Source: an uncultured delta proteobacterium (GTDB lineage Bacteria; Myxococcota_A; Polyangia; Fen-1088). Taken from it: DNA of 64,000 nucleotides. The notes beneath the pieces were generated by a model that saw nothing but the letters and a program-made list of their open reading frames with translations, made no database searches and was not told where the DNA came from. The stretch spans positions 33,559 through 97,558 of the forward strand of contig CAVTRY010000020.1 of NCBI GenBank assembly GCA_963737265.1, written 5' to 3'. Numbering within the stretch: the first letter of the stretch is position 1; the number at the start of each line of letters is the position of its first letter. This document shows, one piece after another, positions 1-64,000 of the stretch. The translations under genes were made by a program, and so were the position numbers.

Positions 1-2
1 AA

Positions 3-128
3 CTGGGCGACGAAGTCCAGCGCGGCTCGGGCACGACCGCAATCCGCAACTACGCCGTCACGGTCGAGCCGAACCACGACGCTTTTCAATTCCTTGCTGC
101 CTTGATCGTGGACTTGTGCGATCAATGA
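3..128 (+). CDS. 3' end of a hypothetical protein (runs off the window edge)
   Basis: Open frame LGDEVQRG...LIVDLCDQ* ending in TGA at 126-128. Confidence 0.4.
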   Translation: MGDEVQRGSGTTAIRNYAVTVEPNHDAFQFLAALIVDLCDQ

Positions 129-364
129 ACGGTCGATGCCAAGGGGTTGCTACACATGGGTGGTGCTGGGCTTCGCCCTGACGGCAGGGCCAACGCATCT
201 AAATTGTAAGTGATCTTGCGGAGATGCCGATAGTTATGCCGGTCTCCGCGCCCGTGCGCGCTGCCGAACCTGCCTGCACACCGGCGCGCGCACCGACCCC
301 AGGGGAAAACCTTCCAGAAATGGACGAGACTCTGATGGATCCTGCGTCGATGTAGGATGATGCG

Positions 365-1328
365 ATGGCCCTGGCCCTGACGGCGGCTGGTTCTGCTCGG
401 GCCGTGCGCACCCGATGACGAAGGCGGCTTCGCCTTCGAGTGGCGGGCGCCCGAGGGCTGCCCAGGGGCCAGAGAGGTCGAGGCGGAAATCGCCAAGCTT
501 CTGGGCGGCCCGGCCCGCGCGCGCGCCAGGGGCGATTTGCGCGTGCGAGCGACGGTTGCGCGCGAGTCGGTCTGGCTTGTGACCCTGGACACGGCATCGA
601 AGACGGCCAGTGGCCACCGCGCCATCGAAGCCACAACCTGTCAGGGCCTGGCCAATGCAACCGCATTGATTGTGGCGCTCATGATCGACCCTGACGCCGT
701 TGCTGCGCGATCAGGCAAGGCGAAAGGCAATGAGTCGGCGCCGTATTCGCCGTCACCACCGGCAGTGCCCGAACCTGAACCTTCGACACCCAGGGTCCGC
801 GGCAGACGTGCTACGCATGGATTCGTGGGCGCGACCGCCGCCGGCGATATGGGCGTCTTGCCCGCGTCCGATGTTGGGGTCAGCATCAGCGCCGGCATCG
901 TGCGCGCGCACTGGCGGGCAGAGGCGTGCGCCGCCTACAGTCCGCGTTGGGTGCAAAGTGAAACCATGGCCGATCCCCCGGGAGCCTACGGCCGGTTTTC
1001 ATTCGTTACGGGCACGCTGGAAGGATGCATGACGTTCGCGCGCCCGCACCTCGAGATCGGTCCTTGCGCCAGCATGGAATTCGGTGCCGTGCGCGGCCAG
1101 GGGGTTGGTGCCAGCCGGACCACCCGCAGCAGCTCGCCGTGGCTTGGTCTAGGGGTGGGCGGCTTGCTCTCCATCAAAGCGAACGGCTGGCTGTATTTCC
1201 CCATTCACGCCGACGCTGTCCTTCCCCTGTGGCGGCCGAACTACGTGTTTCAAAATGTGCAGACGCCGATTTTTCAATCCTGGCCTGTGGGCGGCCGGCT
1301 GACCGCGGGCGTCGAGTTGCGTTTCTAG
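365..1328 (+). CDS. Putative outer-membrane beta-barrel protein associated with an ECF sigma factor (probable frameshift near 405-413)
   Basis: ORF 537-1328 extends in frame to ~381 (FEWRAPEGCP motif). A signal-like MALALTAAGSARA begins at ATG 365 in another frame. The C-terminus is beta-strand rich and ends GVELRF (terminal Phe). Confidence 0.55.
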
Positions 1329-1355
1329 ACACGGATCTGCCACAAGCCGGGCACT

Positions 1356-1976
1356 ATGGAGGGGATGAGCCTGCTTCCCGCGCGCAGGATCCCGATGGCC
1401 GCGACAAGTCCGCAGCCGGCCCAAGCCGCGCCCTGCTTGGCCGCGCCCAGTTTTGAAACCGTGTACGAAGAGAATCTGAAGTTCGTGTGGCGGGCAGCGC
1501 GCCGGCTGGGAATCGATCCCGGCGACACCGACGACATCGTGCAAGAGGTGTTCGTGGTGGCCCATCGCAAACTCCCGGGGTTCGAAGGGCGCGCACAGGT
1601 CAAGACCTGGTTGCTCAAAATTCTGATGCGAGTGGTGCACCACTACTTCCGCACGCGAGAGCGCAAGCCCGGTCATCGTCCGGGGCATACACTCGCCGAT
1701 CTCGACGCTCTTCACGATCACGAGACCCGCGGTCCCGCCGAAGCGGCCGAGCGCAGTGACGCGGTTCGCATTCTCGACAGCCTGCTCGACCGCATGGACA
1801 GCGAGAAGCGTGAAGTCTTCGTGCTGGCGGAGATCGAACAACTGTCCTCGGTGGAAATCGCCGAGATTCTGGGCGCCAATATCAACACCGACTATTCGCG
1901 GCTGCGCGTGGCACGCCAGGAGTTTGAACAGGCTTTACATCGTTTTCAGACGCACGAGCTGGGGGAAAAGCCATGA
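1356..1976 (+). CDS. ECF RNA polymerase sigma factor
   Basis: Region 2 (DDIVQEVFVVAHRKLPGFEGRAQVKTWL) and region 4 (REVFVLAEIEQLSSVEIAEILG...SRLRVAR). Confidence 0.93.
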   Translation: MEGMSLLPARRIPMAATSPQPAQAAPCLAAPSFETVYEENLKFVWRAARRLGIDPGDTDDIVQEVFVVAHRKLPGFEGRAQVKTWLLKILMRVVHHYFRTRERKPGHRPGHTLADLDALHDHETRGPAEAAERSDAVRILDSLLDRMDSEKREVFVLAEIEQLSSVEIAEILGANINTDYSRLRVARQEFEQALHRFQTHELGEKP

Positions 1977-2692
1977 ACGATCTCGATGTTCGAGCGCAAG
2001 CCATCGTCGATGCCGCACGGGATGCCGACGATCCCTCGCCAAGCGATCGCGATCGCATCAAGCATGCTGTCCTGGTTCAGGTGGCCGCGGGCGCCGTGGC
2101 GTCGACTGCCGTTGCTGGAAGCGTAGGTATGAGCTACGCAATGAAGGTGGGGCTGGCGGTGCTGGCGGTATCGCTGGCGGGAGGCGGTACCGCAGGACTC
2201 GTGAGCTAGCGACGATCCGACACCGCGGCCAGCTCGGCCACGCATGCGCCCACGCGTCCTGCGATCGCTCACGAAATGTCCTTGCCGTCCGTCGAGATTC
2301 CGGCCATTGCGCCGCCGGCGGTGCTTGCGCAGACAGCGAGCAAGGCGCGGCGACCAGACAAGCCACGCAAAGTCGCAGAGCCGAGTGGTCAGCTCGCGCA
2401 GGAGGATCAGCTCAATGCCGAGGTTGCGGTGCTCAAGCGCGCTCGGGAGGAGTTGCGGCTGGGTCGGCCGGCCCAGGCACTTGAGGCATTGCTCGAATAC
2501 GATCGGCGCTTCGGCAAGGGGGCACTTGGCGAAGAACGCCAGGCCATTGCCGCGATCGCCGCATGCCAGGCCCATCCAGGTCCGAACGCGCACGCCGAGG
2601 CGCAGGCCTTCATGCGCTCGTCGCCCCATTCTCCTCTGTTCGATCGCGTGCGTGAGGCCTGCATCACATCCGCACGCGCGATTTCGCCCTAG
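1973..2692 (+). pseudogene. Putative membrane anti-sigma factor with C-terminal TPR-like helices, interrupted by in-frame TAG at 2207-2209
   Basis: ORFs 1973-2209 and 2276-2692 share a frame and are separated by a single TAG. Overlaps the sigma stop codon (ATGA). Has a TM segment, a Pro-rich linker and a YDRRFGKGALGEER motif. Confidence 0.7.
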
Positions 2693-2775
2693 GCACGCGC
2701 TTTTGCCAACGGATCGCTGGCGCACTGGCCACTATCGCGCTGAAGGATTTCAAGGGACAGCAGCCAAGGAGAAGA

Positions 2776-4182
2776 GTGATGAACGCACACGAACTTGCGC
2801 AGAAGATCCGCATCGCCATTGTCATCGTTGGATGGGTTGGCTTCATGGTCGCCTGTGGAAACGATGTGGCGCTTGGAACCCAAGACGAAGATGGCGGTGG
2901 GAATGGAACCGGGGGAGTCACCGGCAGCGGCGGAGCAGGGTCAGGCGGGCAACAACCAGACGCCTCCGTTGCAACGGGCGGTACCCAAGGAGGCACGGGA
3001 GGCACACTGACCGTGGATGCTCCGATCGGCACCGGTGGTGTGGCCGGACAGACCGGCGGCGCGATTGGAAGTGGCGGGGTCTTTGGCACGGGCGGCGCGA
3101 TTGGAAACGGTGGAAATACCGGAACGACCTGCGGCGGGCTCGCGGGCATAGGCTGTCCGGCCGGCCAGTTTTGTGATCTGGCCTCGAATTGTGGCGCAAT
3201 TGCCGATGCGACAGGAACTTGCGTGCTCACGGGTGCGGGCACCGGATGCACGACGGACTACGCTCCGGTCTGTGGCTGCGACGGCAAGACCTATTCCAAT
3301 GACTGCTCGCGGAGAGTGGCCGGCGTCTCGAAGGCGTCGAACGGTGTCTGCCCCGGCACGGGTGGAACCGGCGGCAACACCGGTACGGGCGGTGCAGGTG
3401 GCACAGGCGGCAAGCTGGGCACCGGCGGGGCAGGCGGAACAATCGGCACGGGCGGAACGCTTGGCGCCGGTGGAATTGCAGCCACGGGAGGTGCGGCTGG
3501 ATCGGGCGGTAGCACAGCGAAGATCTGCGGTGGACTGGCAGGAATCACCTGCCCGACAGGACAGTTCTGCGATCTGGCCTCGAAGTGCGGCGCGATTGCC
3601 GATGCAGCGGGAACCTGCATGCCCTTGGGTGGCGGGTGCGCGGCGGACTACAATCCGGTGTGTGGCTGCGACGGCAAGACCTACTCCAACGATTGCAGCC
3701 GGTTTTCAGCCGGCGTGCTCAAGGCGTCGAACGGAACCTGCGCCAGTCTCGATGGAGGAACTGCCTCCTATTCACTGGCGTACCTCGCCTGGGAGATGCA
3801 GGTTGGCGTTGCGGGCACCGGACCTGCCGTCGTTGTGAGCGGTTCGGGCTGGGCCGACACGTGGAGCTCGGTCTCCTCCTTCTCGCCCATGACGCCTCCG
3901 TCGAACGCAACCGGAACCTATACCCTGACCACCGCCCAGGTCAACGACTTGTTTGCCCGCGTGGCGGGTGCGAATACCTCGTCGCTGCCGCACGCAATAG
4001 TCACGGCAGCCGAGTGCTCAGTCCTGGTCTACTACGTGGGTTGTAAGAGTTGTTCGACCTTCTCCATCAGCTACACCGTGGCCGCCCAGGTTTCGCCAGA
4101 GATGGAGTCGGTTTGGACATGGTTTGACCAGTTGCTGGGCGCATCGGCGGCAACCAATCCGCGAAACTACTGCAGATTCTAG
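2776..4182 (+). CDS. Gly-rich lipoprotein with two Kazal-type domains
   Basis: Lipobox-like MVAC, GGTGG linkers, and two CxxDYxPVCGCDGKTYSNDC Kazal motifs. Confidence 0.85.
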   Translation: MMNAHELAQKIRIAIVIVGWVGFMVACGNDVALGTQDEDGGGNGTGGVTGSGGAGSGGQQPDASVATGGTQGGTGGTLTVDAPIGTGGVAGQTGGAIGSGGVFGTGGAIGNGGNTGTTCGGLAGIGCPAGQFCDLASNCGAIADATGTCVLTGAGTGCTTDYAPVCGCDGKTYSNDCSRRVAGVSKASNGVCPGTGGTGGNTGTGGAGGTGGKLGTGGAGGTIGTGGTLGAGGIAATGGAAGSGGSTAKICGGLAGITCPTGQFCDLASKCGAIADAAGTCMPLGGGCAADYNPVCGCDGKTYSNDCSRFSAGVLKASNGTCASLDGGTASYSLAYLAWEMQVGVAGTGPAVVVSGSGWADTWSSVSSFSPMTPPSNATGTYTLTTAQVNDLFARVAGANTSSLPHAIVTAAECSVLVYYVGCKSCSTFSISYTVAAQVSPEMESVWTWFDQLLGASAATNPRNYCRF

Positions 4183-4235
4183 CGCCGTCCGGCAGGCTGC
4201 CGCGCGGGACCGTGGCAGGATACGACCGGCTGCAA

Positions 4236-5024
4236 CTACTTGCGTTTGCGATTGAGGCCCGCGGCGATGGCGCGCAGCCAGGCGCGCGGAGCGATGCGGG
4301 TGGATTGCACGATCAGCTTGTTCATCAAGCCGGGAATGGCCACCACCTTGCCCGCCATCATGGCCCGGTACGCGTGCAGCGCCACCGGGGCCGCAGTGGC
4401 GACGCCGCGCTGGAAAAGCTTGGACTTGGTGCTGCCCGCGACGGCGCCGAATTCCGTTTCCGTCGGACCGGGGCACGAAGCCGTGATGGTGACGCCGGTT
4501 CCGAGCAGCTCGGCAGACAGCCCTTCGGTGAAGTTGAGCACGAAGGCCTTGCTGGCGTAGTACGTGGCCATGTATGGGCCTGGCACGAAACCAGCGACCG
4601 AGGCCACGTTCAGAATGCGCCCGCTTTTCCGCGCGAGCATATCTGGCAAGAACCAATGGGTCAGTTGCAGCAGCGCCCGGATGTTGAGGTGGATCATCTC
4701 CACTTCGCGATCGAGGACTGCCTGTGAAAACGGCCCACAACTGCCAAAACCGGCATTGTTGATCAGAAAATCGACGCGTGTCCCGGCGGCGCGCAGGCGC
4801 TCGGCGATGTCTGCCGGTGCGGCTCGCTCGGATAGGTCGGAGGCGATGACCGTGACGTGCACGCCGTGGGCATCGGTGATCTCGGCGGCCAGCTCTTCCA
4901 GTCGCTCGCGCCGTCGCGCCACCAGCACCAAATCATGGCCGTCGCCAGCGGCCAGCCTCGCCAGCTCACGTCCGATCCCCGCCGAAGCGCCAGTGATGAG
5001 CGCCGTCTGTCCTGTTCTTGCCAT
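4236..5024 (-). CDS. Short-chain dehydrogenase/reductase (DltE-like)
   Basis: TGASAGIG, NNAG and YYASK motifs. Confidence 0.92.
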   Translation of the reverse strand: MARTGQTALITGASAGIGRELARLAAGDGHDLVLVARRRERLEELAAEITDAHGVHVTVIASDLSERAAPADIAERLRAAGTRVDFLINNAGFGSCGPFSQAVLDREVEMIHLNIRALLQLTHWFLPDMLARKSGRILNVASVAGFVPGPYMATYYASKAFVLNFTEGLSAELLGTGVTITASCPGPTETEFGAVAGSTKSKLFQRGVATAAPVALHAYRAMMAGKVVAIPGLMNKLIVQSTRIAPRAWLRAIAAGLNRKRK

Positions 5025-5057
5025 GGCTCACGTCCTTTCGCAGTTCGACCGTCCGAT

Positions 5058-5717
5058 TCAGTCTTGCATGGCCCGCGTGCGCCGCCGTTCGATCCAACCC
5101 AGCCACGCGTCCAGGCCCTGCACCTTGGTGCAGCAGGTTTCCACCACTTCCATGCCAGGATGAACCTGGCGCGCGTTGGCGATAGCTTGGGCAAGATCGA
5201 ACGGCACGTAGGGCAGAAGGTCGACCTTGTTGATGATGCACAACTCGGACACGGCGAAGATCGACGGATACTTGAGCGGCTTGTCCTCGCCCTCGGTCAC
5301 GCTGAGCAGAACGATCTTGGCGTGCTCACCCAGGTCGTAGCTGGTGGGGCACACCAGGTTGCCCACGTTCTCGACGAAGAGAATATCGATGGCATCGAGA
5401 TCCCAGTCGGCGAGCGCCTTGATGATCATGCTGGCGTCGAGGTGGCAGGTGCCGCCGGTGGTGATCTGCTTGACGGGAAAGCCGGCTTTGGCCAGACGCC
5501 GGGCATCGTTCTCGGTCTGCAAGTCGCCGGTCAGCACCGCAACCCTGGCCGTCTTGGGCAAGGCCTCGAGGGTGCGTTCGAGCAGCGCCGTCTTGCCTGA
5601 CCCTGGCGAGCTGATGAGGTTCACGCAGAAGACCTTGTGCTTGCGGTACCGTTCGCGCAGCCCCAGCGCCAGCATGTCGTTTTCGCTCAAGACCTTTTCC
5701 TCGACGTCTACGCGCAT
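5058..5717 (-). CDS. hypB: Hydrogenase nickel incorporation GTPase HypB
   Basis: SSPGSGKT, TGGTCHLDA, ENVGNLVCP, EGEDKPLKYP and NKVDL motifs. Confidence 0.95.
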   Translation of the reverse strand: MRVDVEEKVLSENDMLALGLRERYRKHKVFCVNLISSPGSGKTALLERTLEALPKTARVAVLTGDLQTENDARRLAKAGFPVKQITTGGTCHLDASMIIKALADWDLDAIDILFVENVGNLVCPTSYDLGEHAKIVLLSVTEGEDKPLKYPSIFAVSELCIINKVDLLPYVPFDLAQAIANARQVHPGMEVVETCCTKVQGLDAWLGWIERRRTRAMQD

Positions 5718-5739
5718 GGGGGATCCTCAAGTTCGAGCA

Positions 5740-6100
5740 TCACTAGGCGATTCGAAGCGGTATTTTGAGCGTTGGAGAACCCTGCCGGACGGCAGCATGT
5801 GGGCCCCGATCACGTTGGCGCAGCGCGCTTAACCCGGTTTCTGGGGCCCGACGGGGCTTGCTCGCACGCGAAGGGCAGTCGACTCCATCCCGAGCTGGTC
5901 GACGTGCCGTCAGTTCAGCCAGTCTCCGCCCTCGCCACCAGATCGCGAGGGAGGCGGCCGTGCGGGCCAGAGGTTGGGCGGCTCGGTGGGCAAGCCCATG
6001 GCAGAGAGAATCTTCTTGATGGTGTCCTCGGTCTCGATCATGGCGATGAGGCGCAGCGGGGTTTTGCAACGAGGGCAGACGGTGTCGATGTCGAACGTCC
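5740..6100 (-). mobile_element. IS91-family remnant (transposase C-terminus plus oriIS-like end)
   Basis: TFDIDTVCPRCKTPLRLIAMIET...WPARPPP is typical of IS91-like C-termini. A near-copy lies at 21205-21560. The minus-strand end CTTCGAATCGCCTAG resembles oriIS. Confidence 0.7.
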
Positions 6101-6148
6101 ACCCTATCAACTGCAGGTCGCGCCGAGGATGTAGCAGGTCCCGTTCGG

Positions 6149-6420
6149 GTGACGCATCCGTTCCATCCGAAGCTTGGACAAGTGATCGACTTCGTCGTTC
6201 ACCGGAATAATTGGGGTGAAGACCGGGTCTACTACCGCGATCCCGCCGGACACCTGGCATCGCTGCCCGCTCGCTGGACGAGTGTTGTGCCGGAGGAGCT
6301 GTTTGTCACCGTGGCAGCAGGCCGGTGTCGGTTTCGAGTCCAGGATCTGACGGATCTCGCACGCCTGGTCGGGAGGCTTCGCGGGGTGAGAGCGACACGA
6401 CCAGAGGGCAGAGTCTGTAA
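6149..6420 (+). pseudogene. DUF5372 (Y4bD/Y4pK-like) mobile-element-associated small protein, 3' end fused to unrelated DNA
   Basis: VTHPFHP...NWGEDRVYY...SLPARWT motif. Confidence 0.7.
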
Positions 6421-6434
6421 ACCCAATTGTGCCG

Positions 6435-7070
6435 AAAGGCAAAAACCCCATGCCCCTGGCTGTCGAGGAGAAGCCACTCGTTGCTGTTGCCGACTTGAGG
6501 CGCTGCAACCAGGTTCACGAGCGGGCTCGGCAGCAGGGTTGTCGTATCGTCGCCCGTCACGAGGTCGAGCGAGTGCAGCTCGGCCGGCGCCGCCCCGATT
6601 GCATTCTGTGCGTAGGAAAATGTGTTGCCGCTAAAACCACCCCAGCTTGACGGATTGGGCCGAGCCAGGGGAATCTCCGCTCCGGTGGTCAGATCGCGCA
6701 CGACCGTCTTGGACACGTTGTTGTAGGTGACGGCGATCGCGGCGTAATGCTCATCGCCGCTGACTGTGAAGCGCGAGACACCTTGGCGCAGGAGCTCCAG
6801 CGTGTCGCTCGGACGATCGAGTCGGGTGAACTTCAAATCGGCATCGCGGATGAAGTAGATGGCGCCACTGCCTCCAATCTGAAACTGAAAGGAACCGGAA
6901 TCAGGGCCGAGCAGCAGGCTGTTGACGCCGTCCCAGAGAAACAGACTCGGATAGATCTGCCCCGGCGCCGCCGGTCGTTCGTAAAGGAGCTGCCGGCAAT
7001 TGATCTGCAAGCCGGGAGCCCCCGGACAGGTCTGACCAGCTTGCGGCTGATCGACAAGTACCTGCGGAGC
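6435..7070 (-). pseudogene. Internal fragment of a secreted beta-rich (propeller-like) protein
   Basis: Coding-like frame of ORF 6306-7115 with no credible start or end. Confidence 0.4.
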
Positions 7071-7094
7071 AACCGCGAATGGAGCATAGGTAGA

Positions 7095-7360
7095 GCCCCG
7101 GCCTTGCCGCGCCACTCGCCCGAGGCGACGTAGGCCTCGATTTCGCGGCTGTCGAGCGAGCGGAAGGTCACGCCGGTGGTCACCACGCGTTCGAGCACGC
7201 GCTCGCGCAGGCGAATGCGGTACGCGGTGAGCACCTCGTGCCGATGCCCGGCCAGTCGCCCGAGCATGGCCGCGGCCTGGCCTTCGTCGGACGGCTTGCC
7301 CAGAACTTCACGGCCGATGGAAACGACGGTGTCCGCGCCCAGCACGGCCAGGCTTTCGCA
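7095..7360 (-). pseudogene. maf: Maf nucleotide pyrophosphatase fragment
   Basis: VLGADTVV...LGKP...EWRGKAGA, truncated at both ends. Confidence 0.8.
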
Positions 7361-7399
7361 GATTTCGACGCCGCTTGAGGTCTTCATGCGCTCTTCTTA

Positions 7400-8290
7400 C
7401 TATGGCAGGGGCGGCTCGCAACCCCAGGACAAGACGCCGTCGACGTAGGCAGTGATCTTCGGGTTGAGGCCCAGGGTCGTTTTCAAGGTGGCGTCGTACG
7501 AATAGTCGTTGGTTTGATCGTAGTTGCCGCCGTAGTTGTCCTTGTGAAAGGCGAAGTTGAATCCACGGGTTTCCACGAAGGACGCACCGGCATCGGGAAC
7601 CGCTGGATACGAAATTTCGAGCACCATGCTGGCGCCGGGCCGCGGAGGATTCACGGCGACGAATTTCATCGTCGTGGCGGCGGGAACGTAGTACTGCTCC
7701 AAGACATTGGCAGAGGCGGCCGCCTCATCGGTGAACCAGTAGCGCAACGTCACCTGTGAAAGCCGGGCGCTGAGCGCGGTGAAGTTGACGACGTCCATAT
7801 GCATCATGATGGACGATGTCCCGGTGGCGGCGCTGTCGGAGTAGTAGTAGACGCCCAGTCGCCCCGTGCTGGTGATGTCCGAGCAACCAACCACGCCTCC
7901 GTCGTCAGACGATGGGGTCGCATCCTTTCCGGTGGCTCCGCCCTGGCTGGCGTCTTTGCCCATGGCGCCGCCGGCCGAGGCATCGCGACCGCCGCCGCCA
8001 CCTTTGCTCGGATCGCCGCCCGATCCGCTGTTGCCGCCGTCGCGTTGAACCGCACCACCGCTACCGCCTTGTCCAGACTGACCACCCTCGCCGTTTCCCC
8101 CGCTGGCCAGAACTCCGCCGCTGCCACTGCCCCCGGTAACAGGTGTCGCATTGTGATCGGCCGAGGCTGCGTCACTGGAAGCACCATCCGCCTTTTTGCA
8201 TGCGCCGGCTGCGGCGGCTAGGCACAGGGGAGCAATCGCTAGGAACAGCAGCGAGGCAATGCGAGTGGGCAGGGCATTTTGCAAGGGCAT
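7400..8290 (-). CDS. Lipoprotein with Gly-rich linker and C-terminal CBM3 cellulose-binding domain
   Basis: Lipobox-like AGAC. LRYWFT, YDQTNDYSY and ITAYVDGVLSWGCEP are CBM3 hallmarks. Confidence 0.82.
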   Translation of the reverse strand: MPLQNALPTRIASLLFLAIAPLCLAAAAGACKKADGASSDAASADHNATPVTGGSGSGGVLASGGNGEGGQSGQGGSGGAVQRDGGNSGSGGDPSKGGGGGRDASAGGAMGKDASQGGATGKDATPSSDDGGVVGCSDITSTGRLGVYYYSDSAATGTSSIMMHMDVVNFTALSARLSQVTLRYWFTDEAAASANVLEQYYVPAATTMKFVAVNPPRPGASMVLEISYPAVPDAGASFVETRGFNFAFHKDNYGGNYDQTNDYSYDATLKTTLGLNPKITAYVDGVLSWGCEPPLP

Positions 8291-8352
8291 GCTGGAGAAC
8301 CGGAAAGTTGGGGAATCTTCGGTATCTACCGAGAAGATTCGGATACAATACC

Positions 8353-10365
8353 ATGACCATGCCACGCCGGGGTGATGTTGTGCGAGCCACGCGGGCCAGT
8401 TTGGCCAGCGCAATTGTCATGCTGACAGCGAGCTACTCCCTCGCTGGCTGCAAGGGTGGAACGATAGCGGGCACTGCCGGTTCCGACGCGGCACCCTTCG
8501 GGGCGGACGCCGTCGCCGTGGTCGTCAAGCTCGATTCCAGCATTTCCGTTTCGATCGGCGTGCCAGCCAAGGGGGACGTGCGCCCATCCTGCCAAGATCC
8601 GAATGGCTGTGGCACGCTTCCCAATTGTGGCAATGGCACCTTGGACAGCGACGAGGAATGCGACGACGGAAACACCACCTCCGGCGACGGCTGCACCATG
8701 GCCTGCCGGCTCGAAACCGACTGGATCTGCCCCAACGCGGGCTCGCCTTGCGTATCGACGGTGGTGTGCGGTGACGGACGTATTTCTGGCAAAGAGGTCT
8801 GCGACGACCGCAACGCCAAAGACGGCGATGGCTGCTCTGCCGATTGCAGCACGGTGGAACCCGGCTGGGTTTGCGTGGCGCCGGGCCTTCGCTGCCAGCC
8901 CAAATGCGGCGACGGGCTGCTCACCGGCTGGGAGGAATGCGACGACGGGAATACCAACTCGGGTGACGGCTGCACCGCGGCCTGCAAGATCGAGCCAGGC
9001 TACGCCTGCCCCAAACCCAAAGCGGCCTGCCACAAGACGGTCTGTGGCGACGGCACCAAGGAAGGGAGCGAGTCGTGCGACGATGGAAACACCCTCCCCG
9101 GCGACGGTTGCGCCCCGGACTGCAGGTCCGAGCCGATCTGCACCGGAACGAACGGCTGCACCTCGCCCTGCGGCGACGGGCTCAAGCTGCCCGACGAGGA
9201 ATGCGACGACGGCAACTTGAGCTCGGGTGACGGATGCTCGTCGACCTGCAAACTCGAAGCGGGCTGGGATTGCACGCAAGAAGTGGAAGGCACCAACTCC
9301 AATCTCGTCGTGCCGATCATCTACCGCGACATGATCCCTCAGACGGCGACCATCACCGACCCGCCGCCGCATCCAGACTTTGAGGTTCCCGTCAACGGCA
9401 CGCTCACCCTGGGCGTCGTGCTCGGCACGCTCGGGCCCGATCGCAAGCCGCAGTACAACCCGGCGGTCGATATCACGTTGTCCAAGACCTCCACCGCGGC
9501 CAACTTCGACACCTGGTATCGGGATTCCAAGTACTGCAAGACGGTCGTCGACACTATCACCTTGCTCGGCCAGACGAATGGCACGTTCATGTACGACCAC
9601 TCGTCGTATTACAGCAACGACATCAAGCTGTGGCTGCGGCCGGCCTTCTTTCCGCTCGATAACAAAGGCTGGGCTGCTCCCGGCGGGCCGGAGATACCGT
9701 TCCTTGGTACCTGCGACCTCGACAATTCAAAGCACAACTTCTCCTTCACCAGTGAATTGCGCTACTGGTTCGAGTTCAAGGGTGGCGAGACCTTGGAATT
9801 CATCGGCGACGACGATGTTTGGGTGTTTGTGAACGGAAAGCTGGCGGTGGATCTGGGCGGCATTCACGAGGCCGCGGCAGGTGCCATCACGCTCGACGGC
9901 CCGACCGCGACCAAGTTTAATCTGACCAAGGGCAAGGTCTACGAGATCGCCCTGTTCCAGGCCGAACGCAAGCAGACCCGGTCGAGCTACAAACTAACCG
10001 TCGGACAATTCAACCGCACCCATACGGTTTGCAAAGACCGCTGCGGCGACGGAATTGTCAACGGCAGCGAGGCTTGTGACAACGGTGCTGCCAATGCCGA
10101 CGATGCCTACGGCGGCTGCACCACCCAGTGCATCGTCGGCCCGTACTGCGGCGATGCCAATGTCGATACCGCCTATGGCGAGGAGTGCGACGACGGGGTC
10201 AATCAAACGGTCTACGGCCAGGCCAAAGGCTGCGGTCCTGGCTGCCGAACCGTTCCCTATTGCGGCGACGGCAAAGTCGACGGCCTCTTCGGCGAAGAGT
10301 GCGACGACGGCGCCGAGAACGGCAAAGGCGCCTGCGATGAGGCGTGCCACGCCATCATTTACTAG
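8353..10365 (+). CDS. DUF4215 (Myxococcus Cys-rich repeat) lipoprotein with fibro-slime/PA14-like domain
   Basis: Lipobox LAGC, repeated CGDG..EECDDGN..SGDGCS..C, and HNFSFTSE...FIGDDDVWVFVNGKLAVDLGGIH. Confidence 0.93.
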   Translation: MTMPRRGDVVRATRASLASAIVMLTASYSLAGCKGGTIAGTAGSDAAPFGADAVAVVVKLDSSISVSIGVPAKGDVRPSCQDPNGCGTLPNCGNGTLDSDEECDDGNTTSGDGCTMACRLETDWICPNAGSPCVSTVVCGDGRISGKEVCDDRNAKDGDGCSADCSTVEPGWVCVAPGLRCQPKCGDGLLTGWEECDDGNTNSGDGCTAACKIEPGYACPKPKAACHKTVCGDGTKEGSESCDDGNTLPGDGCAPDCRSEPICTGTNGCTSPCGDGLKLPDEECDDGNLSSGDGCSSTCKLEAGWDCTQEVEGTNSNLVVPIIYRDMIPQTATITDPPPHPDFEVPVNGTLTLGVVLGTLGPDRKPQYNPAVDITLSKTSTAANFDTWYRDSKYCKTVVDTITLLGQTNGTFMYDHSSYYSNDIKLWLRPAFFPLDNKGWAAPGGPEIPFLGTCDLDNSKHNFSFTSELRYWFEFKGGETLEFIGDDDVWVFVNGKLAVDLGGIHEAAAGAITLDGPTATKFNLTKGKVYEIALFQAERKQTRSSYKLTVGQFNRTHTVCKDRCGDGIVNGSEACDNGAANADDAYGGCTTQCIVGPYCGDANVDTAYGEECDDGVNQTVYGQAKGCGPGCRTVPYCGDGKVDGLFGEECDDGAENGKGACDEACHAIIY

Positions 10366-10423
10366 CATGCGGCGCCCGGCGCGCCATCGAGAACAGCAGC
10401 AAACCGTTGGCCAAGCTGACGAT

Positions 10424-11026
10424 TCAACCAGGCAAGCTACAGGAGTATGAAATGTGCTGATTTGCCAGGCATGGCCAGCGCTGATTGGCCAGTGCATCCA
10501 GCCATGCTTGCTTCCACGTGCCGTACAGTCCCGTATTGTCGACGGCCCGGCCCTCCCCATCAAGATAGACCACGCCTAGGCTGGTGCGGCCATCCGCCGG
10601 ACTGGAGTAGCAGAAGCAAAATGGGTCACCGCTACAGCGACCTTGCCTAATTGCGTCCCAGAAATCCGCGAGTTGACACAAGGCGTCCGATGTTGCTACT
10701 GTCTCGCCATCGGTTGCTCCCCCATCTTGACCGGCACTAGTGTTGCCCCCTTGGAATGCCACGCCCCCGGTGGCGACTACTGTTTCTCCGGTGCTGCTGG
10801 CCCCGGCGCCTCCGGCCGAGGAGGCGTCCTCAACTCCCCCCGTCTCCGTACCCCCTGAACCACCTCTTCCACCACTCGGTGAAGTGCTTCCGCCTTGGGC
10901 AGCGTCGCGGCCAGTGCTCCGAAGCCCGCGTTCCCCGCAACCTGCGTAAACAAAAGCGACCGCAAACAAGAGACGCCAGATCATCGCCGGGACAGCTTGC
11001 ATCGTATTTTGTCCGATTGCCTTCAT
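10424..11026 (-). CDS. Hypothetical Gly-rich lipoprotein with Cys-rich C-terminus
   Basis: Lipobox YAGC followed by a low-complexity linker. Confidence 0.65.
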   Translation of the reverse strand: MKAIGQNTMQAVPAMIWRLLFAVAFVYAGCGERGLRSTGRDAAQGGSTSPSGGRGGSGGTETGGVEDASSAGGAGASSTGETVVATGGVAFQGGNTSAGQDGGATDGETVATSDALCQLADFWDAIRQGRCSGDPFCFCYSSPADGRTSLGVVYLDGEGRAVDNTGLYGTWKQAWLDALANQRWPCLANQHISYSCSLPG

Positions 11027-11134
11027 TCTGCGCTCTTCTTGCCCCAGAACCATTGCCGCCTAGCTACGATCAATTTTCCGTCGTTTGGATTCGTCAATGA
11101 GTCGAAGGCAGGCGAAGTTTTGCCAGTCGACGGG

Positions 11135-11392
11135 TCAGCCACCTACACTGCAGGAAAATAGAACGAGGCGATGGCCGCCGTTAGGCAGAAGCGAGCTCGA
11201 TGGCAGATCCAATTCGATCGAGACGGGCTTTCCAAGAAAGTCTGAAGGAGACAACGGCCCGTCGCCGCTGAAGAAGGTCAGGTCGTACAAGAACGGCTTG
11301 CCGATCTCTTCCGCGCCATGGGGGCGGTAGAAATGCAGGTCTTCGCGCGCGGGACTCTTGATGCGAACTTGGGTATTGGATGAAAGCGCCAT
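11135..11392 (-). pseudogene. vgrG: Type VI secretion VgrG N-terminal fragment
   Basis: GAEEIGKPFLYDLTFFS...DFLGKPVSIEL matches the VgrG N-terminus. Truncated after ~65 aa. Confidence 0.72.
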
Positions 11393-11405
11393 GATCTCTC
11401 CTAGG

Positions 11406-12608
11406 CTATTTCTGTTGCGGTGGAGGAAGCTGGTCCCGTTCATGTTCGCGCGATTCCCGCGTCGGCTGTCCATCAATTTCGATCAGCGGGGAGTCTGCGT
11501 CCCCCTTGCCACGGGGGAGGTGAATAGCTCGCTGCCTAGTTGCCCGAATCTTGCACCGATCCTTCCGGACGACCCCCACGCGCTCGGTCTCTTTGAAAGG
11601 TTGCAGGGTACGCAGGTGGATGTCTACCTCACGAACGATACAATCGTCGTCCCATTTTGATTCCGTGTATTTGAAGAGGGCATCACACCCTTCAATCAGG
11701 ATGGTCGATGTCCCAGTAGTCGCCGCTCCGGTTTGGACTTCGCAGTCCTCCGCCAAGAGAACTGGCTGGGCAGCGGCACCTCGAACGAGCCAATAGGATC
11801 GCCCCACGCACTCAGCGGCATCGTCGGGTTTGGTGGGGCCAATGGTCGATCTCGTGTCGACAGCTTTCATTCCCGGGCACTTCGGGATGTTCCAGGTGCG
11901 CGCGATGCGACAGGTCCCAGTCCCGACGCAAGGAGGATCACCGATGCTCGTTGCCACCGGAGGAACGTTCCTCGCCAACTCTGGGAGGCTTGTCTTCTTG
12001 TCCAAGGTTGCAGGTCCATCGATCACGAGGAGCGGAGAGCCATCGGCCCCTCTGCCGCGCGGAAGGTGAATCGCCCTACGGGTGGCGGGGTTGCTTGTGT
12101 ATCCTGCGTTTCGCGTCAGCACTCCGTCGCTTTCGATCTCCCGGAATAGCTGGAGCGTGTCGAGGTGAATCCCAACCTCCCGGATGCGACAGGTCAGATC
12201 CTTCCGGATCTCAAAGTACCTAAAGAGAATGTCGCACCCGACGATCTCGGTTGCGGAAGCTCCGGGCGGCTCCGTCCCGTCTTGCAGCCGACAGTCCTCC
12301 ACCAAAAGAACGGGGGGCGAGCCATCCCCACGGATCAGCCAGTGGTCCTGCCTTGCGCATTCCAGCCCGGCATCGGGGTTGGTCACATCAGTCATCTGCC
12401 CGTGAAGCCGTATCGTCTCGACGATCTTCGCTCCGGGGCACGCCGGAGCGTTCCTGATGCGCAGGACGCGACAGGTTTTGGCGCGGACGCAGGGGAGAGC
12501 ATCGACGACGGCATCCGGTGAAGGGAAATAGCCCTTCGATCTATCCGGCAGCCCTTGGACATCGCAGACCGAGGGACGCGCCCAGAAGACGACGCCTCCA
12601 AAGATCAA
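11406..12608 (-). CDS. Secreted Cys-rich protein with two tandem ~170-aa repeats (candidate immunity protein; start uncertain)
   Basis: Hydrophobic N-terminus and an internal duplication (PC...C..CPG...WL.RG....PVLL.EDC...RAIHLPRG.G...SPL..IDG twice). Confidence 0.65.
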   Translation of the reverse strand: MIFGGVVFWARPSVCDVQGLPDRSKGYFPSPDAVVDALPCVRAKTCRVLRIRNAPACPGAKIVETIRLHGQMTDVTNPDAGLECARQDHWLIRGDGSPPVLLVEDCRLQDGTEPPGASATEIVGCDILFRYFEIRKDLTCRIREVGIHLDTLQLFREIESDGVLTRNAGYTSNPATRRAIHLPRGRGADGSPLLVIDGPATLDKKTSLPELARNVPPVATSIGDPPCVGTGTCRIARTWNIPKCPGMKAVDTRSTIGPTKPDDAAECVGRSYWLVRGAAAQPVLLAEDCEVQTGAATTGTSTILIEGCDALFKYTESKWDDDCIVREVDIHLRTLQPFKETERVGVVRKDRCKIRATRQRAIHLPRGKGDADSPLIEIDGQPTRESREHERDQLPPPQQK

Positions 12609-12613
12609 CGCCG

Positions 12614-13102
12614 CTAAAGTCGGATGAAGGTGCAATTGGAAAGGAACTCCGTTTTCTTGTACACGCCTTCCTTGTGGACGGCACCTGTCCATGTGTTCCC
12701 CTCGACGGATTCAAGGATTCCCCCCGGCATAAGTGGTCCCTTCACAATTCCGACGTGGTGGTGTTCCTTGACCAGGACATCACCGCACATGGGATCCTTG
12801 ACCATTCTGTTTTCCTTCTTGCCCCATTCTTCCAACTTTGCCGCCCCAAATATTTTTGGAAAGGGGTTGTCAACTGCCAGCTTGAGTGCCGCTTGCATGA
12901 AGCACCAGTAGGCGAATTTCGCGCACCATGCTTGTCCGAGCGTCCCGCCGACCATCTGGTACTCGTCGACGCGCGGCCCGCGGTTATCGTTGTTTGTTTC
13001 AAAAACACCTTGCGCAGCCTCTGCAAGCGCGACCTTGACCGCCGCCTTCGCGACCTCGGGGTGAAATTCGGGCGGCCGGTCTTGAAGCTTCTCGTCAGCC
13101 AT
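12614..13102 (-). CDS. CHAP-domain peptidoglycan amidase
   Basis: NRGPRVDEY, AWCAKF (catalytic Cys), HVGIV (His) and VEGNT. Confidence 0.85.
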   Translation of the reverse strand: MADEKLQDRPPEFHPEVAKAAVKVALAEAAQGVFETNNDNRGPRVDEYQMVGGTLGQAWCAKFAYWCFMQAALKLAVDNPFPKIFGAAKLEEWGKKENRMVKDPMCGDVLVKEHHHVGIVKGPLMPGGILESVEGNTWTGAVHKEGVYKKTEFLSNCTFIRL

Positions 13103-13485
13103 GGCTCACTCCTTCGAGCGACGAGTCAAGAGACCATGTCGTCATGGTACCGTCCTGTTGCACTCGGCCACCGTCGCCGCATGCACGCCGCTGATTCATC
13201 CATCGATGGTGAATCCATCTTCCCTCCTGTCCTGCCGGACTCGTCCGTGTCATCGCCAGACCCCAACTCTAGAGGTGGGTTTGTCCGCGTCAAGGGGCTT
13301 GGTGCTGCCGAAGAGATATCGATGCTCTTGGAAATCGACGACAGCAACCACACCGGCTTCGCTGCGTGCGCGGAATCCCAGACAAAGAGGTCAGGTTCGA
13401 CCTGCTGTGGGGACGATCCTGGCAGTGGCAAATCGCGATACGAGAGTGACGAACAAATCTCGAACCCATCGCGTTCCAGGAAAAA

Positions 13486-14135
13486 CTAGGGCGAAAAGTA
13501 GTGGCCGATCGCTTCGCCCAGGGCCAGTCGCGTCCGGTGCAGGCGGGTCTTGACCGCAGGCAGCGACAGGCTGAACAGCTCGGCCGTCTCCCCGGTGGAC
13601 AGTCCCTCGACATCGCGCACCAGAAAAACCGTGCGCAAGCCGTCCAGCAGCGCGTCCACTGCCTTCTGGATGTGGTGCCGTAACTCCATCGACTGCAACT
13701 GCTCCTCGGGTTGCTGCGACCAGTCCGCCGCCGTACTTTGCACGGAATGTTCGGCCGCCTTGTTTAAGGCGTCAGGCTCTACGTCGTCCAGCATGACTTC
13801 GGGATGGCGGTTGCGCGAGCGCAGGAACATGAGCGATGAGTTCACCGTCACCCGATACATCCAGTCTGCTGAACTGCGCGCGCCCCTCGAAGCCGGGCAA
13901 CTTTCCGCCAGGCCAACAGGAAGGATTCCTGCAGGATTTCCTTCGCGTCGTTCTCATTGCGAACGAAGCGCATGGCGAGGCGGTAGAGCCTTTCCTCATA
14001 GCGGCCCACCAATTCCTCGAAGGCGGCGACATCCGCGGTGCGTGCGTGGCCGACCAGAGCTTCGTCGCTCAGTTCGCCCAGCGACGGGTGTGGCTTGCTG
14101 CCCGGAACAGGATGACCGTTGTGCTGGGAAATCAA
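13486..14135 (-). pseudogene. ECF sigma factor, frameshifted near 13860-13900
   Basis: N-half DEALV...AFEELVGRYEERLYRLA...ILQESFL and C-half VFLVRDVEGLSTGETAE...VKTRLHR lie in different frames. Confidence 0.85.
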
Positions 14136-14444
14136 TTCCTCCTCACGGAGCAGGAGAAGATTAGGCTAGCGTCAGTCATCAGGATAGACCTTCGATCGCG
14201 TATTCGACCCCCGACTATCGAATTGATGCGTCCTGTTGCCTTGACTGGGGAAAAGGTATTTTCGACGGAGAATGGTTGTTTTTCGATTCCTCTTTGGTGG
14301 CGCGCTCAAGTTCTTGATCCTGCAGCCCCGCCTCCGCCGCCGAAAACGGCGCCAGCGGCGTGCCGCACTCGATGCTGCTTAGCCGACCGCCAGGGGATCA
14401 ACTTCAAGCGGTGGCCGCGAATGTTTTCATTTTGTAACCGACGT

Positions 14445-14766
14445 GGCGGCTGTCTTGGAGCGAGGTCGCCGCCATTTTCGGCACCAACTGGGGCGTCGTC
14501 TATCGCGCCATCCGCTGGGTAGTCGACTACGGCCTTGCCCATCGCAGCCTTGACGGCGTCCAGGCCATCGGCGTCGATGAGATCGCGGTCTGGGCGGGAC
14601 ACAAGTACCTCACCGTCGTCTACCAGATCGACGAGGGTGCACGCCGGCTGCTCTGGGTTGGCAAAGAACGCACCGAACAGAGCTTTCGCGGCTTCTTCGC
14701 CATGTTCGGCGAGGCCCGCGCGAAGGCTCTGCGTTTCGTGGCCAGCGACATGTGGAAGCCATACCT
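14445..14766 (+). mobile_element. ISL3-family transposase fragment
   Basis: My translation: LSWSEVAAIFGTNWGVVYRAI...IGVDEIAVWAGHKYLTVVYQID...FVASDMWKPYL. Confidence 0.8.
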
Positions 14767-14885
14767 TCCTGAAGAACCACCAGCGCTCCACGACAATGCC
14801 AACTGAGAACACCGACAGGGCCAAGAGCAGATAAAGAACCGCCGTGGCGCCTGTCGAAGCCAGCGCGAGAACCTGCGAACCCTCT
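14767..14885 (-). pseudogene. MotA/TolQ/ExbB N-terminal fragment
   Basis: GATAVLYLLLALSVFSVGIVVERWWFF. Confidence 0.6.
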
Positions 14886-14920
14886 ACGCTGCCGCCCAGG
14901 ACGGTTTCGCAGGGGCTGCA

Positions 14921-15620
14921 TTGCCGCCATTTGTGCGCCAAGAATTCGAGGGCTATCTTGACTGCGGCCTGCTTTCACGAGGCTTCGCAAACTTGGAATG
15001 CGAAGACTGCCACTCGCATCTTCTGGTGGCCCGGCGCGGGATCATCGAGGCCGGCGATGACCTGACCGTCCTCGATGACGGCTTTGCAGAGCGAGAGCCG
15101 GCGCTCGCGCAACTGGCCGCCGCCTCCGTCGCCGGGTGGCCCCCGCCGGACCCGAGTTGCGCCGCCCCCGTGGCTCTGCGCGGACATCCCGGCGTCGAGA
15201 TCACCGCGCCCCTATCGGTCACCGAGATGGGCTTCTCCCTGCACGCTGCCACTCGTGCCGGCGCCGACGATGCCCGTGCTCGTGAGGCTTTGTGCAAGTA
15301 CATTCTTCGCCCGCCGTTAAGCCAGGAGCGCCTGCACCTCTTGCCCGATGGCCTCGTCCGCATCGAGTTGCGCAAGCCCTACCGTGACGGCACCTACGCC
15401 GTCGACATGGACCCACTCTCGCTGCTCTGTCGTCTTGCGACAAGCATTCCTCCCCCACGTCGGCATACGGTCCATTACGGTGGCGTGCTCGCCCCAGCAT
15501 CCAAGCTCCGACCCACGGTCGTGCCACCGCCAGCCCCGATGCCCGCAGGGCAGGAAGTCCCAGCAACGTCCAGGCCCCCCACGCACAGGTCAATCTATCG
15601 CCCGTGGTGTGAGCTACATG
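14921..15620 (+). mobile_element. IS91-family transposase, internally deleted fragment
   Basis: FEGYLDCGLLSRGF..C..C zinc-binding start joined directly to GFSLHAA...LCKYILRPP...HYGGVLAP. Confidence 0.82.
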
Positions 15621-15676
15621 GGCGGGAGAGTCCAAACGCCTTTCGGATGATCTGTCGTGTCCCTCGCCGCGTGGAC

Positions 15677-16423
15677 TCAGAGCTGAGTCATGCCGCCGTC
15701 CACGGGGAGTTCGTGTCCGTTCGTGAACGTCGCGTCGAAGGCCAGGAAAACGGCTGCCTTCGCGATCTCTTCGGGACGACCATGGCGCTTCATCGGAATG
15801 GCCTCCTCCATCTTCTCGTACATCTGGTCCATCTGCTCCTTGGACAGCCCCGTCTTGAGGATGACCGGCGTGTCGATGGGACCGGGGCTGATGGCGTTGA
15901 CGCGGATACCCTGCGGCATAAGCTCGGCTGCGAGCGATCGCGCGAGGGAGCGGAGCCCGGCTTTGGCGGCCGCGTACGCGCTGACCCCTGGCATCCCCTT
16001 CTCGTTCGCGATGGATGTCGTGAGTACGATCGCGCTCCCGGAAGGCATCAGCGGAGCAAACTTCTGCGCCGCGAAGTACGGCCCTTTCATGTTCAGATTG
16101 AACATCTCGTCGTACGCCGCCTCGGACGTGCCCTCGAACGGCGCGAACGATCCGTACCCGGCGTTGAGGAACAGAAAGTCCACCGCTCCGAACTCCGACT
16201 TCGCGCGAGCGGCGAGAGCGTCGATGTCCGTCAGGACCCTCGCGTCACTCGACATCACGATGGCGTTCTTCCCAAGCACCACGCGAGCTGAGTCGAGCGT
16301 CTTTTTCGTTCTTCCCGTCACCAGCACGCGTGCTCCCTGATCAAGCAGCAGCTTCGCCGTGGCGAGACCTATGCCGCTCGTGCCGCCGGTGATCACTACT
16401 CGTTTTCCGTCGTATTGCCCCAT
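15677..16423 (-). CDS. Short-chain dehydrogenase/reductase
   Basis: TGGTSGIG, NAG, YAAAK and RVNAISPGPIDTP. Confidence 0.93.
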   Translation of the reverse strand: MGQYDGKRVVITGGTSGIGLATAKLLLDQGARVLVTGRTKKTLDSARVVLGKNAIVMSSDARVLTDIDALAARAKSEFGAVDFLFLNAGYGSFAPFEGTSEAAYDEMFNLNMKGPYFAAQKFAPLMPSGSAIVLTTSIANEKGMPGVSAYAAAKAGLRSLARSLAAELMPQGIRVNAISPGPIDTPVILKTGLSKEQMDQMYEKMEEAIPMKRHGRPEEIAKAAVFLAFDATFTNGHELPVDGGMTQL

Positions 16424-16508
16424 GGTTGCGTTCTCCTTTTGCGACCTAAGTCGCGTTGCTTTTGATTCACGGCGTCGTGCGGGAATCGCGCGCTCCGTCC
16501 TGTTTATT

Positions 16509-16526
16509 TAGAACTGCTAAGTTCTA
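16509..16526. promoter_or_regulatory. Putative TetR operator TAGAAC-N6-GTTCTA overlapping a TATAAT box
   Basis: Palindrome upstream of the SDR gene. A related site lies at 17739-17756. Confidence 0.55.
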
Positions 16527-16557
16527 TAATGGAGTGCAGGCTTTCGCGCAACACTTT

Positions 16558-16620
16558 TTGAACTAAATGATTCGAAATACATTTAGGTCGCGCGGATCCC
16601 CGCGCAGCTTCGGCGAGATC
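16558..16620 (+). pseudogene. Remnant of a duplicated TetR 5' end
   Basis: MIRNTFRSRGSPRSFGE versus MIQNTPRLRGRPRSFDE at 17798. Confidence 0.65.
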
Positions 16621-16692
16621 GAAGCGCGGGAACAGAGACCCAGGAGCCAGCATTTGGGTCGCCACGTTCAACCAGCGCGATCGGGTGCTCGC

Positions 16693-17673
16693 TCAGGACA
16701 CCGCGCTCAAGGGTGCTGCGGAGGAGAAATCGACGCCAGAGACCTTGACGACGGCCTGCCACGCGGCTTCCTGGCTGGCGCGATCGTAGAGGTGTGGCTG
16801 GCGCTGCACCTCAATTGGGCCTGAGAACTTCCCTTTAGCCGAGGCGAAGAATTGCCCTGAGACGTCGGGTCCGAACTCCGACGCCCGGAGGTACCGACGG
16901 GCCGCGGTCTCCGGCGTCTGATTCATGCCGGGAATGAGGTTCACGATTGGGATAAACAGATACTTCAACGCCGGGCCAGCGTTTCGCACCACCTTGGTGG
17001 CGGTCGCCCCACCGGGCGAGACAGCGTACACGGCCATGCCGGAGGGTAGCCGGGGCGCCAGCGCCGCGACCCACCAAGCGATAATGAGCTTCGCGTCGGC
17101 ATACGTATTGTTGGGCACGTACTTCACGTTTGGCCCATTGCGAATCAGGGCTTCGATAGCGGCGGTCCGGTCTCCCTGGAAGTATTTGGCCGCGAAGGCT
17201 GGTACATCGGTGTAGCTGAACATCGGCACGCCCCCACGGGCAGGTTCCGCGCCGGCGATGACAATCCGCGCGTTGGGGCTCAGCAGGTTGGCGCGGAGCA
17301 ACCCGATAGTCAGTTGATGATGGCCGATGAGCGGGGCCTGAGAAGCCTCGACGCCCGCCGCAGTGAGCACGCGCTTCTTACCTGGGACCATCCCTGCATT
17401 GAGCAGTAGGAAATCGACCGGCCGACCTCGCTTGACCAGCTCGGCGAGCGCGGACTGAACGCTGGACGGCGTGTCCAGATCCAGCTCCAGCGGCGTGAAA
17501 ACCTGTGTCTTGGTCTCAGCCGCGAGTTGAGCGGCCGTTTCCTTGACCCGGGCCAGGCTGCGCCCGGTGACGATGATCTCGCGCCAGCCCTCTCCGGCAA
17601 GAGTGCGGGCTGCCGCATAACCGAGCCCGGAGGTGGTGCCGGTGACGAGCGCAATCGAATGTGCCATGAGCAT
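16693..17673 (-). CDS. SDR-family NAD(P)-dependent oxidoreductase
   Basis: TGTTSGLG, LNAG and YADAK. Confidence 0.88.
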   Translation of the reverse strand: MLMAHSIALVTGTTSGLGYAAARTLAGEGWREIIVTGRSLARVKETAAQLAAETKTQVFTPLELDLDTPSSVQSALAELVKRGRPVDFLLLNAGMVPGKKRVLTAAGVEASQAPLIGHHQLTIGLLRANLLSPNARIVIAGAEPARGGVPMFSYTDVPAFAAKYFQGDRTAAIEALIRNGPNVKYVPNNTYADAKLIIAWWVAALAPRLPSGMAVYAVSPGGATATKVVRNAGPALKYLFIPIVNLIPGMNQTPETAARRYLRASEFGPDVSGQFFASAKGKFSGPIEVQRQPHLYDRASQEAAWQAVVKVSGVDFSSAAPLSAVS

Positions 17674-17788
17674 CTCCGTGGTGAAGGGTGAAGGTAGAGT
17701 CGTGAGGCCCCTCGAGGACAGGACCGGCTTGCTAATTTCTAACTGTCTGGTTATATATGTTTGGTGCGATGGCCATTGTCAATGAGTT

Positions 17789-18415
17789 TTGAACCAAATG
17801 ATTCAAAATACACCTAGGCTGCGGGGTCGACCGCGCAGCTTCGACGAGACAGGGGCTCTGGAAAAGGCGACTCAGGTGTTCTGGTCGAAAGGCTACGACG
17901 GAGTGACGATAGACGATCTCGTCGCCGGGATGGGTGTGGGACGGCCGAGCCTGTATGCCGTCTTTGGGGACAAGCGGGCGATATTCATGCGCGCCCTCAA
18001 GGCGTACGCAGAACGGAAGGGCGCATCAGCCGCGAAGGCACTCCTCTCGCCACAGAGTCTTCGCGACTCGATCGCGGGCTTTCTGAGGTACTCCGTCGAA
18101 AGTGCGACCGAGAAAGGGTCCGCCCGGGGCTGCCTTGTGGTGTGCGTCGCGCCGCTAGTGAACGACGCTGAGGTTCAGCGGTTCCTGCAGAGCACGGTCG
18201 CGGGCGGCGCGGCGCTGCTGGAGCGCCGTTTCCGGGACGGGATCAGCGCGGGAGAAATCCCATCTGACTTTCCGGTAGCCGTGCGCGCGATCCAAGTCAC
18301 GGATTTTGCTCGTGGCCTGACCATGCGTGCGCGGATAGGCACGCCGCGCAAGAAGCTCCTCAAAGATGCTGAGGAAGCCGCCGAATTGGTTCTCCTACCG
18401 CGGGGCGATCCATGA
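17789..18415 (+). CDS. TetR/AcrR-family regulator
   Basis: RGRPRSFD...FWSKGYDGVTIDDL...SLYAVFGDK HTH and GCLVV. Confidence 0.93.
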   Translation: MNQMIQNTPRLRGRPRSFDETGALEKATQVFWSKGYDGVTIDDLVAGMGVGRPSLYAVFGDKRAIFMRALKAYAERKGASAAKALLSPQSLRDSIAGFLRYSVESATEKGSARGCLVVCVAPLVNDAEVQRFLQSTVAGGAALLERRFRDGISAGEIPSDFPVAVRAIQVTDFARGLTMRARIGTPRKKLLKDAEEAAELVLLPRGDP

Positions 18416-18889
18416 CCCTGGCAATAGCGATAGCTCAGGGCGGGGCAGGGCGCGCCAGACACCTCATTCTGGTGAAGGCCGCGGTCTTCTGATGCCCAGA
18501 TCGTGACAAACAGCGGCCACGACCTTGCCCCGACGCCGAAATGACCGACTAGCGCGACCTTGCGTCCAGCATCCTGATGTGCGTAATCGTCGAATCGTCA
18601 ACGCCTAACACCTGGGCGGTACGCGTGTCCTCAAAGTACATGGGTGGAGTCTCGACAGGAAAACCACGAGACACCTAATCGCAGGCAATGGCTGCGGCGG
18701 TAATGAGATAGGGTAGCGGCACCGTCGCACGCCCCGACACCAAGACACCTGCCAGCGTGTCCCACAGTGGCGACCAACTTGTGGGCTAATAGGACGAATC
18801 CGGTTTGATCCATAGGAGCGAAACGACGCCTTCCAAGCTTGGCAGCACTTTGCGATGCTCGATCAGATCGTCGGATATTTGCTCCATGC

Positions 18890-19215
18890 TGATCCTGACT
18901 GCGGGGCCAATGGGCGATCGCCCCGCGGATCTCCTCGCGTCGCAAAAGGAGCACGAAGTGCCCGCCCTCGAAACCGGCGTAGGTCGCGCCCGTGCGTGCC
19001 GCGAAAGCACGCGCCGATGTCGCTGGCATCATTGTGTCTTGGGGTCCCTGGACGACCAGCGCCGGTAGCCCCGCGCTACTGCCTGCTGCGGGCGCCCCGG
19101 AAATCAAGATCAGCCCGGATAGCGACGAAGCAAAGCGCGAAGCCAGCGTGCTCGCGCCTGCGGCGCCATTGGAAAGGCAGGCCAGGAATACGCGCCGGAC
19201 GCCACGTGCGTGCAA
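18890..19215 (-). pseudogene. Alpha/beta-hydrolase C-terminal fragment
   Basis: LSNGA nucleophile-like motif, VQGPQD and GGHF. Confidence 0.55.
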
Positions 19216-19625
19216 GTAGTCGAGGGGCGACGGTGCGCGGCGAACAACACAAAGCAGGATCGGACGTCTGCGGTATCGTTCGTCGTCTCTTGAATCTGAA
19301 AATGAGGAGAATCTTCTTCCATGCGTACCATCAAACCATTCGTTGGTTTCGTGTTCGTTCTGATCATTTCGTGCCTACAACCAAGCCCCGAGAAGGCGCG
19401 CGACCCGCTCCTCGACAAGGCCAGCGACATCTTGAAAGCACCGGCGTACCCACGCCCGAGGAAAACGACAAGCCTTCACTGCCCCTTTCACACTACATTC
19501 CGTAAGCCACCGAGTGTCGCGAGCGTGTGAGCTTGGCGTGCAAGCCGTCGCGGAAGCGGCCATCCCACCGCCAGCGACCTCTTCGACTGGCATTCTCTCT
19601 CGCCAAGTTGTGCTAGGAACCAACC

Positions 19626-21176
19626 GTGGTCCAGCAGCAGCCAAGCAGCACGCCCTTGGTTTCGTTCCGCGATGCAGCCGTTCGCTCCGGCGAGCGGCTG
19701 CTGTTTGCGGGGGCGACTTGGGACATCTATCCCGGCGAGAACTGGGCCATCGTTGGACCCAACGGTTCTGGGAAATCGTTGCTTGCCGCCGCGTTGGCGG
19801 GAAAAGTTCCTGTGGCACAAGGGTCGCTGACTCACCGTTTGGCGGAGGGCGTGGTCGATGCGCATGATCTCGGCGTGCGCCACTCCAGACGCAGCCACGT
19901 GGTTTTGGTTTCGCATGCGGAGGAGCGTGCTCTGGCCGCGCGCTACGCGGGATTCCATCAGGCGCGCTGGAATGCCAGCGAAGCCGAGGGCGGTCCCAGC
20001 CTTGACGATCTACTCACCCGCCACAGCGTCGAGGCCATCAATCTGTTCGAGGTTCTGCCCGAGTCCGAGCACGCCGGCGCCTTCGAGATACGACGGACAA
20101 AAGTCATCGCGCTGTTCGGGTTCTCCTCGCTTCTGCAACGTCGGGTAAAGCAGCTCTCCCATGGGGAGACGCGCAAACTGCTGCTTGCTCGCGCCATGCT
20201 GCGCGGCCCTCGGTTGCTCGTGCTCGACGATCCATTTGGTGGTCTCGACGTGAACTTTCGCCGCGAATTGCGCGGGATTCTCGATCTTCTGGCGCGCGAC
20301 GGGACCGCGCTGGTAATGACCGCCGCACGTGACGAGGAGATTCCGCCCTGTATGACCCACGTTCTTCGCGTTGACGATTGTAGGATTGTGGCCAAGGAGC
20401 GGATTCCCGGAGGTGGGGAGGTGGGCGTCCAGAATCAGGCGAATGCCAGCCCGCCTTCTCTCTTGCCTGTGGCATCGCCCGGTACGGGCGAGGTCATCGT
20501 CGAGATGTTGGCGGTGACGGTACGCTATGGCGAGACCACCATCCTCGACCGCGTGAACCTAACAGTGCGAAAGGGCCAGCATTGGGCTCTGCTGGGTCCC
20601 AATGGCGCCGGCAAATCGACCTTGCTCAGTTTGCTACTGGCGGACAATCCGCAGGGCTACGCCAACCACGTGCGCCTGTTCGGCCAGCAGCGCGGCAGCG
20701 GCGAGAGCATCTGGGACATCAAAGCGCGCATCGGCTGGGTCGCGCCCGAATTGCTCGCGCACTACCCACCCATCTGGCGATGCGTGGATGTGGTTCTTTC
20801 CGGATTCCACTCGTCCTTGGGGCGCTACCGCGAATCGACTGCGCAAGAGACCCGACGCAGTCATCAGGTGCTTTCTGCTCTGGAACTCGGCGACCTGGCC
20901 GACCGGCATCTGCTCGATCTATCCCAAGGACAGCAGCGACTGGTGCTACTGGCGCGCGCCTTGGTCGCCGATCCGGAGCTTCTGGTTCTCGACGAACCCT
21001 GCCAGGGACTCGACGCGATCCATGCCCAGCGTGTAATTTCAGCCGTCGATGGCGTCGCAAGTGCCGGTCGGGCCAGCGTCATCTACGTCACCCACCACGA
21101 GGAAGAGATCCCGTCTTGCGTAACGCACGTTCTTCGCCTTGACGCCGGGCGCGCTGTTGCACATCTGCGCTCTTGA
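19626..21176 (+). CDS. modF: ModF-like ABC ATPase with two nucleotide-binding domains
   Basis: Two Walker A motifs (GPNGSGKS, GPNGAGKS), LSHGE/LSQGQ signatures and GSGESIWDIK. Confidence 0.85.
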   Translation: MVQQQPSSTPLVSFRDAAVRSGERLLFAGATWDIYPGENWAIVGPNGSGKSLLAAALAGKVPVAQGSLTHRLAEGVVDAHDLGVRHSRRSHVVLVSHAEERALAARYAGFHQARWNASEAEGGPSLDDLLTRHSVEAINLFEVLPESEHAGAFEIRRTKVIALFGFSSLLQRRVKQLSHGETRKLLLARAMLRGPRLLVLDDPFGGLDVNFRRELRGILDLLARDGTALVMTAARDEEIPPCMTHVLRVDDCRIVAKERIPGGGEVGVQNQANASPPSLLPVASPGTGEVIVEMLAVTVRYGETTILDRVNLTVRKGQHWALLGPNGAGKSTLLSLLLADNPQGYANHVRLFGQQRGSGESIWDIKARIGWVAPELLAHYPPIWRCVDVVLSGFHSSLGRYRESTAQETRRSHQVLSALELGDLADRHLLDLSQGQQRLVLLARALVADPELLVLDEPCQGLDAIHAQRVISAVDGVASAGRASVIYVTHHEEEIPSCVTHVLRLDAGRAVAHLRS

Positions 21177-21202
21177 GGGCAACTACGGCTTGGTCGGACC
21201 AT

Positions 21203-21640
21203 GACCATAGGCATTTCGAAGGGGTGTTTTGAGCGTCGGAGAACCCTGCCGGACCGCATCAGGTCGGCCCTGATCACGTTGGCGCAGCGCACTTGACCGG
21301 GTTTCTGGGGCCTGACGGGGTCTTTCTCGAGCACGCAGGGCAGTCTACTCCATCCCGCCCTGGTCGAGGTGCCGTCAGTTCAGCCAGTCTCCGCCCTCGC
21401 CACCAGATTGCGAGGGAGGCGGCCGTGCGGGCCAGAGCTTGGGCGCCTCGATGGGTAGCCCCATGGCAGAGAGAATCTTTTTGATGGTGTCCTCGGTCTC
21501 GATCATGGCGATGAGGCGCAGCGGGCTCTTGCAGCGCGGGCAGATCGTGTCGATGTCGAATGTCTTTTTAGGAGCTGGCTCCAAGAAACGTAGTGTGAAA
21601 GGGGCAGTGAAGGCTTGTCGTTTTCCTCGGGCATGGGCAC
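21203..21640 (-). mobile_element. IS91-family remnant (transposase C-terminus plus oriIS-like end)
   Basis: SHYVSWSQLL...TFDIDTICPRCKSPLRLIA. The end reads CTTCGAAATGCCTAT on the minus strand. Paralogous to 5740-6100, with a 50-bp piece also at 19450-19500. Confidence 0.72.
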
Positions 21641-21905
21641 GGTGATGAGCCCAGTCGAGAAATCGACGTCGGACTTGCACAGCCCCAGCAGTTCGCCCTT
21701 TCTCAGGCCGGTGTAGATGGCCGTCGCAAAAAGCGGCTGCCACCGCTTCGACACGGCCTGCAGAACGAGCGGCACCTCGCGCAGCCGTAGAAACTCAGGC
21801 TTGCCCTTGGGCGCGCGGCGTCGCTGAACTTCCTTGGCCGGATTCGGCCCCTCCCACCGACCGGCACGCTTCGCGCAGTTGAAGGCCGTGAGCACGAACC
21901 GTCGC
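21641..21905 (-). pseudogene. Tyrosine recombinase/integrase fragment
   Basis: NPAKEV...ATAIYTGLRKGELLGL..SDVDF. Confidence 0.8.
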
Positions 21906-22175
21906 GGGTGGTTCAGAAATGTTTGCCGGCGGGGCGACGTGAGGCCGCCATCAAGCGCCTACTGGCGCAGACACGCCGCTTGAGATTCGACTCGGCCCGT
22001 CCCCTTACGATGAAGTCGCACCTCAGACGCGCTGCAAGCGCCGGCGATACGCATGCACGGAATTGCCGAACTCGCGAACGCCACCGGCGGTTTCCCCATG
22101 CAGCCCGCTGAGGGCGACTTCGCTTGACCCAGCGGCAACCTTCGGCGAGTATGCTGCGGTTCAGCAGATTGGAGG

Positions 22176-22631
22176 TTGGAGCCGATGTCACGATGTCTGT
22201 TGAGAGTTCGAGGTCGGGTTTTCCAGAAACACTCACTCCGTCCCGCCGGTATCTTGCTGCTCCTGTCGGTCATGCCGGCTGGTTGTACGGGAATGCTCGT
22301 CAACGCACGAGAATCGACGCTCTCGGGGGCTTCGATGACCTGCCGAATTTCGCAGGATCGTCCAAGCCCCAACCATCTGCGCCTCAAAGTGGAGGTAAAA
22401 CCACCTTGCACCACCGATTGGTCCGAGCTCGCGGTTCTTTCGCACGGCCAGCCGCTGACTGAAATCATCCGTCAGAAGATTCCAGTGCTGTTCCAAAATG
22501 AAGTTGCCAGCCTGGACAGCAATGCCTTTGCCCCACCGCCGGCAGGGACCATCCTGACCGTTCACGTGCAGGCCGAGTGCACGGCGAATGCCCGCAAGAC
22601 GGATGGTGTCACCACCTGCGAAATGCCCTGA
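22176..22631 (+). CDS. Hypothetical lipoprotein
   Basis: Hydrophobic stretch followed by PAGC. First gene of a tightly packed cluster. Confidence 0.6.
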   Translation: MEPMSRCLLRVRGRVFQKHSLRPAGILLLLSVMPAGCTGMLVNARESTLSGASMTCRISQDRPSPNHLRLKVEVKPPCTTDWSELAVLSHGQPLTEIIRQKIPVLFQNEVASLDSNAFAPPPAGTILTVHVQAECTANARKTDGVTTCEMP

Positions 22632-22637
22632 GGCCAC

Positions 22638-23489
22638 ATGAGCGACAAGCCTTCCCGGACAGGGCAAACCGCTACCCAGGCGGTGGAACGGCAGCCTACC
22701 TGCAGAGGCTGCGGCCAACCCCTGCCTCCCGGCATCGCGCCAAAGCGTTCAAGATTACTGGCCTTGATACGGGCCCACTGGCTAAAGATACTCATTACAG
22801 CTGTCACGCTGACGACCACTGTTCTGGAAGTCTTTGTCCTTCGGCCGAGTCCCTTGTCAGCGGTATTCACTGAGGTGCGGTTGGATCTGCCGCCTGGCGC
22901 CTCCCTAACCATCGAGCCCGACATCCTAGATTCGGCCAGTGATGTGAAAAGCGGCGATGACCCGGTCGGTCTAGGAAAGCTGGAGAGCCTTTGGTTCACA
23001 GCCGCCCAGAATGCCGGCTGCCGGTCGCTGCAGATTACCTACTCAGGCAAGAACGCACCTTCCAGATTGAAAATCTTCCCGCGTGCCGAACACGGTCAGG
23101 ACTGCGCTGCAGATTTTGGCGTCCTGCCCCTGGGCGCGGGTAAGGTGCTGGCCGCAAAGCGGCCGGCACTCCTCACAGTGGAACTAGCTCACGAACCGCA
23201 AGGCCCCTTCACCACAGACCAGGTCGTCCGATGCATCTCCGGTACCGCACTAAGCGGAGAGGGGCCAGCCCTCGATGGCGCCGGCTTCCTGGCCACGCAT
23301 GAGCTCCGGGTGTGCGGCAGCGGGTTGACAATACAGTCTCTAAGGCCGTCGAATGATGGGAACCAGGGCGACCTGAAGGCAGTCCTGGTCTTTGATCGCA
23401 CCCCACAGATAACCATCGATGGCCACGATACATCCTGGTGGCGCCGCTGGAAGCTTGTGCAGCTCGTCGTGGGGAAGCTTCATGGTTAG
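22638..23489 (+). CDS. Hypothetical membrane-anchored protein
   Basis: N-terminal CxxC, one TM helix and a beta-rich extracytoplasmic part. Overlaps the next gene. Confidence 0.65.
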   Translation: MSDKPSRTGQTATQAVERQPTCRGCGQPLPPGIAPKRSRLLALIRAHWLKILITAVTLTTTVLEVFVLRPSPLSAVFTEVRLDLPPGASLTIEPDILDSASDVKSGDDPVGLGKLESLWFTAAQNAGCRSLQITYSGKNAPSRLKIFPRAEHGQDCAADFGVLPLGAGKVLAAKRPALLTVELAHEPQGPFTTDQVVRCISGTALSGEGPALDGAGFLATHELRVCGSGLTIQSLRPSNDGNQGDLKAVLVFDRTPQITIDGHDTSWWRRWKLVQLVVGKLHG

Positions 23490-24447
23490 TCGACTGACGA
23501 TTGGAGTTCTCGTCCTCGCCACAGGCTGCGGCGCTGCCCACGTAGCTGAACGTCCGATGGTCAGCAACTCTGACACGACAGAAGTCAGGCTGCTGCTGGC
23601 CGCTCGGTTTTGCGACGGGACGAAGGACTCCGCCCTAGGCGAGATCGTCCAAAATGAAGGATGCAAGTTGGAGGAAGCCTTCAGGCGGCGAGGCATTGAT
23701 GTCGCGTATTCTGTGCTCGACCCAACGAGAGCCCAGGTTCTGGCGGCAGCGGCGCCAGAACAAGCCCGAAGGCTCATCGTTGTGTACGTCGGACATGGGC
23801 AGTCGGCGGATCGGAAGACTGGGCAGCTGCTGACCAAGGAGGAAGCGCTGCTCGCACCCCCGATCTCCCTACGTTCGGTCCTCTGCTTGCGCGATGGACC
23901 GCTGGTCATGGATCGCTTAGTTGAAGAGTTCCGTGACCCAACCCCCTCGGCTATGCTGATTGCCAACGCGTGCAGATCGGCCCACGTGGACGCCAGCCGG
24001 GCTCGCATCGATCTCAGCGTGCTCTCAGCCTCGACCCTCGAAGAGGGGCGAGCGGCGCGCCACACTCCGCTAGGGCAAGCCCTCATAGACGCCTTGACGC
24101 AGGATCTAGACTTGGACGGCGACGGATACGCCTCGGACTTCGAGCTATTCGATGCAGTGGAGAGACGCTTTGCTCGCAATTTTGGCGAGCCTGATCCCAA
24201 GCTACGTCGACAGCTCAAGAGTCCATTCACTCTATTCCCTTCCGGGCGTTCCCCTCACACGGCAGAGATCCCAGCACTACGCTCGGCCGGAGAGCGCTAC
24301 CTATTCGCCGGCCGCGATCATATTCGATTCGCAGGCCGAACCGACAAAGAACTTCGGGCTCAAGCAGGAATCCCCAATCCCGACGTGTTGGCTGACGTTC
24401 CTTGCCACGAGCCGGTCGGCCAATGCTTCCAGTATCTGCCTCCGTAG
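23482..24447 (+). CDS. Caspase-like (peptidase C14) lipoprotein
   Basis: Lipobox-like ATGC, IVVYVGHG (His), IANACRS (Cys) and a DLDGDG acidic loop. Confidence 0.72.
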   Translation: MVSRLTIGVLVLATGCGAAHVAERPMVSNSDTTEVRLLLAARFCDGTKDSALGEIVQNEGCKLEEAFRRRGIDVAYSVLDPTRAQVLAAAAPEQARRLIVVYVGHGQSADRKTGQLLTKEEALLAPPISLRSVLCLRDGPLVMDRLVEEFRDPTPSAMLIANACRSAHVDASRARIDLSVLSASTLEEGRAARHTPLGQALIDALTQDLDLDGDGYASDFELFDAVERRFARNFGEPDPKLRRQLKSPFTLFPSGRSPHTAEIPALRSAGERYLFAGRDHIRFAGRTDKELRAQAGIPNPDVLADVPCHEPVGQCFQYLPP

Positions 24448-24457
24448 AGTCAATCTC

Positions 24458-26539
24458 ATGCCAACGACCTTCGTCCTTTTCCTGATCACGCTCGCATCCG
24501 TGCAACGTGAACAGCCTATGACTCATTCCGAGGTGGCGGCACTGGTGACCGAATTGAACGCAGGTTTGACGGGAACTACCAGAACTGACGCCCGCGGCCC
24601 CTTAAGCTGCACCGAACTCGAGAAGATCTCCAACCGCCTTCGTGACCGAGGCGCGGACGGGAACTCTGACACGGCTCTCCTACGGGAACTCCTGCGGGAA
24701 CTGCGGCGCGCGGCCAAGTGTCCTCCCGGCACGCAATCTACGAAGACCAAGGTCCGCCACACTACGTTGTGGACGGCCTTCCAGACGGCCCGCACGGCCT
24801 GGCTTGAAACTCCATCGGTGAAACAACTTTCCGACGTATCAGAAAGAGTGCCCCTTCTAGGGATGCCTCTACTATTTTCGTTGGGATCTTCCTTGGAAAC
24901 GCTCTCTCTCGAAACGCAGAAACTATTAAGCCTGGCTGCCCTTCCCTTGCTGCGCACTATCTCGGTCACCGATGCTCGTTTTCCCCAGCTCCTGTCTGTC
25001 TTGTCGTTGCACGTTCTGTCTGAGGATGCGGTCAGAATGCTGGATCAGATCGCCGGTTCATTGTCCGACAAGGATCTCAGCGGTAAACGCGGCCAAGTAA
25101 TCGCTGCCTCCGTGGTCAATCTGCTGGACCGGCTGCCCGCACAGCCATTGGACGCCAATCAGTTCGATGTCGTTCTGAAGTTCTTTCAGCGACTGAGCCA
25201 CGCGAACCCTGACTGGTGCACGGCCGAGCACGCTGGCCCCATTGTCGACTTCCTTGTACGTCTGTCGCAGCAAGATCCTGCTCTGCTGGCGTCGCAGCAA
25301 GGGGGCACGCTGTTGGTCGTGCTAACTGGACTGATGGAGCACTTCAATCTGCCACATCTGAAGCGTGAGCAACTGGACGCAGTAATGAGCCTAGTGGCCA
25401 AGATAGCTGCGGACAGCACCGTGGACGCAGAGTCTATTCAGACCACAGTGCAGCACTGGCAGGACATCCGACAAATAGTGGATGCCACGCGCGACCCTAA
25501 ACGACGCGAAATATTGTCGTCAGCGATCGAGGAGGTCTGCAAGCGAAACGGCGGCTGCCCAGAGGCACTGGCCAAAGAAGTGGAAAAGACCGAACCTGAT
25601 CCGCGGATGGTCAGTTCACTTCTGATCACGATTGGTATTGCGCAAGCGGAACGAATTCGCGCCCAGCAGGCCAAACTGGAACGAGAGCAAATTCCATTGG
25701 CGGCGATCCTGCGAAAGCAGGTGCTTGTCGTCCCAAAACGACTGGAAGAATGTCGGACCGATCGTCCACCAAACCCAATCTGCGATAAGTGGCGCAAGTT
25801 CACGACTGCGTTTGGTGAGATGGTGACCGGGGCCTCTCTTCATCGAGGAAATACGACGGCCGAGGTTGACTATTCACTAGACGCGATGTTGGAAGAGGCT
25901 GCTTGCACGCTAGCGTCGCCTTCCCAGCCGAGCGCTGGAACAACGCCCTGTGCGATGTGGAAGAATTCACCTGGCTTTGGCAGTTTCGTCGGCATCGAGC
26001 TTCGACCGCAAGACCAAGCTGGAAATAGCGCAGTGAAGTACATCGCTCATTCCGCATGTGTGGTACGTGTACTTGACGGGCAGCCCGCCCGCAGCAACGA
26101 ATTCAGTACAGAATACCTATCTTCCGCGGCGGACGAGCAGGTCTTTGTCGGCGAGGCCCTACGTTTAGGTGAGCGGGTTCTGGATAGCTGTCCGGTTGGG
26201 AGACCAGAGGACGGCCTCTCCTCCTTCACGTTGACCAACCAGAAACCCAGCCCGCGTGCGGCCGGCGCTCTACTATTCGCAGGGCTGCCCTATCTGGTCG
26301 ATAAGCGTCCGGGAAAGGCGCCGCCTGCTTGGGCGGGCTGGACCTTGGCCGGCTTGGACGCTGGCACGTTGCTTTTGGCGGCAGGCAGTCTCGCAGGAGC
26401 GGTGTGGACACACAACACCAACCACACCTCGGCGGACAACTTGCTCTTGCGCACGGGGCTCGTCCTGACGCTCTTGAATATCTCGGTGAAGGGAACAGGA
26501 TATGGTTTCTACCGACTTTCCTATGAGGATGAGCGATGA
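24458..26539 (+). CDS. Large hypothetical protein: signal peptide, helical-repeat region, C-terminal hydrophobic helices
   Basis: 693-aa ORF with Leu-rich helices and two Gly/Ala-rich TM-like segments at the C-terminus. Confidence 0.7.
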   Translation: MPTTFVLFLITLASVQREQPMTHSEVAALVTELNAGLTGTTRTDARGPLSCTELEKISNRLRDRGADGNSDTALLRELLRELRRAAKCPPGTQSTKTKVRHTTLWTAFQTARTAWLETPSVKQLSDVSERVPLLGMPLLFSLGSSLETLSLETQKLLSLAALPLLRTISVTDARFPQLLSVLSLHVLSEDAVRMLDQIAGSLSDKDLSGKRGQVIAASVVNLLDRLPAQPLDANQFDVVLKFFQRLSHANPDWCTAEHAGPIVDFLVRLSQQDPALLASQQGGTLLVVLTGLMEHFNLPHLKREQLDAVMSLVAKIAADSTVDAESIQTTVQHWQDIRQIVDATRDPKRREILSSAIEEVCKRNGGCPEALAKEVEKTEPDPRMVSSLLITIGIAQAERIRAQQAKLEREQIPLAAILRKQVLVVPKRLEECRTDRPPNPICDKWRKFTTAFGEMVTGASLHRGNTTAEVDYSLDAMLEEAACTLASPSQPSAGTTPCAMWKNSPGFGSFVGIELRPQDQAGNSAVKYIAHSACVVRVLDGQPARSNEFSTEYLSSAADEQVFVGEALRLGERVLDSCPVGRPEDGLSSFTLTNQKPSPRAAGALLFAGLPYLVDKRPGKAPPAWAGWTLAGLDAGTLLLAAGSLAGAVWTHNTNHTSADNLLLRTGLVLTLLNISVKGTGYGFYRLSYEDER

Positions 26540-27724
26540 CGCGCGCAGGATTACTTGCCTTGCTGCTTGCATGTTCATGCGACCCAGGCGCAGTTTGGAC
26601 TTTTCCTCGACAGACCCTGCGGACGGATGCCACAAGCCCACCCGACGCCTCTCGACGAGAAGACGGGGCTGGTGACAAGCAAGTCGACGGCATTGATGGC
26701 TCCGCCTTCGACACACCGCAGACCACATTCACTGTGCAGGATGCTGAGCCTTCCAATGGCCTGGTCGACGCGGAGCCCTCCGTCCTCCCTCTCGACTCCA
26801 TGGCCGAGGCCAGGGTTGATTTGCCCCTGGACGTCGCAACGAGCGCCGATGTGGCGTCTGACCTGGCCACGGCAGGGACTGGCGACGCCAGTACCTCGGA
26901 AAATGTGGAGGCCGGTGCAGTAGCACAGACTTGCGTTCCACGCGACATTGCCATGGATTTCGAACCCTCAGACCGCTGATGGCAGCGATCCAAATACGCG
27001 CTGCAACTCCACGAATTCGGTGCTTAAGCTCACCTACTCTATTGACGTAGGCACCTGGGGTGGGTGCGTGTTAGCCACAGATGACTACGTACATCTGTTT
27101 GACTCCGATCAAGCAGGTGGAGGTCAAGGTGTCATCGAAGTGCGCACATGCGTGGTTGGGCAACCCGCAACCGGATCGCTCAACCTATATTACGGTCTCT
27201 TTCCCGCGCGCCGCTGGTTCTCCCTATACAACAATGGCACCTGGGCGAATGGTCAAGTTGTGGCCACAGACCAGTGCGTGACGCTACGTTTTCGCCCGCC
27301 AGAGGCCAACTATCCCGGTTCGGCCACTACCGATGCGGGAACGTATCCGCCTGTGACTTGCCCCGCAACACCGAATTCCTGCGGGGAGCATGGGAATAGC
27401 TGCGAACCGAGCGGAGGTTTTGCTCCGACCCTAATGCTTATTGGCGAATGGCCTGCGGCTCAAACGAGTGGAGTTGTCAAAATCGCCTGGGTTCGCTACT
27501 ACCCCGCCGGTTGCAATTGCGAAGTCGACACGGATTGTGCTTCCAATACGACCTGCACGACATTTCACAACACCGGTGACTGTTCGGCAATCAATGCTCC
27601 CGGCGTTTGCGCCGATTGCACAGGCCGAGGCGATCCTTGCCAGGTGACAGGCCTGGGCAAAACCTGCCAAGCATCCCTGATCTGCGTCCAGGGTGCCGTT
27701 CAATGTCCTTGCTCACCGGAATAG
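26536..27724 (+). CDS. Cys-rich lipoprotein (probable frameshift near 26965 joining two ORFs)
   Basis: Lipobox LLAC, an acidic linker, then a beta-sandwich-like part and a Cys-rich tail in the overlapping frame. Confidence 0.6.
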
Positions 27725-27751
27725 CCGTGCAGCGAGCAACCTGACTCAGAA

Positions 27752-28297
27752 GTGAGCAAAGCGAACATGTCTTACGAAATTGGGCGTCTTCAGGAATTGG
27801 TCGACGACGGGGGACTGGATCAGGTTGCCCTTGAGATCACAAGGATGCGTGCAAGGCGAGAGTTCTTGCCCAGGAACTTTGAGAACTTCATTTCTCACCG
27901 ATTTCCGGGGATTCTGATGAACAGGTATTTTTGCTGGCATCCTGGTTTCGCAATGGAAAAGCTCACGAAAGCCTTTCCCGACTGGGATGCAAGGGTGAGA
28001 ACCGCCGCTCTAGACGGTACATTGCCGACGTTGGTGGCGATGATGCTGAGGAAGGTTGGTGTCCGTAGCGTGCGTCTAGTGATCCCCGCCGACTTGGTCA
28101 ACGACGCAGCCGCTACTGCTGCCCAAGACCTTCGGCACACATACTCTTGTCCCACGACCATGATTGAGGGATACACTTACGTCACCGTTCGTCGGCCGCC
28201 CGATTCCAGCTTGAGACCTATCTCGACCGGTACATTCTCATCGACGAGAAAGCGTAACAACGCGCTCTCCCTCGACGCTATCGGCCGCATAGGCTAG
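27752..28297 (+). CDS. Hypothetical cytoplasmic protein
   Basis: 181-aa ORF ending the cluster. Its 3' end overlaps the convergent DUF433 gene. Confidence 0.55.
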   Translation: MSKANMSYEIGRLQELVDDGGLDQVALEITRMRARREFLPRNFENFISHRFPGILMNRYFCWHPGFAMEKLTKAFPDWDARVRTAALDGTLPTLVAMMLRKVGVRSVRLVIPADLVNDAAATAAQDLRHTYSCPTTMIEGYTYVTVRRPPDSSLRPISTGTFSSTRKRNNALSLDAIGRIG

Positions 28298-28504
28298 TGC
28301 GGCACGCACGTCCCGTTCCTCGATTTCGTACGAGCGACAGATTTTCTGGACGCCGGCGCCGTCAGCCAGGCCGCCAACGATCACCGCCACGGATACCCGC
28401 GAACCCTTGATGACCGGCTTGCCCGCGAGAACCTTCGGATCGATGACGATATGATCACGCCAATCGTCCGGGGGAACGCGATGGGCTGTAGCTGTTCGAG
28501 CCAT
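28238..28504 (-). CDS. DUF433 domain protein (antitoxin-like)
   Basis: IVIDPKVLAGKPVIKGSRVSV...DVRAALAYAA. Confidence 0.9.
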   Translation of the reverse strand: MARTATAHRVPPDDWRDHIVIDPKVLAGKPVIKGSRVSVAVIVGGLADGAGVQKICRSYEIEERDVRAALAYAADSVEGERVVTLSRR

Positions 28505-28713
28505 GATGAACCTCTTTGGCGCTGACCAAAACCTGACCGTGGTGCACCTTGGCTCACGACCATGTGACTGGCCACCGCTTCTTTAGGGCTATGCCCCGCC
28601 ATCGATTCCGTCAACGATGACGCCGCATTCGGCGAAGAAATGAGAAAGGCGCAGGTAAAAGCCCGTCTGAGACTTTCACCTGCACCTATCTATGATGCGA
28701 ATATCTCGGCGCG

Positions 28714-29700
28714 CTAGATCGTATCGCCCGCCTTGGCCTCGGCAACGCCGGCCAACGTACTTTCGAAGAGAGGACCAGACAGGTACCGCTCGCCAGAGTC
28801 TGGCAACACGACCACGATAGTCTTGCCGGCAAATTCGGGGAGGGCCGCAAGCCGCGCCGCCACCGCCGCCGCGGCACCGCCGCTGACCCCGGAAAGAATC
28901 CCCTCTTCAGAGGCCAGGCGTCGGGCAAAGGCTATCGAGTCGGCCGAATTGATCTGCTCGACCCGGTCCACCTCGGACAGGTCCAACGTCTTGGGAATAA
29001 AGCCCGCGCCGATGCCCTGGATCTTGTGGGGTCCCGGTTTGATTTCTTGTTTGGCCAGGGCCTGCGTGATGACCGGGCTCTCCGTGGGCTCGACCGCCAC
29101 GCTGATGATGGCCTTGTGTTTTTGCTTCTTGATGAAGCGCGAGACTCCCGTGATGGTTCCGCCCGTGCCAACGCCCGAGACCAGAATATCGATGGCGCCG
29201 TTGGTGTCTTCCCAAATTTCCGGGCCCGTGGTGGACTCGTGAATGGCGGGATTGGCCGGGTTCTCGAATTGTTGGGGCAGGAAGTAGCGCTTGGGATCGG
29301 AATCGCGGATCTCGGTTGCCTTCTTCACCGCGCCGTTCATTCCCTTGGGCCCTTCGGTTAGCACGATGGTGGCGCCAAAGGCCTTGAGCACTTTGCGTCG
29401 CTCGATGCTCATGGTCTCTGGCATCACCAGGGTGAGCTTGTAGCCGCGCGCAGCGGCCACGAAGGCCAGGGCAATACCGGTGTTGCCCGAAGTCGGCTCG
29501 ACGATTTCCACACCGGGCTTGAGCAGCCCCTTCTTCTCGGCATCCCAGATCAACGCCGCGCCCAGGCGGCACTTGACCGAGTACGCCGGGTTTCGCCCCT
29601 CGATCTTGGCGAATACCTTGCTTCCCGCGGGCACGACACGGTTCAGTTGAATGAGCGGCGTGTGACCAATAGAGAGCGAGTTGTCTGTGAAACTGGCCAT
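28714..29700 (-). CDS. cysK: Cysteine synthase A
   Basis: NPAYSVKCR (PLP lysine), [23 protein letters not shown] and PDSGERYLS. Confidence 0.96.
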
Positions 29701-30061
29701 GAAATGTTCCCTTTCTCGAAGTTTTCTTCTGTTGCCACCAAGAACAGATCTTTTCTAGCAGACACGGCGCTTGTAAGCTAGACATTCCTTGGAATGGTGG
29801 CGCCATCGCGCAGAACCAGCGACTCGGGCACCGGGGTCAGCGCATCATCGCGCGAGCCAAAGATATTGGTGCCGCGCAGCTGGTGCTTGTGCCCTCGCGA
29901 CAGATGTCATCCTCGCGACTATCGCCAATTGAAGTCCATCTAGCAAGACGCGCTTCCATTGTTAAAATGGACCACCCCTGCGCACCCAGTCCTGACGAGG
30001 TGCCGAAGTCCGTCAGCGCAGACTACTCGCGTGTGCGCGCGGGGACGGATAGAGTCCGGGA

Positions 30062-30610
30062 ATGTCCGCGCCAAAGAAGCCCGAAAGATCCAGCGGTCCG
30101 TTCTTGCTGCAACCCGTCGGTTGGGTTTCTTCACCGTACCAGCGGCGCTTCGGCACGCCTCAACAGGCGGCGGCGGTGGATTCCGACGTCGAGGCGGTGC
30201 TGGAGATGGACAGCGAGCGCATTCCGGCGACGGCGTTCGCCGATCTGGTCGGCGTCGAACGAATTTGGGTCGTCAGTTGGCTTCATCGCGGCGGCACCTG
30301 GGCGCCCTTCGTGCGCCCGCCTCGTGGTACGCGCGCGCGTCGCAGTCTGTTCGCCACCCGCTCGCCCGACCGGCCCAATCCCGTTGGTTTGTCGGCCGTG
30401 CGCCTGCTGCGCGTCGACGGCTGCAACCTGCACGTGCGCGGCATCGACCTCATCGACGGCACACCCGTTCTCGATGTGAAACCCTACATTCCCTACGCCG
30501 ACGCGTTTCCCGATTCCAAGGCAGGTTGGATCGACGAGATTCCCAAGGATGCGCCACAGATAGCTCGACCGCCAAAGCGCGCTTGTGGGCCGCCGAACAA
30601 TCCGCATTGA
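30062..30610 (+). CDS. trmO: tRNA m6t6A37 methyltransferase TrmO (TsaA)
   Basis: FATRSPDRPNPVGLS and DLIDGTPVLDVKPYIPYAD. Confidence 0.9.
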   Translation: MSAPKKPERSSGPFLLQPVGWVSSPYQRRFGTPQQAAAVDSDVEAVLEMDSERIPATAFADLVGVERIWVVSWLHRGGTWAPFVRPPRGTRARRSLFATRSPDRPNPVGLSAVRLLRVDGCNLHVRGIDLIDGTPVLDVKPYIPYADAFPDSKAGWIDEIPKDAPQIARPPKRACGPPNNPH

Positions 30611-30765
30611 CTTCCGCACTCCAATTGCGCAAGCGTCAGTGATACCCGACGAATCATCAGGCGACGCATCGGACGACATCGGCGAGCAATGTCTGTCGCC
30701 AGCGATCCTGGAGCTCCTTCCCGGGCAGGACGAAACGACGCGCGGGAAGTGGCTTTTCTCGAATC

Positions 30766-31086
30766 GTGATTGCCGGCATCGGCCTCTGCGGACCGGCGTA
30801 TATGGTGCCGCTAGGATTTTTGTTCGGCCTGGTCCACGGCGGTCTTTTTCCTGCCCTGATGGCGTTACTGTTCGAGGGCGTTGATCCCGCTGCGCGCATC
30901 ACTCTCGCCGGACTTGCGAACGGCCTGCTCCACCTCGGCATGATGAGCGTCTTCCTGTTCGGGGCGCTGGCCAACCACACTGGATTCGCGTTGGTCTTCG
31001 AGTCGGCCGGAGCCTTGGTAGCGGCGTCGGCTATTTTCCTTGTTCCCCGCGCCGTGCCGTCCAAGGGCCCGAACGCGGGACTATGA
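30766..31086 (+). pseudogene. MFS transporter C-terminal fragment
   Basis: Several TM helices including GLVHGGLFPALMAL. No N-terminal half. Confidence 0.6.
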
Positions 31087-31263
31087 GTTCGCAGCCCAGG
31101 CGTTGCGATTCAGGACATCGACGGTGAACGCCTCGAGATCCCTTTGAACCATTCCGAAACATTCCTTCCTTGCGCTGGTTGGGACGCCTGTGACATCTTC
31201 CGCTGGCGTGAGGCAGCAGAGACCATGAGGGCGAACTGGTCGCAGGAAGGCGGCTCACCCGCC

Positions 31264-32565
31264 ATGACGGAGCCCGTTCTGTCCTTCGCGCCGTTGGCGA
31301 AATGGTGGCCGATTGCTCTGGCCCTCCTCCTGTGCGTGGGAGCGGCGTGGAAGGTGCAAGGTGCGCAGTGGGATTTCGAGGTCTACTATTACGCGGCCAA
31401 GGCCAGCCGGGCGGGTCTCGATCCGTACGCCACGCGATCGCTAACCCAGGTCGCTGGCAAGCGCATGCCTCTTCCCTTTGTCTATCCGCCTGCATTTCTT
31501 GCGCTCTTCGCCCCGATTGCCCAGCTTGCCCTGGGAACGGCGAAGACAGTCTACTTGGTTGCAAAGCTCGCAGCAGTCGCGGGACTCTTGCTGCTTTGGG
31601 GTTGCTTCTGTCGCAACACGCGCGAGACCATCATTCTGTTGGCGATTGTTGTCTTGGGTTTCTCCGGCACGATCTTCGCCGATATCTACGCGGGCAATAT
31701 TACTTGTTTCGAACAATTGCTGGTTTGGCTAGCGGTGGTGGCTCTCGTCACCGGTCATCGTTTGATATTCGCCGTCTTGATTCCGCTGGCGGCAGCGGTC
31801 AAGGGTCTGCCCGTGGCGCTGGTCCTGTTGCTGCTCTTTGAAGGTCGCAAAGCCATCCTTCCCATGCTGGCGTCCGTGGGTTCGTTTGTCGTGATTGAGG
31901 GCTCCTCGCGCATCCTGTGGCCCGCACGAACTGCGCGGTTTCTTGCTCTCGCCAGTGGGCTCGACGAGCGCGGCCACTCGGCGCCTTCCATTCTGGCGCT
32001 GCTGCGCGACAGTCTCGGTCCGGGCGGCAAGGCCTGGGTTCCACTCGCCCTTTATTTGGCCGCGGTCGCCTTCATTCTCGGCGCCTTCACCTTTCGCGCC
32101 ATTCGCCTGAGTCAGGCGCGTGCATGGCGGCGGGCACCGTGGATTCTTCTTTCCGGCGTGTTCTTAAGCTACATCCTCGTCGGCCCAAGACTCAAGAGCT
32201 ACGGTTTCGTGCTGGTGGTTCCAGTGGCCGCCTGGCTGCTCGCACGGAGCAAGCGGGGAACCCTGCTGATGGGCACGCTTGCCATTTGTCTGTCGGCGTA
32301 CGCCCCTCTTCCCAAGGCGCTGCTGCCTCAGTCGCAGTTTTGGCCTCTGCTCTGGGAGTACTACGCCCTTCTGTCGGTGTTCGCGCTCTGGCTGCTGTGG
32401 TGGCTTGAGGCCAGGAGCTTCCCGAGTCTTGCGCCGGGCAGCGTGGACTTCGTTGCGGGTCGTGCCAAGCTGGAAAAGTGCGAACCCCATGAACATCAAG
32501 GATCCGATCTCACTCACCGCCCGCCTGACAGCGGCGGCACGGGCGCGGGAGACTCTTCGCCCTGA
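31264..32565 (+). CDS. Glycosyltransferase family 87 membrane protein
   Basis: DFEVYY, GLDPY and PFVYPP motifs with multiple TM helices. Confidence 0.85.
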   Translation: MTEPVLSFAPLAKWWPIALALLLCVGAAWKVQGAQWDFEVYYYAAKASRAGLDPYATRSLTQVAGKRMPLPFVYPPAFLALFAPIAQLALGTAKTVYLVAKLAAVAGLLLLWGCFCRNTRETIILLAIVVLGFSGTIFADIYAGNITCFEQLLVWLAVVALVTGHRLIFAVLIPLAAAVKGLPVALVLLLLFEGRKAILPMLASVGSFVVIEGSSRILWPARTARFLALASGLDERGHSAPSILALLRDSLGPGGKAWVPLALYLAAVAFILGAFTFRAIRLSQARAWRRAPWILLSGVFLSYILVGPRLKSYGFVLVVPVAAWLLARSKRGTLLMGTLAICLSAYAPLPKALLPQSQFWPLLWEYYALLSVFALWLLWWLEARSFPSLAPGSVDFVAGRAKLEKCEPHEHQGSDLTHRPPDSGGTGAGDSSP

Positions 32566-33340
32566 CCGCCTTTTCGACGATCCGCTGGCGGCGACTCTGG
32601 CGGGACCCGAGGGATTCGCGCTCATGGACCGACTCGAAATTGCGGCTCGTCCCCCTGGCGCGACCGGTTCATCGGAGAATCCCTACATCGCAATGCGCAC
32701 GCGTTTTTTTGACGATTTTCTGGCCGCGGCGGTTGCGGAATCGCAGGCGCGCCAGATCGTCCTCGTGGCGGCCGGGCTCAACAGCCGCGCCTTTCGTCTC
32801 GACTGGCCGGACGGCACGCGCTTCTTCGAGCTCGACCGTGCCGAGGTCCTGCGCGCCAAGCAGGAAGTGCTGGATGGTCTCCCGACAGCTCCGCGCTGCG
32901 ATCGCCGTGTGGTCGAGGTCGACCTCTTGGCAGAGTGGGGCGGCGCGCTCGTGGCAGCCGGTTTCGACGTCGCTGCCCCCTCGGTGTGGTCGATCGAGGG
33001 ATTGCTCCCCTACCTCGAAGAGGCAGCAGCGGCGGCCGTCGTCGAGCAATCCGCCCGCATCGCTGCTCCGGGAGCTCGCCTCGGCGCCGACATGGTCGGA
33101 CGTTCAATGCTGGAATCGCCGTGGACCCAGTCCTACCTTGAGGCCCTCGCGCACGAGAAGTCGCCGTGGCTCTTCGGTAGCGACGAGCCAGAGGCGTTCT
33201 TTGGCGCGCGCGGTTGGACTGCCACCGCGCTTCGCCCGGGAGATCCGGCGGTGAGCTATGGACGCTGGCCCTACCCGATGCTGCCTCGGGGCTTGCGAGG
33301 CAACCCGCAGTCTTTTCTTGTCACCGCCACCCGCGCGTAG
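32489..33340 (+). CDS. SAM-dependent methyltransferase (LCM family)
   Basis: TAAARARE...DDPLA, RTRFFDD, VAAGLNSRAFRL and EGLLPYL. Confidence 0.9.
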   Translation: MNIKDPISLTARLTAAARARETLRPDRLFDDPLAATLAGPEGFALMDRLEIAARPPGATGSSENPYIAMRTRFFDDFLAAAVAESQARQIVLVAAGLNSRAFRLDWPDGTRFFELDRAEVLRAKQEVLDGLPTAPRCDRRVVEVDLLAEWGGALVAAGFDVAAPSVWSIEGLLPYLEEAAAAAVVEQSARIAAPGARLGADMVGRSMLESPWTQSYLEALAHEKSPWLFGSDEPEAFFGARGWTATALRPGDPAVSYGRWPYPMLPRGLRGNPQSFLVTATRA

Positions 33341-33567
33341 CACGACGGCGGCGTGGACTAGCTAAGCTGAGCTGAGCATCTGCTATAGTTCCTGCCGATG
33401 TCGAGCGGCATGGAAAGCGGGGGTGCCTAACCGAAACGGGGGACATGGTAGAGGCCCAAGAATCTCGGCGGCGGACCGCCAAGATTCTCGGACTTGAAAG
33501 AAACTGGACAGGGCACGGAATTGGGCGTTTGTAGCGAGGCAAGCCACCCAGAGTTGGGCGGCGTCAA

Positions 33568-34968
33568 ATGTCGCATTACCGTCGTCGTTCCAAGCTCTGC
33601 CGGGGTCACGTGGCGCCCCCGGCCGCACCGCCTCCGGCGGTGGCTACCGACGTGCCGTTGTTGATGAAGCTGGAACGGGAGGTCGAGGACGAATTTCGGC
33701 CGATGATGTGCGCACGGCTGCAGGAGAAGGTGGCTGCGGTGGACGAGGATTTGGGCGGCGCAGCTCCGCGTTGTACCAGTTGCGACCGGGCAATGAAGTC
33801 GCGGGGACGAAGGAAGTCGTCTTTTCTGACCCGTTTCGGCAGGCTGTGCTTGCGGCCGGCGACGTATCGCTGTGGCCCCTGCAAGCGGCAGGAGCGTCCA
33901 CTGCTGAGCAAGCTTGGGGTCGAGGCTGGCCGGGTGAGCGGGAGCTTGGCGCGCCTGTTGGCGCTCCTGGGCGTGGTGGTTCCCTACGAGCTTGCGGCAC
34001 GACTAGCGCATCTGTTCTTCGGGACCGAGGTTTGTGCCATGACCGTCTGGCGTTCGGTGCAGCGGCTGGGTGAGGCGTGCGAGAAATACACCGAAGAGCA
34101 GGCGCGTTTTCATGGTGACGCTCATCAGGAGATAGCCGAAGGGGACGGGCCGGCGGCAGGGCCGGCGGCCGTGGTGCTTGGGGTGGATGGGTGCGCGCTT
34201 GGGATGCAGGTGCGTGCGCATCGTCGTCGTCGGCAGGGAGACGAAGTCTTGCCGCCGCTGCCCCCGGTGGAGGATGGGCATTATCGCGAGGTCAAGACCG
34301 GTGTCTTGCTCTTGCCCCACGAGCGCCTGGAACCATCGCCGGGACGACACTCGGTCGTCCGTCGGGTGCTGGTCACCTGCCTGGGTGAAGCAGATCGCAT
34401 CTTCGACCGGTTGTGGGCCAAGCTCTGCGAGATGTCCTGGTTGGGGAGCAAGACCGTGGTGGTCATCGTGGGCGACGGCGCTGAGTGGATCTGGCGGCGG
34501 GCCTCGCTGTTTCCACAACGCTGCGAGATTCTGGATTTCTGGCACGCGGTGGAACACGCGTGGGCATTTGCGAGGTTGCGCTTTGGGGAGGAGTCGAAGC
34601 AGGCAACCCAGTGGGTAGACCGAATCGCGAAGGACTTGAAGGCGGGGAAGGTCAAAGCCGTGATCGGACGGCTGCGCAAGCTGGCGGTGCAAACCGATGA
34701 GCAGCGCAAAGACCTCGATGCTCTGATGCGCTACTACGAGGAGAATCAATGCCGCATGAAGTACGACGAATACCTGCGGCTGGGCTACGGCATTGGTAGC
34801 GGGGCGGTGGAGAGCGCGCACAAGCTGGTGGTGCATGCACGAATGCGACAGGCGGGCATGCGTTGGTCGGAGGCAGGAGCCCGTCGACTACTGGCCCTGC
34901 GGGTGTTGCTGCTCAACGACCAATGGTCCTTTCTCGACCGATTGACTATGACCCGGCTGGCCGCATAG
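33568..34968 (+). CDS. ISKra4/UPF0236-family DDE transposase
   Basis: VLGVDG, REVKTG, GDGAEWIW, LDFWHAVEH and IGSGAVESAHK. Confidence 0.9.
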   Translation: MSHYRRRSKLCRGHVAPPAAPPPAVATDVPLLMKLEREVEDEFRPMMCARLQEKVAAVDEDLGGAAPRCTSCDRAMKSRGRRKSSFLTRFGRLCLRPATYRCGPCKRQERPLLSKLGVEAGRVSGSLARLLALLGVVVPYELAARLAHLFFGTEVCAMTVWRSVQRLGEACEKYTEEQARFHGDAHQEIAEGDGPAAGPAAVVLGVDGCALGMQVRAHRRRRQGDEVLPPLPPVEDGHYREVKTGVLLLPHERLEPSPGRHSVVRRVLVTCLGEADRIFDRLWAKLCEMSWLGSKTVVVIVGDGAEWIWRRASLFPQRCEILDFWHAVEHAWAFARLRFGEESKQATQWVDRIAKDLKAGKVKAVIGRLRKLAVQTDEQRKDLDALMRYYEENQCRMKYDEYLRLGYGIGSGAVESAHKLVVHARMRQAGMRWSEAGARRLLALRVLLLNDQWSFLDRLTMTRLAA

Positions 34969-34977
34969 GAAGAGCCG

Positions 34978-35403
34978 ATGGCAACACGTTCCAGTCATTC
35001 CGGTGGCAAACTCTCTGCGCTGGAGAGGGCATTGCCCGAAGGTTTCCGCCAGCGGCTCGAAGCGGCCCGCCTCGATCTGCGCGCGTTGTTTCGCGCGGCT
35101 GACCAGCTATTGGTTGGCCAGCAGCTACCCGACGAGTTGCACCGACTTTTCGAGCTGGACGCGGATTTCGCGGAGGCCCTGCACATCATGGACATTGCTC
35201 CCCGCAGGATCGACGTCAGGGCGATGCTGCGCGATACGGAAGCTTCATTCGCGGAGGTGAACGAGGCGCGCGCGGAATTCCTCGACACGCTGGCCGCACC
35301 TATTCGCAAACGTCTCGAAACACGAGCAGCGGTAGTTCGCGCAACGCTGGACCCCGACGACGCCTACCTCGACATTCCCGGGCGCGATCCTGCCGCCGGT
35401 TAG
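34978..35403 (+). CDS. Hypothetical helical passenger protein inside the IS
   Basis: RBS-preceded ORF 9 bp after the transposase and inside the TIRs. Confidence 0.7.
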   Translation: MATRSSHSGGKLSALERALPEGFRQRLEAARLDLRALFRAADQLLVGQQLPDELHRLFELDADFAEALHIMDIAPRRIDVRAMLRDTEASFAEVNEARAEFLDTLAAPIRKRLETRAAVVRATLDPDDAYLDIPGRDPAAG

Positions 35404-35540
35404 GGCAGCCACCACTTTCTCCGCGCTCCTCGACGGCCCAGCCACAAGCTGCGCGTTTTCCGCCACCGTCACTTTTCTTGGCGGTCCGCCGCCGAGAAAA
35501 GTGACGCTCTCCTGGAGACCCCCGGTTTAGGTAGGCACCC

Positions 35541-35709
35541 GGAAAGCGGCAACGGGCAACCGCGCCGATTCGCGGTGGACGAGAGCCTGATCGACGAGAT
35601 GCTGGCTCTCAGCCCCGAGGAACGGCTGCGGCACAACGACCGAATGCTCCGCACTATCGAGCTGCTGCGACGGGGATTGGCCGAGAAGACCGAGGAGAAT
35701 GGCCGCTGA
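35541..35709 (+). pseudogene. Small antitoxin-like gene whose start (ATG 33410) is separated by the IS
   Basis: Removing the IS restores MESGNGQPRRFAVDESLIDEMLALSPEERLRHNDRML... Confidence 0.65.
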
Positions 35710-35855
35710 TCTGACCACGCTGCTCGAACGTCTCCTGGAAGCCGAGGTGAAGGTCGTGCTTGTGGGGGGGCTGGCAGCGGTGGTGCAGGGCGCGCCGCTT
35801 ACGACGTTCGACGTGGACGTCGTTCATCGAAGAACGGAAGAAAACGTGGATCGGG
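35699..35855 (+). pseudogene. Nucleotidyltransferase N-terminal fragment (toxin-antitoxin-like)
   Basis: VVLVGGLAAVVQG...TFDVDV (GG..DxD), truncated. Confidence 0.7.
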
Positions 35856-35863
35856 TCAGACCA

Positions 35864-37879
35864 CTAGTTTAGGAGTCCGTAGACGCGAATCGCATTGGAG
35901 AACGTGGCCAGGTACACGTGACCATCGACGACGATCGGAGGATTGAATTTGGCATAGTTGCCGAGCGCATCGCGCGCGGCGTTTTGCTGGCTGCTCCACA
36001 ACAACTTCGTGATGTCGGAAGCATCGAACGCATAGAGCGTGCCTACCGCTGTCGAGTGCCAGGCGTCGGTCTGAGGAGTGGATGCCCAGAGCACCCCGCT
36101 GCCCGGCTTCCCATTTGAGGACAGCGTCAGAACGCCTCCGGGATGGGCCGGGCCGGCGACCTTCTGCTGCGTCGGGGCCGTCTGTAGCAAGAACGTCGTC
36201 GGATCCACCTGATAACCGAGGAGTGGCGAATTTACTGGCCAGAGGTACACCCACTCTGGTCCTCCAGGAACCTGATAGTCGACCGGACCGCCGTACAGCC
36301 CGCCGTTGGGTGGGTTCAAGGACTGCAGGTTCTTGTTGCCCGACGCGCTAAACCCACCCAAATTGGCGCGATCGAGCAGGTAGATCTGGCCGCCCTTGGC
36401 GCCCGTAATAACACGATTGTGTGGCAGAAGAATGGCGCCACAGCTCAGATCGTTGTCCGCGCTGCTCATTGCAACGTCGTCCGTCGGGCTCCAGTAGTCT
36501 TTGATTGATAGGTCCGTGAGGCTCAGACGGGCGACGGACTCCGAGATGTCCGGCGGCGTGGCCGCTAGATTGGTGGAGCCGTTGCCCGCCGCGAAGTAGA
36601 TGCCGTTCGCGTCGGCTAGCAAGCCCACGGCCGATTGCCATATTCCCCCGTCGTATCCATTGGGAGAAACGTTGAACACGTGCGCCTGGGTGAAGGCGCC
36701 GTTGGCGTAAGAATAGCCGAGAATCCAGCCGTGATACGGGCCATGGTCGCAATGACTCGCGAAGGCAATGTAGACGATGCCGTTCAGGAGAAGCAGGCCC
36801 GACCGGTTGAGCGCCGTCAGGGGATTGAACGAGACCTTTCCGCCCGCGCTGCCGTCGCCAGTTCCGTTGACCGTGGCGGTGAGGGGGATCGGTGAACCCG
36901 CTCCCTCTTCGCCGGTCTTGATGTCGATCGCATGCAGGCGCATGACCCAGTTGCCGCCTTCCACCCCCTTGGTGACCAAGAAGATGATGCCGGCAGCGGT
37001 ATCAATCACCGGTGTCCCCGTGATGCCCGTTTCCGGAATCATGTCGCCGCAGCCAAAAACGTTGGTCGATCCCGACGGACCGAGGTTCCTCGACCATATA
37101 GGGGTTTTGCTGCCGCCGTCGGCGTCGAAGGCGTAAACGGTATTGTGTTCTGTCGCCACGAACAGCGTATTCTTCGTGGTGCCATCGTTGAACTTGAGAT
37201 TGCTCACGTAAAGAGGTTGCGCATAGACTTGAGCATCGACGGTGAACGAGTACAGCAATCCGAACTGGGCTTGGTTGACATTCGAGGCATTGAGGATCGT
37301 TTCCTGCGTGTTGCTTCCCGTTCGTTCGTTGTCATAGCGATTGGTGGTCACCAGCCCGAAACTCGTGGTAGGTCCAGCCGCGTCATTCGCGATCGGAACA
37401 TCGCTGGCGAATTGCCCGCCTGCGTCCGGCGAGATAAGGTCGCCGCCTCCGCTTCTGACATCGGCGCCAGCCCCTCCATGCGCCTGCGCACCGCCGCCGC
37501 CACCTCCGACAGCTGCGTCGCTGCCCAATGCACCGCCGCCTGCCGATATACCGCCAGCTCCACCGCCGGTACCCAAAGTGCTGCCGCCATGTCCGGTGGC
37601 GCCAGCCATCCCGCTGCCGCCAGCCACCGGGCTCCCGCCTGTAACCGTCCCGCCCGCGCCGCCGCCCGTCGAGACCGCTGAAGAGTTGCCGCCACTTCCA
37701 TTCGAGGAAGTGGCGCTCGTGCTGCAGGCAGCAAAGACAAGTGCCAACACGCCGATGCCCAAAACCATTCGCGCCGTACGCACTCGCGCCGCCGTCTCGC
37801 CTAGCAGGTTTCCGGGCAAGTGGTCTGGTTTTACTCCGGCGAAATTCACGTTGCCTGCGCGTATTATCAGAGAACCCAT
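35864..37879 (-). CDS. Lipoprotein with PQQ-like beta-propeller domain (start may be downstream)
   Basis: Lipobox FAAC, TNRYDNERTG, VYAQPLY, GITGTPVID, GGIWQS and KFNPPIVVDGHVY. Confidence 0.82.
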   Translation of the reverse strand: MGSLIIRAGNVNFAGVKPDHLPGNLLGETAARVRTARMVLGIGVLALVFAACSTSATSSNGSGGNSSAVSTGGGAGGTVTGGSPVAGGSGMAGATGHGGSTLGTGGGAGGISAGGGALGSDAAVGGGGGGAQAHGGAGADVRSGGGDLISPDAGGQFASDVPIANDAAGPTTSFGLVTTNRYDNERTGSNTQETILNASNVNQAQFGLLYSFTVDAQVYAQPLYVSNLKFNDGTTKNTLFVATEHNTVYAFDADGGSKTPIWSRNLGPSGSTNVFGCGDMIPETGITGTPVIDTAAGIIFLVTKGVEGGNWVMRLHAIDIKTGEEGAGSPIPLTATVNGTGDGSAGGKVSFNPLTALNRSGLLLLNGIVYIAFASHCDHGPYHGWILGYSYANGAFTQAHVFNVSPNGYDGGIWQSAVGLLADANGIYFAAGNGSTNLAATPPDISESVARLSLTDLSIKDYWSPTDDVAMSSADNDLSCGAILLPHNRVITGAKGGQIYLLDRANLGGFSASGNKNLQSLNPPNGGLYGGPVDYQVPGGPEWVYLWPVNSPLLGYQVDPTTFLLQTAPTQQKVAGPAHPGGVLTLSSNGKPGSGVLWASTPQTDAWHSTAVGTLYAFDASDITKLLWSSQQNAARDALGNYAKFNPPIVVDGHVYLATFSNAIRVYGLLN

Positions 37880-38345
37880 GACTCACCCTTTCCGGGGACA
37901 CTTGTTACAAGCCCCGACCTCGAGCCCGTCCGAGCGGAGATAGCCAGTTGCCGGCCGTTGCTAGCTCAGATGTCGGCCACGCCAAAAGGTTGCAGTGATC
38001 CAATGCCAACAAGCTCCTTTGGAGCTACATTCGAGCCCAGATATCGACGGGCACGCCGGGACCGCTGTCGCGGATCCCCCGCGCAACGCACGCGCGATGC
38101 CCGGCGCCTGGTACGCGCCTGTGACCACCTTCTTGAGGTAACCGAGATCGCGCGCGATGCCCGCGATCTCGCCCCGACCGTGGGTCAGTCTCGATCTTCT
38201 CCTGCGGCGTCTACGTGGCCGCGTTGCGCGAAGCAACCTGCGGCTCGCTACGGCATCATAGGCACGGGGAATCCAAATACCCAACCTGACATTATTGTGC
38301 CTCCCACGGCGAATGTGTCACCTTCCACCCAAGGAGAAATCTTCG

Positions 38346-39032
38346 ATGACAGAAGTAAGCTTGCCCGTCAGATCCACGGTTTTCGGCCTGTTCGCCATGG
38401 CGCTGGTTTGTAGCTGCACCAATAGCAACAACACCGGAGCGCTGGATGCCGCCGGTACGGGCGGCGCAGCGGGCGCCGGAGGGACCTCGGCTGCTGGCGG
38501 CGCCAGCGGGCGTGGCGGCGCCACCGCCACTGGCGGCAGTGGCGCCACCGGCGGAGTCACCGCCAGCGGCGGGATCACCGCCAGCGGCGGGATCACCGCC
38601 AGCGGCGGGATCACCGCCAGCGGCGGGATCACCGCCACCGGCGGAGTCACCGCGGCGGGCGGAAATGCGGACGCCGGATCGCCCGATCGGGGATCGTTCG
38701 ATGCGGCCGTGGAAAGAATCGACGCCAACGTGATGGACGCTCCCACCGGCGCGGTAGAGGCAGCTCGCGACACCATCGCGAGCGAAGCTGCGGCCATCGT
38801 GAGTTTCCAGAAGGAGATTATGCCCATGCTGCAGGCCAACTGCGTGGGCTGCCACGGACCGGTACTGGAAAGCCGTGGCGTGCTCCTGGACACCTACGCG
38901 AACGTCACCGCCAATCTCCAGGACGTCAATGATGAGCTGGCGGGTGGCTACATGCCTCCAACCGGCCCCTTGCCGGACGCGGACCTTGTTCTCTTCCGGA
39001 CCTGGGTGGCTCAGGGCGCGCTCAACAATTAG
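38346..39032 (+). CDS. Lipoprotein with C-terminal monoheme cytochrome c domain
   Basis: Lipobox-like VCSC, Gly-rich linker, CVGCH heme motif and YMPP axial Met. Confidence 0.8.
   Translation: MTEVSLPVRSTVFGLFAMALVCSCTNSNNTGALDAAGTGGAAGAGGTSAAGGASGRGGATATGGSGATGGVTASGGITASGGITASGGITASGGITATGGVTAAGGNADAGSPDRGSFDAAVERIDANVMDAPTGAVEAARDTIASEAAAIVSFQKEIMPMLQANCVGCHGPVLESRGVLLDTYANVTANLQDVNDELAGGYMPPTGPLPDADLVLFRTWVAQGALNN
38550..38655 (+). repeat. 18-bp tandem repeat (~6 units, encoding GG(I/V)TA(S/T))
   Basis: GGCGGGATCACCGCCAGC units read directly from the sequence. Confidence 0.9.
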
Positions 39033-39087
39033 GAGCCTGTCGCGGTAACCGCTCCATGTCGCGTGGCGGGCGGAGCCGTGCCGTCTG

Positions 39088-39150
39088 CTTCGTTGCTCGT
39101 CGGTTGAATACGTCGAGTAACTCGACGTGTTCAACCGACGAGCAACGAAG
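39088..39150. repeat. 30-bp near-perfect intergenic hairpin (REP/MITE-like)
   Basis: CTTCGTTGCTCGTCGGTTGAATACGTCGAG-TAA-CTCGACGTGTTCAACCGACGAGCAACGAAG with one G-T pair. Confidence 0.85.
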
Positions 39151-39362
39151 GGACGCGACGCAAATCCTTGATTTCACGACGGGAGTCAACCCGTTCGGTG
39201 CTCTAGTAGCTGGCGCCCCTCACCCGCCGACGCGGAGGTAGATGGAGTCGACCGGAGCCATTAGCGGTCCGATGGTCAGCGGCGTCCATTTTCTGCCAGC
39301 TATGCCGTCACAGCCTGGCTTGCGCTCCGTCCAATGGATTAGAAAGGACGGACGTTGCAACC

Positions 39363-40244
39363 ATGAGCCATGACACCGAAACAGACGAAGACCTCGCCGC
39401 CCTGGCCACGGCCGGCGATCGGCGCGCGCTGGAGTTGCTGCTGCGCCGGCAGCAGGCCTGGATTTTCAATCTTGCGTTCTACATGCTGCACCACCGGCAG
39501 GATGCGGAAGACGCCACTCAGGAGATCCTTGTGCGGGTGGCGACTGGCCTGGCGTCGTTTCGGCGCGCGAGCGTGTTCCGCACCTGGGCGCATCGAATTG
39601 CGGTCAACCATGTGCTCGACCGCAAGCGAAGTCGTCCCGAAGATGTGGTGTCGGGATTCGACTGCTACGCCGACTATCTCGACCGCGCGCCCGACGAGGA
39701 CTTCGCGGGCAGCGCAAAGAGCTCGCCCGAGACGGCGCTGCTCATCGAAGAGGCCAGGATTTCGTGCACCATGGGCATGCTGCTCTGTCTCGATCGCCAG
39801 CAACGGATGGTGTTCCTGCTGGGCGAGATGCTGGAAACCAACGACGCGATTGGGGCTGAGTTGATGGGAACGAGTCGCGAGAATTTTCGCCAACTGTTGG
39901 CGCGGACGCGGGCAAAGCTTTCCGGGTTCATGCGCGGCCGCTGCGGATTGGTCGATGCACAAGCCCCTTGCCGCTGTGCCCGCAAGACCCAGGCCTTCGT
40001 TCGCGACGGCATCCTCAATCCGAGTCGCCTTCAGTTCGCGCTCGGGTACGCGGAACGTATCGATCGAGAAGGCAAGTCGCGCGCGCGGGCGCTGGCAGCC
40101 TTCCAGCGCGCGACTCTGGAAGATCTGCGCGAGCTCTATCCCTGGTTCGAGCCGCCGGATGTGGTGGCCAAGCTGCGCAAGGCTATCGAAAGCGATGGGG
40201 CGATCGCGCTCTTCGACCTGAATGGAACCGGCGGTGCCTCGTGA
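39363..40244 (+). CDS. ECF sigma factor with Cys-containing C-terminal extension
   Basis: DAEDATQEIL...FRTWAHRIAVN and C-terminal RCGLV...PCRC. Confidence 0.88.
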   Translation: MSHDTETDEDLAALATAGDRRALELLLRRQQAWIFNLAFYMLHHRQDAEDATQEILVRVATGLASFRRASVFRTWAHRIAVNHVLDRKRSRPEDVVSGFDCYADYLDRAPDEDFAGSAKSSPETALLIEEARISCTMGMLLCLDRQQRMVFLLGEMLETNDAIGAELMGTSRENFRQLLARTRAKLSGFMRGRCGLVDAQAPCRCARKTQAFVRDGILNPSRLQFALGYAERIDREGKSRARALAAFQRATLEDLRELYPWFEPPDVVAKLRKAIESDGAIALFDLNGTGGAS

Positions 40245-40497
40245 GCGCGCAAGACGATCCGGCGAGGAACGCGCGCATCGCCCAAACACTGCTGGCCCTG
40301 GAACACGCCGCCCTGGCGCGCTGGTGCGCCGGCGATCCGTCAGGCTTTCTCGAACTCAGCGCCGACGATGTCGTCTACTTCGATCCGTTTCTCGACCAGA
40401 GGCTCGACGGCAAAGCCGCGCTGACTCGCTACTACGAGGCATTGCGGGGCAAGATCAGCGCCGAAGGATTCGAGATCCTCAATCCGCACGTTCAATG
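40241..40497 (+). pseudogene. NTF2-like/DUF4440 protein, truncated at the junction
   Basis: LEHAALARWCAGDPSGFL...VVYFDP...NPHVQ followed by an abrupt break. Confidence 0.75.
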
Positions 40498-41358
40498 TGT
40501 TGCGTATCCGAACCGGTACAGGGAACCGAGGAAGAACCTGAGGACGATCTCGCCGACACGGTCGCGGGTGGTTTGCGGAGCCTCCTTGATCCGCTCGAAG
40601 CCAATGCCGTCGACCCACTCGCTGACGAGCACTCGAGTGCGGCACAGGCTAGTCACCACGTTGGGGATCACAATGAATGGGTGTCCGCGCCATCGGCGGG
40701 CGAACGCCCGCTGGGCCTGGGCCTCGTGTTCGTAGTCGAGTTCCTCGCTGATGCGCTCGCGAAGCTCGGAGGCTGTGGTCGCGGGATCGATCCCGGGCGC
40801 GAAGCGCTGTGCGGCCCGCATGATCAGGCCTAGGTTCTGGAGGTCGGCGCGCACCGCGGCGGCAACGCGCGGGTATTGCACTTTCACCGCGACGTCGCGG
40901 CCGTCGTGAAGACGCGCTCGATAGACCTGTCCGATGGACGCCGCGGCGGCGGCATTGGGGTCGAACTCGGCAAATACGTCCTCGACACGCTCGCCGAGGT
41001 CTTGCTCGATCACTCTTCGCATCTCCTTGAACGAAGCTTGAGGCGCGTGATCGCGGAGCTCGCCTAACTTGGCCTGAAGCCGCTCCACTTCGTCGGGTGG
41101 CAACCCGCCCAGATCCAAACTCGAAGCCATCTGGCCGATCTTCATAGCCGGGCCTTTCATCTGTCCGAGCACCTCGACGACGCGGCCTGCTGCCTCCATG
41201 CGTCGGCGCTCGTTAGCGGCGCTCCGACTTTCCTCCGGTCGCACCAGGTTCGCCGCCTTGGTTCCGTACGTCTTGGCGACTTCGCCGGCGATCAGGCGAC
41301 CGACCTTGGCCGTTCGCCGGACACGCCCGGTCGGGATCGATTCCGTGCGCTCGGTCAT
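40498..41358 (-). pseudogene. AarF/ABC1/UbiB kinase, 3' truncated
   Basis: MKGPAMKIGQ, AAASIGQVYRA and VAVKVQYP. Breaks off before the DPHPGN motif. Confidence 0.88.
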
Positions 41359-41395
41359 CGTCGGACTTCTACAGAAGGATTCACGATCCGCATGC

Positions 41396-41412
41396 TACTA
41401 CATCGCCTAGTA
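41396..41412. promoter_or_regulatory. BlaI-like operator TACTAC-N5-CTAGTA
   Basis: Member of the recurring palindrome, upstream of the ABC1 kinase gene. Confidence 0.65.
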
Positions 41413-41443
41413 GTGCGCTGGGCGCTCGGACTCGCCAGCCGCA

Positions 41444-41686
41444 TTAGGCCCCCTGCGTCTGCTCGAACACGCGGCGGTAGCCGCAAGCGGCGTGCTCTTC
41501 GCGATCTAGCGCCGCGAGATATTCAGCGAAGGCGACGTCGCGGCCGGGACGGGGCGCCGAGCGCCAGTTCCGGTACGACTCGGCTACCGCGCGGCTCTCG
41601 TCGCGCCAGTGCAGGTAGCTGTCCATCAGCGCGTCGAGAAGCTCGAGGCGAACAGCGTTAGTTCGAGGTGCTCTCTTCAGGTTCAT
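41444..41686 (-). CDS. Small helical hypothetical protein (paralog of 57167-57508)
   Basis: RBS AGGAG and MDSYLHWRDESRAVAESY..W...AFAEYLAALDREEHAA. Confidence 0.75.
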   Translation of the reverse strand: MNLKRAPRTNAVRLELLDALMDSYLHWRDESRAVAESYRNWRSAPRPGRDVAFAEYLAALDREEHAACGYRRVFEQTQGA

Positions 41687-41727
41687 TCCGATCAACTCCT
41701 GGGTCGCCGAAGCCGGATGCTGGCACC

Positions 41728-41744
41728 TACGATGCTGCGTCGTA
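41728..41744. promoter_or_regulatory. BlaI-like operator TACGAT-N5-GTCGTA
   Basis: Recurring palindrome upstream of the gene starting at 41686. Confidence 0.68.
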
Positions 41745-41848
41745 GGTACCTCATCCGTGTAGACGCCGTCCGACGCCAAACCTTCCTGAAGATGTCGCCG
41801 TCAGAATCCAGCGGTTTGCCGGGGTCGCCGAGTCCGTCGGGACCGCTG

Positions 41849-42625
41849 CTAAAGGCCTGCTGGAAAGGCGATCGACAGCGGGGCGACAACCGGCCTGCCC
41901 ACGTCAAGCTGGATCTGCGCGTGCGCCGTCAGCGGGATCTGTCGCGGGTTACCTTCGAACAGGCGACCGTTGTAGATTGCGGTTACGTGGCCCGAGGCTG
42001 GCCCAACTCTGTCGGGTCCGAGCTCCTGTCCCCACACGTCGAAGAAGTTCCCGAGCGTGAAGGTGCGAACCACGGGCGACTCGATGTGGACGATCCCGTC
42101 CGCCGCGTGAGTGTGCAGCCAATAGAAGCAGCTGCCGCCACCGACGAAGATTCCCTCCGGAGTGCTCATCGTCTGCGGGCCTTCGATTCCCACCCCGTAA
42201 GGGATGCTGCGGGCGACGCCGTGGTCGAAAACCGTCAGGTGGACGTGGATGTGGAAGGCGAGCTGCTCGTTGCCGAGGCATTGGATGCCGTCGACCGGCC
42301 CGCGTCCGGCGCGTGCCACGGCGAGGACCCGAGCATCAGGAAGGGGGACGCCCTCGGGCCCGAGCGCACCGGCCGGCGGGGGAGATCTGAGCGGGCCGAG
42401 CGACGAGAGCGAGGTCAGCCGGAGCGCCGGCGCGGGTGCGTTCCCCTGTCCGGTCGGCCCGTGATGGTTTGCCAGCACGGCCCCTGCCGCGATTGCGACG
42501 ACGAATGCGGCGAGCACCCCGCCGCGCGCACGCGATCGTCTCCGCTCGGCCTTGGCTTTCAGCTCCGCTTCGCGGGCGAGGCGAGCAGCGCGCGCTCGGG
42601 TCTTTGCTGACTTACCGCTGCTCAA
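41849..42625 (-). CDS. Membrane-anchored protein with His-rich putative metal-binding domain
   Basis: One TM helix, FHIHVHL and CFYWLHTHAADGIVHIES. Confidence 0.8.
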   Translation of the reverse strand: MSSGKSAKTRARAARLAREAELKAKAERRRSRARGGVLAAFVVAIAAGAVLANHHGPTGQGNAPAPALRLTSLSSLGPLRSPPPAGALGPEGVPLPDARVLAVARAGRGPVDGIQCLGNEQLAFHIHVHLTVFDHGVARSIPYGVGIEGPQTMSTPEGIFVGGGSCFYWLHTHAADGIVHIESPVVRTFTLGNFFDVWGQELGPDRVGPASGHVTAIYNGRLFEGNPRQIPLTAHAQIQLDVGRPVVAPLSIAFPAGL

Positions 42626-42638
42626 TACGCGGAAAATC

Positions 42639-42670
42639 TACTACCGAGCATAGTGCGATGCAGTATAGTA
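42639..42670. promoter_or_regulatory. Two tandem BlaI-like operators
   Basis: TACTAC-CGAGC-ATAGTG and TGCGAT-GCAGT-ATAGTA. Confidence 0.6.
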
Positions 42671-42702
42671 ACTCGCGCGTCATCCGACAGAAACGGAATC
42701 TC

Positions 42703-42880
42703 AATGCAACGCATCGCCGTGCCTGCCGTCGCCATCATCGCCTCTCTCTCCCTTGTCGCCCGGTGGCGGCCGATGACGGCAATCACCGCCCCCGATCAGG
42801 GCAATCCCAACCTGACCGCCGACCGAAACTGGGTACCACTGGCCAACACCGCCAATGACCCGAGCGATCCTGGGGTCACG
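42703..42880 (+). pseudogene. Vanadium haloperoxidase/PAP2-like fragment
   Basis: WRPMTAI...GNPNLTAD..WVPL.NT.NDPS.PG resembles this family. Confidence 0.5.
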
Positions 42881-43167
42881 CCACGTTCAGCCAGGTGGCC
42901 GCCACACGATCTGAGTGATGGCGAGCGTGCGGGTCGGATGAATCGAGGCGGGTCGGTGATTTCGTCGTCGACAACGCGGTCTCGCCTCATCGCTGAGCCA
43001 AGCTCGAGGGCTGCCGCTGCAGAAGCCCTCGATTAATTAAACGCCGCCCTCTCCCCCCGATGGCCGACGTCGTCGCGGCCCCGCCCTGCTCCCGGGCGGG
43101 GCCGCTCTCTTTGTCTGTGTGGCATAGCGATCGAGACGCTCGGGTCGGCTACGATCCGCCGTAGCCG

Positions 43168-44194
43168 ATGGCTGGCACGATCGACACCGAGTCGGCTGCG
43201 ACTGCGGTCCCGCCGGAGGGAATCAGCTCCTCGTCCGCCTCCCGGTCTCCTCGCCCGGCGGCGGCTGCCGCAGAGCGGGTCTGGGCCGCGGGCATGGTGC
43301 TCTGGGCGTCCGGGCTCGCGCTCTCGGTATTCGTGATCGGGCGGCTGTTCTTGACCTGGCGAGTGACGCCTCACGCGGCGACTCACCAGATCTCCTTGCT
43401 GGGCCAACGGCTGAGTTATCCGGTGGCGAACCTCGACGCTTTGATCGTCCTTGCGCTCGCGCTGGCGGGCTTGGCCGTCGGCGCGATGACGGCGTGGGGA
43501 GCAATCCGCGAGCTTGCCGCGACGAGAGCCTTCGAGCGGCACCTCGCCGCGCAGGAGCCCAGACCGTGGAAGGGCGCGTTGATCATCGAAGACGAGCGTC
43601 CGCAGGCGTTCTGCGCCGGCCTGTTCAACCCGCGGGTCTATGTGTCGTCCGGCGCGGTGGCTTCGCTCGACGAGACGGCCCTGGACGTCGTCCTCGCGCA
43701 CGAGTCTCATCACGCACGACGCCGGGATCCGCTGCCTTGCGGTCGGTCGCGTCCTCGCACGGGCGTTGTTCTTCGTGCCGGGTCTCGCCGAGTTGGTCCG
43801 CCGCCAGCAAAACCTTGCAGAGCTCGGCGCGGACGAAAGCGCGATGAACGTCTGCCCTGACAGCCCCTCGGCGCTGGCACGCGCGATGCTTACCTTCTCG
43901 GAGTCCTCGCCCACGGGCGGCTCGGTCGGGATCGATCCTGGGAGGGTCGATCACCTCCTCGGAGAGCCGCCGGACTGGCGCTTTCCCACTCTGCTGTGCC
44001 TTGCGGCGGCGGTCGTGATCGGCCTGCTCGGAACCATCGCGGTGCTGGCGGGCCAGCTGGCGGCGGGCTCTGCCACGCTCGCCCCGCCGTTTCTCTCCCA
44101 CCAGCCCTGCGTCGTGATCCTGGCGCTGATCCCCGCCATTGTGGTCCTGGGCTGCGCCGGCTCGGCGCGCTGGCTGCGCCGCAACATCGTCTAG
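43168..44194 (+). CDS. BlaR1/M56-family membrane metallopeptidase (frameshift near 43735)
   Basis: TM helices, PQAFCAGL..PRVYVS, HESHH zinc motif, then ELGADE..A in the next frame. Confidence 0.85.
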
Positions 44195-44226
44195 CACGGG
44201 TTCCAGGAGGCTTCAGCCGCGGCCTC

Positions 44227-44319
44227 TACGAGGCTGCGTAGTTTTTTGTCGCGGTACTGGGAAGTTTTCTCGCGCACGGGTGTCTTTAGAGGAGAAGCCG
44301 CTTACGACGCGGCGTCGTA
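44227..44319. promoter_or_regulatory. Two BlaI-like operators upstream of the ferritin-like/Tat operon
   Basis: TACGAG-GCTGC-GTAGTT (44227) and the perfect palindrome TACGAC-GCGGC-GTCGTA (44303). Confidence 0.7.
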
Positions 44320-44359
44320 GAGCGTTTCGAAGGCACCCGAAAGACCTCGAGAAGATTTC

Positions 44360-44869
44360 ATGAAACCAGGCCGTGGACCGGTACATCGGATACCTGTGCT
44401 AAGCGTCACGAGGGCCATCGGGGCGATTGCGCTGCTCGTCGTCGGCGGCGTGCACCTTGAGCAGTACACGGTCGCGCATTTCTCGGTGATACCTACGATC
44501 GGACCGCTGTTCCTGGTGAATTTCATCGCGGCGACGTCACTCGGTCTCGTTCTGCTGATCCCGATCCGACGTTCCGCTCGCCACGGACGGCTGCTGTTTG
44601 ACTCGCTGGCGGCACTGGCCGGCGTCGGGGTTGCGGCTGGCGCCTTGGCCGCGCTGCTGATCAGCGAGCACAGGCCGCTGTTCGGGTTCATGGAACACGG
44701 ACATCGCCTCGAGATCGTGATCGCGATTGCAGCCGAGGCCGTCGCGATCGTCTCGCTCGGTGTCTTTCTCGCCATCGCGAACCGGCGGGCGCACGAGCTG
44801 CGGGCCAGGCTCGTCACCCGCGACGAGGCAGGCGATGCCGCGTCCTCTCCTACCGCGTCGGAGGCCTAG
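44360..44869 (+). CDS. Four-TM hypothetical membrane protein
   Basis: GGVHL, IPTIGPLFLVN and LFGFME with four hydrophobic segments. Confidence 0.75.
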   Translation: MKPGRGPVHRIPVLSVTRAIGAIALLVVGGVHLEQYTVAHFSVIPTIGPLFLVNFIAATSLGLVLLIPIRRSARHGRLLFDSLAALAGVGVAAGALAALLISEHRPLFGFMEHGHRLEIVIAIAAEAVAIVSLGVFLAIANRRAHELRARLVTRDEAGDAASSPTASEA

Positions 44870-44871
44870 CG

Positions 44872-45234
44872 GTGCCGCGACTGTTCATGCTCACCGTGCC
44901 GGGGCTGAGAGTTGCTTCGGACTGGGCAGCAGTCCACGACCGCCTGCTCGACGACTTCCCCGAGATCACGGACGTCCTGGCGACCACGATGACCGCCACG
45001 CTGCTGATCGTCTACGAAGGCGACGCGAACGTCGACGCCTGGTTCGAGGGCATCAGCGACGGAATCCTCAGTCGGCGCATCAGCGCCGGAAACGCGCCTC
45101 GCGTGAAGACATCAAGCCGCGCGCGCGGCCACCAGCGGGCCGCGGGTGTCAGGCGGGGACACGACCGTGGACCCTGCCCCCGCGGTCCATACCAGTTGAA
45201 CCACTCAACCCAACAAACGAAAGGCACAACATGA
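44872..45234 (+). CDS. Small hypothetical protein (ferredoxin/HMA-like pattern, no CxxC)
   Basis: Packed between its neighbours and weakly similar to 54327-54626. Confidence 0.55.
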   Translation: MPRLFMLTVPGLRVASDWAAVHDRLLDDFPEITDVLATTMTATLLIVYEGDANVDAWFEGISDGILSRRISAGNAPRVKTSSRARGHQRAAGVRRGHDRGPCPRGPYQLNHSTQQTKGTT

Positions 45235-46394
45235 GCACATCAGATGTAACGTCCGCCTATCCAATCGAGTCGTCTGGCGAGGACGGCCTGGAAGCCCGCT
45301 GGCGCGGAGTGGTGGGTCGTCGTTCGTTTCTGAAGGGCGTGGGGCTGGCGGGCGCCGCGGCGGTCCCGGGGGCGGCGTTGTTCGCGAGCGAGGCGAGCGC
45401 CGCAAGCCGTGAGATCACCGCGGGCGATGTCGCAATCTTGCGGCTGCTGGCTGCGATCGAGTTGATCGAGACCGACCTGTGGCAGCAGTACAACGAGCTG
45501 GGTGGGGTTGACGGAGGCAACCCGGCCTACATGGCAGCGCTCTCGAATCTCGACTCAGACATGCCGCAGTACATCGCCGACAACACCGACGACGAGGAGA
45601 GCCATGCCGCTTTCCTGAACGCGTATCTCCGCTCCAAGGGCGCGCGGCCGGTGAATCTGGACGAGTTCCGGACGCTTCCCAGCAGCCAGGCCACCGGCGC
45701 GAAGCAGAAGGGGCGGCTGACGAATCTGCAGACGCTCGACGTCGACACGAGCTGGTATGTGCGCTACCGGAGCACCGAGAACCCCGATCTGGGGGCGACC
45801 TTCCCCCAGGCGGTGGACATCAAGCACGAGCCGGCGATCCCGCTCAACGACACCGACACTCCGCCAAGTCTGCCGGCGCCGGTCCCGCCGGTGGGCGCGC
45901 AGGAGACGCGGATGCAGGCGATCGCCAACACGGCGGGGTTTCACTTCGCTTACATCGAGCAGGGCGGCTCGAGTCTGTACAGCATCATGGCGCTCAAGGC
46001 CACCAGCCTTGAGGTGCTGCGGATTATCGTCTCGATCGGCGGTGTGGAGACCAACCACTTCTCGCTCTGGCACGACAAGGCCGGCAACGCCGTCGCGCAG
46101 CCACTGGCCGGGGTCACCGATCCCGAAACCGGCGTGACCTTCCCCGATCTGAACGCCAAGGGCGGCGAGCTGAACCAGACCAACCTGATCCTCCCCGAAC
46201 CGTGTGACTTCCTGCACAAGGATCTACCCCAATGCTCGATCGTACGACCCACCCTGGACGACAACGGGGGCGCCGTGGCCACGATCAAGAGCTTCACCGC
46301 CGACCGGCTGTTCGAGGGCCAGTCCCCGAAGTTCTTCAGGACCGTCCTCGAGCTGGCCAGAGAGGCCGACGCCGCCCAGCGCAGCCTCCGTTAA
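45231..46394 (+). CDS. Tat-exported ferritin-like domain protein
   Basis: GRRSFLK twin-arginine signal, ELIETDLW, DEESH, IEQGG and VETNH di-metal ligand pattern. Confidence 0.88.
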   Translation: MSTSDVTSAYPIESSGEDGLEARWRGVVGRRSFLKGVGLAGAAAVPGAALFASEASAASREITAGDVAILRLLAAIELIETDLWQQYNELGGVDGGNPAYMAALSNLDSDMPQYIADNTDDEESHAAFLNAYLRSKGARPVNLDEFRTLPSSQATGAKQKGRLTNLQTLDVDTSWYVRYRSTENPDLGATFPQAVDIKHEPAIPLNDTDTPPSLPAPVPPVGAQETRMQAIANTAGFHFAYIEQGGSSLYSIMALKATSLEVLRIIVSIGGVETNHFSLWHDKAGNAVAQPLAGVTDPETGVTFPDLNAKGGELNQTNLILPEPCDFLHKDLPQCSIVRPTLDDNGGAVATIKSFTADRLFEGQSPKFFRTVLELAREADAAQRSLR

Positions 46395-46510
46395 TCGCAG
46401 CGACAGAGCCGGCGGCCGCCGAGACTACACGGCCGCTAACCGACCACGCAGACCGGCCGCGGCTCATCTCGAGAGCCGCGGCCGATCCGCCCAAGCAAAA
46501 GGACACCACC

Positions 46511-46723
46511 ATGTTCACCGGAATCCTGCAACCCACGCATCTGATCATCCTCCTGGTTGTCGCCCTCCTGTTCCTCGGGCCCAAACGCCTCCCCGAGGCC
46601 GGACGCGCCCTCGGCCAGGGACTCAAAGAATTCAGAAGCTCGATCGCCGGGAGCCACCCCGACGACCCGCAGATCGCAGCGGGGCCCGACGTCACCCACG
46701 AAGACACCGCGCCGCACCAATGA
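46511..46723 (+). CDS. tatA: Twin-arginine translocase TatA
   Basis: RBS AAGGA and ALLFLGPKRLPEAGRALGQGLKEFR. Confidence 0.92.
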   Translation: MFTGILQPTHLIILLVVALLFLGPKRLPEAGRALGQGLKEFRSSIAGSHPDDPQIAAGPDVTHEDTAPHQ

Positions 46724-46752
46724 CGGGCGTCATTCGGTCGCGACCGAGCGCA

Positions 46753-48595
46753 TCTAGCTCCGCTAGGCCATTGAGAGGTTCACGGACGAGTCATCTTTTC
46801 AGGGGATGATGGCCGCCTGGTTGATGCGGGCTTGGAGTGCGTTCTCGAACGCTCGCCACGCTTGGGCGAGTGGGGTGCGCTGGGCGATGCCGGGTGGTAG
46901 CGCGGAGTCGAGTTCGGCGAGGGATGGGTTGACGATCCGCGTGTAGGTCTTGGTGAGAAAGACGGCCAGTCGGCGTCCCTCGCTGGTCAGCTCGTATCGC
47001 TGTGTGCGGGGGATCCGCTGGATGAACCGTTTGCGTCGCAGGCGGCGGAGGTCGTAGGTCATCTGGCGGGCGCTGTAGCCGGGGATCAGCCCGGCGATGA
47101 GCTCGCGCAGAGTGCGGTTCGTCAGGCCCGCGAATAGGTGCTCAAAGCAGCACAGGCAGGCGAGTAGCGCCATCGTACGCGGCTCGCCGAAGCGCAGGCC
47201 GGGGCGGGTAGGCCATCTTCGATGGATGGCAGCACCACGCGCTGCAGCGTCGTGGCGTCTGGCGCGCACTGGCACGCCTCAAGCTGATGGTCGAGGAACC
47301 GCTGGTTGACCTGGTGGCCGACCTGGACGAGCGCGTCCCAGTTGGCTTGGGTCAGGCGGCGGCCGATGCCGAAGTCGCGGGTGTCGTTGACGGTCGTTTC
47401 GGTGCGGAGTGCGCAGCGTTCTTTGAAGTACTGCTTGACCTTCGAGGCGCGGTAGTGAACCTGGATCGCCGGCTCGACGCCTTTGTTGAAGATCTTGGTG
47501 TGAAACCGCCCGGGGTCTGGCGGGAGACGCGCCGGCCGAACACGATCGCGACCTGGTCGGGACGCCCGAGGGTGAGCTGGTCGGGCAGGGTGCGCTCAAA
47601 CCACGCCCGGCCGGCCATCGGTCGGTCGAACATGCGGGTGTCGGAGATCTCGGCCTGGCGGAACGCCAGCTCGTGCGGGTAGCCTCGCTCCCGGTCCTCC
47701 GCGGTCAGCGGCGAGGGGAGCGCCGCCTGCCAACGGTCGAAGAACAGCTGCACGTCCTCCGCCTGAAGGCTCGAGCAGATGTCGGCCAGCGCCACCGGAT
47801 CCTCACACGCGGCGAACCCGTTATCCAGCGGTGTGAACGCGATCCCCCGCCGGGGGGCTTGGCGCTTGGCCCATTCGTTGCCGTTGAGGTATAGCCATAC
47901 CGAGAACGGCGCATACGCGGTCGTCTTCAGAAACGCGGGGCCCCAATCGGGATCGCGGATGTACCAGTAATAGTTGTTGGGGAAGATCGACTGGCGGGCG
48001 TACTCGAAGTGCGGATGGCCGTCGGGTCCCCCGTCACGCCACCCACGCCAGGCCGAGGTGCGCTCCTGGGCGATCCCGACCATCACCACTCCGAAGCGGC
48101 CCTCTGCCTCGGCCGCCTTGAAGTATTCCCGGGCGATGTCTTCCTTCACGTCGCCCTTCTGAAAGCGCACCACCGGGATCTCGTAATCGACGATGTACTG
48201 CTCGATCGCGGCCACATACCAGCGACCGATCCTGCCCAGCACCACCGGCGAGGGGATCGGAAACCCGCGATCGAGGAGAAACCGGATGACCTGAAACTTG
48301 GTCTGCAGCCGCGGCACATACCCCTGAAAGAACAACCGGTCCACCGACCGGACCTCGAGGGTGACATGATCGGCGAGTAGGCTTGAGATCGTGGCCACGG
48401 GCGTCTCCTAACGATCGCAAGGTCGTTTGCCCCACGAGGGCCTCACATCTAGACCGGAGGCTAACCGTGGCCACCACCCCGCGAGCACCCCAGCGCTCCG
48501 AAGGAGCGCCCCGTTCGCGAGCGAGGCTCATACCCGAACCGCCACCACCTACCGGCCCTCCACTCGGCGGTATGAGGCTCGCTCGCTAACTCTAG
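46753..48595 (-). mobile_element. Unclassified insertion element without TIRs, bounded by TCTAG, inserted between tatA and tatC
   Basis: TCTAG at 46753-46757 and 48591-48595. Contains one reverse-strand gene and a hairpin-rich 190-bp end. Confidence 0.72.
46799..48398 (-). CDS. Putative transposase with C-terminal winged-helix domain (two frameshifts, ~47510 and ~47215)
   Basis: Reconstructed ~530 aa: DRLFFQGYVP, YYWYIRDPDWGP, LNGNEW, KVKQYFKE..LRTETTVNDTRDF and MTYDLRRLR. Confidence 0.75.
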
Positions 48596-48612
48596 AGTCG
48601 GCAGCGAGCGTC

Positions 48613-49552
48613 ATGGCGTTACCGCTCCGACCGGTCAGCCACGAAGCTCGTCTGCCGCTCCTTGAGCACGTGAGCGAGCTCCGGACGCGGTTGGTCATCA
48701 CCCTCGCTGCGGTGGTGGTCGCGTTCGGGTTTGCGTTCTGGCAGAACCATGCGCTCCTGAACGTCCTGAACCGCCCGCTAGTGCGTGCGAGTGCGGGGGC
48801 GCTCAAGCACTCGCACGGTCCGCTCGCCCAAACCGCCCGCGTGCAGCAGACCCTCGGCGTCGCATTGGACCGCCAACGCGTCGCGTTCGAGCTCCTCGCG
48901 CGGTCCTCGGCTCCCCTCGCCGCCGCGCAGCGCCAAGCGTTGAACTCAGCCGCCCGGGGCGACGCCGCGGTCGTAGCCGTCACCCCTACCGAGCCCCAGG
49001 GCCGCCAGCCGGTGACCCTCGGCCTGGGCGAGCCGTTCATCCAGACGCTCACCGTCGCCGGCTACTTCGCGCTGCTGTTCGCGCTGCCGGTCGTCCTTTG
49101 GCAGCTCTATGCCTTCATCACCCCCGCCTTTAGCCCCGGCGAGCGCCGCGTCGCGCTGCCACTGATGGCAATGGCGCCCCTCCTGTTCATCGCCGGAATA
49201 GCATTTGGCTATTTCGTCGTGTTGCCCGGTGCGGTCGGGTTTCTGCAGAACTTCAACGCGAGCTCCTTCGATGCGCTCGTGCAGGCCAGTACCTACTACC
49301 GATTCATCCTGCTGACGCTGCTGGCAGCCGTTCTTCCAGATTCCGGTTGCCGTCATTGGACTCACCCGCACAGGGATCGTGAGTACGCGTCAGCTGCGCA
49401 AGCACCGCCGCCAGCCCATCGTTGCCCTCGTCGCGCTGGCGCTGTTGCTACCCGGCACCGACGTCGTGACCACGTTCCTCGAGCTCGTCCCCATGCTGGT
49501 TCTCTACGAGCTCAGCGTGTTCGTCGCCGGCCTGTTCGAGCGCCGCTCATGA
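48613..49552 (+). CDS. tatC: Twin-arginine translocase TatC (frameshift near 49330)
   Basis: LLEHVSELRTRL, EPF, WQLYAFITPAF...ERR, then FQIPV...LYELS in the shifted frame. Confidence 0.88.
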
Positions 49553-50251
49553 GCCAACGCACGCGGACCAACGATTCCCCCGGCATCCTCGTGAACTCCG
49601 TGTGACGTCGCGCGGCCATTAGCACGAGAGATCAACTCGATGGTGCACGCAAAAAGTCATCGCGACCAGCGCCGTCAATCAACTCAGTGCGCCCTTCCGC
49701 CGGCCTTGAGACCCAAGAGGGTGGCGCGACGAGGACAAGGAACACGAAGGCATGCGATTGCCCACTCTTGAGCGCCAGCTGATGGGTGTGGTCGGCGCCG
49801 GCGCTCGCATGCCGATTCACCACGAGGCCCAGCCCCCGGGGAAGCATCCACGCCACGGCACCTATCCCGTAGCCGGGCCCCGGCACGCCCACCAGGAATC
49901 CAAACGGGGCGGCAAGGTTACCGGCGCGAGGTAACCCAGCAGCCCGTCGACCGGGCCATGGAAGAGGATCGCTCGTATCAGGGCGAAGCCGAGCCATTGA
50001 ACGCTCGTGATTGCCGCTGCGTTTCCGCTGGCGCGTCGCGAACGTCGATCAGCTTAGTGAGGATCATCCCAACGCCGATGCCGGCACTAGCGGTGCAGAA
50101 ATGTAAAACCGGTCATCCTTCTGCGGCAGGGGCTAGACCCTATGGAGGATGATTCGTGTCGGCGTTGAAGGCCGGACCTCGGTCGCATTTTGCGGGGGTT
50201 TGACTGGCCGGAGAGTGGCTCCGGCTGACCCCATACGAAGGAGGTCCGGCC

Positions 50252-51334
50252 GTGACTGGAACGATGACATGGGCCGCGATGGATGTCCACGCGCGCTCTA
50301 CCTACGCGGCGTCGTTGGACGTGGTGACCGGCGAGCTGTCGCGTCAGCGGTTCGACACGGGCGCGGTCGAGCCGGTGGTCGGCTGGCTGGCTGGGTTGCC
50401 GGGGCCGGTGCGCTGCTGCTACGAGGCGGGCCCGACCGGGTTTGGGCTCTACCGGGCGGCGGTCGCGGCCGGGATCGATTGTCAGGTGATCGCGCCGTCG
50501 AAGACGCCGCGCCCGTCCGGGGATCGCAACAAGTCCGACCGTCGCGACACCGATCTGTTGTTGCGTCAGCTGATGGCCGGCGGGTTGACGGCGGTCGTGG
50601 TTCCGTCGGCGACGTGCGAGGCCGCTCGGGATCTGGCGCGGGCGCGCGAGCAGGTCAGAGTCGATCTGATGCGCTGCCGGCACCGGCTCTCGAAGCTGCT
50701 GCTGCGCCACGGCCGCGTGTGGGACCGCAGCGCGTGGACGAAGGCGCACCGCGAGTGGCTCTCAGCACAGACCTTCGAGCAGGCCGGCACCGAGCTGGCG
50801 TTCATCGACAACCTCGCCGCGTGCGACGGGCTGACCGCCCGCAAGGACGCGCTCGACGAGCGGCTCTCATCGGTCGTGTCCGACCCAGAGTTCTGGCCGC
50901 TGGTCCGCCGCTTGCGCGCATTCCGCGGGATCGACACGCTCTCGGCGCTGATCATCGTGCTCGAGGTCTCAGACTTCACCCGCTTCCCGCGCGCGGTGCA
51001 GCTCGGATCGTGGCTGGGGCTGGTGCCCTCCCGCGAGCAGTCCGGCGAGTCCGATCACCATGGGTCGATCACCAAGACCGGCTCAAAGTACGCCCGGCGG
51101 ATCCTCGTCGAGGCGGCCTGGCATTACGCCCGCCCGCCGAGGATCGGGCGGACGCTCTACGAGCGCCAGGAGGGGCTGCCCGACCATGTCCTGCAAATCG
51201 CACGACGCGCCCAGAGCCGCCTCTACCGGATCCACCGACGGATGCGGGAGCGCAACAAGCCGGGCAACGTGATCACCGTCGCGTGCGCGCGCGAGCTCGC
51301 CTGCTTCCTCTGGGCGGCCGCCACCGCGCCGTAG
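50252..51334 (+). CDS. IS110-family DEDD recombinase/transposase
   Basis: MDVHARS, YEAGPTG, KSDRRD and GLVPSREQSG..ITKTG. Confidence 0.95.
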   Translation: MTGTMTWAAMDVHARSTYAASLDVVTGELSRQRFDTGAVEPVVGWLAGLPGPVRCCYEAGPTGFGLYRAAVAAGIDCQVIAPSKTPRPSGDRNKSDRRDTDLLLRQLMAGGLTAVVVPSATCEAARDLARAREQVRVDLMRCRHRLSKLLLRHGRVWDRSAWTKAHREWLSAQTFEQAGTELAFIDNLAACDGLTARKDALDERLSSVVSDPEFWPLVRRLRAFRGIDTLSALIIVLEVSDFTRFPRAVQLGSWLGLVPSREQSGESDHHGSITKTGSKYARRILVEAAWHYARPPRIGRTLYERQEGLPDHVLQIARRAQSRLYRIHRRMRERNKPGNVITVACARELACFLWAAATAP

Positions 51335-51349
51335 CACACACTGACAGCC

Positions 51350-51555
51350 CGTCCCCGCTCGGGTGGGGAGGCGCCGGGCCCCGAAGTCCGCTGGTACGCG
51401 CGATGGTGCTATGGGCAGCCCTCACCAGGCCACGCCCGATCCTAGACACGCGTCAGCCAGCGACGCAACCAGGGACCTGGGGTAGCCAACCCCCGCATAT
51501 GAGACTGACCGACGTCGAGAACTTCGCCCGACGCCTCCCCACCCGAGCAACACCT
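51350..51555 (+). ncRNA. Putative bridge/seek RNA of the IS110 element
   Basis: Perfect 17-bp closing stem (51357-51373 with 51532-51548). Internal CATATGAG is identical to the element's right end. Confidence 0.65.
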
Positions 51556-51639
51556 CCCACCAACCCCCCAAACGACACCACCGAGGGGACATTCAACGCT
51601 GCTCACTTGACAGACGCTCCTCCATATGAGCACCCCCGC

Positions 51640-51910
51640 GTGACCGTCAAGTCGCTTGACTAGCCCAGGTCCGTCGCCTGGGTGAGGTCCATCGAGGGTG
51701 AACCTCCCGGCTTCGGCGAGGCGTTCAGATCCTTTCGGCTGCACCCTCCCGATCTTCGTCGGCGCCTACCCTGTAGGGCAAGCGTGCCGGCGCCGACAGC
51801 AGCGCGGCGGCGGCGGCGAGAGCAAAGGGCGCCAGAAACAAGCCCATCGTGGAGCATCTCTGCCCCCCGAACAGGCAAGCGACGATGATCCAAACGAACC
51901 GGGCATCCAT
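51640..51910 (-). pseudogene. Degraded membrane-protein gene 5' part, adjacent to the IS110 insertion
   Basis: Hydrophobic short ORF 51725-51910 with an operator upstream. Confidence 0.3.
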
Positions 51911-51945
51911 CGGGGTAGCTCGAGACTGTCAGCCTTCAGAGCTAC

Positions 51946-51962
51946 TACGACGGGCCATAGTA
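51946..51962. promoter_or_regulatory. BlaI-like operator TACGAC-N5-ATAGTA
   Basis: Recurring palindrome. Confidence 0.65.
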
Positions 51963-52020
51963 GCGCGGGCGATGGGAACAGCTATCGAGTTGCTCCTGAG
52001 CTGATCTCCACACTACGGCC

Positions 52021-52060
52021 CGGCGCCGAGCCCCGACTTCAAGCTGGGGACTCGGCGCCG
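52021..52060 (-). terminator. Hairpin downstream of the 52080-52613 gene
   Basis: CGGCGCCGAG-CCCC...GGGG-A-CTCGGCGCCG stem. Confidence 0.5.
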
Positions 52061-52079
52061 CGCTGCTGCGAAGATGCGC

Positions 52080-52613
52080 TCAGTATCCGTAGCTGGACGA
52101 CCCGGACCCGCTCGCGGGCGCCGGAGAGGTGGAAGGGGAGGTGACCGCGTTGCCACCAGGCCCAAGGCCATACCACAGGGCGCCGAACTGGTTCAGCCCC
52201 TGGCCGCTCGTCTGACCCGGGGTGTGATCGCCGACGTAGTAGTACAGCGGGTGTCCGTTGTAGGTCACCTGGGCGGCGCCGCCCGCCTGCGCGACGGTGC
52301 CGATCCGTCCGGCTACCGTGCCGCTCAGCGCCCGCGGTGTGGTGGTGGCCGTAAAGGGCGGCCAGATGGCCTGGCCGGCCGCCGACAGGGTGCTGACGTT
52401 GGGCCTGTCACCCTCGAACAGGTAAAGCGTCCGCCCGTTGGCGTCGACCAGGGTGGCGCCAAGCGACGTCTGCTTAACCGAGATCGCCGACGCGGCGGCG
52501 ACGGTCGACCGAGGCTTCGTGGTGCTCGCGCCGCTGGTGGCCACGATCACTGCAATGGCTGCCGCGACGATGACGGCGACGGCCGCCACCAGTGGGAGTC
52601 GTGTGCGACTCAT
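52080..52613 (-). CDS. Secreted COG4315/Lipoprotein_15 repeat protein
   Basis: LVDANGRTLYLFEGD, WPP, QVTYNGHPLYYY.GD and GQG...FGALW. Confidence 0.88.
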   Translation of the reverse strand: MSRTRLPLVAAVAVIVAAAIAVIVATSGASTTKPRSTVAAASAISVKQTSLGATLVDANGRTLYLFEGDRPNVSTLSAAGQAIWPPFTATTTPRALSGTVAGRIGTVAQAGGAAQVTYNGHPLYYYVGDHTPGQTSGQGLNQFGALWYGLGPGGNAVTSPSTSPAPASGSGSSSYGY

Positions 52614-52736
52614 TTCGTCTCTGCTCCTTGTGGAGGATTGTCCAACGCGCCCTCGCCTCTCGAACGATCGCCGGTGGCTGGGTCAGCGTTGCTTCTCACT
52701 GGAAGAGTCCGCTCGCGGCCGATACCTTCCCGGACC

Positions 52737-52778
52737 CACTACGCCACGTAGCAGAAAGACCTACGAGCCCGTATAGTA
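52737..52778. promoter_or_regulatory. Two BlaI-like operators in a divergent promoter region
   Basis: CACTAC-GCCAC-GTAGCA and TACGAG-CCCGT-ATAGTA, the latter containing a TATAGT -10-like box. Confidence 0.65.
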
Positions 52779-52785
52779 GCTCGCG

Positions 52786-54297
52786 ATGGCCGCCCAAGTT
52801 CTTCTCACCGGCGCCACCGGCTACGTGGGCGGTCGCCTGCTCCATCGACTCGAGGCTTCGGGCCGCGAGGTTCGGTGTCTGACCCGGCGGCCCGAGGCCC
52901 TGGCGACGCGCATCGCCGAGGGGACCGAGGTGGTGGCCGGGGACGTTCTGGACGCGGCGTCGCTACGCCGCGCGATGGAGGGCGTGGAGGTGGCCTATTA
53001 CCTGGTCCACTCGATGGAGACCTCGACGAGGTTCGAGGCGCTCGACCGGACGGCGGCGCGCAACTTCGCCCAGGCGGCCCGCGCAGCCGGGGTACGCCGC
53101 ATCGTTTACCTGGGCGGCCTGGGGAGCGGAGATCGGCTGTCCCCGCACCTGGCGAGCCGGCAGGAGGTCGGCGCCATCCTCCGTTCGTCGGGCGTTCCGA
53201 CGATCGAGTTTCGCGCCTCGATTGTGATCGGCTCCGGCAGCGCGTCATACGAGCTCGTGCGAGCGCTCGTCGAGAGTCTGCCATTGGTCATCGCCCCGGC
53301 GTGGGTCGAGACGGTCGCGCAGCCGATCGCCATCGAGGACGTCCTCGAGTACCTGCTCGCGGCGCTCGAGCGCGAGGATCGTCGCAGCGCGATCTTCGAG
53401 ATCGGTGGCGCCGAGCCGGTGACCTATGCGGAGATCATCCGTGAGTACGCGCGCCAGCGCGGTCTGCGGAGACCACTGCTCCGCTCATCGCTGCTCACGC
53501 CACGACGGTCGCGCTTCGTCCTCGGCCTGATTACCCCGGTCTACGGCCAGGTTGCCGGCGCGCTGGTCGAGGGCCTGCGCAACGAGACGGTCGTCCGCTC
53601 GCCCGCCTCGCTGGAGGAGTTCCCGATCCGCCCCCGGGGGCTCCAACGAGCGGTGGAGCGAGCGCTCATCAGCGAGGATTTGGAATTCGCGGAAACGAGT
53701 TGGTCGGACGCGTTCGCGTCCGCCCCCCCGGCCGGGGTGGCTCCGACCCCGTTCGGTCGGCGCCTGGTCGCCTCGCGCGTGCTCCGCGTGAACGCCGACT
53801 CGAGCGACGCATTCGACCCCATCCAGCGCATAGGCGGACACACCGGGTGGTACGCGGGCAACTGGTTCTGGCGTGCCCGTGGATTGCTGGACACGCTAAG
53901 CGGCGGCGTCGGGTTGCGACGCGGTCGGCGCGACGCGGTCGATCTCCGCCTCGGCGACACGATCGACTTCTGGCGCGTCGAGACGCTCGAGCAGGGCCGT
54001 CGGTTGCGCCTGGCGGCGGAGATGCGAATCCCCGGCCGCCTGTGGCTCCAATTCGAGATCGATCCTCACGACGATGGCGGCGTCCAGGTTCGCCAGACCA
54101 CGGTGTTCGATCCCGCCGGCTGCGTCGGGTTGGCGTATTGGTACATGCTCTGTCCCATCCATCATCTCGTCTTCGGCCGCATGCTTCGCGGCATCGGGCG
54201 CGTAATCGGACGCCGGGCGTCCGCCTCGCCCGACTCAATGGTCGGAGCGACGGCGGCGCGGAGCGCAGCCCACTCGGTGGAATACTATGGTCGGTAG
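52786..54297 (+). CDS. Atypical SDR with C-terminal DUF2867 (YbjT-like)
   Basis: TGATGYVG, YYLVHSM, QPIAIEDV, DFWRVE and AEMRIPGRLWL. Confidence 0.9.
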   Translation: MAAQVLLTGATGYVGGRLLHRLEASGREVRCLTRRPEALATRIAEGTEVVAGDVLDAASLRRAMEGVEVAYYLVHSMETSTRFEALDRTAARNFAQAARAAGVRRIVYLGGLGSGDRLSPHLASRQEVGAILRSSGVPTIEFRASIVIGSGSASYELVRALVESLPLVIAPAWVETVAQPIAIEDVLEYLLAALEREDRRSAIFEIGGAEPVTYAEIIREYARQRGLRRPLLRSSLLTPRRSRFVLGLITPVYGQVAGALVEGLRNETVVRSPASLEEFPIRPRGLQRAVERALISEDLEFAETSWSDAFASAPPAGVAPTPFGRRLVASRVLRVNADSSDAFDPIQRIGGHTGWYAGNWFWRARGLLDTLSGGVGLRRGRRDAVDLRLGDTIDFWRVETLEQGRRLRLAAEMRIPGRLWLQFEIDPHDDGGVQVRQTTVFDPAGCVGLAYWYMLCPIHHLVFGRMLRGIGRVIGRRASASPDSMVGATAARSAAHSVEYYGR

Positions 54298-54299
54298 TA
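54283..54299. promoter_or_regulatory. BlaI-like operator TACTAT-N5-GTAGTA
   Basis: Upstream of the gene starting at 54327. Confidence 0.65.
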
Positions 54300-54326
54300 G
54301 ATGTATTCCACGCTCGGAAGGATCCA

Positions 54327-54626
54327 GTGCAGACCTACCAGATCAACATCTCAAAGGGCCGCGACAAGGTGCACGAGATACGCCGCGAGCTGTTCGCTTT
54401 TTCGGAGATACTCGATGTTTTCGTGACCAGCCGGCCGGACTCGCTGGTGGTCGTTTGTGCTGGTCGGCCGCGGCTGGGCGAATGGCGCCGCGCGCTGCGC
54501 GCAGTCGGTTACGAGATACCGGCCCGACGGCACTCCTTCGCCGCCACTACGACAGAGCGTAGTATTAGCCAAATTCATGCCCAGGCAACTCAGATCGACC
54601 AGGCCAGACGGCCGCATGCCGCGTGA
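54327..54626 (+). CDS. Small hypothetical protein
   Basis: RBS GGAAGGA then GTG. Translation VQTYQINISKGRDKVHEIRRELFAF... Confidence 0.6.
   Translation: MQTYQINISKGRDKVHEIRRELFAFSEILDVFVTSRPDSLVVVCAGRPRLGEWRRALRAVGYEIPARRHSFAATTTERSISQIHAQATQIDQARRPHAA
54548..54564. promoter_or_regulatory. BlaI-like operator TACGAC-N5-GTAGTA upstream of ftsH
   Basis: Full consensus match. Confidence 0.7.
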
Positions 54627-56556
54627 CGAGAGCGTTTGGCGGGTCGCGCCTGCGCCCGACGGGCGGGGTATGCCGGATCCTCCTGCGCGGCGACCGCCGC
54701 ACCGGTCCCGCTGGTTCGTGTGGCTGGTGGGCCTCCTGCTCGCGCTGAACTTCGGCTCGGTGTTGCTGGTGCAGCCCGGCGCTCAGCCACGAGTGAAGGT
54801 GCCATTCAGCCCTTACTTCGTCAGCGCCGTGCAGGCGGGCCGGGTCGCGTCAATCGCCTCGACCGGGAACACCGTGCAGGGAACGTTCAAGCTTGCCGTG
54901 CGTTACCCGGCCCAGAGCCCCACGGCGGAGTCGACGACGCTGTTCAGCACCGAAGTGCCGACGTTCTGGAACGACAACCAGCTCACCGCGCTGCTGGAGT
55001 CCCATCACGTCCAGATCAATGCGTCCTCGCCGACTCAGGGCGGCTCGGTGGTCGGCTCCTCGCTCCTCGGGTTTGGACCGACACTGCTGCTGGTCGGTCT
55101 GTTCATCATGTTCGCGCGACGGGCGGCACGCGGCGGCGCGGCCGGCGCGCTGGGCAACTTCGGTCGCTCGCGGGCGCGCGGGATCGACCCGGCGACGATC
55201 AGGGTCACGTTCGCCCACGTGGCCGGGATCGACGAGGCCAAGGCCGAGCTGACCGAGATCGTTGACTTCTTGCGCAACCCCGAACGCTACGGCCGCTTGG
55301 GTGGCCGCATGCCCCACGGCGTGTTGCTCTCGGGCGCGCCGGGAACCGGCAAGACCCTGCTCGCTCGAGCGGTGGCGGGTGAGGCCCACGCGGCGTTCTT
55401 CTCGATCTCGGCCTCGGAGTTCATCGAGGCGATCGTCGGCGTCGGCGCGGCGCGCGTGCGCGACTTCTTCGCGAAAGCCAAAGAGGCCGCGCCGTCGATC
55501 ATCTTCATCGACGAACTCGACGCGATCGGCCGCTCGCGACAGGGTCAGGTATCGGTCACAGGCGGCAACGACGAGCGCGAACAGACACTCGATCAGGTCC
55601 TCACCGAGATGGATGGCTTCGAGAGCGTCGAGGCCGTCGTCGTGCTCGCAGCGACCAACCGGCCCGAGATACTCGACCTTGCACTGCTGCGTCCCGGGCG
55701 CTTCGACCGCCGAGTGTCGGTTCAACCCCCCGATCGGGTCGGCCGCCGAAAGATCCTCGATGTTTACACCCGCTCGATCCCGCTGGCCGACAACGTCGAC
55801 CTCGATGGGTTGGCGGCGAGCACGCCGGGGATGGTCGGGGCCGAGTTGGCCAACCTGGCCAACGAGGCAGCGCTGCTCGCGGCGCGGCGCCAACATCAAC
55901 GCGTCGAGCAGATCGACCTCACCGACTCGCTGGAGAAGATCCTGCTCGGTGCTCCGCGTGGAATCGTGCTCTCCCCGGCCGACCGCGAACGGACGGCCTA
56001 CCACGAAGCCGGACACGCGCTCGTCGGGATGCTCACCCCCGGCACGGACTCCGTGCGGAAGGTCTCGATCATCCCCCGCGGGATGGCGCTCGGGGTGACG
56101 TTGTCGGCACCGGACGACGACCAGGTCTCCTACACGCTCGAGGATCTGATCGCGAAGCTCAAGGTGGCGGTCGCGGGACGCGTCGCGGAGGAGATCGTCT
56201 ATGGAACGATCACCACCGGAGCCGAGAGCGACATCCAGCAGCTCACGATGATCGCCCGGCAGATGGTCGGCCGGTGGGGCATGAGCGACGCGATCGGACT
56301 CGTCTCGGTGCTTCCCGCCGAGGGTCTCGGGCCGCTGCTGGGCGCGGCGGGCGAGACATCCCAGGCCACCCAACAGCTCGTCGACGACGAGGTCCGCCGC
56401 CTGATCGATGGCGCGCACAGCGCGGTGACGGATCTCCTGACCGACCACCGCGAGCAGCTCGAGCACCTCACCGTGGCCCTGCTCGACGCCGAGACGCTCG
56501 ACGGCATCGACGCCTACCGCGCAGCCGGCATGCCGATGCAGTCCGAGGCCGCCTGA
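54616..56556 (+). CDS. ftsH: ATP-dependent zinc metalloprotease FtsH
   Basis: Two TM helices, [24 protein letters not shown] and HEAGH. Confidence 0.95.
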
Positions 56557-56815
56557 GCGCTGTCGCGCCCAGGCCGCGCGTCGGACCCTCAGGGACCGCC
56601 TTTCTCGCCGGTTCGCGCTCCCCGCCCAGCTCGGCCGCCGGGATCTCCTCAGAGCCGCCGGCGGCGTCTCGGCGCACGGCGCTCCCCGCGCTGCGCAACG
56701 TATGCGTCTCGGTCGCGCTGAGCTCCTCGCAGGTGCGCATGACGAGGAGGAACAGGAAGAACGGGACCACGAACGCGGCGATCCGGAAGAACCACACCTG
56801 GCCCTGGTAGCCCTG
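56556..56815 (-). pseudogene. Cytochrome b (QcrB-like) C-terminal fragment
   Basis: YQGQVWFFRIAAFVVP...RTCEEL...RRDAAGG. Confidence 0.5.
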
Positions 56816-57166
56816 ACGGGAATCCGGTCGGCAGCCCACGCGATGACGTGTCGGCCCCGACACGAGTTGGTACATGCGCTACGCAGTGCCGGCTCGATGA
56901 GCCGAACGTAAAGACTAAGGTTCCCACGCCGATGGGGTTGCCGGCGATCCAGGAGCTGACGCGTCGCCGCGTCAACGTTACGTCACGCCGCTGATCGACG
57001 TCTATGAGCACGTGATCAACGCGTACCGGCGCCGGCTTGGCGTGGGCTTGCCGCACGAGCGCGAGCGGGAGACTCGCTCGAGTCGACACGATCGGTGGCG
57101 TCGTTCTTCCTCTCGCGGATCGGTACGAAGGGCTCCACAGCGCTGAGTTGGGTCGTTCCCCCCCGG

Positions 57167-57508
57167 TTACGCCGTCGCGACCTGCGCGACCGCTCGCTGG
57201 TAGGCCGCCGCGGCTTGCTTTTCGCGGTCCAGGGCCGCGACATACACGCTGAATGCGAGCTTCTGGTCCGGGCGATCCGAGCACTTCCAGTCCTCATATG
57301 ACACGGCGACCGCGGCGCAGGCGTCGCGCCAGCTTACGTAGTCGTCCATCATGTCGTCGACGTACTGTCGGCGCCTTCCTCCCGCAAACGCTGAGCCGCG
57401 GTCACGGGTCCCTCGCGCGTTAGCCCGGGCCCTCACGCGCGCACGCTCCGGCTGATCGGCGGTTGGCGTGACGAGCGATTGACGGTTCCCGCGATACCGG
57501 GCTCGCAA
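57167..57508 (-). CDS. Small helical hypothetical protein (paralog of 41444-41686; start uncertain)
   Basis: MDDYVSWRDACAAVAVSY..W...AFSVYVAALDREKQAA. Confidence 0.7.
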   Translation of the reverse strand: MRARYRGNRQSLVTPTADQPERARVRARANARGTRDRGSAFAGGRRRQYVDDMMDDYVSWRDACAAVAVSYEDWKCSDRPDQKLAFSVYVAALDREKQAAAAYQRAVAQVATA

Positions 57509-57588
57509 TCCTCAGAAGCTAACTGTCTTGTTGCCGCTGCTGGTGCGCAGGCCCCGATTACGGGCTGCTTCATCGACCGCCGCCTTTC

Positions 57589-57900
57589 CTATTTTGGGGG
57601 AGCCGCGTGATCTACGACGTCAGGTAGTATTCGAATCGGCAGACGCCCGAAACGCCGAAGCATTCCCGCTTCTCGGGTCGAAGCGTCAACAGACACGAAG
57701 GGTTGTGCGCCCTCTTGTTGCCCCGCACGCGCTACCAGCTCGCGCGCGACTCGCTGTAGATCGCGCAGATAGCTGAGCTGAGCCTGCCAGCGCGCGTCGA
57801 GGTCCTGGCCGGTCGCGATTCGTGCGATGTCGTCGTGGGCGTCGAGCAGCTCGCACACCAAGCGCGTGAGCTGCTCGGACGCCCCCGGCATGGGAGCCAT
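57589..57900 (-). CDS. Hypothetical protein
   Basis: LVCELLDAHDD...W..QLSYLRDLQRVARE helical core. Confidence 0.55.
   Translation of the reverse strand: MAPMPGASEQLTRLVCELLDAHDDIARIATGQDLDARWQAQLSYLRDLQRVARELVARAGQQEGAQPFVSVDASTREAGMLRRFGRLPIRILPDVVDHAAPPK
57613..57629. promoter_or_regulatory. BlaI-like operator TACGAC-N5-GTAGTA
   Basis: Full consensus match upstream of the 57508 gene. Confidence 0.7.
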
Positions 57901-57932
57901 AGCCCGGCGGGGGTGACGCGGCTGGTACGGCA

Positions 57933-58346
57933 TCATCGGGGACCCTGGAAAGGGCCTAGGCACGGCGCAAGACCGGGGATGCGAATCACTGCGGCAGCCT
58001 CCGCTAGCACCGTCTCGCCGTCCATCGCCAAGATCTCGACCATTTCCTGCTCGAACTCCACCGTCCCCATGTGGGAGTCAGCGAGCAAGGTCACGAGCGT
58101 GCTGTGTGACCACACGGTCGGTCTCGACGCTCGCCGAATCGCGTCGAAGGGGCATACCGCCTCGCGGGAGCCGGGCGGGAGGGCGTGCCGCCGAACGTGG
58201 GCACCCCACAGTTCGAAGCGATGGGGAACGAGTACAAACTCGCTGTGCTCTGCCGCCGCGAAGCGAGCGAGTGTCCAGTCCTTGGCCACCTCGACGAGGT
58301 ACTCGATCGTCGCGATGCGTGGTGGCGTACCGCTCCTACCGGTCAC
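57933..58346 (-). CDS. Hypothetical protein
   Basis: 137-aa ORF following the sigma gene. Confidence 0.45.
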   Translation of the reverse strand: MTGRSGTPPRIATIEYLVEVAKDWTLARFAAAEHSEFVLVPHRFELWGAHVRRHALPPGSREAVCPFDAIRRASRPTVWSHSTLVTLLADSHMGTVEFEQEMVEILAMDGETVLAEAAAVIRIPGLAPCLGPFQGPR

Positions 58347-58965
58347 GAGAAGACTCCACTACACGACCGAGGAGGGAAACCCGATCGGCATCTGTAGCCC
58401 GCCGACCTCGATGTGCGCCCGCCGGCTCGCTTAGGGCTCGGGCGATGTGCTGGCGGCCGCGGGATAAGCGGCTCGTGATCGTCACCTCGCGCGTACGCAA
58501 GTGGCGCGCCGCCTGCCGATAGGACATCCCGACGACGTCGACCGCCACGACCGCGTCTCGGTAGGGCCGGGGGGTGACGGCGATCGCCTCCATCAGCTCG
58601 CGCGCGTCGAAGGTTCCAGCGATTTCGGCTCGGTCATTGAAATCAGTCTCGACCAGCGGGACCGTGATCGGGCGCCGCCTGACGGCCCGATGGCGAGCAG
58701 TGTTCGTGTTACCCAGGGCGCGCAGAAGGTATCCGGCCTCGTTGTCGCTGCGAAGCAGGCGCGGGCGCCTCAGCACTCGCGCGAACGTGTCCTGGACGAG
58801 GTCCTCCGCCTCGTGGCGGGAACCGCACAGCGCCCACGCGGCGCGGTAGAGCACGTCGATGTGATCCCGGAGGACCATCGGATCGAGCGGGCGTAGCACG
58901 GGCCCTGAATCCGCGCCGGGTTGCTGGCCGTCTCGCGTCGAACATACGTCGGTGGGCGCGCTCAT
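58336..58965 (-). CDS. ECF sigma factor
   Basis: LYRAAWALCGSRHEAEDLVQDTF and DVVGMSYRQAA...SRLSRGR. Confidence 0.85.
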   Translation of the reverse strand: MSAPTDVCSTRDGQQPGADSGPVLRPLDPMVLRDHIDVLYRAAWALCGSRHEAEDLVQDTFARVLRRPRLLRSDNEAGYLLRALGNTNTARHRAVRRRPITVPLVETDFNDRAEIAGTFDARELMEAIAVTPRPYRDAVVAVDVVGMSYRQAARHLRTREVTITSRLSRGRQHIARALSEPAGAHRGRRATDADRVSLLGRVVESSRDR

Positions 58966-59029
58966 GGGATGGGTACCTCGCGTACCTCTTCTGCGACGGT
59001 TTGCTCCGCTACATACGGCGGAAGCTGCG

Positions 59030-59430
59030 TCGAACGCCTCGCAGGCACGGCCCAGCACGCACAGGGCGAGTATCGCGGTTCGGTGGGCGGGCTCGGCGAA
59101 CCGGTCGAGGGTGATCGCCGGCTGGGCATGGGCCAGGGCGGCGGCGTAGCCGCGCGCAACGAGCGCCGCCTGGGCCGCATCGAGGACGGCACCGCGCACG
59201 CGCCCGCGGTAAGTGCGGCGCAGGCCCTCAGCCCAGCTCGCGTAACGCTCGTGCGCGAGCACTTCGCCGCGCACCAGTCGCCCTGACTCCTCGACCAGGC
59301 GCCGCGCCTGACGCGTCGCGGGCTCTCCTGACCGCTCGAGCAGCTGATCCAAGGGGCCGACGTCGAGGTCGGCGAGCTCAATGGCGAACCGATACGCCTC
59401 GGGCTCGGTGACCACGAGCTCTCGCGCGCG
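59030..59430 (-). pseudogene. BTAD (SARP activator) domain fragment
   Basis: RGEVLAHERYASWAE..R...LDRFAEPAHR. Confidence 0.65.
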
Positions 59431-59649
59431 CGTCGCCGGTCTGCCGACGACCGGCGACGAAGTACAGAGATGAAGGCCTGAGGCGCCGCGGCCTCGTCTT
59501 GCGGAAGGCGCTCGCCCCAAAGCAGATCGGCCAGACGTGACCGTCGTGGTCTGCCGGATGCGCTAAGCGTGGCCTGCTGGTACGCGGGCCTCGGTTGCTT
59601 GGAGTCCTCACCCGTTGAGCTCCGGTGCGCTCGCGGGCATACTGAGCCG

Positions 59650-60480
59650 GTGGATCGTGTCGTGACAGGTCGGCTTGGTGAGCTTGTTGGTCGCGGCGGC
59701 GTATGCGTGCTATCGGGCGCCGGTCTGTCGACGGAGTCGGGGATCCCGGACTATCGCAGTCCGAGCGGCGCGCTGCGTGCGCGGCTGCCGATGACGATCG
59801 CTGAGTTTCGCGGCTCGCCGGAGGCTCGTCAGCGATACTGGGCCCGTGCTCATATCGGCTGGCGGCGGATCGCAGCCGCACGGCCCAACGCCGGGCACCG
59901 GGCGGTGGCCGCGCTGCAGCAGGCGGGCGTGCTGCGCGCGATCATCACGCAGAACGTCGACGGATTGCATCAGGCCGCCGGCGCCCGAGACGTCGTGGAG
60001 TTGCATGGAACGCTTGCCCGTGTCGTGTGTCTGGAGTGCGGCGCGCGCAACACCCGGGAGGCGCTTGATCAGCGGCTGCGTGCCGCCAACCCCGATCTGG
60101 ACTGGGACGAGGTCCCCGCCAGCAACCCTGACGGAGACGCTGAGCTTGCCGACGAGCAGGTCGCGCGGTTCCGGCTGGTTGGCTGTGAGTGCTGCGGGGC
60201 CGATCTGCTCAAGCCCGACGTCGTGTTCTTCGGCGAGAACGTGCCGCGGTCCCGGGTGCAGCGGTGCTTCGATCTGCTCGATGGCTCGGCCTGTCTGCTC
60301 GTGCTCGGGTCCTCGCTCACGGTGATGTCAGGGCTGCGGTTCGTGCACCGGGCTCGGCAAGCGCGGATCCCGGTGGCGATCGTCAACCAGGGCGCGACTC
60401 GTGGCGACCCCCTCGCCGACATCAAAGTCGACGCCGCGCTCGGCGAGGTGCTGCCCACACTGGCCGGCACGCTCCGGTGA
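59650..60480 (+). CDS. cobB: Sir2-family NAD-dependent deacylase
   Basis: GAGLSTESGIPDYR, TQNVDGLH, ELHG, two CxxC motifs, KPDVVFFGE and GSSL. Confidence 0.92.
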   Translation: MDRVVTGRLGELVGRGGVCVLSGAGLSTESGIPDYRSPSGALRARLPMTIAEFRGSPEARQRYWARAHIGWRRIAAARPNAGHRAVAALQQAGVLRAIITQNVDGLHQAAGARDVVELHGTLARVVCLECGARNTREALDQRLRAANPDLDWDEVPASNPDGDAELADEQVARFRLVGCECCGADLLKPDVVFFGENVPRSRVQRCFDLLDGSACLLVLGSSLTVMSGLRFVHRARQARIPVAIVNQGATRGDPLADIKVDAALGEVLPTLAGTLR

Positions 60481-61224
60481 GCCGAGCTAGGCCGGCGAGG
60501 TGTCGGCTGGGCGCCAGTCCGGTCACCCGCCCGACAGCGAGAGCAGCGCGCCAGACGATTGCATTCACGCAGGCCGCAACGGGCTGCGGTCACCGCTTCG
60601 ACGACGTTGCGATCGTGAGCTGGTCGGCACCCGGGCGATCGCAATGCCACGAGGCTGTTGCACAAAGGCGCGCAAAGATCCGTGCGTAGTGATGGTGGGA
60701 CGACCGACCGCGATTTGCGATCAATTGCAGGTCCCATCCAATCCAGGCCCAGGTGGGCGTCACGTTATCCCTCCCATTGTGCACCAGAAGGGAGCGTCAG
60801 CGCCGACCTACGCTGACGATCGCTTCGACGATTCACGCCACCCGCGCCGGACGCTCGCCTCCAACGGATGGGACGCGCCCGGCGTCGTGGCGGTCCGCAT
60901 GGCGCGGCGCACGCTCGCATTCCGGGAGAGCGAGCGCCGAATCCGGGCGACATTCGCCGGCGGCGGGCTTCTGAGTTCGCCCAACAGCATGCGCCGCGGT
61001 TCAGCGGTGCGGAGGACTCCTTTGCGACGAATCCGCGTTTCCGGGGGTGAAGGGGGGACGGTCAGTTCGAGCCTCTCCGAGTTGGGAACCGTTCCGGGGG
61101 GCGTGATCGGTGTCGGCGTCAAGATGGGCATGTTGGCCGGGGGGAATGGGTTGCGGTGCCGTTGCGGTGAGCCGGGCTCCCGCACCGAGGGCTGGTGACC
61201 GAGGGAAGCGTCCCCGTGGTCCGG

Positions 61225-61764
61225 CTAATGACCGGTTGGAGCGACCAACTCGAGGACGTTCAGGTAGCTGGCTGCTGGGATGAGCGGGCGCCCGCCTCCG
61301 TGTAACGCCTCGCCTATCTGCCGCGCCCGTGTGTGCATCCAGGCGAACTCTTCGACTAGCTCCCGGGCCGGTCGCTCGTCAAAGGAGGGATCAGACACCG
61401 TGTACTGACCGGGGTCGAGCGAGCCGGGCGCGGTGAATGGGTCTGCGTAGAGGTAGGCCTTGCTCGCCAGGTCCGCGCCGTACTCCACGAGCAGCCGGCG
61501 CAGGTAGGGAGGGGCCATCACGAAGATGGCGCTCGCCCGGTCGCAGAGATCGCGGGAGAGCTTCGTCGGGCGATGCTCGGAAGCGTCGATCTCCCACCAC
61601 GCCAGCATCGCCAACGCCCGGGCGCTGGTGTGCTCGCCGGGCTCTAGGCCCGCGGATGAGGCACCCTCACCGGGGCAGTGGTGGCGGTAGAGGTAGGCGG
61701 CGAGCACCGAGCGGCAGCAGTTGGCATGGCAGAGGAACAGCGGCGGCGCGGGGCAGCTCATCAA
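61225..61764 (-). CDS. Low-molecular-weight protein tyrosine phosphatase/ArsC-like protein
   Basis: LFLCHANCCRS P-loop, SSAG and VSDP. Confidence 0.82.
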   Translation of the reverse strand: MMSCPAPPLFLCHANCCRSVLAAYLYRHHCPGEGASSAGLEPGEHTSARALAMLAWWEIDASEHRPTKLSRDLCDRASAIFVMAPPYLRRLLVEYGADLASKAYLYADPFTAPGSLDPGQYTVSDPSFDERPARELVEEFAWMHTRARQIGEALHGGGRPLIPAASYLNVLELVAPTGH

Positions 61765-62118
61765 AGCCCGTCGCTTCGGGTCGCGAGCAGGGTGTGAGCG
61801 GCGTCCCCCCGCACCGTCAGTCGATCAGATCTGGCGGGTGCTCGCGGAGTCGGTGAGGCCCGGCCGCGTCGCTCGGGCGCCGAACGGACCTTCAGCACGA
61901 GCTCGAGACGTCTGCGACCTGGCGCTGGTCGAACATGAGCGGTCAGGCGCGGGTCCGGGAAGGTGGGGCTTGAGGAAACGGACATCGCTCGCCTATATCG
62001 CGGAGCCCGCCGCCCAAAGCTCCCCGCCGCTCGCCACGTTAATGAGGATCACAAGTCTGTGGGAGTGATCGCCCTCCCCGCGATCCGTGCGGTCGATTGG
62101 GACATGGAGGTCCAAGGC

Positions 62119-62349
62119 ATGAAGGTGACGCTCAGGACGAGCACCGGGGCGAAGATCGAGGTGTGGCGCGAGAAGGATCTGTTCCACGCGCGCCGGACCG
62201 ATCGCCAGCGCGAGCCGCAGACCTGCTGGGGGCTCGATCTGTTCGAAGTGATCGCGGAGCTCGCGCAACTCGACCTCGACGACACGACCCAAGCCGCCGA
62301 AGCGATCAGGCTGGCCGCAAAAGCGCGCCGCCGGCTCCGCGCCGTTTAA
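62119..62349 (+). CDS. Small hypothetical protein
   Basis: RBS GGAGG then ATG, with DLFEVIAELAQLDL. Confidence 0.6.
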   Translation: MKVTLRTSTGAKIEVWREKDLFHARRTDRQREPQTCWGLDLFEVIAELAQLDLDDTTQAAEAIRLAAKARRRLRAV

Positions 62350-63055
62350 GGCAGGCACCGAGTTATCGACAGTTCTCGCCAACGTACGTCTTACAGTCAG
62401 GCCGCCCGGCGCCGTCGCGACCTTCGCGTCCCTCCGCAAGGCCTGACCGCTCGACTTCTCCGTTCTTGGGCCACGCCGCTGGCGTCGCAGAACACTCCCG
62501 CTCGCAATCGCGCAGCGGGCGTCATCCGGCTGGGACCCCGCGAGGCCGCTCGCTCGGAGACGAGCACCGGGGCGTCTCATCGTCGGAAGAGATTCGGCGC
62601 TGCAACAGTGCCGCTCGGCTGGCTTTACACGAGAGATTGTCCACTGCCGCTCCCGGACGATCCGGGAGTTGGTCACCGCCCGATCAAGGCGTCTGAGACG
62701 ATCGGATCGGACGACGGAGCAGCGTCCCGGCGTCGCGCCGACGCCCACATCTGCCTACGCATGACTGCCGAGCTCGATGGCGAGGGCGATATTGGGCGCG
62801 ACTTCTGGATTCACGAAGCACCAGCCACCCTCGGCGTCGGCAAACGCTGCGGCGAGCCTTCTCCTCCGGGCCTGCGGTCAGCCAAAGCAGCAGTCAGCCG
62901 CGGCGGTTCCCAGCCGCGGTTCCCCGCGGCGGCGAAGCGGCAGGCGCCGCTCGGACTTAGCGCCGGTTCGTCGCGGCGCTCCTAGCGGCAGATGCGGCGC
63001 TCCTCGTATTAGCCCAATGCGACCGTGATAAGTCCTGGGTCTTCAGCCCCTGGGG

Positions 63056-63316
63056 CTATCCCTCGTCGAGCACCAGCAGCGTTTCGGGATGGACGCCATC
63101 GAGTTTCATCGCCTCGGCCGCCGCGTCGGTTTGCATGAACTCCTGAAACTCGTCCATGTCGGGAATCTCAGCGATGAGGCCGACCCGGTTGGATCCCTGC
63201 GGGTCGCGAAAGGTGCGGATCGTAATGCCCAGCGGTCCAAAGACTTCCTCCCGTTTCGGCGACTGCAGCCAATGCTCGACGTCGTCGACCTCATGGAATA
63301 TGACGTGCGTTGCCAT
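63056..63316 (-). CDS. Small hypothetical protein (dimeric alpha-beta barrel-like)
   Basis: RBS GGAGGAG and HEVDDVEHWL...FRDPQGSNRVGL. Confidence 0.75.
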   Translation of the reverse strand: MATHVIFHEVDDVEHWLQSPKREEVFGPLGITIRTFRDPQGSNRVGLIAEIPDMDEFQEFMQTDAAAEAMKLDGVHPETLLVLDEG

Positions 63317-63491
63317 GCCTTACTCCTCCCTCACGGCGGTCGCCGTGCTCGATGGTGTGAATCCAGGCGCCCCCCCGGGGGAGATCCAACCACACAGCGA
63401 TACCGTGCCGCAACATCCCCTCGTCAACCGAACAGCTCCTCGCGGGCGACGCTAGAGACCACCCGGACAGAGTGGGTCCACCGTTTGGCAG

Positions 63492-64000
63492 GTCGCGTCT
63501 CTTTGGCGCTGTAAATTCGGTTCCCGGTGATGGTCAGTTTAGGCGGCTGTCACCTCCTCGGGGATGGTCGGTTCGTTGCCGTGGTAGCGGGCTCGTCTGA
63601 GGTGTTGGCGGTCGAGCGCGGTGAAGTGGATGCCGTTGGTCTGGTGGGTGATCAGCAGGTCGAGCACCGCCCAGACGAGGGTGAGGCAGCTGGTCTCGCC
63701 GGGGAAGCGGCCCATCACCTTGGTGCGTCGCTTGACCTCACCGAGCGAGCGCTCGAGCAGGTTCGTTGACCGCCATCGGCGGCGGTGCCGGACCGGGTAG
63801 CGCAGGTGCACCACCAAGGCGTCGAGATCGTCGGCGAGGCAGCGGGCGGCGGCGGTGAACCCGCCCTTGTCGAGGTCGTCGACCCAGGCCAGCAGCCGCC
63901 GCTTGGCATCGGTCTCCGAGATCGCGTCATCCAATGCCTGCCAGTAGGCGTGCTTGACGCGCTCACGCTCGCGGTCCGGGAGCTTGGCGGCCTGAGCGTA
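63492..64000 (-). mobile_element. IS256-family element, 3' part (transposase 63539 to window edge)
   Basis: RRRWRSTNLLERSLGEVKRRTKVMGRFPGETSCL. TTTACA-containing end near 63492-63518. Confidence 0.88.

Follow-up and report, generated by a model that had tools for sequence, protein, structure and literature searches.

A 17-bp palindromic dyad repeated in the right-hand part of a 64,000-nucleotide stretch of DNA (the window) appears to be the operator of BlaI-family repressors governing a clustered regulon of Solirubrobacterales, with derepression linked to an M56 protease, on a contig that is most likely chimeric. Judging from sequence, we give this joint reading a probability of about 0.85. 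This regulon, a tight group of genes for membrane functions, respiration, and protein quality control, is that of a soil actinobacterium of the Solirubrobacterales rather than of the binned genome, and the window contains its right-hand part only. It is probably a non-canonical BlaIR system serving membrane or respiratory stress.

Enrichment and location of the dyad

The pattern TACKAC-N5-GTMGTA was searched using shuffled windows (n = 100) as background. Four exact matches (9592, 44303, 54548, and 57613) were present in the window versus 0.01 expected, and none of the 100 shuffles reached at least four. With up to two mismatches there were 15 matches compared to a mean of 1.92 in the shuffles (largest, 6); 12 of them were inside 41396-57629, one of these (51943) being an overlapping shift of 51946. 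The original prediction had described about 13 copies in this region, and 11 of them proved to be within two mismatches; the sites at 42654 (TGCGATGCAGTATAGTA) and 43150 (TACGATCCGCCGTAGCC) have three mismatches to the consensus, yet both are retained at the equivalent places in related genomes. Its statement that the dyad was not seen in the left 40 kb nearly stands, with an exact match at 9592, within a long ORF, and 2-mismatch matches at 15507 and 34343, all considered chance level given that ca. one exact match is expected per 6.5 Mb. Along the 6.55-Mb assembly, all four exact matches fall on contig C20, as do 8 of the 18 matches with up to one mismatch (7 within 41396-57629). The refined consensus is c-TAC(T/G)AC(g/a)-N3-(c/t)GT(A/C)GTA-g, and positions outside the search pattern (0/18 and 7/11) were also informative across 65 sites.

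The expected enrichment over background was found in the window compared to its shuffles, but not genome-wide. Exact totals in five Solirubrobacterales genomes (6, 3, 4, 3, and 3) were not above those of a reversed-pattern control (4, 2, 3, 4, and 1), nor were those with up to one mismatch (30 versus 32 in G042 and 18 versus 58 in G044), so the signal resides in the location of the dyads and not in their total number. Of the exact dyads, 3/3 in G042, G044, and G045, 3/6 in G041, and 2/4 in G043 fell within the blaI cluster or on a contig that carries blaI. With up to one mismatch, 12 of the 18 matches of G044 were packed within 27 kb, while G042 had 9 of 30 within 20 kb and 3 more within 2.1 kb elsewhere.

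Candidate operators and their targets

Nine sites are located 1 to 41 nt upstream of a start codon, according to our own reading of the sequence and translations (Table 1). They would control ABC1, the small helical gene, the gene of the His-rich protein, the small secreted ORF, the M56-like gene, the membrane-protein operon, SDR-DUF2867, the small gene at 54327, and ftsH. The claim that nearly all sites lie just upstream of starts therefore holds for these nine; two further sites are 116 to 123 nt upstream, and for those at 51946 and 57613, both in window-specific insertions, the window offers no evident target (a small helical paralog is found downstream of the latter on the minus strand). 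Site 52762-52778 ends 7 nt ahead of the SDR-DUF2867 ATG. As for the proposed overlap with -10 elements, hexamers such as TATAGT and CATAGT can be read at several sites, but this is only our reading, since our search found no σ70-consensus promoters (0 versus 1.3 expected).

Table 1. Junction, candidate operators (dyads), and genes in the right-hand part of the window
Feature	Position	Strand	Remarks
Junction	40506..40507		Left, DNA of the binned genome's genus; right, Solirubrobacterales-type DNA
ABC1/UbiB-type atypical kinase	40492..41358	-	PF03109, E 6e-53, profile 2-188 of 244; truncated at junction
Candidate operator	41396..41412		37 nt upstream of ABC1 start (-); 1 mismatch
Small helical protein, 80 aa	41444..41686	-	Paralog at 57167-57508 (-)
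Candidate operator	41728..41744		41 nt upstream of small helical gene (-); 1 mismatch; conserved in 3/3 MAGs
His-rich (HIHVH...HTH) membrane-anchored protein, 258 aa	41849..42625	-	
Paired back-to-back candidate operators	42639-42655, 42654-42670		Between divergent genes; both conserved in L014 and L016
Small ORF, signal-peptide-like N-terminus	42704..43036	+	Followed by terminator-like hairpin (43075-43105)
Weak candidate operator	43150..43166		1 nt before M56-like start codon; 3 mismatches; conserved in 3/3 MAGs
Second M56/M48-type membrane metalloprotease (HExxH)	43168..44194	+	No sensor domain; Pfam M48, 30 bits; M56, 26 bits
Possible distal operator	44227..44243		After M56-like gene; 2 mismatches; overlaps terminator-like hairpin with T-run
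Candidate operator, exact	44303..44319		40 nt upstream of membrane-protein/ferritin-like/Tat operon; conserved, varying spacer
Operon	44360..46723	+	169-aa membrane protein, 120-aa protein, ferritin-like protein, TatA
Tat-signal ferritin-like protein	45231-46394	+	Pfam Ferritin_2, TAT_signal; TIGR01409
TatA	46511-46723	+	PF02416
TatC	48427..49605	+	PF00902, E 1.5e-34
Dyad	51946..51962		1 mismatch; inside window-specific 2.4-kb insertion with IS110 transposase gene
COG4315/SCO0930-like lipoprotein	52080..52613	-	NF040526, E 7e-22, below its cut-off
Two candidate operators	52737-52753, 52762-52778		Between divergent COG4315 and SDR-DUF2867; conserved in 3/3 MAGs, spacers varying
SDR (NmrA/NAD_binding_10) fused to DUF2867	52786..54297	+	
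Candidate operator	54283..54299		27 nt upstream of small gene (GTG 54327); conserved in L014, L015, L017
Small protein, no known family	54327..54626	+	GTG start, GGAAGGA before; overlooked in the original prediction
Candidate operator, exact	54548..54564		12 nt upstream of ftsH start (ATG 54577); four different spacers at orthologous site
FtsH paralog (AAA and M41 protease)	54577..56556	+	
Dyad, exact	57613..57629		Within 368-bp segment absent from L015; counterpart in L017

The segment 40507-58997 is ca. 90% identical to three Solirubrobacterales MAGs. Substitutions were counted at 11 sites against up to three related MAGs, and the arms were conserved at the orthologous sites: changes affected 22 of 360 cells in the arms (6%), 53 of 150 in the spacer (35%), and 210 of 887 in the flanks, differences whose P values are overstated because the MAGs are related to one another. 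At 41396, for example, orthologous dyads with varying spacers were found in the three close MAGs, while no counterpart of site 51946 was found in those compared. In more distant relatives (seven loci), gene order was shuffled and the dyads stayed with the same gene families (ABC1, small helical, ferritin-like/Tat, COG4315, SDR-DUF2867, and ftsH), which agrees with a putative clustered regulon that includes the M56 protease. The site upstream of the ferritin-like gene was present in all seven relatives mapped, and the type of the small gene at 54327 (“small_ab”) also retained its own. Site 44227 is ambiguous and may be only a terminator instead of an operator: in contrast to the other sites, its spacer is unchanged in relatives. 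The more distant relatives likewise have two sites in the 44227/44303 region.

Neither the small helical protein nor the His-rich protein gave any match in Pfam and NCBIfam searches, and their Atlas look-alikes are hypothetical proteins of Actinomycetota. The coding status of the small ORF at 42704 is uncertain (flat GC3 signal, no Pfam match). The M56-like gene has a 2-bp deletion near 43733 relative to L014-L016, together with a switch of GC3 phase, and its orthologs in L014, L024, L025, and L029 are intact; the L014 ortholog matches PF05569 with 41.9 bits (cut-off, 31). A 1.85-kb insertion, absent from L015, splits tatA and tatC. The C-terminal part of TatC seems to be out of frame, in our own reading. 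Other regulators encoded in the cluster are an ECF sigma factor and a 773-aa NB-ARC/TPR/GerE protein (LuxR-type STAND). Among the genes tested, none encoded a β-lactamase, as had been stated.

Origin of the right-hand segment

The contig is probably chimeric, with a Solirubrobacterales fragment joined to DNA of the binned genome at 40506|40507. DNA to the left matches genomes of the binned genome's genus, whereas synteny with L014, L015, and L016 begins exactly at 40507. Two genes are cut at this point, a SnoaL-like gene on the plus strand (the SnoaL_2 match spans only profile positions 5-59 of 102) and the ABC1 kinase on the minus strand, of 288 aa versus 472 aa in a relative. Contigs from four public runs (two studies), 99% identical to the right segment, leave the window at 40507 and continue into MAG-type sequence (29/30 bases), and none bridges 40506|40507. 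The left-hand organism is missing from these runs (depth 0 over 38500-40375, except for a repeat in X5); they reveal the native surroundings of the right segment and leave room for the junction being real in the source sample. The right-side DNA did not recur elsewhere in the assembly. Homologs of BlaI, sought in the source genome, were absent from the bin (no PF03965 gene; 99.5% completeness and 7.6% contamination), as a chimeric contig would explain, and were present in all five Solirubrobacterales genomes.

BlaI repressors and M56 proteases in related genomes

In each of these five genomes, PF03965 genes appeared beside the orthologous cluster and had the dyad in the promoter region of their own, and all 12 strong PF03965 matches were located on contigs with dyad clusters. 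That the repressor gene lies outside the window was borne out by the related MAGs, in which two divergent BlaI-family genes and a co-transcribed M56 protease are located ca. 6 kb to the left of the break; the dyad is again present in the shared blaI-blaI promoter region and upstream of cydAB. In G042, the layout runs M56 <- blaI-1 <- (two dyads) -> blaI-2 and MFS <- (three dyads) -> cydAB, with Pfam E values of 1.6e-19 and 5.4e-21 for the BlaI proteins. The portion left of the break includes two blaI genes, the first M56 gene, the MFS gene, and cydAB. As a whole, the native cluster has two to four blaI paralogs in 25 to 35 kb, one of them co-transcribed with a sensor-less M56 metalloprotease, and about a dozen promoters with putative operators: those of blaI, the MFS gene, cydAB, the ABC1/UbiB kinase, the small helical proteins, the His-rich protein, the second M56, the membrane-protein/ferritin-like/TatA(C) operon, COG4315, SDR-DUF2867, the small protein, and the FtsH paralog. 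Both M56 proteins (316 and 342 aa) have HExxH and transmembrane helices at both ends and lack a penicillin-binding domain. The first is under the Pfam M56 cut-off (29.6 versus 31 bits) and is also called by the M48 profile.

Native BlaI-2 matches 2g9w_A (E 4.8e-11), a structure that we take to be M. tuberculosis Rv1846c, and both have the AYTTxM recognition helix. The motif of M. tuberculosis BlaI (Rv1846c) is reportedly TAC(G/T)AC-N5-GTAGTA. Matches of native BlaI to 1p6r (E 3e-7) and MecI (E 6e-4) were weaker. The best NCBIfam model was TIGR02698 (E 4e-9; 36.8 bits versus a cut-off of 122), and scores for the BlaI and MecI models were far below their cut-offs. The C-terminal Cys metal-binding motif is absent (0-1 Cys).

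In a phylum-wide sample of 30 blaI genes, with loci picked by blaI alone, we searched for the dyad from -300 to +30 with up to two mismatches. It was just upstream of 13 genes (12 of 25 without five unpublished genomes) and exact at four, three of them in published genomes; one of the four, L137, matches 2g9w_A at E 3e-59. Outside Solirubrobacterales, the genes with a dyad included 2G9W-protein orthologs and some in loci of low GC (0.40-0.58). No dyad was detected within 300 bp of the other 17 at this threshold, though their recognition helix is identical. Together with the five Solirubrobacterales genomes, these data support the predicted identity of the dyad as a BlaI-like operator.

Proposed mechanism and alternative explanations

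From family knowledge and the positions of the sites we infer repression, the link between protease and repressor, and the stress signal. A BlaI dimer (winged-helix repressor) would occupy the dyad 1 to 41 nt ahead of the start codon, covering the -10 element or the transcription start and so blocking RNA polymerase. Membrane or respiratory stress, and not a β-lactam, would switch on the M56 protease, and this would cut BlaI, derepressing the whole cluster. In canonical BlaI/MecI systems, derepression proceeds through an M56 protease.

Were the junction real, the binned (reportedly myxobacterial) genome would have received 23.5 kb of Solirubrobacterales DNA by transfer but not the repressor genes, leaving orphaned operators and genes constitutively expressed or decaying; this seems unlikely to us. 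The assembly is contiguous as given and the fragment contains window-specific mobile DNA (IS110, the tatA-tatC insertion, and, where the contig ends, a Mutator-family fragment), but no IS or repeat lies between the two genes cut at the join, and none of the IS elements of the fragment is seen again elsewhere in the assembly. The damage to the M56-like gene and the truncated ABC1 would fit decay, whereas M56-like orthologs in L015, L016, and L017 are frameshifted at other positions, suggesting assembly indel errors instead. Finally, the lack of PF03965 in such a complete genome has to be set against its contamination and the uninterrupted Solirubrobacterales context of the environmental contigs.

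Even if the segment is native to Solirubrobacterales, another co-clustered regulator (the LuxR-type STAND protein, the ECF sigma, or the small helical proteins) could bind the dyad in place of BlaI. We regard this as very improbable: the first two are indeed encoded in the cluster, more than half of the phylum-wide blaI genes have no recognizable dyad, and the pairing is proposed from sequence, but the dyad tracks blaI outside Solirubrobacterales, in low-GC loci and 2G9W-protein orthologs chosen by blaI alone, and sits between divergent blaI genes. Besides, a 6-5-6 dyad whose half-site centers are separated by 11 bp suits a dimer of winged-helix proteins and is at odds with the -35/-10 spacing of sigma factors, and TAC...GTA-type arms resemble those of BlaI, MecI, and CopY operators. 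The dyads could also be repeats, whether structural or mobile (hairpins of terminators, REP-like elements, or IS110 target sites), rather than protein-binding sites, a reading to which we give still less credence. The hairpin at 44227 and the IS110 adjoining 51946 would fit it, but most sites precede start codons and do not follow stops, the arms are fixed while spacers vary freely, the flanks are unconserved, unlike those of a repeat element, and exact-palindrome enumeration gave no repeat family here.

Comparison with known systems

Read as a BlaI-controlled Solirubrobacterales cluster, the system shares its repressor fold family with BlaI/BlaR1 and MecI/MecR1 of Staphylococcus and Bacillus (1P6R, 1SAX, and 1OKR), as well as the putative autoregulation from a divergent promoter region, but lacks their sensor domain and β-lactamase or PBP2a target. 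The Pfam family is also that of the CopY/TcrY copper repressors, to which the best NCBIfam match, below cut-off, belongs; here, however, the partner is a protease and not a copper chaperone, and the Cys metal-binding motif is missing. CenIR of Clostridioides difficile is likewise a non-canonical BlaIR pair of a repressor and an M56 protease without transpeptidase sensor, with a regulon of ~12 genes, mostly of the cell envelope, no β-lactamase, and a signal that is not known, as here. It differs in phylum and targets, in being a single pair with dispersed targets, and probably in its operator.

The regulon is less “undescribed” than had been proposed, since sensor-less BlaIR systems are reported in PMC13492132 as the majority, those of mycobacteria being tied to energy metabolism. 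PMC8265638, which cites Sala 2009, gives atpH and sigC as members of the BlaI regulon, and PMC12565901 names Rv1303 and ftsQ. The mycobacterial BlaI/BlaR systems (Rv1846c/Rv1845c; M. abscessus BlaRI) are the closest in several features: a PF03965 repressor with the AYTTxM recognition helix, the same dyad upstream of close orthologs of the 2G9W protein, a partner M56 protease without penicillin-binding domain, and a regulon reported to reach into energy metabolism. Compared to them, no β-lactamase was found here among the genes tested, each locus holds between two and four blaI paralogs along with two M56 genes, about a dozen putative operators and their targets are gathered within 25 to 35 kb while the mycobacterial ones are dispersed, and the targets are different (cydAB, a UbiB-type kinase, FtsH, and a Tat-exported ferritin-like protein, among others).

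A repeated dyad in the window and its assembly

The repeated palindrome of the original prediction, a 17-bp imperfect dyad with the pattern TACKAC-N5-GTMGTA, was confirmed by counting. Four exact matches were present in the window against 0.01 expected, and none of 100 shuffled sequences reached that number. With up to two mismatches, there were 15 matches, 12 of which fell within 41396 to 57629; the shuffled sequences averaged 1.92 matches and never exceeded 6. Across the whole 6.55-Mb assembly we found 18 matches with at most one mismatch, eight of them on the contig of the window (97.6 kb) and seven inside the same span, and all four exact matches of the assembly are located on this contig. 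One of these, at 9592, lies within a long ORF in unrelated DNA, which fits the approximately one chance match expected per genome. Among the 13 sites initially listed, 11 were within two mismatches of the pattern, while those at 42654 and 43150 had three each, yet they are conserved in relatives. An enumeration of exact 5-Nn-5 palindromes was dropped as too blunt: imperfect dyads such as these do not stand out in it, and its top counts (3) did not exceed those of Markov simulations.

The location immediately upstream of a start codon held for nine sites, which end 1 to 41 nt 5' of the gene, several of them facing minus-strand genes. The pairs 42639/42654 and 52737/52762 are both placed back to back between divergent genes. 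The half-site closer to the gene usually reads (G/A)TAGTA and the one farther away usually TACGAC, so that the operator may overlap a hexamer resembling a -10 element, for instance TATAGT or CATAGT; a scan for σ70-consensus promoters gave no matches and is thus neutral on this overlap. Site 44227 doubles as a terminator-like hairpin.

Gene content of the cluster

Gene order was established from Pfam and NCBIfam scans together with translations, and is shown in the table.

Features of the dyad cluster in the window, in order from left to right
Feature	Position	Strand	Remark
ABC1 kinase		-	
Small helical protein		-	
His-rich protein		-	258 aa
Small secreted ORF		+	doubtful
M56/M48-like protease		+	
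Operon: membrane protein, small protein, Tat-signal ferritin-like protein, TatA			membrane protein 169 aa; small protein 120 aa
1.85-kb insertion	46750-48600		between tatA and tatC; absent from the relative locus L015
TatC			
2.4-kb insertion	49571-52015		contains an IS110 transposase gene (50252-51334)
COG4315 lipoprotein		-	
SDR-DUF2867 protein		+	
Small gene	54327		overlooked in the original prediction
FtsH			
Small helical protein, paralog		-	
ECF sigma factor	58336-59520	-	394 aa

The 1.85-kb insertion carries two minus-strand ORFs, one of 348 aa with no Pfam match and another of 158 aa with a weak HxlR-like winged helix-turn-helix (wHTH) match (E 0.001), which may represent a single frameshifted gene of an unrecognized mobile element. 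The 2.4-kb insertion is specific to the window; its transposase gene belongs to the IS110 family (PF02371 and PF01548), and a good copy of the dyad (51946) is found ca. 600 bp past it. The ECF-type sigma ORF has a weak BTAD-like N-terminal stretch and may be over-extended, given that its ortholog in the Solirubrobacterales genome G042 has 209 aa. At the extreme end of the contig (63539-63934) there is a fragment of a Mutator-family transposase (PF00872, profile positions 288 to 370 of 379), probably the reason why the assembly ended there.

The cluster comes from Solirubrobacterales-type DNA

When compared with 40 relatives of the binned genome, the 17-kb cluster gave no DNA match except for the universal AAA core of FtsH. 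Its ferritin-like protein has relatives at 94 to 97% identity in Solirubrobacterales MAGs, and the region 40507-58997 shares ca. 90% DNA identity with three of these MAGs, with synteny starting exactly at 40507 in all three. This position falls inside the ABC1 gene, which encodes 288 aa here versus 472 aa in a relative; a SnoaL-like gene to the left is also cut, and no mobile element lies between the two. The DNA left of this point matches genomes of the same genus as the bin, and the GC content changes from ca. 0.62 on the left to 0.66 to 0.69 on the right. A small element of ca. 87 bp on the left side (39121-39207), probably a genus-specific repeat or MITE, has many copies at ca. 90% identity in the binned genome (contigs C12, C13, and C21) and in genomes of the same genus.

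Neither the right segment nor any of its IS elements recurred elsewhere in the assembly, and the tetranucleotide profile along the contig placed it within the range of the genome background (correlation of 0.93 to 0.96), which is not decisive. Contigs from four public runs of two studies matched the right segment, many of them at ≥99%, and at 40507 all of them continued leftward into one sequence, that of the Solirubrobacterales MAGs (29 of 30 bases), with none bridging to the left side of the window. Because the left-hand organism is absent from these runs, they document the native setting of the segment and leave some probability for a real junction; their missing coverage left of it is not evidence in itself. 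Given that the contamination of the bin is 7.6%, a chimeric join at 40506/40507 is the simplest reading, to which we assign a probability of roughly 0.85. The host of the cluster differs from the binned genome and, since the contig is probably chimeric, deductions about a regulon or a “missing regulator” that start from this bin would be misleading.

Repressor and protease genes at the native locus

As originally predicted, the window holds no repressor gene: PF03965 (Penicillinase_R) was absent from it and also from the binned genome. The proposed search for BlaI homologs therefore yielded nothing in the source genome, but it succeeded in the Solirubrobacterales, in which PF03965 genes were found beside the orthologous cluster in five of five genomes (G041 to G045). 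All 12 strong matches are on contigs with dyad clusters, within a few kilobases of them. To the left of ABC1 in G042, blaI-1 is followed in the same direction by a gene for an M56/M48 protease and is separated by two dyads from the divergent blaI-2, while three dyads stand between a gene for an MFS transporter and the divergent cydA cydB. The two dyads between divergent blaI genes were also present in G041. The window lacks the repressors only because the break comes ca. 6 kb short of them, and the regulon continues to the left of the break. The two native BlaI proteins matched PF03965 with E values of 1.6e-19 and 5.4e-21, and BlaI-2 aligned with chain 2g9w_A (E 4.8e-11), with an AYTTxM recognition helix in common. 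The Cys motif of the CopY type was absent from both paralogs (0 and 1 Cys).

Two other candidates for the repressor were discarded. Just 5' of the M56-like gene of the window (42700-43150), there was neither coding signal nor wHTH in any frame, and the HxlR-like ORF at 46799-47275 is a weak match, below the cutoff, inside an insertion that relatives do not have.

The original prediction placed an M56 gene in the regulon, and the native locus has two. The first M56 gene of G042 starts 17 nt before blaI-1 ends and encodes HExxH at residue 152; its product reached 29.6 bits with PF05569, just under the cutoff of 31, and 37.4 with PF01435. The second M56 ortholog was above the cutoff (41.9 bits), and the window copy reached 26 bits. 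The native proteins have 316 and 342 aa, share an HExxH motif, and begin and end with transmembrane (TM) helices. Their Pfam domains were limited to M56 and M48, with no penicillin-binding domain in either. The window copy has a 2-bp deletion near 43733, just past HExxH...RRRDPL, which is either a real mutation or an assembly indel. An uninterrupted reading frame was seen for the ortholog in four cases, the relative locus L014 and the MAGs L024, L025, and L029. The frame breaks in three related MAGs (L015, L016, and L017), located at other, differing positions, look like assembly indel errors, which calls for caution with “pseudogenes” in these bins.

The dyad as a probable BlaI operator

Conservation of the motif at Solirubrobacterales orthologs, one of the checks initially proposed, showed the footprint of a binding site. 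When 11 window sites were compared with up to three MAGs, differences affected 6% of the cells in the arms (22 of 360), 35% of those in the 5-nt spacer (53 of 150), and 24% of those in the flanks (210 of 887), although P values are overstated here because the MAGs are related. Positions not used in the search were also informative among 65 distinct sites from 12 sources, with C at position 0 in 68% and G/A at position 7 in 87%. Seven loci from more distant relatives had a shuffled gene order, and the same families were still clustered there with blaI and fronted by dyads, namely ferritin-like/TatA, FtsH, the small protein, the small helical protein, COG4315, SDR-DUF2867, CydAB, ABC1, M56, and the 169-aa/120-aa pair. 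The dyad was essentially missing where this ferritin-like gene occurs in Acidobacteriota, Gaiellales, and other taxa (L044 to L093, 0 or 1 site per locus).

We also turned to 121 genomes across the phylum and took an even sample of 30 blaI genes from them. A dyad with up to two mismatches was present between -300 and +30 of the Pfam match in 13 of them (12 of 25 without the five unpublished genomes), four being exact, while the background rate in the window at the same stringency is ca. 0.01 per 330 bp. One gene with an exact dyad (L137) matched 2g9w_A with an E value of 3e-59, which supports the operator that the original prediction gave for Mycobacterium tuberculosis BlaI; the literature passages searched contained no motif text for that operator. 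The remaining 17 genes had no recognizable dyad despite the same recognition helix, and no residue of this helix discriminated dyad-positive from dyad-negative proteins.

Genome-wide totals of the dyad were not above those of a reversed-pattern control, and hence the evidence is one of location, not abundance. Of the exact matches, the blaI cluster or contigs with blaI genes accounted for three of three in each of G042, G044, and G045, three of six in G041, and two of four in G043. With at most one mismatch, 12 of the 18 matches in G044 fell within 27 kb, and in G042 nine of 30 fell within 20 kb, while another locus of this genome held three more inside 2.1 kb. Altogether, the inference of a BlaI operator and regulon was supported: dyads occur at blaI promoters, phylum-wide in 13 of 30, and at the same target families in shuffled loci. 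The dyad is conserved under selection, sits at the promoters of a conserved gene set, and is linked physically and phylogenetically to blaI and M56 genes.

Proposed mechanism and members beyond the window

By analogy with the family, a BlaI dimer would repress by sitting on the promoter or transcription start and, upon a signal, would be cleaved by the M56 protease. The probable signal is membrane or respiratory stress rather than a β-lactam, judging from a target set made up of cytochrome bd oxidase, a UbiB-type kinase, FtsH, the Tat export pathway and its ferritin-like substrate, and lipoproteins.

The regulon has a further member in a gene for a PAP2/vanadium-chloroperoxidase-like protein of 465 aa, found in G042 with dyads upstream (L110, 7984-9381) and again adjoining dyads in L040, L043, L024, and L023. 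A second small dyad cluster of G042 (L147, G042:C4:803500-814500; sites 4335, 4620, 6407, and 6443) lies 5' of an operon encoding an SPW-repeat membrane protein and an LPG_synthase_TM protein, adjoining a PspA/IM30 gene, which suggests an outpost of membrane-stress genes.

Taking all of this jointly, we put forward, as a speculative reading, that the sensor-less BlaI/M56 pair of Actinomycetota might be an ancient stress switch for membrane energetics, with an ancestral regulon for respiratory and envelope homeostasis. That ancestral set could conceivably have included cytochrome bd oxidase, the UbiB-type kinase, FtsH, Tat export, and PspA-linked membrane genes. It would also imply, no less tentatively, that ATP synthase belongs to the set in mycobacteria and that control of β-lactamase was a late mycobacterial addition. 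For Solirubrobacterales, in which several pairs of BlaI and M56 paralogs share one putative operator, the corresponding proposal, equally doubtful for now, is that different membrane signals could converge on a compact co-inherited stress island, via independent cleavage or heterodimers.

Comparison with known systems

Judged by its sequence, the native locus appears to be a BlaIR repressor-protease system, with a PF03965 repressor, an M56 protease, and putative operators at its own and target promoters. However, the C-terminal extracellular transpeptidase-like sensor of canonical BlaR1/MecR1 is missing from these proteins of 316 and 342 aa, which end in TM helices, and neither a β-lactamase nor a PBP2a target was found. 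The predicted lack of a β-lactamase held for the scans of the window and the native G042 locus, in which no protein was assigned to a β-lactamase/PBP family, several targets being without any family. The locus also differs from CopY/TcrY, since its BlaI proteins do not have the Cys-rich C-terminal metal motif and reached only 36.8 bits with the equivalog TIGR02698 (cutoff, 121.95).

The closest described systems are mycobacterial BlaI/BlaR and CenIR of Clostridioides difficile. Passages of published work name atpH and sigC as members of the mycobacterial BlaI regulon (PMC8265638), and others name Rv1303 and ftsQ (PMC12565901). A further passage states that most proteins annotated as BlaR have no β-lactam sensor and that their signals are unknown (PMC13492132). 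What is new here is the lineage, the multiple blaI and M56 paralogs on one operator, the tight packing of ca. 12 operators with their targets, and a target list that includes five unannotated families. These five uncharacterized protein families now gain a shared regulatory context. The regulon provides a compact conserved target list for a sensor-less BlaR system (cydAB, UbiB-type kinase, FtsH, and the Tat-exported ferritin-like protein) that points to respiratory or membrane stress. This list parallels the link to energy metabolism reported for mycobacterial BlaI, so that, with a lineage that is non-pathogenic, the question of the signal becomes testable.

Follow-up and report, generated by a model that had tools for sequence, protein, structure and literature searches.

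Why are tatA and tatC parted in this genome, and by what? In the window, the 64,000-nucleotide stretch of DNA from an uncultured delta proteobacterium that was analysed here, open reading frame calls and Pfam matches place an inserted segment between tatA (46511-46723, plus strand; TatA_B_E, E 1.2e-15) and tatC (48613-49605, plus strand; TatC, E 9.2e-35, covering positions 1-151 of the 208 in the profile only). Both genes lie outside the segment, as its upstream and downstream flanks. The best reading of the evidence is that the segment belongs, as one copy, to an insertion-sequence family that has not been described before. More specifically, and with a probability of roughly 0.6, the family encodes a tyrosine nuclease similar to Rep_trans and inserts beside CTAG without a true target duplication.

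The element and its boundaries

The element proper (46758-48589, minus strand) is 1,832 bp long and reads TTAGCGAGCGAGCC...CCTAGCGGAG in gene orientation. Its ends are shared with 40 other loci, and metagenome contigs of the runs X3 and X4 skip 46758-48590. The gene-3' end is adjoined by a CTAG (46754-46757), which all the subfamilies examined have and which the empty allele keeps. The flank at the hairpin end is NN-CTAG (48590-48595; CT CTAG on the plus strand), which varies among copies and has a CTAG that is only loosely conserved. Inspection of the ends, in the window copy and at other loci, revealed no terminal inverted repeats, as the earlier note on this DNA had stated.

The sole empty allele found, CTAGATCTAG, comes from the X3 and X4 contigs, which belong to one study and represent the locus of a sister strain without the element. 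It joins 46757 to 48591 through a single letter A, giving the sequence GCATCTAGATCTAGAG, and differs from the occupied allele by one base exactly at the junction (AT versus CT, plus strand). The earlier note had described a segment between tatA and tatC with CTAG on both sides, and this part holds; it had also expected excision back to a single CTAG (GCATCTAGAG), but the empty allele has two. Because both are retained, the element proper was set at 46758-48589. Species-level relatives yielded no orthologous empty sites. The best matches to the flank of the window copy extend over only 26-75 nt, and the best match to the flank of another locus (L016) has 69% identity and is too diverged for an empty site.

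A gene for a protein of the 533-aa type occupies 46799-48398 on the minus strand, as judged from open reading frames and alignment to relatives. In the window copy, which is single in its own genome, the gene is split over three frames (48398 to about 47517, about 47516 to 47206 and about 47205 to 46799). Alignment to four intact copies places the frameshifts at 47512-47516 and 47201-47205 (minus strand), where one base is missing from a run of five C on the gene strand in each case. In contigs of runs X1, X2 and X4 an additional G follows 47200, but these contigs may stem from other copies. Both frameshifts, which fall within C5 runs, may be errors of assembly, and the window copy may be dead.

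Copies and family size

Searches with the element gave 186 matched stretches, 96 of which encode a relative of the protein, and 78 distinct loci were kept. Nearly all of these are from Solirubrobacterales and related metagenome-assembled genomes, often with several loci per genome. When the element and 300 bp of flank were compared with the 78 loci by blastn, every full-length match had identical start and stop points (ends compared in detail at 40 of the loci). One genome, G041, contains 11 full-length copies with about 100% identity as well as seven copies of a second subfamily (A2) that are 99.7-99.9% identical to the reference copy L144. The copies are chromosomal and scattered, have fixed ends and carry one gene only. 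A second member of the same protein family accompanies the element in some loci; there is no other conserved gene. The element is a discrete mobile unit of 1.83 kb, whose two ends are constant, differ from each other and lack inverted repeats. Multiple copies, sharp ends and an empty allele bear out the suggestion of the earlier note that it is a transposon of an undescribed class.

Two sets of matches were set aside. A repeat after the right end at four loci (L050, L079, L006 and L069, with a CTAC junction) was considered as an IS630-like insertion into TA, but it proved to encode a distant relative within the element's own protein family. In G041 and G043, short isolated matches to the left end were considered as footprints and turned out to be the left ends of other subfamilies.

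The protein family is large. It comprises 8,466 clusters (50% identity) at E<=1e-3 and 718 at E<=1e-30. Among 8,000 scored candidates, 3,296 match the family, and the only name given to them is 'hypothetical protein'. Members on plasmids of Rhodococcus, Mycobacterium and Burkholderia likewise carry the annotation 'hypothetical', and many of the soil metagenome contigs that contain members are about 2 kb long. No description of the family was found in the literature searched.

Insertion sites

How does the element choose its site, and what does it do to it? The earlier note had asked if all homologs insert at CTAG. This is true of the gene-3' end, which has the CTAG in every subfamily examined; it is not true of the other side. 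Subfamily A has CTAG on both sides. Subfamily A2 has no left CTAG: the 6-mers to the left of its seven copies are unrelated to one another, and the right flank is CTAG in every copy. The base after the left CTAG (N1) and the base after the right CTAG (n1) are the same at 27 of 44 sites, whereas the mean of shuffled flanks was 11.0 and none of 5,000 shuffles reached the observed number. A model of pure insertion beside CTAG does not predict this excess, which could be a 5-bp duplication.

A cut-and-paste mechanism that truly duplicates 5 or 6 bp of the target (CTAGN or CTAGNN), and in which excision leaves both repeats as a footprint, would explain the identity of N1 and n1, which rises to nine of ten in the youngest, about 100% identical copies of G041. 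It would also suit the empty allele, a tandem CTAGAT-CTAGAT in gene orientation, and the extra CTAGs within 30 nt of the junctions (9 versus 1.97 expected, p 2e-4, at 8 of 52 sites). A repeated CGGAGCTAG remnant at L005 and tandem CTAGNN units at L006 and L044 point the same way. Several observations argue against it. The second flank base is equal at 13 of 44 sites, with 12.5 expected, and it varies among identical copies. Neither the A2 copies nor those of Burkholderiaceae have any duplication, and some unusual left 6-mers are found at more than one locus (CTACAG at L036 and L095, CTATAG at L087 and L088). Both CTAGs of the empty allele either preceded the insertion or stayed behind after it. 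Free CTAGNNCTAG sites in the element's own genome have a similar N1 bias (8 of 16), and the flank statistics of insertion sites resemble those of free sites in general (both bases equal, 9/44 versus 3/16; N2=G, 25/44 versus 7/16). A true duplication is considered unlikely.

Conservative site-specific recombination of a double-stranded circle has also been considered. An overlap of about 6 bp containing CTAG would give Tn916-like coupling sequences that are resolved by replication, so that one junction keeps donor bases and the other keeps target bases. The gradient of partial NN identity, with 61% at the first base and chance at the second, is consistent with such an exchange, as are the left 6-mers that appear inherited at different loci and the CTAG on both sides in subfamily A. 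According to Carr 2016, the Rep_trans site, a Tyr and three carboxylates, resembles type II topoisomerases. Under recombination the empty site should hold one CTAGNN, but two are present in the allele that was found; recombination also sits poorly with subfamily A2, which lacks the left CTAG, and with a protein that has no recombinase-like domain. It predicts circle junctions as well, and a scan of assembled metagenome contigs for circle or tandem junctions found only one short stub (12 nt resembling the right end, CTAG, CG and then a 33-nt left-end stub), although contigs drop rare forms and the scan is therefore evidence neither way. Taken together, recombination of a circle appears improbable. 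The GC skew of the flanks, a weak test, gave no strand bias (21 of 47 flanks positive). This result, like the scan for junctions, counts somewhat against the preferred reading.

The non-coding end

The 191 bp upstream of the gene (48399-48589, minus strand) are non-coding and rich in hairpins. The largest is a subterminal hairpin (48513-48590) with a conserved C.C mismatch. Its 22-nt arms (48513-48534 and 48569-48590) are 91% complementary and invariant across subfamily A, and its motif GCCTCnnACCGnCnAG is kept in Mycobacterium and Burkholderia relatives. No covariation was found in the long stem; being invariant, the stem is evidence neither for nor against a structure in RNA or DNA. A mini-hairpin, GCGCTCC/GGAGCGC (48493-48499 with 48503-48509), and a 10-bp inverted repeat (48391-48400 with 48465-48474) are also present, together with a small hairpin (48440-48461) that holds an internal CTAG (48449-48452) in its loop. 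This CTAG is part of an internal copy of CATCTAGA (48446-48453). An Rfam search of 46600-48750 gave no match, the best row being at chance level (E 0.51).

The subterminal stem, the mini-hairpin, the inverted repeat and the internal CATCTAGA had been seen by the earlier note, with a shorter stem than the 22 nt found here. Its suggestion that the internal CATCTAGA selects the target as a co-varying copy is not supported: the internal motif is fixed within a subfamily while the flanks vary, and the two have the CTAG core alone in common. At the opposite end, the sequence CTAGC-TCC-GCTAG (46754-46766) would allow the flank CTAG to pair with a CTAG inside the element, and a CAAG or CTAG lies 4-5 nt inside the gene-3' end in all subfamilies.

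The protein

Sequence searches say little about the protein. Pfam, NCBIfam, PHROGs and PDB sequences gave no match for the 533-aa protein family, and these searches together with PDB profiles returned weak winged-helix rows only. In the ESM-Atlas, 30 of the 30 nearest clusters are without a common Pfam family. No DDE, HUH, DEDD or serine/tyrosine recombinase family in Pfam or NCBIfam matches the protein, in agreement with the earlier note. The Rep_trans family itself (PF02486) matches neither the open reading frames of the window, nor the protein P0002, nor any of the 25 members of A1, and a search of the window's own genome gave no match and no loci. PF25227 (Rep-Arvir/DUF7845) gave no hit at E<=10 for P0002, P0063 and P0113, in a Pfam copy that may lack this model.

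Structure prediction is more informative. The AlphaFold models (full length, pLDDT 87.3; domain only, pLDDT 81.0 and pTM 0.82) have a TBP-like double-module beta-sheet followed by a winged helix. In a Foldseek search of the PDB with the domain-only model, the first four ranks are the four chains of 4cij (RepSTK1) with E values of 2.7e-5 to 1e-4 and a probability of 0.99, at low TM-scores (0.20-0.35). VIA-align ranks TBP, which is not an enzyme, above the Rep proteins (Z 9.0 with 179/189 residues, compared with Z 7.0 for 4cij_A with 194 aligned and Z 6.9 for RepDE, 4cwc_A, with 181 aligned), and it rates a Z of 7 as middling. At these moderate scores, the model appears to have the crescent-shaped, ten-stranded antiparallel sheet, built from two five-strand modules with TBP-like connectivity, that characterizes Rep_trans. 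Among predicted structures from viruses, the matches are to proteins of the TBP fold and to Rep-like proteins of Inoviridae, and a matching pattern of viral hits is given for Rep-Arvir in Wang 2026 (PMC13107129). The winged helix-turn-helix domain that the earlier note had placed at the C-terminus spans approximately residues 385-500 (46890-47240, minus strand) and matches HxlR 3df8 with Z 9.7, as well as many MarR/PadR chains and, weakly, Pfam HxlR.

A putative active site can be proposed from alignment and the model. D20 (48339-48341, minus strand) is on the central strand S1 and would be a metal ligand equivalent to motif N' of Rep_trans. E250 (47649-47651, minus strand), in an R247-Q-x-E250 motif on strand S1', would be a second ligand, equivalent to motif I. 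Motifs III and IV would correspond to K322-x-Y324-x-K326...R332-x-E334 (KQYFKE..LRTETTVN; 47398-47436, minus strand), with K322-x-Y324-x-K326-E327 on strand S4' and L331-R332-x-E334 on strand S5'; Y324 (47428-47430, minus strand) would be the catalytic tyrosine. In a set of 25 sequences that reaches down to 26% identity, D20, E250, K322, Y324 and R332 are invariant and E334 is present in at least 90%. The active-site residues are kept in five subfamilies, one of them at 27% identity. The Rep_trans motifs listed in PMC5714925 are D (N'), RxD (I), YxKxxE (III) and W/LxRxE (IV), and Carr 2016 places the residues on the corresponding strands 1, 6, 10 and 11. In the model, candidates for N', I, III and IV lie on corresponding strands, and Rep_trans motif II was not identified in the protein. 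Both Rep alignments put the metal-binding Asp of strand 1 (RepSTK1 D9, RepDE D46) at about model residue 20. This equivalence of sites rests on strand order and alignment ranges, because fold tools give ranges and not residue pairs. The resemblance to Rep_trans, which the earlier note had drawn from one motif, is strengthened by the Foldseek ranks and by the invariant residues on the motif strands. It suggests that the sheet domain is a distant relative of Rep_trans rolling-circle initiators.

Could the protein be a DNA-binding factor only, with the element moved in trans by another enzyme, or could the unit be an integrated miniature rolling-circle replicon? The top structural match is a pure DNA binder, and Rep_trans and Rep-Arvir proteins initiate the replication of plasmids and viruses, which have a hairpin origin beside the gene. 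Invariant acidic, basic and tyrosine residues that cluster on central strands in the Rep_trans pattern are difficult to reconcile with a mere DNA binder. Chromosomal, scattered copies with fixed ends, bearing this gene alone or in some loci a second member of its family, do not look like replicons. Either version is very improbable.

A possible mechanism

The insertion of a new family beside CTAG, which remains the preferred reading, would proceed by a single-strand mechanism. D20, E250 and E334 would hold a metal, and Tyr324 would cleave the DNA and become joined to it through a 5'-phosphotyrosine bond. Three xTAG tetranucleotides would be cleaved immediately on their 5' side: the first bases of the element (TTAG), the CTAG after its last base and the target CTAG. 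Excision would release the element as one strand or as a circle and leave a donor that is closed up as ...CTAGNN|CTAG...; integration at a new site would take place directly beside a CTAG and would not duplicate it. The preferred target of subfamily A would have a second CTAG 6 nt away (CTAGNN|CTAG) that mimics the CWAG-N4-5-|CTAG at the element's own end. The proposed logic is that of IS200/IS605 or IS91, executed by a different fold.

Comparison with known systems

Rep_trans proteins (RepD/RepDE of pT181-type plasmids and RepSTK1; 4cij, 4cwc) and MOB_T relaxases likewise have a ten-stranded, two-module TBP-like sheet. The predicted likeness extends to an Asp on the central strand, an acidic residue on the adjacent strand, [R/K]xYxK on strand four of module 2 and RxE on strand five, as well as to a separate DNA-binding domain and a hairpin of defined sequence beside the gene. 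The element protein differs in having no PF02486 match, in a catalytic domain of about 380 residues with large insertions (about 250 in Rep_trans), in a Tyr-to-Glu spacing of 10 instead of 23 and in a DNA-binding domain that is a winged helix. Its host is a chromosomal, multi-copy 1.8-kb element with fixed ends, whereas Rep_trans proteins belong to plasmids, phages or conjugative elements. Rep-Arvir/DUF7845 (RepSNJ2 of archaeal pleolipoviruses; PMC13107129) has the domain order predicted for the element protein, with a TBP-fold catalytic domain at the N-terminus and a MarR-like winged helix behind it. A catalytic K-x-Y motif and acidic residues close to either end of the catalytic domain are further points in common, and Rep-Arvir too is detectable by structure only. 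It is a replication initiator of archaeal viruses and plasmids, in contrast to the bacterial IS-like family described here, with which no sequence match was found.

Among insertion sequences, IS200/IS605 elements such as IS608 have no inverted repeats, make no duplication and have subterminal hairpins, and their donor can be resealed. They insert directly next to a fixed tetranucleotide, which is kept on one side, and use an HUH Y1 transposase of about 150 aa. The element shares the lack of inverted repeats, the subterminal hairpins, the insertion beside a fixed short sequence and probably the lack of duplication, but its 533-aa protein has a non-HUH TBP-like predicted fold, no Y1_Tnp/HUH match and, in the weak test above, no strand bias. 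In IS91, ISCR and Helitron elements a target tetranucleotide adjoins one end. They also resemble the element in having neither inverted nor direct repeats and a transposase related to rolling-circle initiators, but theirs are HUH Y2 enzymes and the element would use the other, unrelated initiator fold (PMC5714925). No IS91/Helitron HUH Y2 transposase family in Pfam matches the element protein. IS110/IS1111 elements, with a DEDD RuvC-like transposase and a guide RNA, differ in fold and have no counterpart in Pfam matches of the protein or in Rfam matches of 46600-48750. IS630/Tc1 elements have CTAG targets, a DDE transposase, terminal inverted repeats and a TA duplication; the element has no DDE match and no inverted repeats. 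Tn916, Tn554 and IS607 differ in that no phage-integrase or resolvase domain was found in the element protein in Pfam and NCBIfam.

What the family may mean

To our knowledge, all insertion-sequence families use DDE, DEDD, HUH, serine or tyrosine-recombinase enzymes. Of the two unrelated folds of rolling-circle initiators, only the HUH fold is known to have been recruited for transposition (IS91, IS200/IS605 and Helitrons). A broader proposal, which is put forward tentatively and at somewhat below even odds, is that prokaryotes have a further catalytic class of transposase, to which the element protein belongs. In this view, a tyrosine nuclease that has the TBP fold, resembles Rep_trans and carries a winged helix would move repeat-less insertion sequences as single strands from CTAG to CTAG, its cleavage sites would be hairpins that pair CTAG or CAAG with the CTAG to be cut, and target choice would be partly DNA-guided as in IS608. 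Actinomycetota, Burkholderiaceae and other soil bacteria would encode these transposases by the thousand, under the name 'hypothetical protein'. If this is true, the second initiator fold (Rep_trans, TBP-like) would also have been recruited for transposition. It would account for the breaks that repeats cause in contigs of soil metagenomes, supply a compact enzyme for inserting DNA next to a short fixed sequence and give a function to 8,466 clusters of unannotated genes.

The inserted segment and its empty allele

In the window, the spacer between tatA (46511-46723; Pfam match, E 1.2e-15) and tatC (from 48613; Pfam match, E 9.2e-35) holds a segment with a single long gene on the minus strand. 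Public runs were searched with the left flank only and four metagenome runs were aligned on 46000-49400. Contigs from two of them, X1 and X2, span both junctions of the occupied form with no difference from the window, and they do not count as independent support because they may come from the source sample. Contigs from X3 and X4, two runs of one study (depths 42.7 and 21), diverge from the window by about 1% in the flanks; in them 46757 is followed by a lone A and then by 48591, giving an empty allele with the sequence GCAT-CTAG-AT-CTAG-AGTCGG. This sets the inserted unit, here called element A, at 46758-48589 (1,832 bp) and leaves both CTAGs outside. At the junction, a single base separates the occupied form (CT) from the empty one (AT). 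The segment is a mobile element.

The reading of the element gene is spread over three frames in the window copy. Alignment to four intact relatives (full-length relatives have 533-534 aa) places single-base deletions at about 47516 (47512-47516) and about 47205 (47201-47205), each a base lost from a C5 run on the gene strand. One-base losses in homopolymers of this type are the commonest error of long-read assemblies, so the cell may well carry an intact gene despite the assembled frameshifts. Window tatC (48613-49605) is apparently truncated by a frameshift near 49327, and its Pfam TatC match spans profile positions 1-151 of 208 only. The X3 and X4 contigs differ from it by indels: they gain 13 letters behind 48996 and 5 behind 49329, and lack one at 49240. 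Either this copy of the tat operon is decaying or there are assembly errors in window tatC.

Element ends

The window copy is the only one in its genome. A scan of one genome per species gave 186 candidate stretches; a relative is encoded by 96 of them, and the set retained comprises 78 distinct loci. With few exceptions these belong to Solirubrobacterales, Thermoleophilia or unclassified Actinomycetota MAGs, and one genome often has several of them. When the window element with 300-bp flanks was used as the blastn query, similarity at full-length loci began at query 299-313 and stopped at 2135-2149, that is, at window 48595 and 46754. Every copy (40 loci and the window) has, in gene orientation, the layout flank-CTAG-NN-(T/A/C)TAGCGAGCGAGCCTCATACCGCCGAG ... 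CC(T/A)AGCGGAG-CTAG-flank. At three loci (L054, L066 and L067) the element copies are themselves interrupted by other insertions of 1.9-2.8 kb.

The earlier note described an element without terminal inverted repeats and with a hairpin-rich end, and this description holds: no inverted repeat is common to both ends. The stem is 22 nt long (48513-48534 with 48569-48590, 91% complementary), and the other repeats of the note are present as well: the mini-hairpin GCGCTCC/GGAGCGC, the internal CATCTAGA (48446-48453), and a 10-bp inverted repeat that pairs 48391-48400 with 48465-48474 and contains GTGGCCAC at the start codon. Across 19 diverse copies the hairpin arms do not vary: the C.C mismatch is conserved and covariation is absent. 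The hairpin core GCCTCnnACCGnCnAG is also found in the Mycobacterium and Burkholderia relatives. Judged from the sequences, the invariant hairpin and its recurring core fit a DNA site recognised by the protein. In all subfamilies the internal CTAG lies within a small hairpin loop, and the opposite end has CAAG or CTAG 4-5 nt before the final junction. In the window, the sequence CTAGC-TCC-GCTAG could pair across this junction. The proposal that the internal CATCTAGA selects a matching target is not supported beyond the CTAG core, as the bases around the internal CTAG do not track the flanks.

Target site

Fifty-two distinct insertions were tabulated. Nine were left out before counting: six where another element comes next and the right tetranucleotide is CTAC (L006, L050, L065, L069, L074 and L079) and three where the end-finder had mis-set the right end (L031, L054 and L060). 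With the window, 44 sites remained. The left tetranucleotide is exactly CTAG at 31 of these and a one-mismatch variant at 12 more. The base after the left CTAG equals the base after the right CTAG at 27/44 sites (shuffle mean 11.0; none of 5,000 shuffles reached it), the second base is equal at 13/44 (shuffle mean 12.5), and the second base is G at 25/44. For the young copies with both flanks in G041, a relative genome with many copies, the first base matches in 9 of 10 and both bases in 4 of 10.

This strong first-base match in young copies keeps a model of 5-bp target duplication alive, and a true duplication of 5-6 bp that leaves footprints is one of the rivals. Duplication is absent in subfamily A2, the second subfamily in G041, where the right side is always CTAG and the left flanks are unrelated (CAAG, CAAT, GCAC, TTAG, GTAC, CTAG, GAAG), and in the Burkholderiaceae plasmid copies, where CTAG is again on the right and the left flanks (TAAG, GACA, ATAG) are likewise unrelated. 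Thus there is no duplication, at least there. The simplest reading is that the element inserts immediately beside a CTAG, which ends up after the 3' end of the gene, without duplication, and that subfamily A, the group of the window element, favours sites with a pre-existing second CTAG 6 nt away. Insertion beside CTAG leaves the first-base match of young copies unexplained.

CTAG is 4.4-fold under-represented in the window's own genome (5,054 versus 22,050 expected from base composition). Nine of its 16 free CTAGNNCTAG sites are palindromic, 8 match at the first base, 3 match at both, and 7 have G as the second base. In G041, free CTAGNNCTAG sites number just 23, versus 1,736 for the reversed control pattern GATCNNGATC. 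Extra CTAGs within 30 nt of the junctions number 9 versus 1.97 expected from the far flanks (p 2e-4) and occur at 8/52 sites.

Tandem remnants are seen near some insertions: ...GCGGAGCTAG-CGGAGCTAG in the right flank of L005, CTAGGA-CTAGTA before the element of L006 and CTAGAG-CTAGAT after that of L044. They may reflect an element that returned more than once to a given site. In a metagenome contig (L130:1060-1115), the direct repeat CCGCCGAGCG flanks a stub that consists only of 12 nt resembling the right end, then CTAG, then CG, then the left end's first 33 nt.

At five Solirubrobacterales loci and on a plasmid of Mycobacterium riyadhense, the right end of element A is immediately followed by element B, which has the same orientation and is a second, distant representative of the protein family (about 27% identity). 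The left end of element B is CCGGTGTCCGGGACTTCGCCCGG..., and this element too terminates in CTAG (L050:4650-6600, L065, L074, L079, L080; L126:2867-3984). The flanking CTAG of element A is CTAC at every such junction. The two may form a composite unit, or their pairing may result from a strong preference for inserting there.

Protein fold and predicted active site

An AlphaFold2 model from 25 diverse sequences (mean pLDDT 87.3) has two modules (12-183 and 243-376), each with a strand, a helix, four strands and a helix, followed by a winged helix (about 385-500) that matches HxlR, MarR and PadR regulators (Z up to 9.7) and by terminal helices. A second model covers residues 1-380 (pLDDT 81.0, pTM 0.82). 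With it, Foldseek ranks 1-4 are the four chains of 4cij, the Rep_trans initiator RepSTK1 (E 2.7e-5 to 1e-4, probability 0.99), and all rows below have probabilities of at most 0.57. VIA-align places TBP first (Z 9.0, 179/189 residues, rmsd 4.0); 4cij_A (Z 7.0, 194 residues, rmsd 4.7) and RepDE 4cwc_A (Z 6.9, 181 residues, rmsd 4.9) are among the few rows covering both modules. Matches among viral predicted structures are TBP-fold proteins and Inoviridae replication proteins. The fold scores are moderate and TM-scores are low (0.20-0.35). A TBP likeness of the Rep_trans sheet was remarked on by Carr et al. 2016 (PMC4797284).

Residues D20-R21 (S1), Q248-x-E250 (S1'), K322-x-Y324-x-K326 (S4') and R332-x-E334 (S5') are invariant and retained in five subfamilies, down to 27% identity. 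Carr et al. describe a Rep_trans sheet with strand 1 central, strands 2-5 on one side, and strand 6 beside strand 1 followed by 8-11. The catalytic tyrosine is on strand 10 with Arg and Lys two residues either side, and three carboxylates on separate strands (D46, D142 and E214) bind the metal. The motifs listed by Wawrzyniak et al. 2017 (PMC5714925) are N' (D), I (RxD), II, III (YxKxxE) and IV (W/LxRxE). The RepSTK1 and RepDE alignments start so that the strand-1 Asp falls at about residue 20 of the model. By topology, the invariant residues of the predicted structure follow the Rep_trans pattern strand for strand. The rival reading here is a non-catalytic protein. The archaeal family Rep-Arvir shares the architecture of the element protein, a TBP-fold domain with a MarR-like winged helix; it has a K-H-Y catalytic motif, and its discovery likewise depended on structure only (Wang et al. 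2026, PMC13107129).

Proposed mechanism

We infer a cut-and-reseal mechanism at xTAG. The enzyme, probably a dimer as Rep_trans proteins are, would have three cleavage positions, each 5' of xTAG: the first bases of the element (NN|TTAG), the CTAG following its last base (GCGGAG|CTAG) and a site in the target (NN|CTAG). If the free 3'-OH ends were then joined to the 5' ends held by the tyrosine, the donor would be resealed as CTAGNN|CTAG, and the X3 and X4 empty allele has this predicted form. The same joining would close the element on itself, and insertion would follow when the reaction ran backwards at a new CTAG. A rival to this cut-and-reseal scheme is that a double-stranded circle recombines through a mismatched overlap.

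Distribution and activity of the family

This is a very large family: its matches made up 3,296 of 8,000 scored candidates in one database, and another holds 8,466 family clusters at E<=1e-3, 3,872 at 1e-10 and 718 at 1e-30. By tblastn the family is on 24 plasmid records of Rhodococcus, Mycobacterium, Burkholderia, Paraburkholderia and Caballeronia. Where named, these relatives are called 'hypothetical protein', except for a weak partial match over an 'ArsR family transcriptional regulator' gene. Pfam, NCBIfam, PHROGs, PDB sequence and PDB profile searches gave no family match beyond weak winged-helix rows, and all 30 of the nearest ESM-Atlas clusters are without a name. A literature search found no description of a Rep_trans-like or TBP-fold transposase or of such an element; supplementary family lists, potentially relevant to novelty, lay outside that search.

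G041 carries 11 full-length copies with about 100% identity, and 7 full-length copies of its second subfamily are 99.7-99.9% identical to the reference copy, L144. These near-identical sets argue that the family is active now.
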